A stretch of DNA of 64,000 nucleotides from positions 321,718,001 to 321,782,000 of the forward strand of contig OZ024741.1 in assembly GCA_964016885.1 (NCBI GenBank), read 5' to 3'. The stretch comes from Eledone cirrhosa. Taxonomy: Eukaryota. Below are positions 1 to 64,000 of this stretch, one piece after another. Every line of letters begins with the position of its first letter. Position 1 is the first letter of the stretch. The position numbers and the translations under genes are program-made. The notes below the pieces were generated by a model. That model saw only the letters and a list, made by a program, of their open reading frames with translations, ran no database searches and was not told the origin of the DNA.

Positions 1-11099: not shown

Positions 11100-14000
11100 G
11101 CGTGGAGAATCGACACCAATGTCGGATTGGTATTTTATTTATCGGCCTGATACGCGATGGGGCCTACCCACAGCCCCGGCGGAGAAGGCGTTTCCTCGAA
11201 GGACGGCAAGGGAGACGCGCTGGAAAAGCCACTCCAACTTGCGGGGCTTACACCTGCGGCTGGCCGGCTCAGCGCCTATGGTGGTGAGTAAGGAGGTAGC
11301 CCTGGGGCCAAGGACACCAGAAGTCTCCACTGCCAGGGGTAAAACTGCAAACCTGTCGGAGAGCGACCGGTATTTGAGGAGTTTGCCCTCCTCAGCCCGA
11401 CGTGCAGCAGAACCTGGGTCAGTCGCAGACTGCACTAGGTTGTGGTTGCAGAAAGTGTCGGTGCAAGTGTTATCCCAGACGAGGGGTTTGCCACCGCGGA
11501 ACGGGAAGATGGTCATGCCATCTGTCCTTTTGCCGTCCCCTCGATCCAGCCCCACCGGCTCAAGCTGGGAAGAGAAGCCTGCAGCGTCCAAGCCATGCTT
11601 AATGACCTTGTTGAGGGCAGCATGGCGTGGAATGCGGCCGGCACTGTGGCGACAGGAAAGCGGGTGGAGGCCGAAAGAGTCCACGGTGGAACCACATTGG
11701 TGTGGCTGGCAGATCCGGAAACAAGCCTCAGGGAAACGCCGATGCGTAGGCTATGGTTGTCTAGTTGCGTGCCAATGGAGAAGGAGGGCAGGGCATGGAG
11801 CCAGGCACCACTCTGGGGTTTGGAGGCCGCACGAAAACAAGCTGGCGCGTGAGCCTGTCTGACGCCAGGTTGCACTGGATGGCATCCCAAGTGCGTTGGG
11901 GGGACTTGACGTCAACAGGAGGAGAAGGAGGAGGGACGTCTACTGGGCTAAGTCCCAGCCGGTCCCACGTCTCACAGGTGGCCTCACGTTCTCTGAACAC
12001 AGAGGGTTCTGTTGTGTTTTGAAGAACCCTGCTGACGAGGACGCGGCACGAGGTTACCGACGAAAGATACACCGGCAAAGCTAGTGAGATGGGGGACCGG
12101 AGGCCAAGGCCGCCATACCTGACAGGTAAAGTGATCTGTTGCCACCCTATGTCGTCAAACTTGACGTTGCATATCCCCTCGGCTGCTGCCCGGATACAAG
12201 TATCGAGGTCAGTGAGGAGAGAAATCTGGGTGTAGCACGGAGCGCTGCGGAGGGTATAGAGAAGCTTCGGCATGGCGAAGCAGTTCCTCAGTAGAAAGAG
12301 AGCTGGGTGGCCGTCAATCAGGCCCAGTCGGCTCGTGAGAGTCTGGAGTTGTTGAAGCCTGGACCTGATGGTCGGCGGGTGGATCAGTGACCCGAGGATG
12401 AGGACATCCTCTTTGGGAGTCACCTGAACCTGGCGGAGAATGAGCCGCACGTCCCAGACGGAGGCTGCAAAGCTCGCAGCATCGAGGCTGACATTCACCA
12501 CCTCCGACTTAGCGGTGTTGACCTGGAGGCCGATTCCTACTAGGGCAGGAACCACCGATTGAAGGTCATGGCAGACCGTCCGTACGGGCCCGTGCAACGT
12601 AGCATCATCCAAATACCAAACGTTGAGAGGAGCCGTGATAATCCGGGCGATGTGGTCAATACCAAGGGCGAACAGGAGGGGTCCCAAAGGGTCTCCCTGT
12701 TGGACCCCAGTAGCCGAGGGTATGACCGTATCAGCAGCAAGGAGCATGCTCGGGGCTCCATACGACAGGTAGGCCAGCGGGTAGGCAGAGGGGGCTCGGC
12801 TGAGGCAGGCCTCGAGCAGATGATCCAGGCGTAAAAAGTTGAAGGCATTCCTCATGTCAAGCTTGACAATGAGGTACCTGGAGTCCCTGGATGCCGGTTC
12901 CGATGGGCAGCTGTTGAAGAACTGCCTGGTTGCATGAGCGGCCCCCTCACAGCCATCGGACACGCCGACACCCAGTTGCACCGGACTAAACTCCTCACCC
13001 AGTTCGTGTGTTACGGACTTGCATATCACCTTGGCAGCCAACAATGGGGCGTATGCCACCCTCTTTCTTCCTGAGAGCGGTGAGGCTGGCCGAAAAAAAG
13101 AGGCCTCGGGCGTAAGGGTCCAGGGCGCCATGGATGAACCTATTGGTGAACGCCACAATTGCACTCAGAAAGCGGCGCCCGGCCTCAGCGGAGAGGGGGG
13201 ATATCAACTCCTTGAGGTGGCCTGGTCGGAGACCATCAACAGCTCCGCAGTTGCTAGAAGGACCTGATGGCGGACATGATGTCTGCATCAGAAGCCCCAA
13301 GGAGCAAGTGGGGGTCGGGTGGGGGTATGGGTCTGAGATCAGTAGGTGGCTCAGGGTGTTTGAGACGCAGAGCAGCCAGGACCTCCTCAGTGGGTTGGAG
13401 GACAGTGTCCTCTGAGGCAACAACTCTGACTGCGGCCGAGACATCACCCATGATAAGCTTGGCGTTTACCTGGTCACGCAAACGCTTGGCGCTGGCCTCG
13501 GGGGTGGGGGATAGGGGGTACATTAAGATGGGATGTGGGGCGTCTCTGGGCACACTTAGAATGGGCGCTCGCCCAAAGGACGAGACATTGGCCTTGACGA
13601 AGGCTGCTGTTGACCGGCCGCCCCGGTCAGCGCCAGAGCTGGGGAGGCCGAGGGCGAGTGGGGCGAAATAGAACAGCCGCTCCCAGTCACTGGCTCGATT
13701 GGAGTCCAGGGCGCTCTCAATCGAGGAAGCGAGGACATCGACTACCGGCACCTGTGCCGCTCTCGGGATCCTGAGTGGGATCTTCCGGAGCCGCCTGAGC
13801 CGAGCGATGTTGACCAGCGAGGCTTAGGCGTCAGGCAAGCTCGCTGTCCCATCTGGTGGTGTGCCAGACGGCCGTGGCTGGGAAGACGTGGGGAAGAAGC
13901 ATCTCCTGCACCTCCACGCTGCGAGGGCATTTGGAAGCTCGACGAGTCAAGCCAACGCAGGTGAGGTAGTGGAAGCAGCCGCACCCCAAACAGTTCTGGC

Positions 14001-14170
14001 TCCTCTTCCGTCTGTTAGTGGTGCTGCAAGTGCTGTAGGTGTCGGCTTTGAGGGATGGGGGATGGGACGTGGGGCCGGGGACTGGGGCACCGAGCGGCAT
14101 CAGAGGTAGGTGGCTGGCGTGTGTGGGTGGAAGGGAAAGTGCTGGTAAGAGGGTCTCATAGCTCACCTAT
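11100..14170 (-). mobile_element. CRE-clade-like non-LTR retrotransposon (RT, zinc knuckle, restriction-like endonuclease), frameshifted
   Basis: GGIRPIVG, QLGVGVSDGCE, KLDMRNAFN, GVQQGDPLGPLLF, WYLDD, LPVRYGGLG, GAWLHALP, HPLSC..RHAALN and RTDG..WDNTC..KY..AVETSG are spread over six frameshifted ORFs; conspicuously GC-rich. Confidence 0.85.
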
Positions 14171-15599
14171 ATATATAGAGGTGTCAGAAAACGAGAGAAA
14201 AGAAGGGGCTTTATAGAGGGGGACACACAGAAAGGTAGAATGTTAGTAGCACGCACACATACGAGCAACTTAGTAGTTTGTCATAGAACCTTGTGGCTGG
14301 AGTTGAGTCACTGATGCTGGGGTTGGCTTCCTCTTGTTAATGGTAGAGTTGTTGTTGTTAATGTTACTGTTGTCGTCGTTGCCTTCCTCTTGTTTATGGT
14401 GAAGATATAGAGCGAAATACAAAATCCACCACCAGACAATTATATAAAAAAGTATATAGAAATAAAAGTTAACATTTCTGTCTGGGATATAAATATTTGT
14501 TTTACATTTTCGCATACATCGTAACGATATTCTCAATGGACGCGCTTACAATATTTGAATATAACTGAACTGTTGTGTCATTTAATTTGAAAAGTGGAGC
14601 AAAGTAAAAGGAGAATAGTGAATTTGGAGTGTCAGTCCCTTGTGTTTTTTTTTAATTATTTTTTTAAATTATAAATACCGGAATTACAATGACATTACTT
14701 AATGATGTTAGTCATCTATGGCTTATTCATATGTATTGGTGGATTGGCAGTATCGGTAGAGGGTCGGACGCCATGCTTTGAAGCATAGAGTTACCTCCCT
14801 TTATGATCTGAGTTCCCGCCGAGGTTAACTTTGCCTTTCATCCTTACGGGGTTGATAAACTAAAGTACCAGTAATGCACTGAGATAATTGCTGGCCTTGT
14901 GCCAAAAATAAAAACAATTATTTCATAACTCTATAGAACGTTTAGAATGTTTGTGCAGTGTTCTGTGTCCAGCCAGGTTTGTACAACAGGTAAGAAAAAT
15001 GATGATTCGGTGACGGTTTCTTCTGATAGGAGCCTCTTCCACGTCGGAAGATCGAAGTGTGTTTACTTGTCTTCTTCAATACTTTCATAAACGGCTTCGG
15101 AGATTTAAAACTTATGTTTCCATTGGTGCTTCCATTTCCACACGGTTCTATTATCGTATTTACAAAAATATATTTCTATATATTTCTTTATTTATTTCTC
15201 CTCTTTTAGTATAATATAGCGAATATTACTATACTCGACAGCGAACGATACATACAATCATTTGAACATATTTGCTGTTTTTACCCTAGCTGCTGAAATA
15301 GCTACGACATGTTCGCTAGTCGTCTTTTATGAATAGATATAAATTATGCAATATTCATTCATTATTTATGTTCAAATCCCGTCGAAGTTAACTTTGCCTT
15401 TCATCCTTACGGGGTCGATAAAATAAAGTACCAGTAATGAACTAGGTAATTACTGGCCTTGTGCCAAAAGTAGAAACAATTATTTATTCAAAGTAATCCA
15501 ACTTATTTTACTAACTGGATTAAAAGAAATAAACCGTACGCAGTCCTGTAGACCTTTCTTTATTTTAGTTTAGATTAACTAGTGGCGTAACTATTATTA

Positions 15600-16108
15600 C
15601 TAGCTGGACCCGTGAAAAAATTTCATGGATAATGCCCTCTCTCTAAATATATTACCCCCCCCCCCTCTCTATATATAAACCCATCCCTTTCTCTATTAAA
15701 ACCACCCTCTCTATATATTATAACACCCCTCTCTCTCTATATATATATTTAACCCCCTCTCTCTATATATATTTTAACCCTCCTTTCTCTATATTATAAC
15801 CCCATTCTCTCTATATATTATAACCCATCCCTTTCTTTATATTATAGACCCCTCTCTTTAAATATAGTATAACCCCCTCTCTATATATATGTATATATAT
15901 ATATAATAACCCCCTCTCTCTATATATATATAATAACCCATCCCTTTCTCTATATTATAACCCCCCTCTCTCTCTCTCTCCTTTCCAAACGTTGCAACGC
16001 TCTTTAATTTTCTTTGGCCGAAGATTGTTTACCACCCCACTTCCATTGTTTTACTGAAAGTGTGACACCCACGGTCGGACGTACGCTACGTAGGTATTAA
16101 TCTATAGA
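15600..16108 (-). mobile_element. Non-autonomous Helitron-like element with internal (CT)n/(TA)n/C-run minisatellite
   Basis: Minus strand starts TC (16108) and ends with a hairpin plus CTAG (15600). Confidence 0.55.
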
Positions 16109-17089
16109 CTAGCAGAAAACCACCCACCGGGTGGTTTTCTGCTAGTCTATATATATATTACACACACAGAAATGTATATATATTTCTTAGAACAAAATTA
16201 TTATTAATGTTTTGCTGTTCATAACAATTGGAATTGAAAAATTACTTTTGAAATTATTAGTTATTTTACTAATGCTTAGATATGTAAAAATGAAGCAATG
16301 TTTCTAATAATTGTTTCTACTTTTGGCACAAGGCCAGCAATTACCCAGTACATTACTGGTACTTTATTTTATCGACCCTGTGAGGATGAAAGGCAAAGTT
16401 AACCTCGGCGGTATTTGAACTCAGACCGTAAAGGGACGTAACTCCATGCTATGAAGCATGGTGTCCGACTCTCTACAGATTCTGCCAATCCACCGCCCTA
16501 ATGTCTGTACGTAATGAGGGAGTGAGAGGGGAGAGAAAGAAAGGCAGAGGTGAAGTGACGAAGTGACTCTCTCCTCCTCCTCCATCCCCCCATTCGTCAC
16601 AGCGATAGAGGGGAGGAATGTTAGTGTGTTACAAAGAGAAAGAGTGAGAGTGAGAGAAACAGACAGACTAAAAGAGAGGGATAGCTGGAGAAAGAGAGAG
16701 ATAGCAACCACGCGCGCACGTGTTTCCACTGTCGGACAGACAGACAGAGAAATTGCTGGTTATATATTATAAGGAGATAAGAAAAGATGTTTATATTATA
16801 GACTAGTTTATCAAGTTATATACTAAAAATAAGGTAAATGAAAAAGTTATAATGAAAAAAATTAGTTTCCTTATTTTGTCTATTCGTCTTTATTTTCTAT
16901 TTAAAGATAATAAAATCGCTTAAAAATTATATAAAGAAATATTACTTATTTAATTTTTTTTATTAAGTTTAACTAAAAACTATGAAACGTTTTCGAAAAT
17001 CTGTGAAGACAAGAGCTAAGATTTCAGAGGACAGACGCATAGAGCACTAGAAGATCAAACGGGATGTGATTAAGCAATGCTCTGATGTA

Positions 17090-17560
17090 TCTGTAGTAAG
17101 AGTTGCCTCCCTTGTCATGACAATCACATCACCGCTCTCTAGACAGGAAGTAGCTGTAGTTACTTCCCGTTGGGGTGGCAGAACCCTTTTTGTCACTTCC
17201 GGCCGGACCCTATAAAAGGGACAGGTCAGGGCGATCTCACTCTCTCGTCTCCTGAATCCCAAAGTGTTAACAACACCTGCGACCTTGTCATGAGATGACT
17301 CCTCTCTCATTTCCTTCGCTATCAAGAAGAAGAATTCCTCCCTCATTTCCTTCGCCACTCAAGAAGAATGCCACCGGCAGCCTAAGAAGATGTTAACACT
17401 TCTAATAGAAGATCTCTGTTCTTCTCCACACACTTCAGCCTAGGAGTTGTGACCAACGGGTAACCATTTATTTATATTAATCCATTTGACTTCTGTGAAG
17501 TAAAACCTTGTCACAACACACCGGCATTTATTGTCATTTCTGATAATGCATATATGTACA
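17090..17560 (+). mobile_element. Possible solo LTR-like sequence
   Basis: GC-richer block with TATAAAAG at ~17211, ETS-like CACTTCCGG and short internal repeats. TG..CA ends and TSD were not resolved. Confidence 0.35.
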
Positions 17561-17599
17561 CCGATACTAATCTCCTAAATATCTCTTGAAACGATCAGT

Positions 17600-17845
17600 G
17601 TCTCCATTGAATTGGTGGGCCCTGAGAGTGGAAAGGTTTGTTTCAGCAACTCTGGTCTCAGGAGTCACAGTCGCAGCCATGTTCAGAGAGAACCAGTGAA
17701 CTATGATCTCCACGGTATTGTGAAGGTTCCCAGGCAACCTGATGCAAGGCATGAGGCCAGGGAGATCCATAGTTGTCGTCGATGTGCGAAGGAGTGCAAG
17801 TCTCTAGCAGGCTTAAAAAGCCATATCCGAGCGTCACACATCTGA
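17600..17845 (+). mobile_element. C2H2 zinc-finger-coding fragment, probably the 3' end of a LINE ORF
   Basis: GKVCFSNSGLRSHSRSH and CRRCAKECKSLAGLKSHIRASH*; no splice structure linking it to a host gene was seen. Confidence 0.5.
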
Positions 17846-18187
17846 ATCTGACAAGCGATTGCAATATTTTCAACGTGAGTTTGCAGCCATCATTAGTGTG
17901 TCTGTTTATGTAGTTTTAAAGGGAAATAACTCTTGTGTTCCCTTTGACCTGTCAAGATCTTTTATTTTATTAAAGCAAGAGGTTGAAAATAATAATTGTT
18001 TCTTCTTTTGGCACAAGGCCAACAATTACTCAGTGCATTACTGGTACTTTATTTTATCGACCCCGTAAGGATGAAAGGCAAAGTTAATCTCGGCGGGATT
18101 TGAACTCAGAATGGCAAGGGCCGTAACTCTATGCGTCAAAGCATGGCGTCCGGCCCTCTACCAATACTGCCAATCTGAAAATAATAA

Positions 18188-19134
18188 CTAGCAGAATGGC
18201 CCGGCGTTGCTCGGGATTTGCTCTAGGGTTCTTATATATTTGATATATATTTATCCTTATCAAGCCTCGTGAAATAAATACGTTTGTTTATATTTTGTTA
18301 TTGTGTATGCAAAAATATCTGTACACGAATATATAATTATATATATATATATATATATATATTAAAATAACAGATTAAAGTTTAAGCAAAGAATCGCTGC
18401 TTTCACTCTTAACAGGATCTTCTACCTAAAAGCAGTATGAAGTACACTAAAACTAACTGATGTAATCGTTGGCTTTGTTTGTTTATATTTTGTTTTTGTG
18501 TATGCAAAAATATCTGTCAGTGATGCATGTGATTATGTAATCGACAGCCTTGTTTGTTTATATTTTGTTTTTGTGTATGCAAACATATCTGTACACGAAT
18601 ATCTATATTAAAATAACATATTAAAGTTTAAGCAAAGAATCGCTGCTTTCAACGTTAACGGGATATTCTGAAACTAAAAAAATCAATCTGTGAATGCAGA
18701 TGTAAATATTTCGAAAAACGTTGCTACCGAAGGAAAACAGGAAGACGATACTTTGGTTCGTGAAGACATTCCCTGGCATAAGAATATATATATATATACA
18801 CACACACTATATATACATATATACAGACACACACACTGATCGCGTCATAATGACGTAATGCAGACAGTCAGGCATACAGACAGATATTATAAAGGCTTGA
18901 CGTCATATCTATGTATCTATCTAAAAAGAGAAAGATTAAGATTGAGAGAAAGAGATCGCTAAATCGCCTAATGCGATCCCTAGGGCATTGAAAATTTGAA
19001 ATTTTTTGGCTCAGAACACTCAATAGGACCATAAGTATTACGTGTAAAGTTTGAAAACAATCGGTTGGGCGTTTCTCGAGTTTTAGTGATTGAACAGACA
19101 GACAAACAGACATTCTCTGTTTTAGTAATATAGA
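18188..19134 (-). mobile_element. Non-autonomous Helitron
   Basis: Minus strand: A|TCTATATTA 5' end, (GACA)n subterminal tract, and 3' hairpin CCCGAGCAACGCCGGG plus CTAG|T. Inserted at an A|T target with no TSD. Confidence 0.75.
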
Positions 19135-20148
19135 TAATAATATAATCAGTTCCACCAGCATGGTATAGCGCACTTCATCAGGCACTGGATTAGTCCCTTT
19201 CATTTTCCTTAGAAAAGATTTTAATCTCGAAATATCAGGACATATAAATAAATTAAGGTAAAACACCTAACATTTTGTTTCACTTTTTATTCGTCCATTT
19301 CACATTTTTGTAGCTTTCAAACTTAAAATTATATATATATATATTGTTGTACTTGGGGAGGGTCATATTGTTGTAATAATATTGCCAGAAATAATAACAG
19401 AACACACTCACTGTTTGGTTGGTTTTCGCTTCTGTATCTTTTATATCTCCACAGTTAATTCATTCGGTCCTCAATGTTTACCATTGACTGACCAATGGTC
19501 AAAAATATAGATATAATATAGATATAAACACATATATATAGTCTAACAAAGTTCTTTCGTTGCACATCTGCAACATCATCAGTGGCACTATTATGTTCCT
19601 CCTGTTGTATTGTATATCTACGTCATTTTCATTTTTGATATACAATACAACAGGAGGAACATAATAGTGTATATATTACTGGCAGCATACAGTAATACTA
19701 AATGTTAATACAGAATGTTATGAATGTTAATACAGAATGTTATGAATTTTTAAATAATTGTGAATGCATAGTATACTGTTATTTATAGTAGAGTATGCAA
19801 GAGATTGTTGTTACTTTCTCCAATGAAAAAAATATAAAGTATATTGCGAAATATACACATCTAGAGACTTTCAATAATGACCTTTGGTCTTTCACACTCA
19901 CTCAATATATATATATATATATATATATATCAGGGAGTGTGTGTTATGTGTGTACATGTATATGTGTATTTATAGATTTATATATATGTATACATACATG
20001 TTTTCAACTTGTACAAAAAATATTTGACTCATTCACCCTAGGGACTTTATACTGAAGAATTGACCACTAATTGATTTTACATATGTCTTTAACCCATTGA
20101 TATAAAAAAAAGTATTTGGCCAGCAGCTCCTGTGTATGTGTAAATATA

Positions 20149-22430
20149 TCATCATCATCATCATTTTACGTCCGCTTTTCCCTGCTTGCAAGGGTGGGAT
20201 GGGTCTTATTCAGCACAGCATCTCTCCATTTGTCATTTCCACCGTGAGCCTCAGCGATCTGAGGTCTGTTCTCACCACTTCCGCCCATGTTTTTCGTGGT
20301 CTACCTCTACCATGTCTTCCTTCACCCATCGGTCATCCTCCATGCGCATCACATGTCCATACCACCGCAGTCTCCTCTCTTGCACACTACATTCTATCCC
20401 TCTCAGACACGGTTTATCTCTCAACACATTCATGCTGGGTCGTTCACGCACATCCAACGGAGCATGCTTGCCTCATTTCTCTCCAGCCATCGCATATCCT
20501 CTGCAGTTGCTGCCCATGTCTCACTACCATACAGTATCGCGCTCCTCACACCGGCATCATATAACCGGCCTTTCGTACGCAGGGAGAAACCCTTCTTCGT
20601 CAGCAGAGGAAGCAGCTCCCTAAACTTCTTCCAACCCGTCCTTATTCTAGATACTATGGCCTCGGAACACCCCCTCCCATGCTAATCTGATCTCCTAGGT
20701 ACCGGAAGCTATCCACCACTTCTATAGCACCTGCCTGCATTTGTCTATCAATGCGACTTCTACTGTCTAATTTCCCTGTACATCTACTGCATATGTATTT
20801 CTCCCTACCTGTTAGTTTGCCTGCTATCCCACTACATCTCTTGTGTACCCAGGATCTGCATTGTGTGCATTTTATAGAATTTATGCCAGTTCCTTTTCTG
20901 CATATCAAACATGGCCATTTCCCTGACGGAATCAGAGTTTTGTCCTCTTTTCTACTCATCAACACTTTTGTCTTAGCTAGGTTCACTCTCAGTCTTCTTG
21001 CTTCCAACTGCTGTTTCCATAGCCAGAATTTATTCTCTAGCTCCTCTACTGATTCTGCTATAAGAACCAGATCTTCAGCATAGAGAAGTTCCCATGGACA
21101 GCCAGTCTTAAACTCCTCTGTAATTGTCTCACCAAGAAGAGGGCATCTGTTGTACTTTTCCTAGGCGCAAAACCAAACTGCATCTAATCTAGTTTGACTC
21201 TTTCTCTAATTAGTTGTGCTAATATCCTTCCTGCCACTTTCATAACCTGATCCATCAGTTTTATACCCCTATAATTGCTCCTCTCCAGAGCATCCCTTTA
21301 CCTTTGTAGCAATTTATGAGAATACTGCTGCACCAGTCTTTGGGTATGACACCACCATATATAGCCTGATTGATGATGCGTGCAACCAGTTTAGTTTCTA
21401 CGTCCTCTGATGCCTTCAGCATCTCAGCAACTATTCCCGACGGTCCAGCAGCTTTACCATTTTTCATTTCCTTAATCGTCTCTTGGACACTATATTCGTC
21501 AATCTCAATAGCTGGTCCCTCTGTCGGATTTACTGAGGGTAATTTCTCTCTGTCCCATTCGTTCTCCATATTCATCAGTCTCTCATAATGACATTTCCAG
21601 GCCTTCTTTTTCTGATCATTCGTGACACTAAGTACACCGGCATCATTCCGGACATATTTATCTCCAACAACATCCTGATTTGCATTGACACACTGCCTTG
21701 CAATGTGGAACACCGCACGCCTCTGATCTTCCCGTCGCAGAACATTGGCAAACATCCTACTCTCAGCCTCCCTGCGTGCTAAGTACACCTGACGTATAGC
21801 TTCTCTCTTAGCGGTCGTATATCCTTCTCTACTCCCACTCTTTTTCCTAGCCTTCCATGCTAGTCTTTTGTCTCTAATGGCCTTATCTACTGTGCTGTTC
21901 CACCACCAGTTCACTCTCTGTCTGGTTGGAGCTCTGCTCCAGCCACAAGTTTCATCAGTAGCCTGCAGTAAGTTGTCACGTAAGAAATTCCAGTTATTAT
22001 CTATGTCATACGTCTCTAAATCGTCTTCTTTTTCGTCATACACATCTTGAAAGGCTTTCCTAAATTTGTATTTTAGTGAAAGGTCTTTTAGCTTCCAGAC
22101 CTTTCTTCTTCACACCTTCCTGTATGTCTCATTCCATCTCTTGCTTACTGAGATATCACTAATGACTAACCTATCCCGTGGGGTACACTCTTCCCTAGGG
22201 TATGCCTAGGTATTTGACACCATCTGCCTGTCCCGCTGCCTAACTAGTAAGAAGTCAATCTGGCTTATGTGCTCGCCTGATTTGTAGGTTATTAGGTGGT
22301 TGGCAGGTTTCTGGAAGTTAGTGTTGCAAATAGTCAGTGTACTTGCATCACAAAATTCAAGAAGTCTCTCTCCTTCATTTATTGAGCCGTAACCGTGCCC
22401 ACCATGTACCCCAGTGTAACCATCCTATAT
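20149..22430 (-). mobile_element. RTE-clade LINE, truncated and internally deleted copy
   Basis: Aligns closely to 33853-36470. A deletion at ~21125 removes the RT core. (CAT)n tail on the + strand. Confidence 0.9.
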
Positions 22431-23009
22431 ATTTATTTATTCTAGAACCTTCCTTCACCTCGCTTGCTATCTTTGTATACAGTTTGCTCCTTCTCACGTC
22501 CTCGTTCCCCTCTTCAAGCCCGCAAGTATAAAATAAACCTTGCAGGGTTCTAAGGCCAGAATTTATCTATCTAATCTCTCTTTACGGACGATTTGTCGAT
22601 TTGAGAAATGTAAGCAAAACACTTGTCTTTCCATTTATTCCGTAGTCCATTTGATGAGCAGTGTTTTAAACTTCTATTTATGCCAGTCTAGAATTCTAAT
22701 TCTCCCTTTTTCTCTCGGATTTTCAATTAATATTTTACATGTTTTTAATAATATGCCTCATTCTGTTTGGACCTTCTCCTAAAGTTACCCATTTCCCGCC
22801 CACCACCATTGCTATATGGTCCAATCATAACTCAGCGGTTTATAGTAAGTTCTCTTACAAATCTGTATAGCAAAGCTACCACCTCAGTTATTACTCCTCA
22901 AGTTTAGACCTGGTTGATTTTCGGTTTGCTAGGTGGACTGCGGAATTTGGAAAGTCTGAACACTCAATGACAATGTCACAGAAAAAGATAAATTCACCTC
23001 CCGCTGCAG

Positions 23010-24120
23010 GATGAGAATGCAAGGACCCCTCTTTATTTCAGACATGGATGGCCAACATAATTCAGTCTCCCACACCCTCCCTGCCTCTCCAACCCATCCA
23101 TCCCACCCTCCCAACTTCAGAGTTGGTACCATGAATGTAGGCACATTATTGAAAGGTCGCTCAAATGAGGTTGTAGAGATGCTTGAATGTAAAGAAGTTG
23201 ATGTTTGTTGTGTTCAAGAGACTAGGTGGAGAGGTGGGTCTGCTACATTCATTGTGGGTAAAAAACGACGCTATAAACTTTTCTGGGTGGGAAATGACAA
23301 TGGGCTGGGTGGAGTAGGAATTATGTTAGCTGAAAAATGGGTAGATAAGGAAATTGACGTAAATAGAGTGAATGACAGAATAATTAAAATAAGACTAGTT
23401 CTAAATAGAACTACTGTGACAATAATATCCACTTATGTACCCCAATCTGGTCTACCTGACGTTATAAAGAACAGGTTCTATGAGTCGCTAATGTACACTA
23501 CTTCCCAAATAACCGACAGTGACTACTTAATTATTGCTGGCGACCTAAATGGTCATGTTGGCCAACATAGTGATGGCTATGATAGATTATATCCTTACTA
23601 GAAGACAAGACAAAGTGTCTGTTGTAAACACTAAATCCCTCCCCCGTGAAGAATGCACCTCCCAACATAGCCTAGTAGTTAGTGACCTCATAGTCGAGAA
23701 TAGATGTACTCGACGGCAGAGGAGGGCTACCTTGAGGAGAAGAATATGGAAGTTGAAGGATCCCATAGCCAGTGACAAATTTAAAAGCTTATTACTTGAT
23801 GCCTTTGACAATAAGGAAGAGCAATTAGAGACGTACAATATAGAGGAACAGTGGGAATTCTTGAAAGTGAACCTGCTGAAAGCAACGGATGAAATCTGTG
23901 GCTGGAGCAGACCTATTGGCAGGAGGAGAGTAACTTGGTGGTGGAACAGTAAGGTGGAGGAGACAATCAAGGCCAAAAAAGCAGGCTTGGAAAGTATGGC
24001 AGGATGGGGGAAGTAGAGAACACTATCAAGTGGCCAGGAGAGAAGCAAGGAGGCAAGTGTACCTTGCAAAAAGGGAAGCAGAGGATAGAAAGTTCAAGCA
24101 TGTTCTACAAAATGAGGACC
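23010..24120 (+). mobile_element. RTE-clade LINE fragment (AP endonuclease), related subfamily
   Basis: GTMNVGTL, CCVQETRWRG, AGDLNGHVG, DYILTR, QHSLVVSD, TWWWN. Confidence 0.85.
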
Positions 24121-24697
24121 AATTCCACCCGAGACAAGGCAGAGAGGACTCTCTTTAATCCTGGCAGGCAAACTCTCATATGTTGGTGGTATCATAAAAT
24201 ACACTTGCAGTCCATGCTGTAAAGTGGTTGGTTATAGGAAGGGCACACAGCTGTAAAACCTACAACAGACATAAAAAAACAACAAAGATTAGTGGCTGTG
24301 TGTATCAGATGATGAAAGAACACCATGGTGCTGTATGGAACAAGCTCATCCAACCCTGTACTACCATAGAAAACGGACATAGAATGATGATTGTGATAGC
24401 CATCCCATCTTTTCATTCAGACAGAGTCTATCTAGGACTGCAATATCCAATTTGTCCTTCAGACCATCTCATCTTTTCATTCAAACTGAGTGTGTCTAGG
24501 ACTATATTATCAGTGTGTCCTTTTTTTCAAATAGTAAAGTGAGATTTAAGAGAGATGTTGTTGCTATTTATATTAGGTTCAGCAACTATATAAAAACCTC
24601 TTTGTTTTCTCCACTTTAAAACTTATCTAAACTGTATCTGTGAGGAAAAATATAGGTAGTGAGAGAATTCTTGAGAGCTGTAGGTCTAGGGAGACAG

Positions 24698-24758
<61 letters not shown>

Positions 24759-24759
<1 letters not shown>

Positions 24760-27219
24760 TAGCAGAAGTACCCGGCGTTGCCCGGGTGTAAGTCGTCCTT
24801 TGGTCTGTTAGAATGTGTGAAAGTTACTTCCCGCGCATCACAGGTTCAAAACTTCGAACTTCAATGAAAAAAAGTAGGTTAGTAGACACAGGTGTGTAAT
24901 TTATTAATTGTAGTTATACAGTGTATCATTGAAATTGTTCTCTGCACGACTGACGGAAGTCAAAATCGCTTGATATTGAATGTTCAGTTAATTTAAAGCA
25001 GGGTGAAAATGTCGATTACTTTCAGGGTTTTTTTTTTTTTACAATTTTTGCGCTCACATGTGCAGAAGAAGAATTAAAAGGGCCTTTATCTTAACCGCGG
25101 CATAATGGCGAGTCTTTTGTGACAGTTTTCAAGAATATAGGACGTTCCTGTAAAAAGTTTTCCCATGTGTAACTTTGCCTTGTTTTTTTGCGCAAAGTTG
25201 AGCCCCGCTTCAGTTTTATAGATTTTTACATCAATGCGTGATCTCTGAAGTAGATTTGAGTAGCTAAAAACCTGTCCCGGTAAATTTGCTATAGGTGAAA
25301 AAAAGTTGATCAAAATTGTATCTAGGGTTATTGCCCTTTGCCACAGCCTCAAGCCTCGTCTGACGGGATGTTGGTGATTCCTCCGTCAGCACTTGTTGGC
25401 GACGAAGGCGAATATCAGCATATCGTACGTGATGTTGGTGACTCAACCAGCCGGGAAAGACGTCTATCAGCGAGTCGAGATTCGCGCTCAGCAGGTGTTT
25501 CCTAGAGAAAATTAATTAATTCTACTGGTTAGCTAAGCCAATGGCAGTGTCAATAGTAAATGAGAAAAGTCTAACACGAACAAAAGGGAATCAAGGTAAG
25601 ACAATAAATTTAATATAACTACGATTAGAATGTTGTAGTTGCTTAAAAGTGGTGACAGTTAGGATAAACGCAGTACTTGCTAACATTAAGGGAGAATATT
25701 GCATAAAGGATTAATCAATTGTGAATGAACTCATACCTGAGAACGCCTAATTTGTTGTCTCAAAGCAGTAGCTGTACCTTTTTTGGAGGTAAGTCTTGAA
25801 CGTTTCCGTGTGGGCATAACGACGTGTAACGAAGCTGTTAGGTTAGAGAGAGGTGATTAAATACAGAGAGAGATGACACCAGATTCGTTAGCATGGTTAC
25901 TGGTGAATGGGAAGGTTTAGAAATATGATTACAATAACTTACCGAATTTTCCGGTCTATAAATTGCACTTAAAATAATTAAATTTAATCAAGAAACAGCT
26001 CTGCGCTTTATACTCCGGTGAGCCTTATGTATAAATAATACAATGGTAATCAATCATGGCTCTAACAGAAGTAATAGATCTAGACTAAAAGTAAAGAAGA
26101 TAGCATTTTTCTGGTTGGCCTTACACGCCGTTGCGCGGACCTGATTTTAAATGATACGCCTTATATCCTGGTGAGCCTTATAGAGCGGAAAATATCTATT
26201 GGAAAAGAATACGAATTCATTACCAAGGTGTGACAAAATAGGCGTCTATACAGCGCCTGAAACAAACTTGTCCAAAACCCTAGGATTTTTCTCGTTAAGT
26301 ATCCACCCAAAAGGAACCGTTTTTTAGTTACAAAAAATAACCAAAGTGTATAGTAGCTATATTTCTGACATATCATGCCAAAAAGAACAATATATTCAAA
26401 AAATATTCTAAAGTACATTCAATCTCTTTTTGACCGATATCTTAATAAGTAAGTTATTGATTTTTTATTGGCTGTCAGTGTCTATCTGCATGCAGGTGTG
26501 CACGTGTGCGCAATTAATTGCAAATACGCTTATAACATTTAGTCGTAAGCAGAACAAAAAATGCCATTAGAGGTGGGCTAATAATGAAGACACAAACCCT
26601 GGTGAACTTACGTTTAAACACCCGAAAAGTTACTCACTTCCTGTGCAAAAGACTGTATTATAAATTAAGTAATTTTTTACAACTTTGTATGTGTACAATA
26701 CAACTTGGTCAACGTATTATTTAGTAATTTTTTTTTTCAAAAAGCATGATTATTTAAGACTGTTTGAAAATTTACTCACAGCTTTTAGCATCACAAAAGA
26801 CACCATTAAATTTGGTTCCCTTTTCAGATAGGGATAATACTGTATTTCCACTTGAATAAGGTGGAATATGAAAAGATAAACTCTTTAATGGTCGGTCGTT
26901 TACTGAGACAGCTGGGAAGACATGCAGCTGGCCGTCCAATCAATAACGCACGCCCTTATATGGGCATATGAAATTTATTTTTATTGCGCCAGATGTAAAC
27001 TAAGAGTTCTTGTGTTCGAATTCACATAAAATTTCATTGGAATCGAAAAACATTCTGTCATAGGGCCCGATTATCGATTTTTCGAAAATTTCAAGTAGCC
27101 TATTCCACTCTACGCGTTGAGTTTTATATATGTGTGACGTTTCATGAAAATTGGATGAACGGTGTAGCATGCAAGTTCGGAACACCAAACAATGGCCATC
27201 TTCCCTTTATATATATAGA
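24759..27219 (-). mobile_element. Non-autonomous Helitron (~2.46 kb) inserted in a (TA)n tract
   Basis: 5' A|TCTATATATATAAA at 27219; 3' hairpin CCCGGGCAACGCCGGG plus CTAG|T at 24759. A nested pogo/Tigger-like MITE lies at ~25940-26195. Confidence 0.75.
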
Positions 27220-27644
27220 TATATAGTTGCTTTGATACACAGATAAATTGTTCAGCTGAGCAGGGAATTGTAGTAGTTGTACAAAACACAGAGGGAGGAC
27301 ATCTAAGAACTCGTAGTTGTCATGAGTTGGTGAGGCATGGATTGCTAATCAACTGGATAGTATTGTTTTGTCACTGCAGTCTGGATATCTAAGCAATACT
27401 CTAATGATTAATGCACCTGGAATATTTTGTGATTATGAAAATGAAACCTAGCATTGAAAATAGTGAAATCTCAAGGAATTGTTAAAATAGACATGTCCAA
27501 CCCATGCCAGCATGGAAAAATGATTATGACAATGATGATGCTGATGACAGCAACAATAATGAGATATAACTCAATTGATACATGGGAGTATAGATTTACT
27601 TTTCAACCAGGTTGGCTGGGGTTAGTAGACAGCTGTAGTTTTGT

Positions 27645-27856
27645 ATAGGGTGGCCACTGAAAGACTGAATGATATAAAACAAAAATAACTTTTACAAACA
27701 CATGGTTTTTTTTTTTTTTTCATTATTTTATTTGGAAATATAATGGATTTTTTTCAGTATTATGTGTGAAAAACAACAAGGGATGCTCTATAAACTGCAA
27801 AAAAAAAAGAAAAAAAAAGATTGAAAATGAACAGGTTTTTCAGTGACCACCCTGTA
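27645..27856. mobile_element. Tc1/mariner-type MITE
   Basis: Imperfect TIRs TAGGGTGGCCACTGAAAA / TTTTCAGTGACCACCCTG flanked by TA. Similar MITEs at ~54535-54635 and ~55619-55810. Confidence 0.6.
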
Positions 27857-28699
27857 TATACAAAGATCTAGAGAGACGAGGAAGGGCAGAGAAGGACTGG
27901 CATGAATAAATGAGGAAGATATTCTCAGAACAATGACTAGGTCCAAATGTTTGCAACCCAGTGAACTTTGTCATCCAAGAACATGTACTATACCTTTTAA
28001 AAGCTTCCACAGTTCCTGTCCACAAAATTTCCATCACAAAGTTTTACTTAACCTTAGGACATAGTAAAATACACTTACTCAAGGTGCCATGCAGTAGAAT
28101 TATCAATTAACTGTAATAACTTCTGAAGTAAGCTATGACTATATAATTGTTTAATTATTAAAAGTGCTATTTGGAAAGTATGTTAGCTTCAATGCAGGTT
28201 TTTGACTATGAAAAATAGTCTTACAAGTTGAGTATTTAAGCTCCCATGAGACCAGTGTCAGATTTACCAATGTGTTTAGGTGTGCTTAAGCACAGGGCTC
28301 CCGTTGGCCAGCGGGGCCCATCTTCCTTCCACCCCAATTTTTTTACCTCCTTCAGGGCCCATGTAAGGAGTCTCATAACTTAACTAGCACAGGGCCTCAT
28401 TTGTCCTAAATCAGGCATTGCATGAGACAGAAAAAAATGAGTAGCTCCCATGTCTACTTTTTCCATCTCTAGAAGCTTATGCACTCAATTTATAAGACTA
28501 TTTTTCATAGTCAAAAACCTACATTGAAAGCAGTTGTTAGCTTTAAGCTAATGTCCTTTAAACATTCTTAATACACTCAAGGCTTTGTAAATACAATCAT
28601 TTAATTAAAAGTAGGTCACGGTATTATAATCTTAGTATGATATTAAACATTGTTAATCATGATAACATTTAGAAAAAAATTGGCAGATGATACAGGGTA

Positions 28700-30330
28700 C
28701 AGATGACTCTTCTGTAGTGTTGGTGCCATAATAAAATGCATCCAGTACATTCTGTAAGGTGATTGGCTTTAGGAAGGGCATTCAGCTGTAAGACCCGTGT
28801 CGAAAAGGGTTACAAAGGACTCTTCAGTTGTGTCAAGGACCTACCAACTTTTCTAGTGATGGTGTCATTATAAAGTGCACCTAATACACTCTGTAAAGTG
28901 TTTTTGAGGGGAATCACACTAGAAACACCGCCCCAAAGTAGAGAATCCTATTCAGTTATGTTGAGAACATGACAACCTCCCTAGTGCTTGTGCCACAAAA
29001 TGCAGCTGTACATTATATAAAGTGGTTTATATTAAGAAAGGCATCCAGGTGTAGAAATTATGCTCAAACTGGAATGTATGTCAATGAAAGATGGCCCCCA
29101 GCCAGTATAAATGGGCGATAGCTCCGAATAAGAAGTCACTCAGACTGTGACATCAAGTCCAACCCAGGCCAGCATTGAAAGAGGATGTAAGATGATGATT
29201 ATAGATCATTAATATTTTATGCCAGCATGAGTTGGATGGAGTGTTACATTCCAAATGGATTGGAGTGACCTCATCTTGCTCATAAGTTTCATATGGCTGG
29301 ATCCCCTTCCAAATACCAATCACATTACAGAGAACTGAATGATTTTCATAGCACCAACACTACCACTTCCCAAGGTTTACTGAGTGCATTTTATCATGGC
29401 ACCAGCCTATGCAGACCGAAAAAGTCTTCTCAGATCCTACATTGTCTCAAATCAATTACCAAACACTGTAGTCTCTGGTCTCTCATCATGTGTGTTTTTA
29501 GTGTCGCAGTGCTTGTACTGTGGTATACCACCAGTCAGTAGCGTCATGTATCACCTTCGTGAAGTTCAGTATATAAACACATACTTTTTTTTTATTACTT
29601 GTCTCACTAGCTCTCTTTGATTACCACCTGTAAGGAGTACTTCATACTTTCTCTAGTCTGTCATAGCTTACTAGCTCTATACGGACGTTTAAATTGAATG
29701 AATAAAAAATATGTATATAAGATATCATTTATTAATAAATTCTTTTACTGGTTTCTGTCATTAGACTCTGGTCAATGTGGGGCACTACTTTATAAGGATT
29801 GAGTAAAATATATCAACCCAACACTTATTTTTTTCAAATTGCTGAGTTACAGGACATAAATAAATGTAAACAAATACATACACATCTACCAAATTTCACT
29901 TATAAAGCATTGGTCAACATAAGGTTATAGTAGAAGATACTTGCCCAAGGTGTCATGCTGTGGGACTGAATATGAAACCACATAATATGGAAAGAAAGCC
30001 CTTAATTGCACAGCCATGTATATATGATGTATTTTTTAATGGGAAATATGCATATGTATTCATCATCAACATTTAACGTCCATTTTCCACGCTAGCATGG
30101 GTTAGACGAGTTGTCCCATTAGAGGTAAGTTGAATCAGGTGACCGTGTCTTGCTCATACAGAACTGTTTCTAGCTAGGTTTGTATGGTCAGATGCCCTTC
30201 CTAAACGCCAACCACATTTACAGTGTATGCTAGGTGCTTTTTGTTGTGACTCCTACTTGAATATTTTACAGTGTGGGCTGGGTGCTTATTCTCGTGACAC
30301 CCACATGACCACTTTACAGTGTGGGCTGGA
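28700..30330. repeat. Cluster of RTE-associated SINE-like repeats (GGATGCCCTTCCTAA..CCAACCAC core)
   Basis: The core recurs at ~36980, 48560, 55310 and 61370. The tails resemble the RTE LINE 3' end (CATCAT..ACGTCC..TTTTCC). Confidence 0.6.
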
Positions 30331-30575
30331 TATTGTTCTTAAATACTATTTTAGTCCTTTCTCCTGAATATTGTTCTCATCTTATTCATATTTTTCCAAC
30401 AGTGTTCACACTGACAATAAATTTCATCAATCACACAAATATTGGTGGGCCCGCAAATGCCTCTCCATCTTCACTAAACCATCAAATATTTATACAGATC
30501 TATCATTAAGGCCAACTAGGGTGTAGATATCAAAGAGGGCCATTATAAAATCTTAAAGGTTTCGTTTTATACATA

Positions 30576-31359
30576 CTAGATGAGGGCGTCGTCTTCTCCT
30601 CCTTTTTGTCTCACATACAGATGACGTTCCTTTTCTCTCTCTATGTACATATCTCACGCTTGGTGCTCCTCCTTTCGGCACTACCATACTATTAGCTGTC
30701 AGAAGTGAAAGTTTCGTCAACCTTCTCAATCGTAAACATCGTTTATTTCCGTATTACCACGACTTCTGACAGCTAATACCATGAACTTAAATGAATTTTC
30801 ACCAACAGTGGAGTTACTTCTGACAGCTAATACCATGAACTATATTTTCATAGTCATGGTTATCAATGTAGAAAACAAGTCATTTTCACCAACAGTGGAG
30901 TTAACTTAAATGAAAATATAGGTGGCCCTTAAAAGGGCCAAATTAGAAAACAAATATATGGTTATCAAATTTTTTTCACCAACCCTATACATGAAATTGA
31001 TAACCATGACTATGAAAATATAAATGATTAAATCCAATTTATTTGATAACCATGACTTGTTTTCTAATTAACTTAAATTTGTTCGATATGTTTTATTAAA
31101 ATAACGCGTGGCAATACGGAAATAAACGATGTTTACGATTGAGAAGGTTGACGAAACTTTCACTTCTGACAGCTAATAGCATGGTAGTGCCCTCTTTCTC
31201 TATATAGATGAGGGCGACGTCAAAACTTTCTCGGAAACACACAGCGTCCCCTTTTCTCTCTCTCTCTATGTACATATCTCTCGCTTGGCTCTCCCCTCTA
31301 TATATAAAGTGAGCGTGACAGCAGGAGGGACGGAGACAGTGTTCTTATTATAATATAGA
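30576..31359 (-). mobile_element. Helitron-like element with 85-bp internal inverted repeats
   Basis: TC 5' end at 31359 and CTAG at 30576; inverted arms at 30677-30761 and 31107-31191. Confidence 0.5.
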
Positions 31360-32190
31360 TTTGTATAATTTCTTGCGATCAATAAATATATGGCTGAACA
31401 TCTTTGCTACGTAGCAGAAATATTTAAAGTGGCGGAGAGAGTGATATGATGTTATGACCTGTCATATAATTTGACGTGGATGAGAGTGGACTGTATAATA
31501 GAAAATGCAAGCTCAGTAATTTTTGAAAACTAGGTATGTCAGCTTGCCAAACAGATCTATAATTGAAAGTTGAAATTATTTTTCTTTCAGCGTGCCTAGA
31601 ACGGTAAATACCCAGGTGCGATCCTAAATGTAAACAGTGAAAGTTTCCTATATTTCTTACACATATTCATAATGCAAGTAAGAGAGATCTTGTACGTTTT
31701 CGGCAAGAATACCAAGTTACGTACTGAAATGATTGATTAAACTTTTCTGACAAAGTTTGTGTCTTCGTGTCTATGTTTAGAGGAAATGTACAGGAAGTAA
31801 AATAAACCATAGAACACCGGAGCAAATTTTTTACGTCATTTAGTTAATTTTTATTTTTTTAGTTCACATTACCCTAAAGTCGATTTTTACCTTTTATTCT
31901 ACCGGGATTGATATAATCGATAACACGATCAATCAATCTTTCAAGACTTGTATCTGTTAGAAATCGTTATAAGCGTAACAGATCAAGGGAGATAATTTAA
32001 AGTCATCGAATTGATCAGGAACCGCGATACATAAATATTCTTTTTTTTTCTATTTTGTTTCAAATCAACTAAAAAAATTCGTTCAAATTGAATTTATTCA
32101 CAATAGTTTTTAAAATAAATAAGTAAATCAATATAATTATTTTTATTTAAATCATTTTTGTTGAAGTAATTGTTAAATATAATCATATTA

Positions 32191-32272
32191 ACTTCCGGTA
32201 TAATTGCGGTTGTGCTGTTTAAGAAAATTTGACTGCGTGACTTCCTTTTTAGTATTGCCTCTCGGTTTAATT
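32191..32272 (+). promoter_or_regulatory. RPL7 promoter: ETS/GABP site, TCT/5'TOP start and non-coding exon 1
   Basis: ACTTCCGGT at 32191-32199, polypyrimidine CTTCCTTTTT at 32241-32250, and a GTAAGT donor at 32273. This is the typical ribosomal-protein promoter layout. Confidence 0.7.
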
Positions 32273-32624
32273 GTAAGTATATATCTTAACTCTATTTTAA
32301 ATCTGTTGTCATCTTTATCTATATAGGTAAAATTTCTTTCTAAACATTTACAAATGCATCCTATATCTTCAATTAATGTTATTGAACAGTTATTATTATA
32401 TATATCTCTTTATAAATTAAAAATTGACCGTTCAAAATTCATATCTGTATTACAACGTGGTGCTCCATGGTTGATTTTATTTCCATTAACACCATCGCCT
32501 AAAACCCGCTTTTGAACAATATTTGTAAATTATTCATGTCTTGATTTTATTTGATTTCTAAATTTTATAGTGTTTACATACTAATTGAATATTTTCTCTT
32601 TTGTTTTTCTATTTTCAGGACAAC

Positions 32625-35600
32625 ATGGTAGAGTAAGTATCTCTATTTTTTTTTTCATCATACGTAACTCTAACATATAATACCAGCTATTAATTTCTCA
32701 GTCTCTCTATCAATATATGCTTATTTTTAACAGCACACACACTTTATGTATTAAACCTTTAAACATATTTTGCCTCCAATCTAAAAAGAAAAAATCATTC
32801 GAAAAAGTGCTATCACTGATGTATTATTGAGAAGACACTTCCTTACACATAACTTTTCATGATAAAACTGGGACCCCTCTATATAAGACTAAAAAATCAT
32901 CCATTGTAGGCCATGTGTAAACTGTAAACATTACTTAATTATTTTTTATTTACGGGAATAATTTATAAAGGGCAATTTTGAAGCTTGTTATTAAATAGAA
33001 ATTCGTGTACAATTACGCGCACATGTTGCTATTAGATGATGGCGAGAAGAAATTCTCAGAATCATAAAGTGAAATGATGTTGGTGTCAATGATGTATATT
33101 CACGAAAATATTTTAATTATTTACCTTATTTGATCATTTAATATGTTTTGACCCACTGCAACCAAATGTCCAAACTGTCTTATTGGATAATATTAACCCG
33201 TATACAAAAGTGGGTTTCCATCACAATATATCTATCTCGAATAAATAAAATGAAAATATCTCGCTCGATTACCAGATTCATTTAATTTAACTCCGTTCAT
33301 ATAATACCTAGAAACACAAACACATATGCCGACCATGACTTTAATGTGTATATATATGGTGAATCGGACGGTATTTTCTTCATTCAAATTATATTGTCAA
33401 TAGTTATTGAAAGTGTCTTCAACGGTAACCACAGTATTTGAATTTGATCATGTGTGCTGAATGGACGCCCAAACAAGATGTATCGGTACTAACAGAATTA
33501 CTGTTTTACTGTTCCCACATGAGGATATACTTCAGTTTGTTTTAATAATTTTTTTTAAAATTAAAAATATAATTTTTACAGTTTATTAATTGCTTTGGTA
33601 ATCCTTATTTTAATATAGACACGTCCGGTAATATCCGCGGGAGCCATAAATAAATGTTTAGGAGAAAACCACTTAATTTTGGTTACAAGAATATATATTT
33701 TTCACTATATTATATCTTGTTTTGTAGTACACATCAATGCATGTGCAATTTGCACATTAGGGTTAAGTTTTCCTAGAAAAATAAACGTTGGAAGTGAGAT
33801 TAGTTGATAGCACGTGATAAAAACCCGAGGAAAAACATTTCTCACTGAATCATCATCATCATCATTTTACGTCCGCTTTTCCCTGCTTGCAAGGGTGGGA
33901 CGGGTCTTATTCAGCACAGCATCTCTCCACTCGTCACGGTCCCTCGTCATCTTCACCGTGAGCTTCAATGATCTGAGGTCTGTTCTCACCACCTCCGCCC
34001 ATGTTTTTCGTGGTCTACCTCTACCACGTCTTCCTTCAACTGGCATTTCCTGGCACTTCTTCACCCATCGGTCATCCTCCATGCGCATCACATGTCCATA
34101 CCACCTCAGTCTCCTCTCCCGTACACTACATTCTATCCCTCTCAGACACAGTTTCTCTCTCAACACATTTATGCTGGGTCGTTCACACACATTTACACTG
34201 CACATCCAACGGAGCATGCTTGCCTCATTTCTCTCCAGCCGTCGTATATCTTCTGCGGTAGCTGCCCATGTCTCACTACCATGCAGCATCGCGCTCCTCA
34301 CACAGGCATCATACAACCGGCCTTTCGTACGCAGGGAGAAACCCTTCTTCGTCAACAGAGGAAGCAGCTCCCTAAACTTCATCCAACCCGTCCTCATTCT
34401 AGATACTATGGCCTCGGAACACCCTCCTCCCATGCTAATCTGATCTCCTAGGTACCGGAAGCTATCCACCACTTCTATAGCGCCCTCTCGCATTTGAAAA
34501 ATGTGTCTATCAGTGCGACTTCTACTGTCTAATTTCCCTGTACATCTACTGCATACATATTTCTCCCTACCTGTTAGTTTGCCTGCTATCCCGCTACATC
34601 TCTTGTGTACCCAGGACCTACATTGTGTGCATTTTATAGAATTTATGCCAGTTCCTTTTCTGCATATCGAACATGGCCATTTCCCTGACGGAATCAGGGT
34701 TTTGTCCTCTTTTCTACTCATCAACACTTTTGTCTTAGCTAGATTTACTCTCAGTCCTCTTGCTTCCAACTGCTGTTTCCATAGCCGGAATTTATTCTCT
34801 AGCTCCTCTACTGATTCTGCCATAAGAGCCAGATCGTCAGCATAGAGAAGTTCCCATGGACAGCCAGTCTTAAACTCCTCTGTTATGGCTTGGAGGACTA
34901 TAATGAACAAGAGCGGGCTGAGGACCGAACCCTGATGTACTCCTACTTGTATCTGGAATTCCTCACTAAACTCCATTCCTACCCTGACTTTACTGAGAGT
35001 ACCTCTGTACAAAGTTTGCACTGTCCTTACAAGCCATTCCTCAACACCCAGCTTCCTTAGGGACCACCAGATGACAGATCGGGGTACCCTATCAAAGGCC
35101 TTCTCTAGGTCAACAAAGGCTAAGTATAGTGGCTTATTCTTCTCTAAGAACCTCTCTTGCATTTGTCTCACCAAGAAGAGGGCATCTGTTGTACTCTTCC
35201 CAGGCACAAAACCAAACTGCATCTCATCTAGTTTGACCCTTTCTCTAATTAGTTGTGCTAAAATCCTTTCATAACCTGATCTATCAGTTTTATACCCCTA
35301 TAATTGCTCCTCTCCAAAGCATCCCCTTTACCTTTGTAGCAATTTATGAGAATACTGCTGCACCAGTCTTTGGGTATGACACCACCATATATAGCCTGAT
35401 TGATGATGCGTGCAACCAGTTTAGTGCCTACGTCCCCTGATGCCTTCAGCATCTCAGCAACTATTCCCGATGGTCCGGCCGCCTTACCATTTTTCATTTC
35501 CCTAATCGCCTCTTGGACCCTATATTCGTCAATCTCAATAGCTGGTCCCTCTGTCGGATCTACCAAGGGTAATTTCTCTCTCTCCCATTCGTTCTCCACA

Positions 35601-38600
35601 TTCATCAGTCTCTCATAATGACATTTCCAGGCCTCCTTTTTCTGATCATTCGTGACACTAAGTACACCGGCATCATCCCGGACACATTTATCACCAACAA
35701 CATCCTGATTTGCATTGACACACTGCCTTGCAATGTGGAACACCGCACGCCTCTGATCTTCCCGTCGCAGAACATTGGCAAACCTCCTACTCTCTGCCTC
35801 CCTGCGTGCTAAGTACACCTGACGTCTAGCTTCTCTCTTAGTGGCTGTATATTCTTCCCTACTCCCACCCTTTTTCCAAGCCTTCCATGCTAGTCTTTTG
35901 TCTCTAATAGCCTTATCTACACTGCTGTTCCACCACCAGGTCACTCTCTGTCTGGTTGGAGCTCTGCTCCAGCCACTGGTTTCATGAGTAGCCTTCAGCA
36001 AGTTGTCACGTAAGAACTTCCAGTTATTATCTATGTCATACGTCTCTAAATCGTCTTCTTTTTCGTCATATACATCTTGAAGGGCTTTCCTAAATTTGAA
36101 TTTTAGTGAAAGGTCTTTTAGCTTCCAGACCTTTCTTCTCCACACCTTCCTATATGTCTCATTCCATCTCTTGCTTACTGAGATATCACTCACAACTAAC
36201 CTATGCTGTGGGGTACATTCTTCCCCAGGGTATGCCTTGGTATTAGACACTATCTGCCTGTCCCGCTGCCTAACTAGCAGGAAGTCAATCTGGCTTATGT
36301 GCTCACCAGATTTGTAGGTTATTAGGTGATTGGCAGGTTTCTGGAAGTTTGTGTTGCAAATAGTCAATGTACTTGCATCACAAAATTCAAGAAGTCTCAC
36401 TCCTTCTTCATTTCTTGAACCGTAACCGTGCCCACCATGTACCCCAGTGTAACCATCCTGGAGCTGTCCAACATGACCATTGAAGTCTCCTGCTAGCATA
36501 ACGATGTCTCCGTCCTCTGTCATTGTGGTTGTTTGCAAAAGTTGCTCATAAAAGCAGTCTTTCTCATCTTTGCCTAGGCCTGCTTGGGGAGCATAGACCG
36601 AGATGATTGTCAGTAGTCTCCTACCTACAACTAATCTAAGCTTAATTATTCGATTACTAACTCGAACTACCTCTATTGTCTTATTGATCCATTTCTCAGC
36701 CAGGAAAATGCCTACTCCCCCTAACCCATCATCCTTACCTATCCAGAATAGCTTATAGCTAAGACGCTTGCCTACGACTAGTCTCGCAGAGGCACCTCTC
36801 CATCTCACCTCTTGCACGCAGCACACATCCACCTGCCTTCTCTCCAGCATCTCCGCTATTTCAGCAGATCTACCTCTGAGAGTGCCAACATTAAGTGTTG
36901 CAACTCTGAGATGCGACGTCTTCATATTTTTCTATGCTGTTTTGTTGGTGTGCTGATAAGCTTTTTGGCATTGATACACTGGTTGGATGCCCTTCCTAAC
37001 ACCAGCGCCACTTTACAGCATGGACTGGGTGCTTTTATTTGTGCCACCAGCACTAGAGAGGATGTCTTACTAGACTCAAGGGCCCTCTCTACCCCTCCAT
37101 TTTACAGCATGGTCATTAAAAAAAAACAAAAAAAAAAACAACTTATTGACACGACTCACACACTAATACTCATGCATACAAACCACAACCACACATACCA
37201 ACACTCATTCATGCATACAATCACGCACACCACTCACAAACATATATATATATATACATATATTACCGACAGTACTGAATCAAAATCAAAGTCAAAATCG
37301 TCAAAATCGTCAAAATCACTATCATGTCAACTGTTGACCTTTCCCAGTCCAGTTCGGCTTGTATATAATAACAATAACAATAATAATTGTTTGTTTACGC
37401 TGGTAATGGCGGTGGTGGATGGTGTCAGTGTGGTGGTGGTGGATGTGGTGGATGGTCAGTGATGGTGGTGGCAGTTGTTACTGTTGTTGTCCTTCATTTC
37501 ACTGCTGCTGTTGCTGCAGACAATGGTGTTGATGCTGTTATTGCTGTCACATATATACAAACACATACACACACATTCAACACAGACGATGGTGTTGTTG
37601 CTGCTGCTGCTGCTGTTGTTGTTGGTGGTGGTGGTGGTGTTGCTGCTGTTGTTGTTGTTGTTGCTGTGTTGAAATGTTGAAATCTGGTCGCATCCACTGA
37701 GATATACATATACACATACATACATCAAAAGAGAGTCAGCAGTATGTCAACAGGGGACAGGACAGCGACCTTGTGGTGATGGTGGGGAGCGAGTGTAGGC
37801 GTTATTGTTATTGTGGTGACGGGGGGGGGGGGTCAGTGAGATGTTACAAGTTCATAGATCACTTCTCTCTTTTCCTCTCTCTTCAAAATTTTGAATTTAT
37901 GGCCTTTTGCAATGGCGGACAAGTATATATAATATATATATATGAAGCAAAGAAAAGAAAATTTTCACTGATATGAAAGATTTCCTGGTAGAAGTTCAGG
38001 TGTATTCAGTGATTGGTATCCAATTAGAAAATCCAACGAATCTTTAAGAGGGGTCCACGCAACCATTGATATATATATCTATATATGTAAAATGCAAGCA
38101 GAAATGACAACGAAAGATTTTCTGGTAGAAGTTCAGGTGTATTCAGTGTTGGGGTATCCAATTAGAAAATCCAACGAATTTTTGAGAGGGGTCCACGCAA
38201 GCATATATATAGATATATATATGTATATATGCAAAATGCAAGCAGAAATATGAATATATATATATATATGAATATATATATATATGAATATATATAGATT
38301 TTGAGTTTATGTTGGTTGTATACCAACACCTCAGTATGCAGGCTGGAGCACTCGAAGAAGTGCGCAGGTTGGTTTGGTTACTCCGGAGTAGTGTAAAATA
38401 AAGTTAAATAAAAGTCAAATGATTAAAATTTAGCTTCGTTTATTACTGCTATATATATTTCAGTGACAGCCATCTTTGGCTGTGACCTCTTCAGGCAGTT
38501 TGAATTAGTATGGTATAGACAAGTACATATGTTGTTTAGATGTATGATATTGTCAATACTCTGATATGCCCAGTTCCTTGTTGGGTTGTTAATTCACTGG

Positions 38601-41600
38601 GGAACTGGGGAATCGACAGGGGTGTTAAATAAATTTAGGAAGAGACTGACTTGCGGTCCGAATTATGACAAGTTAAAATCATTTAGTCGTCTATTTGTAC
38701 GCTTTAGTTACGTACACACATCTACACGTAAATACACAAACAGATATTGACAACAGAACCAAGGAGCTTGTGAAACACTATAGCGATATGTGTTGCATCC
38801 CATTAGGGTTTACCGGCTACGTAGCCTATTCGTAAATTTGCCGAATATATATTTTCCACTGTAATATATCTTGTTTTGGTCTATTTCAACTAAATTGTAT
38901 ATCTCAAAATGTGTATGGGTAGTTTTATGAGAAACAGCTGGGTTGGTCAGTACATGTGTATAGGGGAATGTGTACCAATATATGTAATTAACTATTGATT
39001 ACTAATATATTTAATATGCATTAACCACAAAGAATACAGTAAATGTAAAAATTATAAGACAAGGGTATGGACAAGGATATTAAATAAATAAATATATAAT
39101 ATAAAACATGAAAAATAGGGATAAAAAAAGTAAGTTGGTGTCCTAGATGTCTAATCATCATAATCTGTCAGTCCTGCCATTACTCAAGCAGGGCCCTTGA
39201 CTTCCAGATAAACTAGGGATTCTTCATATCCTGCGCTCTACCAACATTAGGAAGTTTTCATGTCTGGTATTGTTGAAGAGTTTTGTTTAGATTTACTACA
39301 GTTGAATGTCCTTCTAACTACTGACACAAAGACAAACCCCTTTGTCATGGTTTCGACAGCAAGTGCCTTACTTGCTGATAACCACATTACAGGGTGTACT
39401 GTGTGCATTTATCGCGGAACCAACACTAGAGGTTGTCATTGATTCAACTAAAACGGTGAGGTGAGGTATTGCTAAACGTGGAGAGATTTGACAGTATGGT
39501 GGGTGGGACTCCAACTGAGAGGTAGTTTGTATATAAATGTTTGTATTTTCAAAACAAATGTTCATTTAAATTTGGTTTGAAAGCTGATGCATTTAATGTT
39601 AACTTTCTAAATTTACTTTAAAATGTATATTTTCTCTTCTTTTTTTTTTTTAGGACAAAGAAAGAGTAAGTATTTTTATCATCTTTGTATTTTCTGCCTT
39701 TATCTAAATTGTTCATAATAGATCCTTTAGATCAATCTTCCTAAGAGAAGGAATATAAAATTCTGGGGAAGGAATCAAAATTGGGAAAGAATAGTGTACA
39801 ATGTGTATCAATGAAATACCAATATATCTGAATTATGTGAGGTCATGTATTAATAGCTCAATAAAAAAAAAAAAGTACAATCTTGATCTCCTTTGGGACC
39901 ATACAATTATTGAGGTTTGAAAAGCTTGATCATATTAATATGGTGTTTGGGTGAAAAATTACTAGATGATAATTCAAAATGTGGAGGAATGGGAAAGTTA
40001 TTGAGGAAACCTGGAATTGCTCGATCTTGGTCACTGAGAACCAATCCTGGTCTAGGTAGACACCTCTCCCCAGTGACTAGTACCAAAGTTTTAGTGGTTC
40101 ATTTTATGATCTGTGTTGCATAATACAATTGAAAGTAAATTTATGGACTACCCGAAAAAAGGTTCTCATTGCTTTAGATTAATTATAAATTATTTTATAC
40201 AATTTTGTGAAAGACTTGCTCAAATATTCAGCAACACGTTTTATATATATATATTTTCTCTTAATTTTTCAGCACTCCAAAGAAAACTGGAGAGTGAGTA
40301 TTTGTTTTATCTCATTAACCCTTTTATTACCTTATTTCTAATGAACGATCGGGGTGGGGGTGTGTGTGTGATTAAAGAAACCTACAATTGCAGGGAGGGA
40401 AATGTGACTTGGGTCACTGAGAACCGTTGGGTTTTATATGCAATACTATATAACCTGGTTTAGGTGAACTGCCAGTGACTGGTACCAAAATTTTGGAGGT
40501 CCTATTTTATGTCCTGTTTTGTTGTGTAATACAATTGAAAGTAAATTTATAACCACCTGAAAAAAGGTATCATGGCTTTAGATTAATTACAAATTACCAT
40601 ATATACTTATATATAAACTGAGAAATGTGACAAAAAAAAAATCTATGGTAAACGAGGTCAATATTTTGCTGATTTTCACCTTCAATTCTATGTAAATAAG
40701 GTGCTAAAATATCAAGTGATTATTTACCTATTGTACAGAATATGTATATCAAGTTCACTATAAAGCTTTAATTGGAGGTGAAATATATTTTTTCTATGGC
40801 TTTTGATGATTTGAAGGAATTAGCTGTCAGAAATTGTTTCTCGAGCTTTGGGCCACTCACCTAGCTTGAAGGTGAATATTACATCAGTTTCACTTTAAAG
40901 GTGAAATTTGTCTTATTGCTTTTGATGTATTGAATGAATACAGCCTTCAAAACGGTTGGAAATTCTTTTGTTAGTTAACTTATTAACCTATTATTAACCT
41001 ATTGGAGCAAGACAAGTGTAATTGTACCTGTACGATGTTAAGCCATTAGCATTTACATTATTCTATATTTACTAATGTATTTTCACAAACACTTTATTCC
41101 ACAAAATTATCTCACAATATCAAAGCTATGAGATTTTGATATTGATTTTGAGAACAATACCTAAGATAAGTATGAGCTGCTGGTTATGGTTGGTTTGCAA
41201 AGAAAGAGGTGAGAGAATTCTGGCAGGATATGGCCAGTTTAAATGCTAAAGGGTTAAATGGTTTCCAAGTTTTTTAAGACACACATTTAATTTGATGTCT
41301 ATACTAAATAGATATTTGTTACATTCATGAGATGGTGCTATTGTAGTCTGCTAAATAAAAAAAAAAGCAAAGTACTCCCAGCATGTGAGTGGTTGGAAGT
41401 AAACAAAAATTTGGGAAACTCATTGAAACTTTATCAAATTGAGGATGAAATGGTGAAACAAAAACTATATTCTAAATAACACTTAAACATTTTGAATAAA
41501 ACTTCATAAATATATTCTCCATTCATGAGAATTTCAAAACTGATCCTTCTAAACGTGTTAAGCTGTCTTGGGTTTAAATGTTTGAGTATATACAGTAACT

Positions 41601-44600
41601 TAGAATACAATCTTGTAAAAGACTTTTTGAAATGTTCAGTAACATGTTTATATTTTATTAATTTTTCAGCACTCCAAAGAAAACTGGAGAGTGAGTATTT
41701 GTTTATTGACGTTTTTATTGACCCTTTTATTACTTTATTTCTAATGAAAGACGGAGGGAGGGGTGATTAAGGTAACCTACAATTGCAGGGAGAGGAATGT
41801 GACCTGGGTCACTGAGAACCGTTGGGTTTTATATGCGATATTATATAACCTGGTTTGACTGGTACCAGTTTTAGTGGTCGCCTATTTTATGTCCTGTTTT
41901 GTTGTGTAATACAATTGAAAGTAAATTTATAACCACCTGAAAAAAGGTATCATGGCTTTAGATTAATTACAAATTGCCATATATACTTATATATAAGCTG
42001 AGAAATGTGTGACAAAAAAAAAAATCTATGGTAAACGAGATCAATATTTTGCTGATTTTCACCTTCAATTCTATGTAAATAAGGTGCTAAAATATCAAGT
42101 GATTATTTACCTATTGTACAGAATATGTATATCAAGTTCACTATAAAGCTTTAATTGGAGGTGAAATAAATTTTTTCTATGGTTTTTGATGATTTGAAGG
42201 AATTAGCTGTCAGAAATTGTTACTCAGTTAACAATGAGCTTTGGGTCACTCACCGTGTTTGGAGGTGAATTATACTCAAGAGGGTTATCAATTTTATTTG
42301 TTTGTAATTACTTTAATTTTCTGTGCAGACTTGAAATTTTGTCAGATGTTTAAATAACTATAATTTACAATTATATATTTTTACCTAATTTTTTTTGTTA
42401 AATTTGACTTTTATGGTCAGGTGAAATTAATTAACAGGTGTAAAAGTAATAACTTTATGGATAAACACAAAAATTTAAACTTTATCTGCCTTACTTGTTA
42501 GATTTGTTGCAAAAAAATCCAATAATGATCTAGATGCTGATTTCCATCAATTCTAGCAGTTTTCCGAACAGGTGAATTAATTAAAAATGCAGGTGTAATC
42601 AGTACAAGGTTTTAGTCTTTCTCTACATTCCAGGCAAATATTTTCATTGAAAAAAATGTATAAAACCTTTTCACCAGTCAAAATAATATTGGCAATGTAC
42701 TCTTACACAATGTACGGTGTAAAATTACGTAACAGAATGTTCCCAATATATAAGTTCATTAACAGGTGTGATGCAGGTGTGACACAGGTGAATGCAGGTG
42801 TTTTTGTATATGTGTTCTAATATATTTTTAAAATATTGTTTTCAATATTGTCAGACAATATTTCTATCGTGCCCAAAGCACCCTTTACATAATGGCACTT
42901 TGCAAAAGGAACACATAAATAGGGTTTGGATTGCGTAACCTTTAAGTTTTTCTCTTTTGCAAAGAGCACAATCGGCAAACCTTCCTCCTACCATCAATTC
43001 TCTCCACTTTGTGAAAATCAATATTTCCTTTGTGGACCACTGCTAATTTTGATTTTTTCCCAGCTTTGTGTTTGCGAGAAGTATATCCTCCACGTAGCTG
43101 GGATGCAATGTCCACGCGAAACTTCATATGACAGTAGTCCTTTGGTGGTGGCGGATCCTTGTGGCTTTTAGTAAATACAATAAAAGAATTCACAATGGTT
43201 AAATTCAGTAAAAACCACAAGATGTATCTCCACCATTTGTTTCTTGGGTAATAAGCACAGTACTGGTCAGATTTGTCAACCCCACCCATATATTTATTGT
43301 AGGAGAGGTTAACTAAAGGTCTACCCTCAGCCCCAACACCTGATTGTTGGTTAGAACTCAGGAACAAAATTTGTCTTTGAACACTGTGGCTAACATGTTC
43401 TCTTTTTGCATTTGGAGAATGTCCCCTCTGTTTTTCAGTTTCGCAACTTTTATTTCTTGGGGTAGTCCTTTCCGATTGCTCATTATTGTGCCGCAGGTGT
43501 ATGTATTTACAAGGGCAAGATCCTCTGCTAAAAGCACCGAAGAAAAAAACGGTCAAAATAAATGTCTATGTTGAAAGTGGAAGGGTTGAGTCAGCGACCA
43601 CACAACATCGTAACACAACCCATGTTTTCTCTCTCTGTTATGTTTTTTTCCTGTGTAAACATCAAAGTTTACACAGTATCCTGTGTCCGATTCACACAGT
43701 TTCCACACTTTGATGCCCCATTTGGTGGGTTTAGCTGGCATATACTGTCTGAAATGAACCCTACCCTTATACCCAATCATAGCTTCATCAACACTAAGAT
43801 TTTTTCCAGGTATATACACACTTTAAAATTTTTCTAACATTTCAATTAATGGTCGTACTTTGTACAGTGGGTCGTAATTTGATTCATTTCTACCAGGGGC
43901 ATTTGAAGTATCAACCAGATGCAAATACTGGTTTAATTTGATGAATCTCGTTTTTGCCATAATACTAGATATATAAGGGTTACCAAACCTTATATCAGTA
44001 CTCCAATAATTCCAGTCGTGGAAATTGTTTAATACCAAACATAATATTTATGGTAAAAAACGCTTTCATTTCGGCAGAATCTGTCGGACGCCATAACAGA
44101 TCGGGTTTTCCGATATTAGAAATCTGTTGTTGTGCATAGCGATTTGTATCTTCTGCCACAACTTCGAAGAAAGTTTGTGGTAAAAATAAAAAAAAATAAT
44201 CCAGTGCTTTAGCATCGGGTGGTAATGTGTGTTGTGGTCCAGTATTTTCAGTAAAATCCGAAAGATGTATCGGTGTGGTTTCTTTCAACCACGTTGGTGT
44301 CAGTTATATCTTCGCTTTCACTTTCAAAGTGACTATCATCATCATCATCAGATATATCAGAAATAAATATATCTGATTCGTTCGAAGATAAATCACAAGA
44401 TATTATCTTCTGTTTCTTTTTGATCTCGAATGTCGTCGGATGTAAAACCTTCAAATTCGTTGTCGCTACTTTCGGAAGCCATGTTATACTTTCAACGTTA
44501 AAAACACGTGTTATCGCCAGTTCTTTGACTATACTAAGAGTTAATTTTCGCGCGTAAGGGCTTTATCTCGCAGTAATCTCGAATTGATGAGATTTCAATG

Positions 44601-47600
44601 ATGTCGATGTTTATTTTTAGGAGATCTCCGTGTAGTATTAAATGTCGGTTTGAATAAATGAAAGGAGGCATAATCTTGTCGGTTTGAATGCTAAAGGGTT
44701 AAAGGTGAAATTTGTCTTTCCTATTGCTTTTGATGTATTGAGAATGAATACAGCCTTCAAAACGGTTGGAAATTGTTTTTTTAGTTACTTGGGGAACCTA
44801 TTAGAGCAAGACAAGTGTAATTGTACCTGTACAATGTTAAGCCATTAGCATTTACATTATTCTATATTTACTAATGTATTTTCACAATAAACACTTTATT
44901 CCACAAAATTTATCTCACACAATATCAAAGCTATGAGATTTTGATATTGATTTTGAGAACAATACCTAAAATAAGTATGAGCTCTGGTTATGGTTGGTTT
45001 GCAAAGAAAGAGGTGAGAGAATTCTGGCAGGATATGGCCAGTTTAAATGCTAAAGGGTTAAATGGTTTCCAAATTTTTTAAGGCATACATTTAATTTGAT
45101 GTCTATACTAAATAGATATTTGTTACATTCATGAGATGGTGCTATTGTAGTCTGCTAAATAAAAAAAAAAAAGCAAAGTACTCCCAGCATGTGAGTGGTT
45201 GGAAGTAAACAAAAATTTGGGAAACTCATTGAAATTTTATCAAATTGAGGATGAAATGGTGAAAAAATCATTACATTGTGAAACAAAAACTATATTCTAA
45301 ATAACGTAAACATTTTGAATATTAAAACTTCATAAATATATTCTCCATTCATGAGAATTTCAAAACTGCGCCTTCTAAATGTGTTAAGCTGTCTTGGCTT
45401 ATACATTGGGTTTAAATGTTTGAGTATATACAGTAACTTAGAATACAATCTTGTAAAAGACTTTTTGAAATGTTCAGTAACATGTTTATATTTTATTAAT
45501 TTTTCAGCACTCCAAAGAAAACTGGCGAGTGAGTATTTGTTTATTGACGTTTTTATTAACCCTTTTATTACCTTATTTCTAATGAAAGACTGGGGTGGGG
45601 TGGGGGAACCTACAATTGCAGGGAGGGGAGGAATCGCACAAGAAGAATGAGACCTGGGTCACTGAGAACTATTGGGTTTTATATACGATACTATACAACC
45701 TGTAATACAATTGAAAGTAAATTTATAACCATCTGAAAAAAAGGTATCATGGCTTTAGATTAATTACAAATTGCCATATATACTCAGATATAAGCTGGGA
45801 AATATGTGACAAAAAAAAAAATCTATGGTAAACGAGATCAATATTTTGCTGATTTTCACCTTCAATTCTATGTAAATAATAAGGTGCTAAAATATCAAGT
45901 GATTATTTACCTATTGTACAGAATATGTATATCACATTCACTATAAAGCTTGCATTGGAGGTGAAATATATTTTGTCTAAGGTTTTTGATGATTTGAAGG
46001 AATTAGCTGTCAGAAATTGTTTCTCCATTAACAATGAGCTTTGGGCCACTCACCAAGTTTGGAGATGAATATTACATCAGTTTCAATTTAACCCTTTAGT
46101 GTTCAAACCGGCTGCAATTATTTCCTCTTCATTTATTCAATCCAGCCGATAACAACCATACTAAAATATTTTTCTAAAAATAAACAATAGCGCCATCAAA
46201 ATCTCGTCAATTCGAGATTACTGCGAGATTTAGACCCTTACCACGAAATTAACATAGTGAAACAACACGTTTGTTTAACGTTGAAAGTAGAACAGATTTT
46301 TTTTGTGTATCAACATTGGGTTTAAATTTTGAGTATATACAGTAACTTAGAATACAATCTTGTAAAAGACTTTTTGAAATGTTCAGTAACATATGTTTAT
46401 GTTTTTTTTTTATTTTTCAGCACTCCAAAGAAAACTGGGGCGTGAGTATTTGTTTTATCTTGTGTTTATTGAAGTTCTTTAACCATATTTCTAATGAAGC
46501 CGCTGGGGGAAGAATTGGGGAAACCTGGAATTTTAAAGGAAGGAATGAAGACCACTGCTTTAGATTATTACACAACCTGGTTTAGGTAAACCCCCAGTGA
46601 CCGGTATGAAAGTTCTAGTGGTCCATTGTTAGTTTTGTCCTACTGTGTCACATAATACAACTGAAAGTAAATTATAATTTAATGACCACTTTTGGACTGT
46701 GTTCCACAGGACTTGTGATATATTCTGCATGTGTATGGGATTGATGGACAGCTTCTTGTTGCCTTGAAATCTCTATATGAATGCCCTAGTATTTGTTTTG
46801 AGATGGTGCTGAGTTGAAAACATTCAATTTGAGTGTCAGATTCCGCCAATGTGTATACTGTCACCTCTCCTATTCATAATGTTCATTGACGTGTGTGCAA
46901 CCAGGATGGAAGTGGTATCAAGACCGACAGGTGTAGAATCAGTCTGCTGGAATTTGCAAGCGTTACTATTTAACTCACCAGATGTGATCTCGGACATGCA
47001 CTCAAGAAGCATTTGGAGAAGTTTCAACTATTTTGGAGCCATTTTGATGAGGCAGGGGGCTAAAGTGAATGCACAGATTCCAGTAATGCGCTAGCTTCAG
47101 CATTCCGTCAGAAGGGAGGTAGGTGTAAAAGCCCAGCTCCCTATCTTCAAGTTGGTGTTAGTGTCACTTATCTATGGTCATGAATCTTGTGTAATGACTA
47201 AAAGAATACAAGAGCCGGAATTGGGTACCTCTGAAGGATCTTTGGAGTAATGTTATTCAATAGTGCATAAGCTTGGAGATCTAAGAGCTGCTACTCCGAA
47301 TTGAGATCTCCCAGCTCCAGACATGTAGGCAGAATACCTAAGGAAAGAAGCGCTGGGAAAAATCAACTGGCAGGAGACCCAGGGCTAGACTTGAATATAT
47401 CTAGCTGGATCAACTTGTGACAGTTGCTCCAAATGACCCCCCCCCCCCCCCCCCCCCAGGAATAAGTAGGTGACAAAAATGGATTACCTAAAAAAAAATG
47501 TCTCATTACTTTAGATTAATTACAAATTGTTTTATACAATTTTGTGAAAGACTTGTTGAAATATTCAGTCACATGTTATTTATATATATATATTTTTGAA

Positions 47601-50600
47601 TTTTTCAGTGCTCCAAAGAAAACTGGAGAGTGAGTATTTGTTTTATCTCATTTCTATTGAAGTTTTTTAACACTTTATTGGAAACAATCCAAAATTTGGA
47701 GTGATTTAGTAATATAACTAACTTTCTGATTAAGTTGTTTGGATTTTAATGAAGGTTCTTAAATAAATTTATGAACAGTTTTAAAATAAACTTAGTTGTG
47801 CTACTGTGTTGCATAATACAATTGAAAGTAAATTTATAATTTATGGATAAATTTATATAATCTTGTGAAAGAATTATTGAAATATTCAGCAACGTATGTT
47901 ATATATGTATATTTTTTCTTAATTTTTCAGCACTCCAAAGAAAACTGGAGAGTGAGTATTTGTTTTATCTCATGTTTATTGATTTTTTTAACCCTTTTAT
48001 ATTATCATATTTCTAATGAAAGATTGGGAGAGGAATTGAGACCTACAAGTGTAAGGAGAGGAATGTGATTTATGAATAATGTAACCCGGGTCACTGGGAA
48101 CCACTGCTTTAGATCTGATACTATATAACTTGGTTTAGGTGAACCACCAGTGACTAGTTTTAGTGGTCTCCAAAATTTGGAGGAATTTAGTAATAATATA
48201 ACTAGCTCGTGTTTAGAGCATAACTTAACAAACAATTCTATTGCTGAACCAAGGACAGTTTCAAGTGGTTTGTTATTAAATGGGTTAAATAAAACTTCAT
48301 TTGAAAGTACAATATTTATATATAGGAAATATTAACCTATAATTTCTCTTGTATACCTTTTATTTAATTAATGATTCGCACAGCACTCCAGTGTGTGATG
48401 AGATCATGCATATTGTAGGAATAAGAAAGCATCGTTAGTCATCATTTTATGCCAGTTTTCTGTGCTGGCATTGGTTAGATGGGTCATCACAGTGAGAGAA
48501 CAAGTTAGATAACTATCATGCTCATACATTTCATATTTTGGCATGGTTCTATGACTGGATGCCATTTCTAATGCTAACCACTTCTGTACTAGGTGATATT
48601 TTATTATGGCACTAGCACTACCATTTACAGAGTGTCCTGACTGCATTTTATCATGTCATGTCCTCAGCAGGCCTGAAGAGTCGTCCTCTCTGTATTATAT
48701 TGTCTCCATTGCCTGTTACTTTACAAAGGGTACAGATTATATTTTAATATTACTGATTTATGATTATAAAAATATGTCTACATCATGTTCATGTATGAGT
48801 AAATGCAAAGTGTCCCTGGAAGTGGAAAAAATAACATGGTGTTAACAATATAAAGTATTTTAAATAAATGTTTCCCTCCAGTATGTAATAATTACTATGT
48901 TAATATTCCAATTAATGTTATATTATGAAACTAATGAAAATATCTTTTTTCTTTTCTAGGAAAGTTGTAAAGAAAGTTGTAAAGTAAGTATATTTGAAAT
49001 CTTTATAACACATTCTTTTAAAATCTTAGAATATTTTAATATAGTTTGAGATAATACCATTCATCATAATTTTAGAAAGAATTCTTTATTATAGAATATT
49101 TCTGGATACCATTAGTTATAAAAGCAGCTTTATGCTTAGTTCTGAGACCAAATTGTTAATGAAATTGTGTAGGCAGAAACTGTATGGAGGTTCATCAGTA
49201 ACTGGAATTCAGAGGTGCAACTTGGTTAGACACTGTCATGCTGGTTCCAAGTGTGTATGTCTGGAATTCTAAGGCATTTTGCTCAAATTTACATTATTAC
49301 AGTGAAGTCATTAAGTTTTAATGTGATGCAGCCATAATATTGTTTTGTGCTTCTCAATATCTTGCTAATTTGGTTTCATGTGGTACAGGACGTTAAATTA
49401 AAAGATTTCAGTCTTTTTTGTTCACTTTAATATTTTAAACATTTATTTCAACTGTAAGATGTCGATGATTAAACAATATTTCATGTTCTTTCAGGAAACA
49501 AGTACCGAAGAAGCCGTGAGTATAAATATCTATAATGAAACTAGTGCAGTGTATTGGAAGTATCAATGTTTTTCTTAACTGATTGTTTACTTCATGAAGT
49601 TTTTTTTAGTATTTGCACACCAGTGATAGATGTTAGGTTTATTTACGTTATGATGTTTCATTAAATATTTATATGTAAGTCAGTGGTCCAGCATGGAACG
49701 AAAGAATACATAATTTGAAGCAATTTTCATTCTAAACTCTGCGGCAACACAGCTACTGTTTTGATGTCATACACACGTGTTGCTCTGCAGTAAATTTGAT
49801 TTTAAAATAATTTTGCTCAAAGCATTGAGTGTGCCATTTAAAGGTTGGGAACAATTAGAGTTTGTTTGGTATGAAGCTATCATAACAGCTCTATTTACGT
49901 ATCTATTTGGCACTCATTGAAGGAGCATCTTAGTAAATCGTCTTTTACTTTTTCACTTGAGAACACCTAATCCATTATTTTCTTAAAAATTATACTTTCA
50001 AATCAATTGATTTTTCTCTATTTCAATATCGCTCTTGTATAATTAAGTGGTAAAATCTTAAGTTATAGTTATTATAGGTTAGTGTACCATTTAGTAGAAT
50101 TACAAATATTAGCACAGACAACACTTCTGCACATGTTCTTCACAAAATTACCTGATCCCAACCCTCAAAGTCTTTGTTTATCAACTTTATTGTCCATTGT
50201 TGATAGTTTCAATAGATTCTTAAATTCCAACTGATCTGTGTGGTCAGTTCCAACATGTGTATTAAAGTGTCTTTACATATAATATAATGCTGCAGTGACT
50301 TCATCAAGGAAGGGTCTGTATTCGAACTGCTTGCTTGGTGGATAAACTTGCACAACCCACAGACGTATCTTTCAGCCTCAGCTTCAAGAGGCAAATCCTC
50401 CCTCCCAATGGTGTCCAGTCCATATCACATTCTGACAGTTGGGTGCTTGTGAGTATCTCCACTCCAGTCATTTCTGGTGCTATACAGTGTACAAGTATAC
50501 AGTGCCAGGGCCACAGAGCTTTGTTCAGGAAACCCTGACTATATCCAGCCAGTAGCACCTAGCCTCCATTAGTCCTCTTTACCTGCAAGGGTTGTGATGT

Positions 50601-53600
50601 TCCAGATTCCAATTGTCATGGTTTGTTCTCTTTAGGCTCTGGATCTGCCAGTTTTTACTGGTACATTCAAAATCCTGCAAAGACTAGGCTTTTTAGAGGC
50701 TCTTGACTTGCCTTGTCATATCTACATCACTGGGTTGTGAGAGGTTTCTTGGGAGCTACAGGTATTATCCATTGCTCCATCTCCCCTAGTAGTTGGTCTG
50801 GGGTTACTTATTCGTCTGGCAGCTACCCACTTATATTGTAACTAACCATCATATCTGGTGGTCGTATCACATTCACCTGTGAATTGTCTAGCAGAACAGC
50901 TTTGCCGAGAAGGATAGTTAGTTCTCCAGTCATCCACAGATGATTTCAAATCATAATATTTTAACTTCTCATGTGATATATTTTCAATTTTTCAGGGTTG
51001 TAAAGAAAACTGCAGAGTAAGTATTATTTCGTTATTATTAAGTGTTGCTGTATTTTATCGAAAATGTGTTTTAACCCTTTAGTGTTCAAATCGTCCGCAA
51101 TTATTTCCCCTTCATTTGTTCAAACTGCCTGAAACTGGCCGATAACATCCAGACTAAAATATTGTTAAAAAAATAAACAATACCATCATCAAAATCTCGT
51201 CAATTCGAGATTATTGCGAGATTAGGCCCTTACTGCGAAAATTAACACTTAAAACGTGTTTTTTTAACGTTGAAAGTAGAAAAGATTTTTTGTGTATCAC
51301 ATGGCTTGTGAAAGTAGCGATACCGACTTTGAAGGTTTTACACACGACAGCATTCAGAATAAACAAGAAACACGATAATATTAGTGATTTATCTTCAAAT
51401 GAATCTGATGTTTATATTTCTGAAATTTCGTCTGACGATGATTGTTTTGAAAGTGAAAACGGAGATCTCCAGGACGCCATTTAAAATATTACAGCAACGT
51501 GGTTGAAAAATACCACACCAATATATGTTCCCGATTTTATTCAAAATACGGTCCGCAACACACATTAGCTCCCGATGCTAAAGCACTGGATTATTTCTTT
51601 TTGCTTTTACCGCAAACTTTCTCTGAAGTTGTGGCAGAAGAGATTAATTGATATGCCCAACAACAGATTTCAAATCGAGGAAAACCCGATCTGTTTGGCG
51701 ACCGACTGTTGCTGCGGAAATGCAAACCTTTTTTACCATAAATATATTCGGTATAAAACAATTTCCAAGACTGGAATTACTGGAACACTGATATAAGGGT
51801 TAGTGATCCTTATATATCAAGTATTATGCCAAAAAACAACATATTTCAAAACAATCATCGTCGGACGAAATTTCTGAAATATAAACATCAGATTCATTTG
51901 AAGATAAATCACTATAATATTATCGTTTGTTTCTTGTTTATTCTGAATGTCGCCATGTGTAAAACCTTCAAAGTTGGTATCGCTACTTTCATAAGCCATG
52001 TTGATAAAAAGAAAAAATTGTTGTACTTTCAAAGTTAAAAAAACACTTGTTGTTTTAAGTTGTTTCACTATATTAAGTGTTAATTTTCGCAGTAAGGGCC
52101 TAATCTCGAATTGACGAGATTTTGATGATGGTTTGTTTATTTTTAGAACGATTTTTTAGTGTGGGTGTTATCGGGTGGTTTGAACAAATGAAGGGGAAAT
52201 AATTTCGGGCGGTTTGAACACTAAAGGGTTAAACATCTGCTGACAAAATTTCAAGACTGCACATAGAAAATTACAATTGATAACCCTCTTGAGTACGATT
52301 AACTGAAAATAATGTGAACAGATAAACATGACATCTGACAAATTAATGTGAATGCTAAAGGGTTAATCAAATTATTTAAAACTTTTTGATACCTAAAACT
52401 GACTTTGATTCTATGTTACAAAGCTGATATTTTAACAACTAAAGGTTCTTACATAAATCAAAGTTTGAGTTATTGTTTCAAAACTACTCTAATTGGAAGC
52501 AAATTTAGTGATATTTAGATTTTGTTTCAATCTCATCATATATGGCTTAGTTGGTATGTTAAACTGTTTTAACCTTTTAGCATTTACATTACTCTGTAAT
52601 TTACTATTGTATTTTCACAGTACACACTTACCTCACATAATATTGAATCTACAAGATTTTGATATTTACTTAACATAAGTATGAGCAGCCAGTTATGGTT
52701 GGTTTGAACTGAAAGAAGTGAGAGAATTCTGGCCAGATATGGTTGGTTTAAATGCTGAAGGGTTAAAGTATCTTCTTTTCATTTCTGAAGCCAGCGGAGC
52801 ATTGAGTTGCTGAGCATGCTTTATTTCATGTTGCTTTTCATAATAGGACTGGCCCCTTATCATGAAAAAGAAAAACACCCAGAGAAACCTTTTATGAGAT
52901 GTAATCTCATAGGTCAGCTGAACCTGCATGGGTTTAGGACTTCAAAGATTTGTATACAAGATTTTCAATAGAATTGAGTATGTATAAAACATGCATTTTA
53001 GGAAAATAACATAGTTTGGTATTATGAACAAAGCTAGATTCAGTGTATTGACAACTCATTTGGTCGGATGCCATGCTTTGGCGCATGGAGATACGGGCTT
53101 TGCCTTTCATCCTTATAGGTCGATAAAATAAAGTACCAGTAATGTACTGGGTAATTGCTGGCCTTCTGCCAAAAGTAGAAACAATTATTTTAACTGAAAT
53201 TTAAGAGATAAATATATATTGGTAATAATTTCACAATTACTGTATTTCATATTTACAAAACAATAGATTTGGTGGTGCTTCAGTAGTAGATATTGCATTT
53301 TCAGTTATAAAATATCTAATTAACATTTCTTTACTTTTTCAGGAAGAAGACTGTTAAGAAAGCGTAAGTAGTTTTTAAATTAAAATAGTACTATTAAAAA
53401 TAGATATGGAAAGTATTTTTATGTTTACATTAGAATTTAATGTTTTCAATGTAATATTGGAAGGTGGAATATTAAGATAATTTTTAAAACAAGTAATGAA
53501 TATATATATATATATACAAGAAATTATGCTTAGATAAGCAGTATTATATATATATGTAAAGGCATGTGGTTTAGTGGTTAAAGAGTTGATTTGCAACTGT

Positions 53601-54218
53601 GAGGTTGCGAATTCAATTCTCAGACTGGGTGATGCATTGTCCTTGAGCAAGACTCTTTATTTCATGTTCTTTCTGTCAGAAGATAGTATCAGCAAAGGAA
53701 ACATTGTTTCCTTGGTTCGATTTGACGGGGCCCACCCCACTCAGTAAGCAAATGAAGTCTGGGATCTTGTTGATCTAAGCATATTTTTTTCTATATATAT
53801 TCAATTATCTATATAAATAATTTATTTATATACATGTGTATATGGAAGTGCATGGGTTATTGATTAGGGTGTTTGGCTCACAATTGTAAGGCGGTGAATT
53901 CAATTCCCAGCTATGCAACACACTTTATTTCACATTGTTCCGGTTCATTCAGTTGTATCTGTATTGTCACACTGAATCTGAGAATTACATTAGTTCATGA
54001 GCACAGCTGTTCAAACATCTAAAGCATTTGTTAGAACTGATAGGATTATACGTGTGTGTGTGTATATATATGTTTGTAAAAGGTTAACAAATAACAACAC
54101 AATTGGTACACTATATAGAAGGGATATATTCGGTTAACGCTTGATATAACAGGAAGAGGGTCTTAACGTTTCGGACGCTAGTCCTTCATCAGAAGAAAGA
54201 ATGAGAAATAAGATAGAT

Positions 54219-54249
<31 letters not shown>

Positions 54250-54505
54250 AGCCAACATATATACAGGTTATTTACATTAGTTGGACATGGGTACAAAAGA
54301 TATTAGCAATATGTCATAAGCGTTTAAAAAAAGCATGTGTAACTAGTCTTGCTCATGCTGTATGTGTAGAAAGACAAACTACCTCTCTCTCTATATATAT
54401 ATATTCACACATTCATTTTCTTGCAATATAGCTGACATTTTAGCAAAAAAAGTTGATTTTTTTTGCTAAGCTTCTCTAAAATTAATAAATGAATGTACTT
54501 TTATT

Positions 54506-54538
<33 letters not shown>

Positions 54539-54631
54539 GGTGTCCCAAAAGAATGTATACACAGTTTGATTACCTATGTAGGCAATATTTATTAGAATGC
54601 TGTTGAAGTGTGTATACACTTTGAGACGCCC

Positions 54632-54703
<72 letters not shown>

Positions 54704-57700
54704 AAATGATTTTAATTGAAGTATATATTTTTCAATGTTAGTATTTTATTTTTTCAGGCCTCCCAAGAAGATTGTAGAGTGAGTATTATCCTGCCTTCAT
54801 ATATGGTGAAATAATCTTTTTATCAATATTGAATTTCATTATATCTGAACATAATATACCTTTCCATACAAAGAGTATGGAAAGGATATCTTGCTACAAT
54901 CAGTTGCAGTTATGAATATCACTAAAATACAATATTTAGTTTATATATTGCTGCTTACAATGCACAGGGATATAGATATAAATTATTCATGTTGTATTGT
55001 AAAAGATTTTATTTGAAATGTTGATAAATATAGTTTTTTTAATTTTTCAGGGCAGTCAAGAAGACCGAAAAGTGAGTATTATCTTTTCTTCATATTGAGG
55101 CATAAATATAACAATAACTGATTATATTTTATTACTATTGATATTCTCTCTCTCTAATGTCTGTGTCTGTTATAAAGAATAATAATCATTTTACATCTGC
55201 TTTCCATGCTGGCATGTGTTGGATGGATTGTCACACTCTGAGACAAGGCAAATATCTAAGCACCCTCATCTCACTCATGTTACATAATTTGTATGGCTTC
55301 TATAACTGGATCCCATTCTTAATGCCAACACTATAGCCTCCGGTCTCCACAAATATATTGTTTAATCAATATTAGTGTGATTTATTTGCATTGTTTCATT
55401 TCATACTTTGCATTATATGAGATCAATGAAACATCTACTTCCATTAGAAAGGCACACCATTGCAATGTATTTTTAACAATATATTTGCTGGCTGCAGGGG
55501 GATGAATCTGTTTTAGGTGCTTGGAGGGATGATCTAATTTTTTTATCTTTTGCGAAATATTTTCTCATCAAATTAACAGTGCATAGTATATATGTATTAT
55601 GCCGTTAATTATGGTATCTATGAGGAGGTGCTGAAAAGTTTCTGGCTTTGGGTAAAAGAAAATATAGGAGAATCAGTTATGATTTTATTCAACATATTCC
55701 CCATACATTCACACACTTATTGCAGCAGTCCTACCTCCCCTATAAAGATAAACAACTCAATCCTTTTGTGGTACCCTTAAAGCCAGGAACTTTTCAGCAC
55801 CCTCTTGTATATTATCTTTATAAATTTTTCAATATTTAATTTTTAATTTTCAGGACTGTAAAGAAAACTGTTGTGTGAGTATTTTGTTTTATCTTATATT
55901 CTAAAGTTAAGCCTAATCAAACATTCCACCCTGTCCTTTTTAGGGGCTGTGTTTAAGAAGACATTATCCAATATCTTTTTTCATTAAGGTGGTAGAAATA
56001 GTTTAAATACATTGGTGGTTATTACTAGCAGTTGAGGTGATCACAAAAAGGCTTTCTCTCGTGTTCATATAGAGTGGAATGAAAAAAATCAGTTCTAAAT
56101 TCTATCATATATACGTGAATATAAGCCAACCCCTATTTTATGTCTAAGAAATGGGCAAAAGTATTAGCTGAGACAGCTAATCAACATATGTTCAGATAGC
56201 ATAGTTTTGAAATTCTTATCTTAAATTTGGTATTTGTGCCAACCCTATGATCATGGATCTTGGGTAATGACTGAAAGAATATGATTGCGTATATAATTGG
56301 CTGAAATGGAGTTAACTTGAAGATCAGGGAGCTGCTACTTCTCCAAATTGAGAGATCACAGCTTTATGGGCATGTAGTTAAAATGTCTCAGGAAAGAATT
56401 GCTGGACAGATTTTACAGGCAAAACCAACTGGCACGTGACCCACGGGTACACCCAAGCAAAGTGGTTGGATAACATCCATGTGCTTGGCTGGTCTCGCTT
56501 TGGGATTCAGCTAGATCAATTGGAAACTATTACTTATGACAGCCCCTGCTGGAAGGAGTGTCTGAGGACTCTGCTCCCATGACCATCTCGGGAATAAGTG
56601 GCTGAAGAAGTGGAATATACTTACATTTTCATATTTAAAATGTTGTAAGTGTTGTATAGCTTTTGTTTAAGAACTCCATTATGTGATTATTTTTTTGCCA
56701 ATTTCCTACTTGTTTAAAGGCCATATTCATTCGAAACAAAAAACAGGAAATGCATATTTCATGTTGAAAGTGAAGCCGGTGTAACTTCAAAGTGAAAATA
56801 TTTTACCACCTGATTTCAGCAGGATTTGAAGTTAGTGTAAATCAACAAAATATTGATTTCGAGTATAGGCTGACCCCATTTTTTTTTTTTTTTTTCTTTT
56901 ACCTTCCCATATTTCTTGGCTTGTATATGAGTATATACAGTAAGGCTTTTAGCATTTACATTACTCTATATTTACTATTGTATTTTCATAGTAAACACTT
57001 TATTTCTCATAATATTGAATCTGTGATTTAAAAAAATTATTTTGAGAACAATGTCTTAACACAAGTATGAGTGGTTGGTTTGAACAGAAAGGTGAGAGAA
57101 TTCTGGCCGGTTTAAATGGTAAAGGGTTAAAATCAAGCTTATATATAGCCTATATTTCTAAATCATATTTCTTTCAAGTCAATGATTTAAGTCCCAAAAT
57201 AATATTTTTTTTTGTTTTTAGTTAACTTCTTGACCATTCTAATGTTATTAGTAACACACATACAATTGCTGCAAACTGGTTTATGTTGCCTGTCTTGTTC
57301 CTTTCAAGTGTGCCCCTACATGACCCAACCTTTTGATCACACTTTAATTTCTACTTCTACTGACATTAGAAATATTAGTATCTATTTAGTATTATATTAA
57401 AACTGAAATATTCTCTCAGTAATTGCTGCAGATGATTACTAATTATGTCTTAATTAAAAATATTAACATGAATATTTATTTTTAATTTTTCAGGACTGGA
57501 AAGATATCTATGAAAGAGTAAGTATTTGTTTTATCTTGTTGACAAATGAAATAGGAGGATAATAATGGTAGTGGGTGATTATATATAATGTTGAAATAAT
57601 GTATGTAATACTTTATATAGCATGATATTCATTGTTGATTTAAGTTTGTTACAATTTGTAAATTCCATTAAAATATTCTTTTTTAGATTCCATCATTCTC

Positions 57701-60700
57701 TGTGTGGAAATTAATAAAATATTTTTTGGTTTTCAGTGAGAAAAAAATCCGTAAAGTCCCTGAAAGTCTCTTGAAGAAAAGGAAAACCAGGAAAGCTCAG
57801 GCTCTCAAACGAAAGGCTACTGTTCTTCGGAGAAAAGTTGTAAGTATTTGATATATTTTGTGAGTTTATTAATGAGTTGCTTTGTCATCTAACCATTTTT
57901 ATCAAATTGGATATTGATATTAAAATATCAACCCACCCAAAAAATCACCTATTATAGCTTTAAAATTGGACAGAAGTCTTATCTGGTAGATAATATCAGA
58001 TTTCAGTAGTTTAACCTTTAGCGTTCAAAGCGACAAAAACCGACAAAATTATGTCCCCTTTCATTTATTCAAACCGACAAAAACCGACATTTAATACCAC
58101 ACGGAGATTTCCTTCTAAAAATAAACATTGACATCATCGAAATCTCGTCAATTCGAGATTACTGCGAGATAAAGCCCTTACGCGCGAAAATTAACTCTTA
58201 GTCTAGTTAAAGAACTTGCGATAACACGCGTTTTTAACGTTGAAAGTGTAACATGGCTTCCGAAAGTAGCGACAACGAATTTGAAGGTTTTACGTCCGAC
58301 GACATTCGAGATCAAAAAGAAACAGAAGATAATATCAGTGATTTATCTTCAAACGAATCAGATATATTTATTTCTGATATATCTGATAATGATGATAGTT
58401 ACTTTGAAAGTGAAAGAGAAGATTTGACTGACACCATTGAAAAAATAGCAACGTGGTTGAAAGAAACATTCTATACATGTTTCGGATTTTACTGAAAATA
58501 TTGGACCACAACACACATTACCACCCGATGCTAAAGCACTGGATTATTATTTTTTATTTTTACCACAATCTTTCTTCGAAGTTGTGGCAAATCGCTATGC
58601 ACAACAACAAATTTCTAATATCGGAAAACCCGATCGGTTATGTTGTCCGACAGATTCTGCCGAAATGAAAGCGTTTTTTACCATAAATATTATTTTTGGT
58701 ATTAAACAATTTCCACGACTGTGGAATTATTGGAGTACTGATATAAGGTTTGGTGACCCTTATATATCTAGTATTATGGCAAAAACGAGATTCATTAAAT
58801 TAAACCAGTATTTGCATCTGGTTGATACTTCAAATGCCCCTGGTAGAAATGAATCAAATTACGACCCACTGTACAAAGTACGACCATTAATTGAAATATT
58901 GTCAGAAAAATTTAAAAGTGTGTATAAACTTATATATTGGGAACTTTCTATTACGTAATTTTACACTGTACATTTACAGAGTACATTGCCAATATTATTT
59001 TGACCGGTGAAAAGGTTTTATACATTTTTTTCAATGAAAATATTTGCCTGGAATGTAGAGAAAGACTAAAACCGTGTACTGATTACACCTGCATTTTTAA
59101 TTAATTCACCTGTTCAGAAAACTGCTAGAATTGATGGAAATCAGCATCTAGGTCATTATTGGATTTTTTTGCAACAAATCTAACAGATAAGGCAGATAAA
59201 GTTTAAATTTTTGTGTTTATCCATAAAGTTATTACTTTTACACCTGTTAATTAATTTCACTTGCCCATAAAAGTCAAATTTAACAAAAAAAATCAGGTAA
59301 AAATATATAATTGTAAATTATAGTTATTTAAACATCTACTGACAAAATTTCAAGTCTGCACATAGAAAATTAAAGTAATTACAAACAAATAAAATTGATA
59401 ACCCTCTTGAGTATAATTAAGTGAAAATAATGCGAATAGATGAACATGACATTTGACAATTCAATGTGAATGCTAAAGGGTTAATTAAGTTTTTGTAGTT
59501 TGAAATAAAAGAATCCTATTGTACCTGAGGGTGTCCATAGGAACAAAAAAGCTGGTGTATAAAATTTGTTTATAAAGTTAAATGATTATTACTATATGAA
59601 TGTGTAGCAACATAAGGAGTTTTCAGTTTATTTACGCTCATCCCTACTACCAAGTGTAATGGTTATTATGGAAAGAAAATACCGTATTTGTAGCATATCA
59701 TTTATTAAAAAAATTTATACTAAACTACTTCCACTAGTGCAATGGGTTGGCATTTTCTTGTCCAAACTATTTTCAAATGGAAAATGTAATTTACAGTTAA
59801 CACCTTTGTAAATTTAACTGCCCTCCTATGAGGTTCTAACAAGTAGTTTCTTGTGTATTTTTTATAAGTGCCAAGTCTAACGATCAAATCCCTAGGCCAC
59901 TGGCCATCACTTTATTTTATTATAGTTTAACATTTTTTCCCATTTCCTAACAACTTGAGATAGTGGAGTGATCCAGTAACAAACTCTTTCTTTTCAGCTG
60001 CGTAAGAAGAAGAAGATTAGCATTTTCCATCGAGCTGAGAAATATGTGAAAGAGTACCGCATGCAGGCACGTGAGGAAATCCGGCTGCGACGTGAAGCTC
60101 GCAAAGCTGGAAATTACTATGTTCCTAGTGGTGCTAAACTGGCTTTCATCATGAGAATCAGAGGGTATGTTACTATATAATAATTTTCTCTATTTTTTAA
60201 CATTTTGAATACCAACCCACTTAAAACTGTCATAGATTTGTGAAACAAAATCATTTTAAAGGATTTCTAGTTAAATTGAAACCTAACATAATTTGGCATG
60301 CACATTTTTTAACGTTGCTTTATAAATGCCATCTTATAATAAATTATAATGAATCCCTCGAATACTTCATTAAGTAATTGAATTACAGTATATTTCATTA
60401 AAATGGTGGTCATGAAAGGGCTAATCATTTTGTTCTATCATTTGTAATGTCACTCTGGACATGGTTTTATATATGAAAACTGCCAAAATTGAAACTTATA
60501 CATCTTGTGTATCAATCTAAATCTGTTGAAAGGTTCTATGAGCTTAATATTTTCTCTACTGTTGACAGATTGAGGAGCCAAAACTATAATGAAATAATGT
60601 CTCTATATTTACCCATAACATCTTTACTAGTGTACAGATTTCATGTTTGCACAGAACATGAACATTTGCAGTAATATAGTAAAGAATTTAATTCTTAATG

Positions 60701-63247
60701 CAATCAATGTTTTGTATTTTTCAAGCACTTTTATATGGTACAAGTCATTAAGAGTTAATAACCCTAAGCCCTTATAAAAGAGTATTTTTTCTTGAGCTTT
60801 CTATAATTATGTTGTTTGCTGAAATTCCTTTATTTCTATATTCCAGTATCAATGGAGTCCATCCCCGACCCAGGAAGGTAATGCAGCTGTTTAGATTGAG
60901 ACAAATTAACAATGGTATTTTTGTCAAAGTCAACAAAGCAACTTTACAGATGATCAAAATTTGTGAACCTTACGTTACTTGGGGGTAAACAATCTTCTTT
61001 TTTCTTTTACATGAAGTATTTTACAGTGTATATATAGATGGACAGTTGAATATGGGTCTATATACCATATTTCTGCTTATGTTTCTATTGATCTTCAGAA
61101 CTCTTTTATATTAGGTCAGGGTTTGGAAAATAGCAAAATCTTACTACACTAGACTAAATTATTCATAAAATATTCCTACACTAATTTCAGAACCAGGAAT
61201 GGGTTTGGTTGTTAGGTGGAAAGGATTAGAGAGAATTGCTTTGGATGGGATCATCATATTTCTATTTTCCATGTTAGCATATGTAGGATAGGCTTTCCCT
61301 TTGTGAGAGATTAGGTCAGAGGACTGTTTTCATTTACACAGAACTGATTTTGGCGTGGTTTCTACAGATGGATGCCCTTCCTAATGCTAACCACATTTAC
61401 AGTGTGCTGGGTGCTTTTTGTTGCGACTCCTACACAACCACTTTACAGTGTGGACTGGGTGCTTTTTGTTGTGGCACATGATGGTGTTTGAAATGTGTAG
61501 AATTCCTACACAAAATTTTAATTTTATCAAATGATTAATAATATTCATCAATTAAATATAATCTGTTGAGATGTAGGAGTTGGCTTGATTTACTTGAAAA
61601 TATCATTTTAGGAATATTTTGAAATGTAAACATGTGTGCAAATAGATGTCTTTTACAGCATATCTTCAAATTGATAATGTGTAGAGCAATCTGGTGGCAC
61701 TGCTTATACCATACTTTTAAGTATTTATTGGTTCCATGAAAGGCAGTTGTCCAAAAAAAAAAGAAGACACAAATGTATTTTACTCTGGGGTAGTTTTATT
61801 AACACCTAACATCCTGTAATGATTTAGTAGAATGTATTTTTAAATGGGATTAAATTGAATGTTTATAGTATCTTTATTAGTGGACAAAGCATTGTGAGAA
61901 TTTGAAGTAAATAAAAGTAAAGCTTGAATTTTTTATGTGATGCTGTTATTTTGTACTTTTTATGATTTACTAATGTAGCTTCATGTGGTACAGGATGATA
62001 AGAGTTTGAAAACATATATTTAGGATGTAACTTAGATGTAGATATTTATTTGTTTCTATTTCTGCTCTTAGATACCCTAATCTGAAGAGTGTTCGTGAGT
62101 TGATCTATAAAAGAGGATATGGTAAAATTGATGGACGACGTATTCCATTGACTGACAATGCACTCATTGAGAGGAAGCTTGGTAAGTATTTTAATTTTAG
62201 CACATTCTCTATCCTCATCATCATGCCCCATACCAAGGATTAATTTAAATAGTTTTTAAATGATGTAGAGCAGATATTTTTGTGGTTAGTACCCATAGAT
62301 AAGTTGGTTGAACTGATTTTATTTGTAACTTGTACCCTACTGTAAAACTTCCAGTTATCTTGTATAATACAAAATATTTAATTTTTTTCTACTGCCCCTA
62401 ATTTGATGTTAAAAAGTCTTAAACAGAGAAGGTATTCTCTGGTTGATTCATGTGCGCTGGGTGGCCTGCATTTCTGGAAAAGAACCTTAGCAATGGCAAT
62501 TGGGAGTGATAATTCCAATTTAAAGAAAAGGGAGACGAGAGATTGTTCCAATTACAGAGGGATCTTCTCTATGCTAAGTGTCTTGCAAAGAGATGCAGGG
62601 AGATTGTCGAGTCCAACCTAGCTGATGAACAATGGTTTTCGTCGCTGATGCAGCAGAACCAACCAAAATATTCACACTATAACGGGTCTTCAAGAAATCA
62701 TGGGAGTATTGCCAAGAGGTATATTCTTGTATTGTAGACCTTGAAAGGCATATGACCACATTCCTTGGAACCTGCAGTGAAATGGGATCGATGGTCAGCT
62801 GCCCCGATGTTTCTATATGAATGCCTCAATCAATGGTGCTAAATTGATACCATTCGATGTGGGAGTCGGACTCTGTTTATGTTCTTATTTTCACATTTGA
62901 CACAGATGGTGCAAGCAATGATTGTGAAAAGGAAGAGTTGGCACCTGGCTATAGAATTCCGACATAAAAAGTTTATCCAAACCATACTTGCATAAGAAAA
63001 TAATTTAACATTACATTACAAAATATATTTATTTTTAGGTCGTTTTGGTATCATCTGTATGGAAGATTTAGTTCATGAGATCCACACTGTTGGCAAACAC
63101 TTCAAATATGCCTCCAACTTCCTCTGGCCATTCAAGCTGAACAATCCCCGAGGTGGCTGGGTACGCAAATACAACCATTATAATGATGGAGGTGATTTTG
63201 GCAACAGGGAGAACCAAATTAATTCACTTCTCAGAAAAATGACATAG
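32625..63247 (+). CDS. RPL7: 60S ribosomal protein L7 (uL30) with a microexon-encoded Lys-rich N-terminal extension; up to 348 aa from 21 coding exons
   Basis: ATG at 32625 in exon 32619-32632, then 15 microexons (39654-57517), then core exons 57737-57839, 59998-60164, 60847-60984, 62072-62181 and 63039-63247. All introns are GT-AG and the frame is continuous (1047 nt). AATAAA at 63260. Confidence 0.85.
33853..37273 (-). mobile_element. Near full-length RTE-clade LINE, antisense in RPL7 intron 2
   Basis: APE ORF 35258-36925 plus RT ORF 33867-35222 ([32 protein letters not shown]), separated by one frameshift. (CAT)n tail. Candidate TSD ACTGAATCA at 33844 and 37274; the 5' boundary is tentative. 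Confidence 0.92.
37400..37670. repeat. Compound trinucleotide repeats (GGT/GTT/GCT)
   Basis: Directly visible. Confidence 0.85.
38445..38499 (-). ncRNA. Minimal type-I hammerhead ribozyme motif (Penelope-type)
   Basis: Minus strand: ACUGC-CUGAAGA-[GGUCACAGCCA aaga UGGCUGUCACU]-GAAA-UAUAU-AUA-GCAGU. Stem I pairs ACUGC/GCAGU and stem III is palindromic. Confidence 0.75.
39654..57517 (+). CDS. RPL7: RPL7 microexon array (15 symmetric phase-2 exons)
   Basis: 39654-39665, 40273-40293, 41670-41690, 45508-45528, 46421-46441, 47609-47629, 47931-47951, 48960-48983, 49495-49515, 50996-51016, 53343-53363, 54758-54778, 55051-55071, 55854-55874, 57494-57517. Each has a T-rich YAG acceptor and a GTRAGT donor. 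Confidence 0.8.
42270..44702 (-). mobile_element. piggyBac transposon with decayed transposase
   Basis: [38 protein letters not shown]-terminal Cys-rich domain, acidic N-terminus. TTAA|CCCTTTAG terminus at 44702; the other terminus is deleted. Confidence 0.9.
46088..46312 (+). mobile_element. piggyBac 5'-end fragment
   Basis: TTAA|CCCTTTAGTGTTCAAA; aligns with the elements starting at 51071 and 58011. Confidence 0.8.
46690..47470 (+). mobile_element. Decayed RTE-like RT fragment
   Basis: [12 protein letters not shown] and later RT C-terminal remnants; similar fragments at ~56230-56610 and ~62500-62880. Confidence 0.6.
51071..52366. mobile_element. Composite piggyBac relic: two opposed 5' ends plus a 3' end
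   Basis: 5' end (+) 51071-~51835; 5' end (-) ~51836-52232 ending in TTAA; 3' end 52233-52366 ending GGG|TTAA. Confidence 0.8.
52569..52766. mobile_element. piggyBac-type MITE
   Basis: TTAA-CCTTTTAGCATTTA...TAAATGCTGAAGGG-TTAA; relatives at ~41040-41256, 44838-45061 and 56940-57130. Confidence 0.7.
54161..54196 (-). ncRNA. Minimal hammerhead ribozyme motif (Penelope-type)
   Basis: Minus strand: UCUU-CUGAUGA-A-[GGAC uagc GUCC]-GAAACGUU-AAGA. Confidence 0.6.
57737..57839 (+). CDS. RPL7: RPL7 core exon A ([16 protein letters not shown]...)
   Basis: [10 protein letters not shown] is the conserved start of eukaryotic L7. Confidence 0.93.
58011..59484 (+). mobile_element. Internally deleted piggyBac with both termini and TTAA TSDs
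   Basis: Closely matches the 42270-44702 element but lacks the DDD core (junction at ~58926). TTAA at 58011 and 59481. Confidence 0.9.
59998..60164 (+). CDS. RPL7: RPL7 core exon B
   Basis: [34 protein letters not shown]. Confidence 0.96.
60847..60984 (+). CDS. RPL7: RPL7 core exon C
   Basis: [46 protein letters not shown]. Confidence 0.96.
62072..62181 (+). CDS. RPL7: RPL7 core exon D
   Basis: [37 protein letters not shown]. Confidence 0.96.
63039..63247 (+). CDS. RPL7: RPL7 last exon
   Basis: [55 protein letters not shown]. Confidence 0.96.
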
Positions 63248-63689
63248 AAAAAAAATTGTAATAAATTTCAGCAGGTCAATTGATATGGTTTTCTTTATTT
63301 TTCTTTATCTTCTCTCAATCTTTTCGGGGTCATCAAGAAAAACTGGATATGGTAGATATTCCTAATTTCTCTACTTCATCCCTTAACAAGACAACATACA
63401 CACCATTGCAAACAATGCTGAGATCTGGCAGTTTTGAATACAAATTTACACATGACGCAAATGATTGTTTATGAATCTCATATCACTAACAACTCCTGTG
63501 CCACATAGAGATACCATTTTAAAAAACTGCCACTGAAGTTTGGAATGCTCGAGTTATGAAAGTTAACATGCCCGAATCATGATCTTTATCTATTTCGGAC
63601 TTCAGATATTTTGTGTTATTGGGGCGTTGACTGACTTCATTCTTGACTACATCTCATGTGGAGAGCTAGGAGACCATAAAATAATGGAA

Positions 63690-63980
63690 ATTATGTACAG
63701 TGCTCAGGTGCACTACAACTCATCAAATGTGTATATATAGTACATAGAATAATGTACAAAAGTCAGGTGAAGTGTATGAGTCATGATATACACACGTGTG
63801 CTTGTGTATGGAGGGGGAATATCAAGTGTAGTGTTGTCGAATTTCGGGGGGCATGGACATTTTGAAGGATGCAGTGTCCCAACAGCTAAACTGATGCTTC
63901 AGCAACTCTTGAGCGTGAAACCATGTTTCCGAAAGTCATGGGAGATATGCTGTTTTCTGACTTCATAGGCATGCCCACAA
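63690..63980 (-). mobile_element. 3' fragment of the CR1-like LINE family
   Basis: Reverse complement aligns with ~9600-9910. Confidence 0.8.
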
Positions 63981-64000
63981 TCTTGTGGGTGTCTACCAAG

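What the first reader, a model, noticed from the sequence alone, without database searches (positions are those of the whole stretch)
32619..57839. RPL7 with a modular Lys-rich N-terminal tail built from 15 symmetric microexons
Seen: between the ATG exon (32619-32632) and the first conserved L7 exon (57737) are 15 tiny exons (1x12, 12x21, 2x24 nt) spread over 18 kb. Each has a strong T-rich YAG acceptor and GTRAGT donor, a length divisible by 3, and phase 2-2. Joined they read [107 protein letters not shown] (107 aa, 36 Lys), in frame with [16 protein letters not shown]. The exon ends (GA, GC, AA, CC, GT) cannot form a stop with any exon start, so any subset can be skipped in frame (2^15 theoretical combinations). 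Known: L7 is normally ~245-250 aa, and symmetric microexon arrays occur in schistosome MEG genes and neural microexon programmes. I know of no such array in a core ribosomal protein. Inference: splicing could tune tail length and charge, giving tissue-specific ribosome variants. The ORF track misses this structure completely.
Basis: partly seen in the sequence, partly recalled or inferred. Interest (0 to 1): 0.95.

Follow-up and report, generated by a model that had tools for sequence, protein, structure and literature searches.

The report
Octopus ribosomal protein with microexon-built tail
An octopus-group animal has given a core ribosomal protein (L7/uL30) a long, floppy, positively charged tail assembled from 15 tiny duplicated exons that really are spliced into the message, a gene design not found described for a ribosomal protein, although tissue-specific mixing of these exons is not yet shown.

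Summary
Fifteen phase-2 microexons (12-24 nt) add a 107-aa, 36-Lys tail to RPL7/uL30 of an octopod, giving 348 aa. Spliced contigs of one run join 9 of the 16 array junctions in series at depth about 2,400-2,900. No skip was among the 15 joints shown, so the dominant message seems to include the exons. The 5' repeats could not be resolved.

The six TPKKTG-type exons arose by tandem exon-plus-intron duplication. Symmetry and stop-free junctions follow from that and need no selection for splicing.

All six sampled members of the cephalopod clade have Lys-rich tails (about 40-107 aa) that turn over fast; 11 bivalves and gastropods have none. RefSeq lists Octopus sinensis isoforms lacking 7, 8 or 14 aa, a hint of skipping.

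This genome's ES7L, the rRNA segment uL30's N-terminus contacts, is about 600 nt against 232-352 in listed invertebrates.

Best reading: a mostly constitutive histone-H1-like polycation that coats enlarged rRNA, built by exon duplication. Tissue-tuned ribosomes remain possible (about 20%). H1-like ribosomal tails and RPS24 microexons are precedents. Ten literature searches found nothing on this tail. New variant of a known kind.

The parts
32241..32272 (+). Probable non-coding first exon starting with a pyrimidine tract (5'TOP/TCT-like), followed by a GTAAGTA donor
   Evidence: Seen in sequence; the TOP motif is recalled knowledge; not tested with RNA
32619..32632 (+). ATG exon (14 nt, 8 coding, ends in phase 2)
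   Evidence: related cephalopod proteins also begin MV(A)E; outside the stretch laid
39654..39665 (+). microexon m1 (12 nt)
   Evidence: outside the laid stretch
40273..40293 (+). microexon m2 (21 nt, TPKKTG type; identical to m3 and m7)
   Evidence: one exon of this sequence is spliced to m8, copy not resolvable
41670..41690 (+). microexon m3 (21 nt, TPKKTG type)
   Evidence: flanking introns are 87-90% duplicates
45508..45528 (+). microexon m4 (21 nt, TPKKTG type; youngest duplicate of m3)
   Evidence: flanks 99% and 94% identical to those of m3
46421..46441 (+). microexon m5 (21 nt, TPKKTG type)
47609..47629 (+). microexon m6 (21 nt, APKKTG variant)
47931..47951 (+). microexon m7 (21 nt, TPKKTG type)
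   Evidence: most likely the true donor of the joint to 48960
48960..48983 (+). microexon m8 (24 nt)
   Evidence: spliced in X4, depth 2392
49495..49515 (+). microexon m9 (21 nt)
   Evidence: spliced in X4
50996..51016 (+). microexon m10 (21 nt)
   Evidence: spliced in X4
53343..53363 (+). microexon m11 (21 nt)
   Evidence: spliced in X4
54758..54778 (+). microexon m12 (21 nt)
   Evidence: spliced in X4; also starts a depth-9.5 intron-retaining contig
55051..55071 (+). microexon m13 (21 nt)
   Evidence: spliced in X4, depth 2877
55854..55874 (+). microexon m14 (21 nt)
   Evidence: spliced in X4
57494..57517 (+). microexon m15 (24 nt)
   Evidence: spliced in X4
57737..57839 (+). first conserved uL30 exon (103 nt)
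59998..60164 (+). conserved exon, Ribosomal_L30_N (PF08079)
   Evidence: E 4e-17; joint 57839->59998
60847..60984 (+). conserved exon
   Evidence: a loose end at 60164 reads into it
62072..62181 (+). conserved exon
63039..63265 (+). last exon: stop TAG at 63245-63247, AATAAA at 63260-63265
   Evidence: single genome match for this exon

Best explanation
This is the single RPL7/uL30 gene of an octopod, carrying a histone-H1-like, disordered, Lys-rich N-terminal tail.

How it was built (shown for m1-m8, inferred for the rest): a short Lys-rich exon flanked by phase-2 introns just behind the ATG exon was copied again and again with its flanking intron. Only copies that are multiples of 3 with the same phase keep the frame. 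Units are gained, lost and diverge quickly between species.

How it is expressed (shown for m8-m15 in one sample, inferred for m1-m7): near-perfect splice sites make inclusion the default, so most messages carry the full tail. Minor skipping and allelic copy-number variants are tolerated in frame.

What it does (inferred): uL30's N-terminus lies on ES7L at the back of the 60S, and this animal's ES7L and total rRNA are greatly enlarged. The +25 tail most likely acts as a flexible polycation that coats or neutralises the extra surface rRNA. It possibly helps nucleolar import and assembly, with the five TPKK motifs as possible phosphorylation switches.
For: Serial GT..AG joints in X4 at depth 2,392-2,877, against depth 3-10 for intron pieces in that run; 0 for these joints in X1-X3. 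Contig break explained by a retained-intron branch, and contig start by repeated 31-mers. Introns from m1 to m8 are mutually paralogous, 65-94% identical over local blocks. 15 of 15 donors are GTRAGTA, and 0 of 15 acceptors hold TGC in the 30 nt upstream (the UGC mark of neural microexons is recalled). Tree of 27 cores: window sister to Octopus+Argonauta (100/99), two unnamed JGI proteins join (100/99); all 6 have Lys-rich tails, while 11 bivalve/gastropod rows are 243-245 aa. 7-residue periodicity is 0.41 here, 0.33 in O. sinensis, 0.35 in O. bimaculoides. AlphaFold model of the O. sinensis orthologue: residues 1-102 almost all below pLDDT 50 and coil; following helix about 80-92. uL30 N-terminus contacts ES7L (PMC10281867, passages). 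ES7L/D2 span 616, 625 and 597 nt in 3 of 3 full rDNA copies, against 232-352 for the invertebrates in PMC9561286 Table 1. 18S 2,876 nt against a 1,831-position model; LSU 6,342 against 3,401. A similar tail/expansion-segment co-increase was suggested for insect L23a and D7 (PMC1934995, passage). m2, m3 and m7 are 21/21 identical while flanks are 0.69-0.87 alike (p about 0.005-0.01 per pair, not independent): weak purifying selection.
Against: No binding or assembly data exist here. No bivalve or gastropod ES7L was measured, so co-expansion has no molluscan control. In mammals the scaling runs the wrong way: the human-type L7 chain is 248 aa and a 270-aa chain is listed (recalled as mouse), while ES7 is 876 nt in human and 690 in mouse. 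The Argonauta tail is only about 41 aa against about 100 in Octopus, and tail sequences barely align between genera, which suits drift. Logan contigs drop bubbles and only one spliced sample was seen, so constitutive inclusion is not proven. O. sinensis RefSeq isoforms show block losses. The rDNA lengths are genomic and could include insertions that are processed out (not checked).
Confidence: 0.45

Rival explanations
1. Tolerated neutral growth: the N-terminus is solvent-exposed, so in a large, repeat-rich genome exon-plus-intron duplications accumulate and are kept only because a frame-breaking or splice-defective copy would damage an essential gene. The tail does nothing specific.
For: Tail lengths of about 41-107 aa and poorly alignable sequences among cephalopods while cores are 80-92% identical. 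Independent repeat-built tails in Timema (306-330 aa) and Bemisia (292 aa). Fly L23a with its tail is tolerated in yeast ribosomes (PMC1934995 abstract). Introns hold LINE and piggyBac-like insertions.
Against: Every sampled cephalopod-clade tail stays Lys-rich with spaced KK pairs. Identical exons sit amid diverged flanks. No comparable array was found upstream of the L23a and L6 genes in 80 and 70 kb of the same genome (3 against 4, and 2 against 2 weak hits on gene and opposite strand), so it is not a tendency of every ribosomal protein gene there. The L23a start codon was not located.
Confidence: 0.25
2. Regulated microexon rheostat: tissues or stages skip subsets of exons and so make 60S subunits with tails of graded length and charge.
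For: O. sinensis RefSeq isoforms X1-X7 give proteins of 343, 336, 336, 335, 328, 322 and 322 aa, differing by 7, 8, 7+8 and 7+14 aa blocks in the tail. The Argonauta entry is named isoform X1. All 136 junctions are in frame and stop-free. RPS24 microexons are tissue-regulated in human (PMC11162997), and avian TNNT3 uses an alternatively spliced N-terminal exon array (PMC5062619).
Against: No skip among the 15 joints shown, and two unbroken contigs span m7-type to the second conserved exon. Splice sites are uniformly strong. The RefSeq models are predictions. X2/X3 yield the same protein, and O. vulgaris has that length, so an allele with one copy fewer or mis-mapping explains them equally well. 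Tail-less Mytilus L7 also has X1/X2 entries, so isoform labels alone mean little.
Confidence: 0.2
3. Extra-ribosomal H1-like role: the tail lets free uL30 bind chromatin, PARP/poly(ADP-ribose) or nucleolar RNA, under control of TPKK phosphorylation.
For: Fly L22 and L23a H1-like tails were found as PARP interactors, and L22 co-purifies with H1 (passages in PMC1934995 and PMC548281). Five TPKK motifs here, 1 in each of three related tails (one by a looser pattern), 4 in Timema.
Against: No data on localisation. The TPKK count is not conserved between octopods (5 against 1).
Confidence: 0.1

Closest known systems
Histone H1-like extensions of insect ribosomal proteins (Drosophila L22 and L23a N-termini; mosquito RPS6 C-terminus)
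   Same: Lineage-specific, about 100-170 aa Lys-rich tail on a core ribosomal protein, variable in length between species; the mosquito tail stays on the ribosome (PMC1934995, PMC548281 passages).
   Different: Different protein (uL30) and lineage. The mosquito S6 tail is encoded entirely within exon 3 (PMC548281), whereas here each repeat unit is its own exon. This tail is rich in Val/Thr rather than Ala (5 Ala in 107).
Human RPS24 microexons (3, 18, 22 bp)
   Same: Microexons in a core ribosomal protein gene that alter a terminus.
   Different: Three unrelated exons of 3, 18 and 22 bp, with proven tissue regulation (PMC11162997). Here there are 15 symmetric, duplicated exons adding 104 residues, with regulation unproven.
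Troponin T N-terminal variable region, including the seven avian P exons (Tx segment)
   Same: Hypervariable N-terminal segment on a conserved core, built from many small exons, with lineage-specific exon additions (PMC5062619 passages).
   Different: A muscle protein with demonstrated developmental splicing; its tail is acidic or His-rich (recalled) rather than basic.
Schistosome micro-exon genes (MEGs)
   Same: Arrays of very small symmetric exons.
   Different: MEG products have signal peptides, are secreted, and are mostly microexon-encoded (PMC4350168). Here about 30% of an intracellular housekeeping protein is microexon-encoded.
Octopus sinensis 60S ribosomal protein L7 isoforms (XP_029640698.1 and others; PDB 9EHO chain F)
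   Same: Orthologue with a 343-aa sequence, a 7-residue periodic tail and a 92% identical core.
   Different: The tail sequence differs. The preprint behind 9EHO does not mention uL30, RPL7 or any extension in its main text. Its exon structure could not be inspected here.

Membership tests
uL30/RPL7 | Ribosomal_L30_N domain (PF08079) | tested here: met
   exon 59998-60162, E 4e-17, 62.7 bits over a cut-off of 31.6
uL30/RPL7 | Core orthologous to annotated L7 proteins | tested here: met
   92% over 235 aa to O. sinensis L7; tree support 100/99. PF00327 was scored on the orthologue only
uL30/RPL7 | Intact and expressed gene | tested here: met
   348-aa open frame; spliced contigs; single last-exon match in the genome
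H1-like ribosomal protein extensions | Long Lys-rich low-complexity tail | tested here: met
   36 of 107 Lys, net +25; Ala is low (5), Val/Thr high; no H1 Pfam match on two related proteins
H1-like ribosomal protein extensions | Disordered appendage | tested here: inconclusive
   Orthologue model pLDDT about 36-43 over residues 1-100, but the whole model is weak (mean 56.8)
H1-like ribosomal protein extensions | Retained on mature ribosomes; PARP or chromatin binding | not testable with these tools
   9EHO lists the 343-aa sequence, which does not show which residues were seen
Schistosome MEGs | Most of the coding region in symmetric microexons | tested here: not met
   312 of 1,044 coding nt, about 30% (from the exon sizes)
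Schistosome MEGs | Signal peptide, secreted product | tested here: not met
   The N-terminus is charged with no hydrophobic stretch (by inspection; no predictor run)
Schistosome MEGs | Pool of isoforms by exon skipping | tested here: inconclusive
   no skip shown; block losses in O. sinensis models
Neural microexon programme (Srrm4/eMIC type) | UGC motif near a weak 3' splice site (recalled, from no call) | tested here: not met
   0 of 15 acceptors hold TGC within 30 nt; all are strongly T-rich
Neural microexon programme (Srrm4/eMIC type) | Neural-specific inclusion | not testable with these tools
   one spliced run, tissue not on record
snoRNA-host exon arrays | A known snoRNA in the repeated introns | tested here: not met
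   Rfam, 31500-64000, E<=1: three low-complexity miRNA-model hits below gathering score, no snoRNA; lineage-specific snoRNAs not excluded

The most novel reading that the evidence does not exclude
Cephalopods use a 15-step microexon rheostat on uL30 to build tissue-specific 60S subunits. Tail length, charge and TPKK phospho-sites are matched to a vertebrate-sized ES7L that evolved in parallel. This would be the first case of ribosome specialisation by combinatorial splicing of a core protein, in a lineage already reported to have its own rRNA break.
Probability: 0.2. Interest if true: 0.88.

Novelty: new variant of a known kind. Interest (0 to 1): 0.62.

Why it matters
It shows a route by which an essential ribosomal protein grows a 100-residue appendage one exon at a time. 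It offers a natural series of about 40 to 107 aa across cephalopods to test what H1-like ribosomal tails do. It links a protein expansion to a measured rRNA expansion at the same surface (ES7L about 600 nt). Because any subset of exons stays in frame, the gene is a clean test of the specialised-ribosome idea: one long-read experiment across tissues decides it. An octopus ribosome cryo-EM map and an in vitro translation system already exist (PMC13321053), so function is directly testable. Practically, such arrays are easy to miss in gene annotation and short-read mapping.

Tried and rejected
Chance or artefact: rejected.

Processed-pseudogene origin of the spliced contigs: unlikely. There is a single last-exon match in the genome (1 of 3 candidates), and the joints are absent from the three DNA-like runs, though those runs were flagged as not fully counted.

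A mobile module: the TPKKTG exon with its splice sites has 6 of 6 genome matches inside this array.

snoRNA array: no Rfam support.

No RNA holder was listed by the run search. X4's kind is not on record, and I infer RNA from its spliced joints.

A general microexon habit of ribosomal protein genes: not seen for L23a or L6. The L22 hit looked like a retrocopy and was uninformative. The PWM was trained on RPL7 sites.

More cephalopod sequences: a search of shorter proteins gave 7 hits, whose sequences I did not inspect. A metagenome scan gave 37 loci, none above 76% identity. No other cephalopod genome was available, so exon structure outside this genome is inferred from protein block differences only.

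Two molluscan L7 entries of 297 aa (P0128, P0191) have leaders with few Lys (5 and 8 in 62) and were left out of the tree.

Earlier scan findings: three look-ups returned nothing.

Literature: ten searches. The direct one, cephalopod+RPL7+isoform+exon, gave 0 papers. Text finds for RPL7 in four octopus-relevant papers gave 0. No supplements were read; those of the octopus ribosome preprint and the SPLASH octopus tables might bear on this. The library lacks most subscription journals. I recall older reports of 12-residue N-terminal repeats of variable number in rat, mouse and human L7, but could not retrieve them.


Full report
OBSERVATION. A splice-site scan of 32600-57800 recovers the 15 exons exactly as listed: 39654-39665 (12 nt); 40273, 41670, 45508, 46421, 47609 and 47931 (21 nt each); 48960-48983 (24); 49495, 50996, 53343, 54758, 55051 and 55854 (21 each); 57494-57517 (24). 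All have T-rich YAG acceptors and GTRAGTA donors. With the ATG exon (32619-32632) and five conserved exons (57737-57839, 59998-60164, 60847-60984, 62072-62181, 63039 to the stop at 63247) they form one 348-aa frame. The first 107 residues hold 36 Lys, 18 Thr, 14 Val and 10 Pro, net +25. A fixed microexon motif has 13 hits in the array, 0 in bases 1-32000, 0 on the minus strand, and at most 1 in 200 shuffles. A pyrimidine-initiated non-coding exon at about 32241-32272 looks like the 5'TOP leader typical of ribosomal protein genes (seen; motif recalled).

IDENTITY. Exon 59998-60162 matches Ribosomal_L30_N. The last exon has one match in the 3.0-Gb genome. In a tree of 27 L7 cores the window is sister to Argonauta plus two Octopus species (100/99), so the animal is an octopod. 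Two unnamed JGI proteins (295 and 341 aa) join this clade at 100/99 and are probably other cephalopods (their identity is inferred).

EXPRESSION. The run search listed four runs, none on record as RNA. Laid on 40200-60199, run X4 shows ten GT..AG joints among the 15 joints displayed (2,335 hidden). At depth 2,392: 40293->48960, 48983->49495, 49515->50996, 51016->53343 and 53363->54758. At depth 2,877: 54778->55051, 55071->55854, 55874->57494, 57517->57737 and 57839->59998. X1-X3 show 0 for all ten, and intron pieces in X4 have depth about 3-10. The first joint looks like a skip of five exons but is not evidence of one: m2, m3 and m7 are identical 21-mers, and 31-mers repeat across m1-m4 and m6-m7, so a contig must start there and can be placed on any copy. 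The break between the two contigs falls at m12. There a depth-9.5 contig begins exactly at 54758 and runs into the intron; both carry 8 further upstream letters, and the next exon and the intron both start with G. This is the pattern of a partly spliced precursor branch. So m8-m15 plus one TPKKTG-type exon are shown spliced in series in one sample. Seven junctions are untested or unresolved. Contigs drop rare variants and bubbles, so skipping is not excluded.

ORIGIN. The introns from m1 to m8 are copies of one another. m2-m3 against m3-m4 is 87% over 605 nt and 90% over 823 nt, either side of a piggyBac-like insertion; m3-m4 against m4-m5 is 94% over 370 nt; older pairs are 65-85% alike. m10, m12, m13 and m14 share 9-16 of 21 bases with m2-m7 and are probably older copies; m9 and m11 share only 3-6 with them. 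The module with its splice sites occurs nowhere else in the genome (6 of 6 matches here). Tandem duplication of an exon keeps frame only if the exon is symmetric, so phase 2-2 and lengths divisible by 3 are expected without any selection for alternative splicing. Stop-free junctions (136 of 136) follow from the lack of Tyr, Cys and Trp codons. m2, m3 and m7 are identical while flanks are 0.69-0.87 alike (random pairs score 0.61 with this aligner), a weak sign of purifying selection.

DISTRIBUTION. Residues before the conserved PE[ST]xL anchor: window 113, O. sinensis 87-108, JGI 106 and 60, Argonauta 46. The median is 16 over the 186 of 242 fetched proteins that had both anchor and start Met. 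Eleven bivalve and gastropod L7s in the tree are 243-245 aa. Octopus tails share the 7-residue period (0.33-0.35, window 0.41); Argonauta peaks at 8, and the JGI tails at 5-6 or broadly 7-9. Timema stick insects have an independent tail with an 11-residue period (306-330 aa). RefSeq lists seven O. sinensis isoforms giving five proteins that lack 7, 8, 15 or 21 residues in blocks of 7, 8 and 14, the sizes that 21- and 24-nt exons would give. This suggests the same architecture and some skipping there. But these are predicted models, X2 and X3 are the same protein and match the O. vulgaris length, and Mytilus L7 without a tail also has X1/X2 entries. No array was seen in 80 kb around L23a or 70 kb around L6 in this genome.

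MECHANISM. An AlphaFold model of the O. sinensis protein leaves residues 1-102 as low-confidence coil ahead of a confident long helix (overall model weak). [quoted passage not shown] I measured this genome's rDNA. The span between conserved anchors around ES7L/D2 is 616, 625 and 597 nt in three copies. Table 1 of PMC9561286 gives 232 (C. elegans), 340 (Drosophila), 352 (Aedes), 473 (zebrafish), 690 (mouse) and 876 (human) (section read). In one copy 18S spans 2,876 nt against a 1,831-position model and the LSU 6,342 against 3,401. My boundaries are motif-based, the lengths are genomic, and there is no molluscan control. The simplest function is a flexible polycation on enlarged surface rRNA (0.45). 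Neutral tolerance (0.25), regulated splicing (0.2) and an extra-ribosomal H1-like role (0.1) are the rivals. Against simple scaling: Argonauta's short tail, and mammals, where the longer ES7 goes with the shorter L7 (species of the 270-aa chain recalled).

COMPARISON. It works like the H1-like tails of insect L22/L23a and mosquito S6 (PMC1934995 and PMC548281, passages), but on a different protein and built one exon per repeat; the mosquito tail lies within one exon. RPS24 is the precedent for microexons in a ribosomal protein (PMC11162997, passages). Architecturally the nearest analogue is the troponin T N-terminal exon array (PMC5062619, passages). It is not a MEG (PMC4350168, passages): no signal peptide, about 30% microexon-coded. 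The long protein is already in RefSeq and is the listed sequence of PDB 9EHO chain F. The associated preprint (PMC13321053: first sixth read, rest searched by term) has 0 occurrences of uL30, RPL7 or extension. I saw 10.1101/2024.12.24.630263, 10.1101/2022.06.24.497555 and PMC10230085 as term-search passages only; none mentions RPL7. Ten searches found no description of the tail or the array, within a library that lacks most subscription papers; no supplements were read.

VERDICT. A real, expressed and apparently undescribed gene architecture in a core ribosomal protein: new variant of a known kind, interest 0.62.

Noticed in passing
L069:74-2949 and L072:271-6612 (G000:C12 about 25.07 Mb): rDNA unit with an 18S of 2,876 nt and an LSU of 6,342 nt against Rfam models of 1,831 and 3,401 positions; the ES7L/D2 span differs between copies (616, 625, 597 nt), so rDNA copies vary in expansion-segment length. 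29 5.8S matches are scattered over at least 9 contigs.
   Followed up: partly
window 33867-36925 (- strand): Near-complete LINE (endonuclease plus reverse transcriptase, with a PHD-like match in the second ORF) antisense in the intron between the ATG exon and m1; related fragments at about 20100-24000.
   Followed up: partly
window about 42240-44700, 46088-46290, 51071-52370, 58011-59485: piggyBac-like (DDE_Tnp_1_7) elements and MITE-like ends with TTAA termini in four introns; the m3-m4 intron is a copy of the m2-m3 intron plus one such insertion. A role in the duplications was not tested.
   Followed up: partly
L009/L010 (G000:C1:228867655-228867973, -): Intronless RPL22 match with a frameshift and a stop, probably a processed pseudogene; the intact gene was not found by that search.
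   Followed up: no
proteins P0107, P0222, P0251, P0252 (Timema) and P0100 (Bemisia): Independent Lys/Pro-rich repeat tails on insect L7 (292-330 aa; 11-residue period with TPKK motifs in Timema douglasi): convergent expansion of the same terminus. Exon structure unknown.
   Followed up: no
window 54758-55351: Run X4 holds a depth-9.5 contig starting exactly at m12 with both downstream introns retained: a partly spliced precursor, hinting at 5'-to-3' ordered removal of the array's introns.
   Followed up: partly
window about 40025-40070, 40410-40470, 48090-48160 and paralogous places: A short inverted repeat (GTCACTG...CAGTGAC) and a conserved AT-rich block recur in the duplicated introns; no Rfam match. 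Could be inherited sequence or a splicing element.
   Followed up: no
window 11098-13751: Reverse-transcriptase-bearing retroelement upstream of the gene; bases 1-32000 otherwise show only repeat-type ORFs of 120 aa or more.
   Followed up: no

What the first reader, a model, noticed from the sequence alone, without database searches (positions are those of the whole stretch)
40273..47951. TPKK repeats give the L7 tail histone-H1-like CDK-site/DNA-binding character
Seen: five TPKK motifs and one APKK in six adjacent microexons, followed by K/V/P/A/T-rich units. Known: S/T-P-x-K is the CDK consensus, and SPKK/TPKK motifs in histone H1 tails bind AT-rich minor grooves. H1-like extensions are described for Drosophila RpL22/RpL23a and mosquito RpS6. 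Inference: each exon adds one phosphorylatable nucleic-acid-binding unit, possibly contacting rRNA expansion segments or chromatin, or aiding nucleolar targeting.
Basis: partly seen in the sequence, partly recalled or inferred. Interest (0 to 1): 0.7.

Follow-up and report, generated by a model that had tools for sequence, protein, structure and literature searches.

The report
Microexon-built lysine tail on octopus uL30
This octopod's ribosomal protein L7 (uL30) gene adds a 113-residue lysine-rich tail through 15 tiny exons, six of them recent copies of one TPKK exon; the tail likely grips the enlarged surface rRNA beside it and is likely loosened by phosphorylation at a T-P-K site kept in other cephalopods, whereas the five-fold repeat is seen only in this species.

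Summary
Observation confirmed. Six 21-nt exons (five TPKK, one APKK) lie in the RpL7/uL30 gene of an octopod, the only copy found. They read in frame in a 348-aa ORF. One run's contigs splice a TPKK exon through eight downstream microexons into the core; three DNA-like runs lack these joints.

The six exons are recent tandem duplicates of one exon plus its intron flanks, so they are one motif origin, not five. Their coding sequence looks constrained: 2 replacement changes against about 10 expected. One of the two removes a Thr.

The tail is cephalopod-wide (46-113 aa, against 8-10 in 11 of 11 bivalves and gastropods). One N-proximal T-P-K is kept in 4 of 5 lineages; the five-fold array is not.

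The tail is K/T/V-rich, with 4% Ala and 11% acidic residues, so it resembles histone H1 only by composition. uL30's N-terminus sits on rRNA segment ES7L, here about 617 nt and 62% GC. Best reading: a likely disordered, polycationic rRNA-binding tail with a likely proline-directed phospho-site. AT-minor-groove DNA binding is unsupported. Phosphorylation, binding and translation are untested.

The parts
32241..32272 (+). Predicted non-coding exon 1 with a pyrimidine-rich (TCT/5'TOP-like) start
   Evidence: Sequence and GT donor at 32273; start site inferred, no RNA test
32619..32632 (+). Exon 2 with start codon (ATG 32625), ends in phase 2
   Evidence: N-terminus MVE matches relatives MVAE/MVEE; its joints were not seen in RNA
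39654..39665 (+). 12-nt microexon E3 (T-K-K)
   Evidence: not RNA-tested (the poly-T acceptor was skipped by the mapper)
40273..40293 (+). TPKK microexon E4 (identical to E5 and E9)
   Evidence: an E4/E5/E9-type exon is joined to E10 at depth 2392 in X4
41670..41690 (+). TPKK microexon E5
   Evidence: the E4 and E5 blocks align at 88% over 657 nt; own inclusion not shown
45508..45528 (+). TPKK microexon E6 (one synonymous change)
   Evidence: upstream flank 100% identical to E5; inclusion not shown in RNA
46421..46441 (+). TPKK microexon E7
   Evidence: Joined through E8 to E9 in one X4 contig of depth 11.5
47609..47629 (+). APKK microexon E8 (Thr lost)
   Evidence: The 21 letters between 46441 and 47931 in that contig match E8 at 20 of 21
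47931..47951 (+). TPKK microexon E9
48960..57517 (+). Eight older K/V-rich microexons E10-E17: 48960-48983, 49495-49515, 50996-51016, 53343-53363, 54758-54778, 55051-55071, 55854-55874, 57494-57517
   Evidence: All joined exactly at GT..AG in X4 contigs (depth 2392-2877), 0 in X1-X3
57737..63247 (+). uL30 core exons: 57737-57839, 59998-60164, 60847-60984, 62072-62181, 63039-63247 (stop)
   Evidence: one genomic match for the last exon

Best explanation
The gene is this octopod's RpL7/uL30, and 15 frame-preserving microexons give it a 113-residue, net +28 N-terminal tail that is likely disordered, likely binds the enlarged rRNA segment ES7L beside it by charge, and is likely weakened by a proline-directed kinase (CDK1 or MAPK type) at an ancestral T-P-K site. 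Shown: the gene model, splicing of most tail exons, the origin of the six TPKK/APKK exons by tandem copying of one exon with its intron flanks, the presence of the tail across the cephalopod clade, and the ES7L size. Inferred: because every exon is a multiple of 3 nt between phase-2 introns, any copy or skip keeps the frame. The tail can therefore grow and turn over while holding a similar charge density (0.17-0.28 per residue). In this lineage the copied exon happened to carry the T-P-K site, which raised one site to five. Full phosphorylation would cancel the distal block's charge (+7 to about -3) but leave the proximal K/V block (+20), so it would act as a partial dimmer, not an off switch.
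For: Clean ORF and exact splice joints. One genomic match for the last exon. Duplication seen in the intron flanks. Across the six copies: 2 replacement changes vs 10-11 expected from intron flanks (P 0.001-0.002) and 3 silent vs 3.2-3.5 expected. Tails of 46-113 aa in the 100/100-supported cephalopod clade vs 8-10 aa in 11 of 11 bivalves and gastropods. T-P-K in 4 of 5 lineages, all within the first 30 residues (P about 0.004 at any position). 28S is 5,114 nt and ES7L about 617 nt, against about 210 in yeast, 340 in fly and 860 in human; uL30 extensions stabilise ES7L (PMC10281867, section 12). CDK1 phosphorylates ribosomal RPL12 (PMC7054999, passages).
Against: There are no protein-level data. 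Human ES7L is larger, yet human uL30 is 248 aa with no such tail, so a large ES7L does not need one. 28S was not measured in any tail-less mollusc. The Argonauta model has no T-P (it may miss microexons; untested). One unnamed relative has TPKAK, not the strict consensus. One of the two replacement changes among the copies removes the Thr. The selection test rests on 5 changes and could reflect splicing enhancers, gene conversion or misaligned flanks. The direct silent-to-replacement ratio is not significant (P=0.09).
Confidence: 0.5

Rival explanations
1. One reading: the five TPKK units were selected as a multisite CDK switch, each adding a phosphorylatable nucleic-acid-binding unit.
For: The copies are under apparent purifying selection, with P-K-K invariant in 6 of 6. 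Five phosphates would neutralise the block, as proposed for sea-urchin SPKK arrays (PMC2504289, passages).
Against: Relatives hold 0-2 strict sites. The neighbouring 7-aa repeats in O. sinensis read ASKK or APKK, not TPKK. One copy here lost the Thr. Each unit nets +1. Constraint covers the whole unit, not just T-P.
Confidence: 0.18
2. The tail is a tolerated, nearly neutral low-complexity appendage. Only its frame and overall charge are constrained, and T-P-K persists by chance.
For: Length ranges from 46 to 113 aa and the sequence barely aligns between lineages. O. sinensis has five distinct isoform proteins differing by 7-21 residues. Yeast ribosomes tolerate the fly L23a extension (PMC1934995, abstract and passages).
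Against: The tail is kept across the whole cephalopod clade, T-P-K is retained, and there is a deficit of replacement changes.
Confidence: 0.2
3. The tail serves an extraribosomal, H1-like role on chromatin or DNA through the SPKK-type AT minor-groove mode.
For: The H1/H5-like domain of Drosophila RpL22 binds DNA in EMSA and one-hybrid assays (PMC8872304, passages). The motif matches.
Against: No linker-histone family hit in 5 of 5 orthologs. Ala is 4% and acidic residues 11%. The same fly study saw RpL22 only in nucleolus and cytoplasm, not on chromosomes. The gene appears single-copy, so most of the protein is likely ribosome-bound.
Confidence: 0.07
4. The main role is in biogenesis: nuclear or nucleolar targeting, or partitioning of free uL30, released at mitosis by phosphorylation.
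For: Lys-rich tracts act as import and nucleolar signals (general knowledge). N-terminal extensions of uL23 carry the NLS (PMC1934995, passage).
Against: Other molluscs import uL30 with an 8-10-aa N-terminus.
Confidence: 0.05

Closest known systems
H1-like extensions of insect ribosomal proteins (Drosophila eL22/RpL22 and uL23/RpL23a; mosquito eS6 and uL23)
   Same: Long, lineage-specific, Lys-rich low-complexity extension on a conserved ribosomal core; unalignable between lineages; co-evolution with an rRNA expansion segment suggested (PMC1934995, passage).
   Different: Different host protein (uL30). K/T/V-rich rather than Ala/Lys/Pro-rich in this species (Octopus orthologs are more PAK-like, 0.60-0.63). 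Built from 15 microexons. In the octopus structure eL22 is only 136 aa and uL23 201 aa, against 299 and 277 in the fly.
Octopus sinensis / O. vulgaris / O. bimaculoides RpL7 (RefSeq isoforms X1-X7; PDB 9EHO chain F)
   Same: Orthologs (core 92% identical to the closest) with 87-108-aa tails, one TPKK, and isoforms differing by blocks of 7, 8 and 14 residues, which fits 21- and 24-nt exons.
   Different: One TPKK (O. bimaculoides also has TPLK) against five here. Their exon structure was not examined. The 9EHO preprint text does not mention the tail.
Histone H1 C-terminal domain and sea-urchin sperm H1/H2B SPKK repeats
   Same: (S/T)-P-X-K CDK consensus sites in a Lys-rich tail.
   Different: No globular H1 domain; acidic residues inside each repeat; lower charge per unit; the neighbour is GC-rich rRNA, not linker DNA.
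Schistosome micro-exon genes (MEGs) (recalled, no call)
   Same: Runs of short symmetric exons that allow length variation without frameshift.
   Different: MEGs encode secreted proteins; here the architecture sits on a core ribosomal protein.

Membership tests
Eukaryotic uL30 / RpL7 | Ribosomal_L30_N plus Ribosomal_L30 domains | tested here: met
   PF08079 (E 4e-17) and PF00327 (E 2e-13)
Eukaryotic uL30 / RpL7 | Orthology; intact expressed locus rather than paralog or retrocopy | tested here: met
   Groups with octopod RpL7 at 100/99; 1 genomic match among 3 candidates; spliced contigs only in X4
H1-like ribosomal-protein extensions | Long, lineage-specific, strongly basic terminal extension | tested here: met
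   113 aa, net +28, K 35%; 8-10 aa in other molluscs
H1-like ribosomal-protein extensions | Ala/Lys/Pro-rich composition like the H1 tail | tested here: inconclusive
   A+K+P is 0.48 here (Ala 4%) and 0.60-0.63 in Octopus orthologs; no H1 sequence was compared directly
H1-like ribosomal-protein extensions | DNA, chromatin or PARP binding by the extension | not testable with these tools
   Needs EMSA, ChIP or pull-down
Linker histone H1 | Winged-helix globular domain | tested here: not met
   No linker-histone Pfam hit at E<=1 in 5 of 5 orthologs; the window's own joined tail was not scanned, but it is low-complexity throughout
CDK substrate (S/T-P-x-K/R) | Full consensus motif present | tested here: met
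   Five sites at residues 8, 15, 22, 29 and 43
CDK substrate (S/T-P-x-K/R) | Site conserved in relatives | tested here: inconclusive
   T-P-K in 4 of 5 lineages, strict consensus in 3 of 5, the five-fold array in 1 of 5
CDK substrate (S/T-P-x-K/R) | Phosphorylated in vivo, dependent on CDK | not testable with these tools
   No phosphoproteome is available here
SPKK minor-groove binders | Preference for AT-rich DNA minor groove | not testable with these tools
   Indirect evidence is against: the adjacent ES7L is 62% GC RNA

The most novel reading that the evidence does not exclude
Cephalopods evolved a modular ribosome-surface tail on uL30 together with a human-sized 28S rRNA. Its length and its number of proline-directed phospho-sites are set by microexon duplication over evolution and by microexon skipping between tissues. 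This would be a splicing- and kinase-tuned source of ribosome heterogeneity from a single essential gene.
Probability: 0.2. Interest if true: 0.75.

Novelty: new variant of a known kind. Interest (0 to 1): 0.45.

Why it matters
What lineage-specific basic tails on ribosomal proteins do is an open question, so far studied mainly in insects. This case adds a different protein (uL30), a visible mechanism of tail growth (tandem duplication of frame-preserving microexons), a retained candidate kinase site, and an enlarged rRNA neighbour. A public octopus ribosome map (PDB 9EHO) and octopus RNA-seq make it testable at once. The tail is already present, unremarked, in database proteins, and the five-fold TPKK array is so far seen in one species. 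That limits the surprise.

Tried and rejected
Assembly artefact: rejected, because the copies have diverged flanks (pairwise about 20%) and three of the six carry distinct exon letters; E7 and E8 occur in a spliced contig.
Transposon-borne cassette: rejected; there are only 6 genomic matches, all in this gene.
Other reading frames: both contain stops.
Processed retrocopy as the source of the joints: 0 depth in X1-X3 and one genomic match.
The joint 40293-to-48960 is not evidence of skipping, because E4, E5 and E9 are identical. Joints E2-E3, E3-E4, E4-E5, E5-E6 and E6-E7 were not seen; tables were truncated and repeats collapse in contigs, so this is no evidence of absence.
No RNA holder was listed on record; X4 is judged RNA-like from its joints alone.
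A structure prediction of alignment A1 was queued but had not finished, so disorder is inferred from composition only.
Microexon architecture in uL23: not found in 30 kb; its extension lies in one 238-nt exon.
Earlier-findings look-ups returned nothing.
Paper searches for this tail listed no paper describing it, judged from titles and abstract openings; subscription journals are not covered.
Full report
What is there. They belong to a 31-kb gene on the + strand. Joining 21 coding exons from ATG 32625 gives a stop-free 348-aa protein. Its last five exons are the uL30/RpL7 core (Pfam hits in 3 of 5 exons; top homologs are Octopus and Argonauta RpL7). The first 113 residues come mainly from 15 microexons of 12-24 nt, each a multiple of three and all between phase-2 introns. 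The other two frames of this block contain stops. The last exon has one match in the 3.0-Gb genome (3 candidates scored). The TPKK cassette has six matches, all here. A tree of 32 core sequences places the gene with octopods (100/99), inside a 100/100 clade that also holds three unnamed environmental proteins, which I infer to be other cephalopods.

Splicing. No listed run is on record as RNA. Of four runs laid, X1-X3 cover introns. X4 has contigs of depth 2392-2877 that cross nine predicted introns exactly at GT..AG, from a TPKK exon through E10-E17 into the first core exon; these joints have depth 0 in X1-X3 (15 joint rows shown, 2345 not shown). The TPKK exon in that chain could be E4, E5 or E9, which are identical. 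A second lay found one contig (depth 11.5) joining the end of E7 to E9 through 21 letters that match E8 at 20 positions. So E7, E8 and E9 can be spliced in series. Inclusion of E3, E4, E5 and E6 individually was not shown. All of this comes from one sample of one study, and translation was not tested.

Origin of the array. The six exons share intron flanks: the E4 and E5 blocks align at 88% over 657 nt, and E5 and E6 have identical upstream flanks over the span compared. The flanks of the other microexons are at shuffle level against E9. The array is therefore one exon copied with its flanks. Five S/T-P-x-K motifs are rare in a residue shuffle (P=0.0001), but one motif in the collapsed tail is not (P=0.23). 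Reading the six copies by hand (listing) gives 3 silent and 2 replacement changes. The flank divergence predicts 3.2-3.5 silent and 10-11 replacement changes (P 0.001-0.002 in three flank sizes). That suggests constraint on the peptide. The numbers are small, the direct silent-to-replacement test is not significant (P=0.09), and splicing enhancers or gene conversion could contribute. One replacement is Thr-to-Ala, which removes a site.

Relatives. Residues before the conserved core anchor: O. sinensis 87-108 (five isoform proteins), O. vulgaris 101, O. bimaculoides 91 (partial), Argonauta 46, two unnamed clade members 60 and 106, and 8-10 in 11 of 11 bivalves and gastropods. Among 142 of 147 proteins with the anchor, the median is 14; some insects reach 30-40. 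Strict S/T-P-x-K/R counts are 5 here, 1 in O. sinensis and O. vulgaris, 2 in O. bimaculoides, 0 in Argonauta, and 1 and 0 in the unnamed pair (the latter has TPKAK). T-P-K itself occurs in 4 of 5 lineages, always within the first 30 residues. Shuffling gives P about 0.004 at any position. Nine other tripeptides are shared as widely, nearly all made of the tails' commonest residues, and five lineages is a small sample. Charge per residue stays at 0.17-0.28 while the sequence turns over. The O. sinensis isoforms differ by blocks of 7, 8 and 14 residues, the sizes expected from 21- and 24-nt exons. I did not see that gene's exon structure.

Composition. The tail is K 35%, T 16%, V 12%, P 9%, A 4% and D+E 11%. 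The TPKK block nets +7 over 42 residues and the proximal K/V block +20 over 65. Five phosphates would bring the first to about -3 and the whole tail from +28 to +18. In histone H1, three phosphates lowered DNA affinity about three-fold, with stronger effects expected where most basic residues sit in SPKK repeats (PMC2504289, passages). No linker-histone family was hit in five orthologs. The H1-tail composition I compare against (Lys/Ala/Pro-rich, few acidic residues) is partly recalled.

Neighbourhood on the ribosome. ES7L branches are stabilised by eukaryote-specific extensions of uL4 and uL30, and ES7L is about 210 nt in yeast, 340 in Drosophila and 860 in human (PMC10281867, section 12 and passages). 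In this genome the 28S match is 5,114 nt in 1 of 4 scored copies; the other three are about 6.3 kb, and the one compared directly carries a 1.2-kb insertion. ES7L is about 617 nt and 62% GC, with ends set by the Rfam alignment and the closing helix. Against a simple co-evolution story, human uL30 is 248 aa, and no tail-less mollusc's 28S was measured. An octopus ribosome structure exists (PDB 9EHO; its chain F carries the 343-aa O. sinensis sequence). The tool does not show which residues are modelled. In its preprint (PMC13321053; first sixth read, whole main text and one supplement file term-searched) uL30, RPL7 and 'extension' do not occur.

Mechanism. Shown: the gene, the exon architecture, splicing of most tail exons, the duplication origin, the clade distribution and the ES7L size. 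Inferred: disorder, electrostatic binding to ES7L or nearby rRNA, and phosphorylation of T-P-K by a proline-directed kinase. CDK1 is known to act on RPL12 and other ribosomal proteins; RPL7 is not mentioned in that paper (PMC7054999, passages). I put this reading at 0.5, a near-neutral appendage at 0.2, a selected five-site switch at 0.18, a chromatin role at 0.07 and a targeting role at 0.05. For the chromatin role, the fly RpL22 extension binds DNA in vitro but was seen only in nucleolus and cytoplasm (PMC8872304, passages).

Comparison and verdict. The gene is a member of uL30. The tail works like the H1-like extensions of insect eL22, uL23 and eS6 (PMC1934995 and PMC11764897, passages) but is not an H1 and is only loosely H1-like in composition. 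What looks new is the host protein, the microexon construction and the expansion of a retained T-P-K site. Six paper searches listed no description of it. This is a new variant of a known kind, interest 0.45.

Noticed in passing
L002-L005 (G000:C12 and C25 rDNA): 28S rRNA is about 5.1 kb, close to human size and 1.7 kb longer than the 3,401-position Rfam model; ES7L is about 617 nt.
   Followed up: partly
L003 about 5201-6438; similar length excess in L004 and L005: Three of four scored 28S copies carry an insertion of about 1.23 kb. In L003 it lies at the TTAAGG/TAGC site that I recall as the R2 retrotransposon target; its longest stop-free frame is 137 aa, so it is likely a non-autonomous or truncated R2-type element.
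   Followed up: partly
G000:C4 near 328319369 (L011): uL23/RpL23a has a K-rich N-terminal extension inside one 238-nt exon with internal AKKAVLKG-like repeats; the octopus uL23 chain in 9EHO is 201 aa against 156 in human.
   Followed up: partly
window 42268-44700 and 58037-59480: Two related piggyBac-like DNA transposon remnants (Pfam DDE_Tnp_1_7) in opposite orientation in RpL7 introns, one between E5 and E6; a shorter relative lies at 51070-52233.
   Followed up: partly
window 33849-36931 (- strand): LINE with endonuclease and reverse transcriptase ORFs in intron 2, with a PHD-finger match within the RT ORF; a second copy at about 20150-22430 is 90-93% identical.
   Followed up: partly
window 11142-13823 (- strand): GC-rich retroelement with a reverse transcriptase match (E 6e-9), outside the gene.
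   Followed up: no
proteins P0127, P0095, P0152-P0154: Insect uL30 proteins (locusts, true bugs) have 35-47-aa Ala/Lys/Pro-rich N-tails that also carry S/T-P motifs (TPEK, SPAK, SPKK), an apparent convergence on the same protein.
   Followed up: no

Follow-up and report, generated by a model that had tools for sequence, protein, structure and literature searches.

Tandemly duplicated exon-plus-intron units in the RPL7/uL30 gene of Eledone cirrhosa and their likely part in a lysine-rich N-terminal tail

The RPL7/uL30 locus

The window analysed here is a stretch of 64,000 nucleotides from the Eledone cirrhosa genome, and the microexon array that it holds is part of the octopod RPL7/uL30 gene (Table 1), for which the earlier note on this DNA gave no name. 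The gene model is open and 348 amino acids (aa) long, contains the Pfam domains PF08079 (Ribosomal_L30_N, E 4e-17) and PF00327 (Ribosomal_L30, E 2e-13), and has a core that is 92% identical to Octopus RPL7 (90-92% over the Octopus and Argonauta records) and that clusters with four octopod RPL7 proteins in a tree with support of 100/99. One genomic copy of RPL7/uL30 was found (6 of 6 candidates scored), and no processed RPL7 pseudogenes recording older exon counts were recovered in the genome search. The start site of the non-coding first exon is our assumption, taken from the usual pattern of ribosomal-protein genes.

Ahead of the core lie 15 microexons, all of them (15/15) at most 27 nt long, a multiple of 3, equal in phase and bounded by canonical splice sites. 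Together these symmetric phase-2 exons would code for the greater part of a 113-residue N-terminal tail that is 35% lysine with a net charge of +28, the first 107 residues of the model comprising K36, T18, V14, P10 and only A5. Since all of them are in phase 2 and have lengths divisible by 3, the frame would survive the gain, loss or skipping of any exon. The 5'-most microexon (39654) is absent from the RNA-like contigs, in the placement of which a repeat at the exon edge is skipped. The structure model (AlphaFold) had a mean pLDDT of 44.8, low in the core too, and was too poor for use.

Table 1. Features of the RPL7/uL30 gene in the window, with positions counted from its first letter
Feature	Position	Strand	Basis or remark
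Probable non-coding first exon	32241..32272	+	Pyrimidine run (TOP/TCT-like) at start, donor site
Start-codon exon, 14 nt, phase-2 end	32619..32632	+	N-terminus like octopod RPL7 proteins; splice joint predicted
12-nt symmetric microexon, 5'-most, diverged from cluster	39654..39665	+	Sequence
Old-type intron copy 5' of E1	40046..40272	+	Homologous to E4-E5 intron, blastn 72-85%
Unit U1: E1 (40273-40293) and intron	40273..41669	+	piggyBac-type MITE at 41038-41258
Unit U2: E2 (41670-41690) and intron	41670..45507	+	4.6% from U1
Broken piggyBac-type transposon in U2	42268..44703	-	PF13843 in 4/4 element ORF pieces scanned
Unit U3: E3 (45508-45528) and shortened intron	45508..46420	+	Self-comparison, alignment
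End of a different piggyBac-like element in U3	46087..46312	+	Paralogous TTAA, orientation opposite to U2 element
E4: young acceptor flank, old donor flank	46421..46441	+	Flanks spanned by X1 contig
E5: APKK variant	47609..47629	+	Spanned by X1 contig
E6: same sequence as E1, E2	47931..47951	+	Exon of such sequence spliced to 48960 in X4
Eight diverged symmetric microexons, 21 or 24 nt (starts 48960, 49495, 50996, 53343, 54758, 55051, 55854, 57494)	48960..57517	+	All serially joined in X4
RPL7/uL30 core exons, five	57737-57839, 59998-60164, 60847-60984, 62072-62181, 63039-stop (to 63247)	+	Model, Pfam

Paralogous exon-plus-intron units

Six of the microexons (E1-E6) are 21-nt xPKKTG exons, each bounded by AG and GT, and their acceptor-plus-exon pattern had six matches in the 3.0-Gb genome, all within the window, against none for the reversed control. 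Judged by sequence comparison, the six are real paralogues: paralogy of their flanking introns reached z values of 6-56 upstream and 2-69 downstream relative to shuffles, and their splice flanks agree with those of E6 at 13-15 of 15 and 16-20 of 20 letters. The earlier note had placed these exons in duplicated exon-plus-intron units, the middle one with a piggyBac inside, and both points stand. It had also called the long units near-identical; all three are present, but they are 4.6-8.6% apart and separated by many indels, aligned columns agreeing at 91-95%. The differences amount to 62/1339 aligned sites between U1 and U2, 56/648 between U1 and U3 and 50/646 between U2 and U3, the U3 counts including about 16 misaligned columns at a transposon junction.

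Around E4, E5 and E6 lie shorter, older copies of the intron, as the note had described, and another is found upstream of E1, where 40046-40272 is 85% identical to 47479-47608. Among the other nine microexons we found only scattered, weaker flank pairs, chiefly at 54758, 55051 and 55854. That downstream introns share little beyond their splice flanks is right for most of them, which have no similarity outside those flanks, but not for 54758 and 55051, an older duplicate pair with 73% identity over 132 nt. Strong matches to the exon-flanking intron were confined to the window (40 of 300 candidates scored); a dispersed-repeat origin of the exon flanks was rejected, matches elsewhere being mostly satellite-like and about 40 nt long.

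At one end the U2 element retains its terminal repeat and TTAA; the opposite end is lost together with some 15 nt of host sequence. The element is 90-96% identical to a copy at 58010-59484. The element end in U3 matches elements at 51070 and 52233 at 79-81% and the U2 element end at 72%; beyond it some 0.7 kb has been deleted. Runs X5 and X6, from other organisms, gave chiefly transposon matches.

Age of the units and order of duplication

Contigs of a DNA run (X1) differed from the window at 11 of 5901 letters (0.19%). Because U1-U3 are far more divergent than this and two of them carry their own piggyBac-type insertions, as the note had argued, they are not assembly duplicates. It is extremely improbable that the assembly set haplotypes in tandem: no contig bridging U1-U3 is among those listed and X1 is possibly the assembly's own sample, but there are three long copies rather than two, many indels separate them, U2 and U3 host different transposons, and X1 contigs cross the E4 and E5 flanks with 0-2 differing letters, one of them carrying a U3-specific 3-nt insertion. 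Unit divergence is some 25-45 times the X1 figure, and the duplications therefore probably predate present-day alleles; the idea of an array caught expanding was not borne out.

A smooth age gradient, young at the 5' side and old at the 3' side, was tested three ways and rejected, and what survives of it is a coarse division into two blocks. The youngest copies, E2 and E3, with no differences in the 85 nt upstream, are interior; the acceptor flank of E1 is 13% and 18% from E5 and E6, against 22-23% from E2-E4; and 39654 has diverged as far as the 3' microexons. The flanks of the eight downstream microexons did not become less cluster-like with distance (Spearman +0.48, p 0.23, for the upstream flank; +0.76, p 0.03, for the downstream flank, a sign opposite to the gradient), and the 3'-most microexon, 57494, has the most E6-like flanks (14/15 and 18/20), above those of the exons adjoining the cluster (10-11/15 and 10-13/20). 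Polarised growth, with new copies arising at the 5' end, ageing toward the 3' end and still polymorphic, is accordingly very unlikely: the six similar copies all lie 5' of eight diverged ones and the most similar repeats of O. sinensis are also near the N-terminus, but the clearest 7-residue run of O. bimaculoides is at the core-proximal end, and the observations above on interior copies, E1, 39654, 57494 and divergence beyond allele level all run against it.

Copying of whole exon-plus-intron units in tandem gave rise to the six exons, with unequal crossing-over among copies already present as the likely route. Short units would first have been duplicated to give E1, E4, E5 and E6 (13-23% acceptor-flank divergence). 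Later the E1 and E4 modules may have recombined, doubling the long intron that separates them and producing chimeric E2 and E3, E4-like on the acceptor side and E1-like on the donor side; piggyBac-type elements would then have inserted separately in U2 and U3. Distances computed on the acceptor side conflict with those on the donor side, as expected of chimeras, and trees of the flanks point the same way, the acceptor-side fork having support of only 81/81. In the three-way site pattern the odd copy out was U1 at 18 sites, U2 at 11 and U3 at 25, with no clean switch point in U2, so the order of crossovers is unproven.

Splicing of the microexons

Run X4 was taken as RNA solely from its GT..AG joints. 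Its contigs join all eight downstream microexons serially at such joints (8/8, depth about 2400-2900), and one contig joins the end of one cluster exon to the whole of a second and then to 48960, a tandem arrangement that rules out strict mutual exclusion of the cluster exons. E3, E4 and E5 were not individually seen in the X4 contigs, where identical short exons are not resolvable and are placed at the first fitting position, which makes E1-E5 indistinguishable. Contig breaks in X4 were considered as signs of at least 3 tandem copies or of skipping and discarded, the 8+21+1 letters corresponding to contig overlap; a break at 54758 was likewise discarded as skipping, being explained by a retained-intron contig.

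An unlikely alternative to a lengthened tail is that E2-E4 are silent or used singly and that duplication added little protein length. No RNA contig was placed on 41670, 45508 or 46421, and the introns of E2-E4 bear transposon insertions and deletions; against this stand the AG/GT ends and near-identical splice flanks kept by all six exons, the tandem splicing of two of them and the first-fit placement of identical exons.

Comparison with other RPL7 tails

The octopod records compared were XP_029640698.1 and its isoforms, XP_052826945.1, CAI9728784.1, Argonauta GAB1603021.1 and PDB 9EHO chain F, the last a 343-aa Octopus sequence. Octopus RPL7/uL30 resembles the Eledone protein in its orthologous core, its lysine-rich N-terminal tail and isoforms differing by blocks of 7-8 residues; compared as proteins, the Octopus and Argonauta forms differ in lacking the six-copy xPKKTG cluster and in the sequence and length of the tail, and Octopus tails contain 7-residue repeats of their own, placed elsewhere. 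Tails are 46-108 aa long in six other cephalopod or cephalopod-like records and 8-14 aa in 10/10 non-cephalopod molluscs checked (snails and bivalves). A lineage-specific expansion of the tail, which the note had raised for the copy number, is thus supported by these sequences.

Among the papers listed on cephalopod or RPL7 extensions, microexons and exon duplication there was no core ribosomal protein with a tail built from microexons; there was no match for coleoid microexons with alternative splicing and none for uL30 with ES7. The main text of the octopus ribosome preprint (PMC13321053), searched by term, mentions neither uL30, RPL7 nor extensions, and PMC9932298 has no uL30 passage.

Function and significance of the tail

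Tandem duplication of exon-plus-intron units in RPL7 likely adds seven-residue modules to a tolerant lysine-rich tail. On the 60S surface the lengthened tail is predicted to act as an RNA-binding arm that is flexible and tolerates changes in length; its basic residues would bind rRNA or other polyanions electrostatically, with selection probably loose and acting on composition and frame rather than on exact length. Four changes were counted in the four older copies of the exon, against 8.1 expected from the acceptor flank (P 0.09) and 15.3 from the donor flank (P 0.0007), significance being reached solely with the noisier donor-side alignment.

It is rather unlikely that the tail is instead a regulated module, its length and charge tuned by tissue-specific skipping and TPKK phosphorylation and its expansion selected, with either ribosome specialisation or an H1-like function outside the ribosome as the outcome. 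O. sinensis RefSeq isoforms do differ by tail blocks of 7, 8 and 14 residues (5 distinct sequences, 322-343 aa), but these isoforms are predictions. S/T-P-x-K, the CDK2 consensus (PMC5217639, in the portion available), occurs five times in the Eledone tail against once in O. sinensis, stick-insect RPL7 (P0107) has four such repeats independently, and the exons appear more conserved than their flanks. Against regulation, no skipping joint is among the best-supported X4 joints listed, the break at 54758 has the explanation given above, and octopod tails vary widely in sequence and length, which fits weak constraint. A bolder version, which we also think unlikely, is that in coleoids a core 60S protein acquired a polybasic arm, evolvable and tunable by splicing, made of modules of one repeat per exon, each lineage re-amplifying a different set and CDK-type TPKK sites being multiplied five-fold here. 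If so, tissue-specific microexon inclusion and phosphorylation could set ribosome surface charge, a route to specialised cephalopod ribosomes beside the octopus rRNA break.

On the favoured reading of modules added to a tolerant tail, the locus would be an internally dated record of a universally conserved ribosomal protein gaining a long lineage-specific tail, running from short old duplications through newer interior ones to transposon scars. It is directly testable, octopus ribosomes now having cryo-EM and translation assays (PMC13321053, in the portion available).

The duplication mechanism is already known; what makes the case notable is the gene that hosts it and a tail found across cephalopods, rather than any gradient. 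Exons within repeat regions are also tandemly duplicated in titin PEVK and among the P exons of avian troponin T; there too frame-preserving exon copies extend a low-complexity segment, whereas here the host is a core ribosomal protein. In mammalian RPL7 the N-terminal repeats duplicate the beginning of the core helix and are not known to be separate microexons. Repeat number at the RPL7 N-terminus varies (a mouse-sized chain of 270 aa against 248 aa); a PDB search for mammalian RPL7 repeats returned nothing. Drosophila RpL22 and RpL23a likewise have basic lineage-specific extensions on 60S proteins, histone-H1-like at the N-terminus and largely of unknown function (PMC3074143, in the portion available), but the proteins are different, and the Eledone tail is Lys/Thr/Val/Pro-rich with single-repeat microexons that duplicate with their introns. 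Set beside the Lys/Ala/Pro-rich make-up and S/TPKK motifs of histone-H1-like extensions, the Eledone tail has K36, P10 and only A5 in the 107 residues counted, and five motifs. Schistosoma MEGs share runs of very short exons, mostly of 3n nt, with long introns and transposons nearby, but are secreted multigene families built almost wholly of microexons (PMC10526429, in the portion available), whereas RPL7 is a single housekeeping gene with a charged N-terminus, no signal peptide and a five-exon conserved core.

Gene model

The splice-site scan found 15 short exons on the + strand from 39654 to 57517: twelve of 21 nt, two of 24 nt and a single one of 12 nt, with phase 2-2 and AG/GT ends in 15 of 15. 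Together with a start exon and five larger 3' exons, they form a single open frame of 348 residues, in which the larger exons (the core) match the Ribosomal_L30_N and Ribosomal_L30 domains. The closest homologues are RPL7 proteins of Octopus bimaculoides, O. sinensis and Argonauta (96-97% identity on the last exon, 90-92% across the core), the core joins octopod RPL7 proteins in one starred clade of the tree, and oyster RPL7, searched against the species' own genome, gave four matches, only to these exons (6/6 candidates scored). Because of the frame, domains, homologues, core clade and own-genome search, the gene is octopod RPL7/uL30. A tail of 113 residues (35% Lys, net charge +28) is predicted at the N-terminus, and the microexons would supply the greater part of it.

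Exons of the RPL7 gene and the long duplicated units (window positions)
Feature	Position	Strand	Description
Start exon	32619	+	14 nt
E1	40273	+	xPKKTG exon
E2	41670	+	xPKKTG exon
E3	45508	+	xPKKTG exon
E4	46421	+	xPKKTG exon
E5	47609	+	xPKKTG exon
E6	47931	+	xPKKTG exon
U1	40273-41669		unit headed by E1
U2	41670-45507		unit headed by E2
U3	45508-46420		unit headed by E3
Five larger exons	57737-63247	+	core

Duplicated units

The xPKKTG exon pattern is absent from the rest of the genome outside the cluster E1-E6 (genome search). E1, E2 and E6 are identical; E3 is one base off, and E4 and E5 two bases each. As the earlier note had claimed, these exons sit in duplicated exon-plus-intron units: U1-U3 are alignable across the exon and the intron 3' of it, and for most pairs of E1-E6 the flanks are much more alike than dinucleotide shuffles (z 6-56 upstream, 2-69 downstream). 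With transposons cut out, the units differ at 62/1339 sites (U1/U2), 56/648 (U1/U3) and 50/646 (U2/U3), besides many indels, and among the 40 of 300 candidates scored, strong matches to the exon-adjoining intron are confined to the window. The further claim that downstream introns share little held for most pairs, flank similarity among the other nine microexons being at chance level against the same shuffles; the exceptions are an older duplicate pair, 54758/55051 (73% across 132 nt), and the upstream flanks of 55051, which resembles those of E2-E4 (z 6-8), and of 55854, which resembles those of E1 and 54758 (z 4-5).

As a check on whether the long units are a haplotype duplication in the assembly, they were set against the eight longest of the listed contigs from X1, a DNA-like run: these contigs differ from the window at 11/5901 letters (0.19%), and the units are about 25-45 times more divergent from one another. 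E4 and E5 with their flanks are spanned by X1 contigs carrying 0-2 other letters. On the side of an artefact, none of the X1 contigs listed bridges U1-U3, and X1 may be the sample used for the assembly itself. Against it, U2 carries a broken piggyBac-type element (PF13843, the piggyBac transposase family), and U3 has one end of another element, oppositely oriented and with a deletion after it; these unit-specific insertions argue against assembly duplication, as had been proposed. Haplotype duplication does not account for three such copies.

Both elements, each missing one end and adjacent host DNA, lie at a TTAA paralogous to 40895 in U1 (44700 in U2, 46088 in U3). The U1 intron contains 17 TTAA sites, and the shared site is possibly a target-site hotspot, a coincidence of about 1 in 17 by chance.

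Order of the copies

The upstream flanks of E2 and E3 show 0/85 differences, and both are 7% from E4; that of E1 is 22-23% from E2-E4, but 13% from E5 and 18% from E6. Downstream flanks group differently, E1-E3 being 11-12% apart and 29-44% from E4-E6. An old-type intron copy is also present upstream of E1. The earlier note's gradient from young 5' to old 3' copies does not stand: the youngest copies, E2/E3, are interior, the 5'-most microexon (39654) has no flank similarity to the cluster, and the eight downstream exons do not become less like the cluster the farther they lie from it (upstream flanks rho +0.48, p 0.23; downstream flanks rho +0.76, p 0.03), the last microexon (57494) having splice flanks closest to E6. 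The pattern is one of tiers, with the newest copies nested within an older cluster; the original observation was real but partly misread.

The whole duplication mechanism, as we infer it, would have begun with an older round of short units giving E1, E4, E5 and E6, of which the 322-nt E5-E6 spacing may be a remnant. Next, the E1 and E4 modules may have undergone a misaligned exchange that duplicated the long intron between them; such an exchange would create an exon with the E4 acceptor side and the E1 donor side, which matches what E2 and E3 show. The first indel of U2 is also present in U3, the last 85 nt of U2 are shared by U1, and private sites are fewest in U2 (11 vs 18 in U1 and 25 in U3). 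This would fit a second unequal exchange, but a three-way site comparison of U1-U3 found no clean switch point in U2, and the order is unproven. Transposon insertions into the units would have come last.

Splicing and constraint

Run X4, which bears no RNA label, was taken as RNA-like from contigs joined at GT..AG; they join 48960, 49495, 50996, 53343, 54758, 55051, 55854, 57494 and 57737 at depths of about 2400-2900. The first contig opens with the final 8 letters of one cluster exon and continues with a whole exon of E1/E2/E6 sequence joined to 48960; this tandem splicing of two cluster exons shows that the copies are not mutually exclusive. No X4 contig was placed on E2, E3 or E4, placement being ambiguous among identical 21-nt exons. 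One partly spliced precursor contig (54758-55351) has the upstream intron removed and the intron after 54758 retained. Across the four older exon copies there are 4 changes, where their two flanks predict 8.1 (P 0.09) or 15.3 (P 0.0007), moderate evidence of constraint.

Tails in other species and possible function

Measured up to the same core anchor in every species, the tail has 108 residues in the O. sinensis X1 isoform, 101 in O. vulgaris, 91 in O. bimaculoides (partial), 46 in Argonauta, 60 and 106 in two records sister to octopods, 8-14 in 10/10 non-cephalopod molluscs and 10-11 in three other lophotrochozoans. None of the other compared species' tails has the six-copy cluster; each Octopus tail carries its own 7-residue runs, and the five distinct isoform sequences of O. 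sinensis differ by 7-, 8- and 14-residue blocks. Those tails are probably microexon-coded as well. Of 182 proteins considered, 121 contain both a start Met and the anchor; their median tail is 16, and 15 tails reach at least 45, including those of a stick insect (four TPKK repeats), a whitefly and further records. Basic N-terminal tails occur in P0107 (the stick insect) and in P0100, P0158 and P0159 (the whitefly and two further records); since long tails are found in stick insect, whitefly and other records, basic RPL7 tails recur independently.

The tail would be a flexible, basic, length-tolerant arm on the 60S surface, binding rRNA or other polyanions, and symmetric exons would make copy gains nearly free. 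Alternatively, it may be regulated by skipping and CDK-type phosphorylation, in favour of which there are five TPKK sites vs one in O. sinensis; the structure prediction was too poor to bear on function.

Basic lineage-specific extensions like this tail are known on Drosophila RpL22 and RpL23a, according to passages of PMC3074143, and microexon runs like this array in Schistosoma MEGs, according to passages of PMC10526429. The Octopus tail sequence is already present in RefSeq and PDB 9EHO; a term search of the main text of the octopus ribosome preprint (PMC13321053) returned no uL30, RPL7, extension or N-termin, and the literature searches turned up no account of an RPL7 tail built from microexons. 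The array is a variation on kinds already known.

Transposons and repeats

The RPL7 introns (41038-59484) carry nine or more piggyBac-type elements or MITEs that end in TTAA. Those at 51070-52234 form an inverted pair, and a 1.47-kb copy (58010-59484) matches the U2 element at 90-96%. The intron 3' of the start exon contains a minus-strand LINE (33850-36931) whose long open frames of 557 and 476 aa look endonuclease- and RT-like by eye, and a second copy lies at 20148-22426 (89-93%). About 1 kb upstream of the first RPL7 exon are foldback-like nested inverted repeats (30677-31191; 85 bp at 98%, 27 bp at 100%). Further upstream are a non-LTR-retrotransposon-like element on the minus strand (11089-13823), recognised by eye only, with RT-like frames and GC-rich (50-60%) against AT-rich surroundings, and a near-perfect palindrome of 372 bp (6685-7056, 99.5%).
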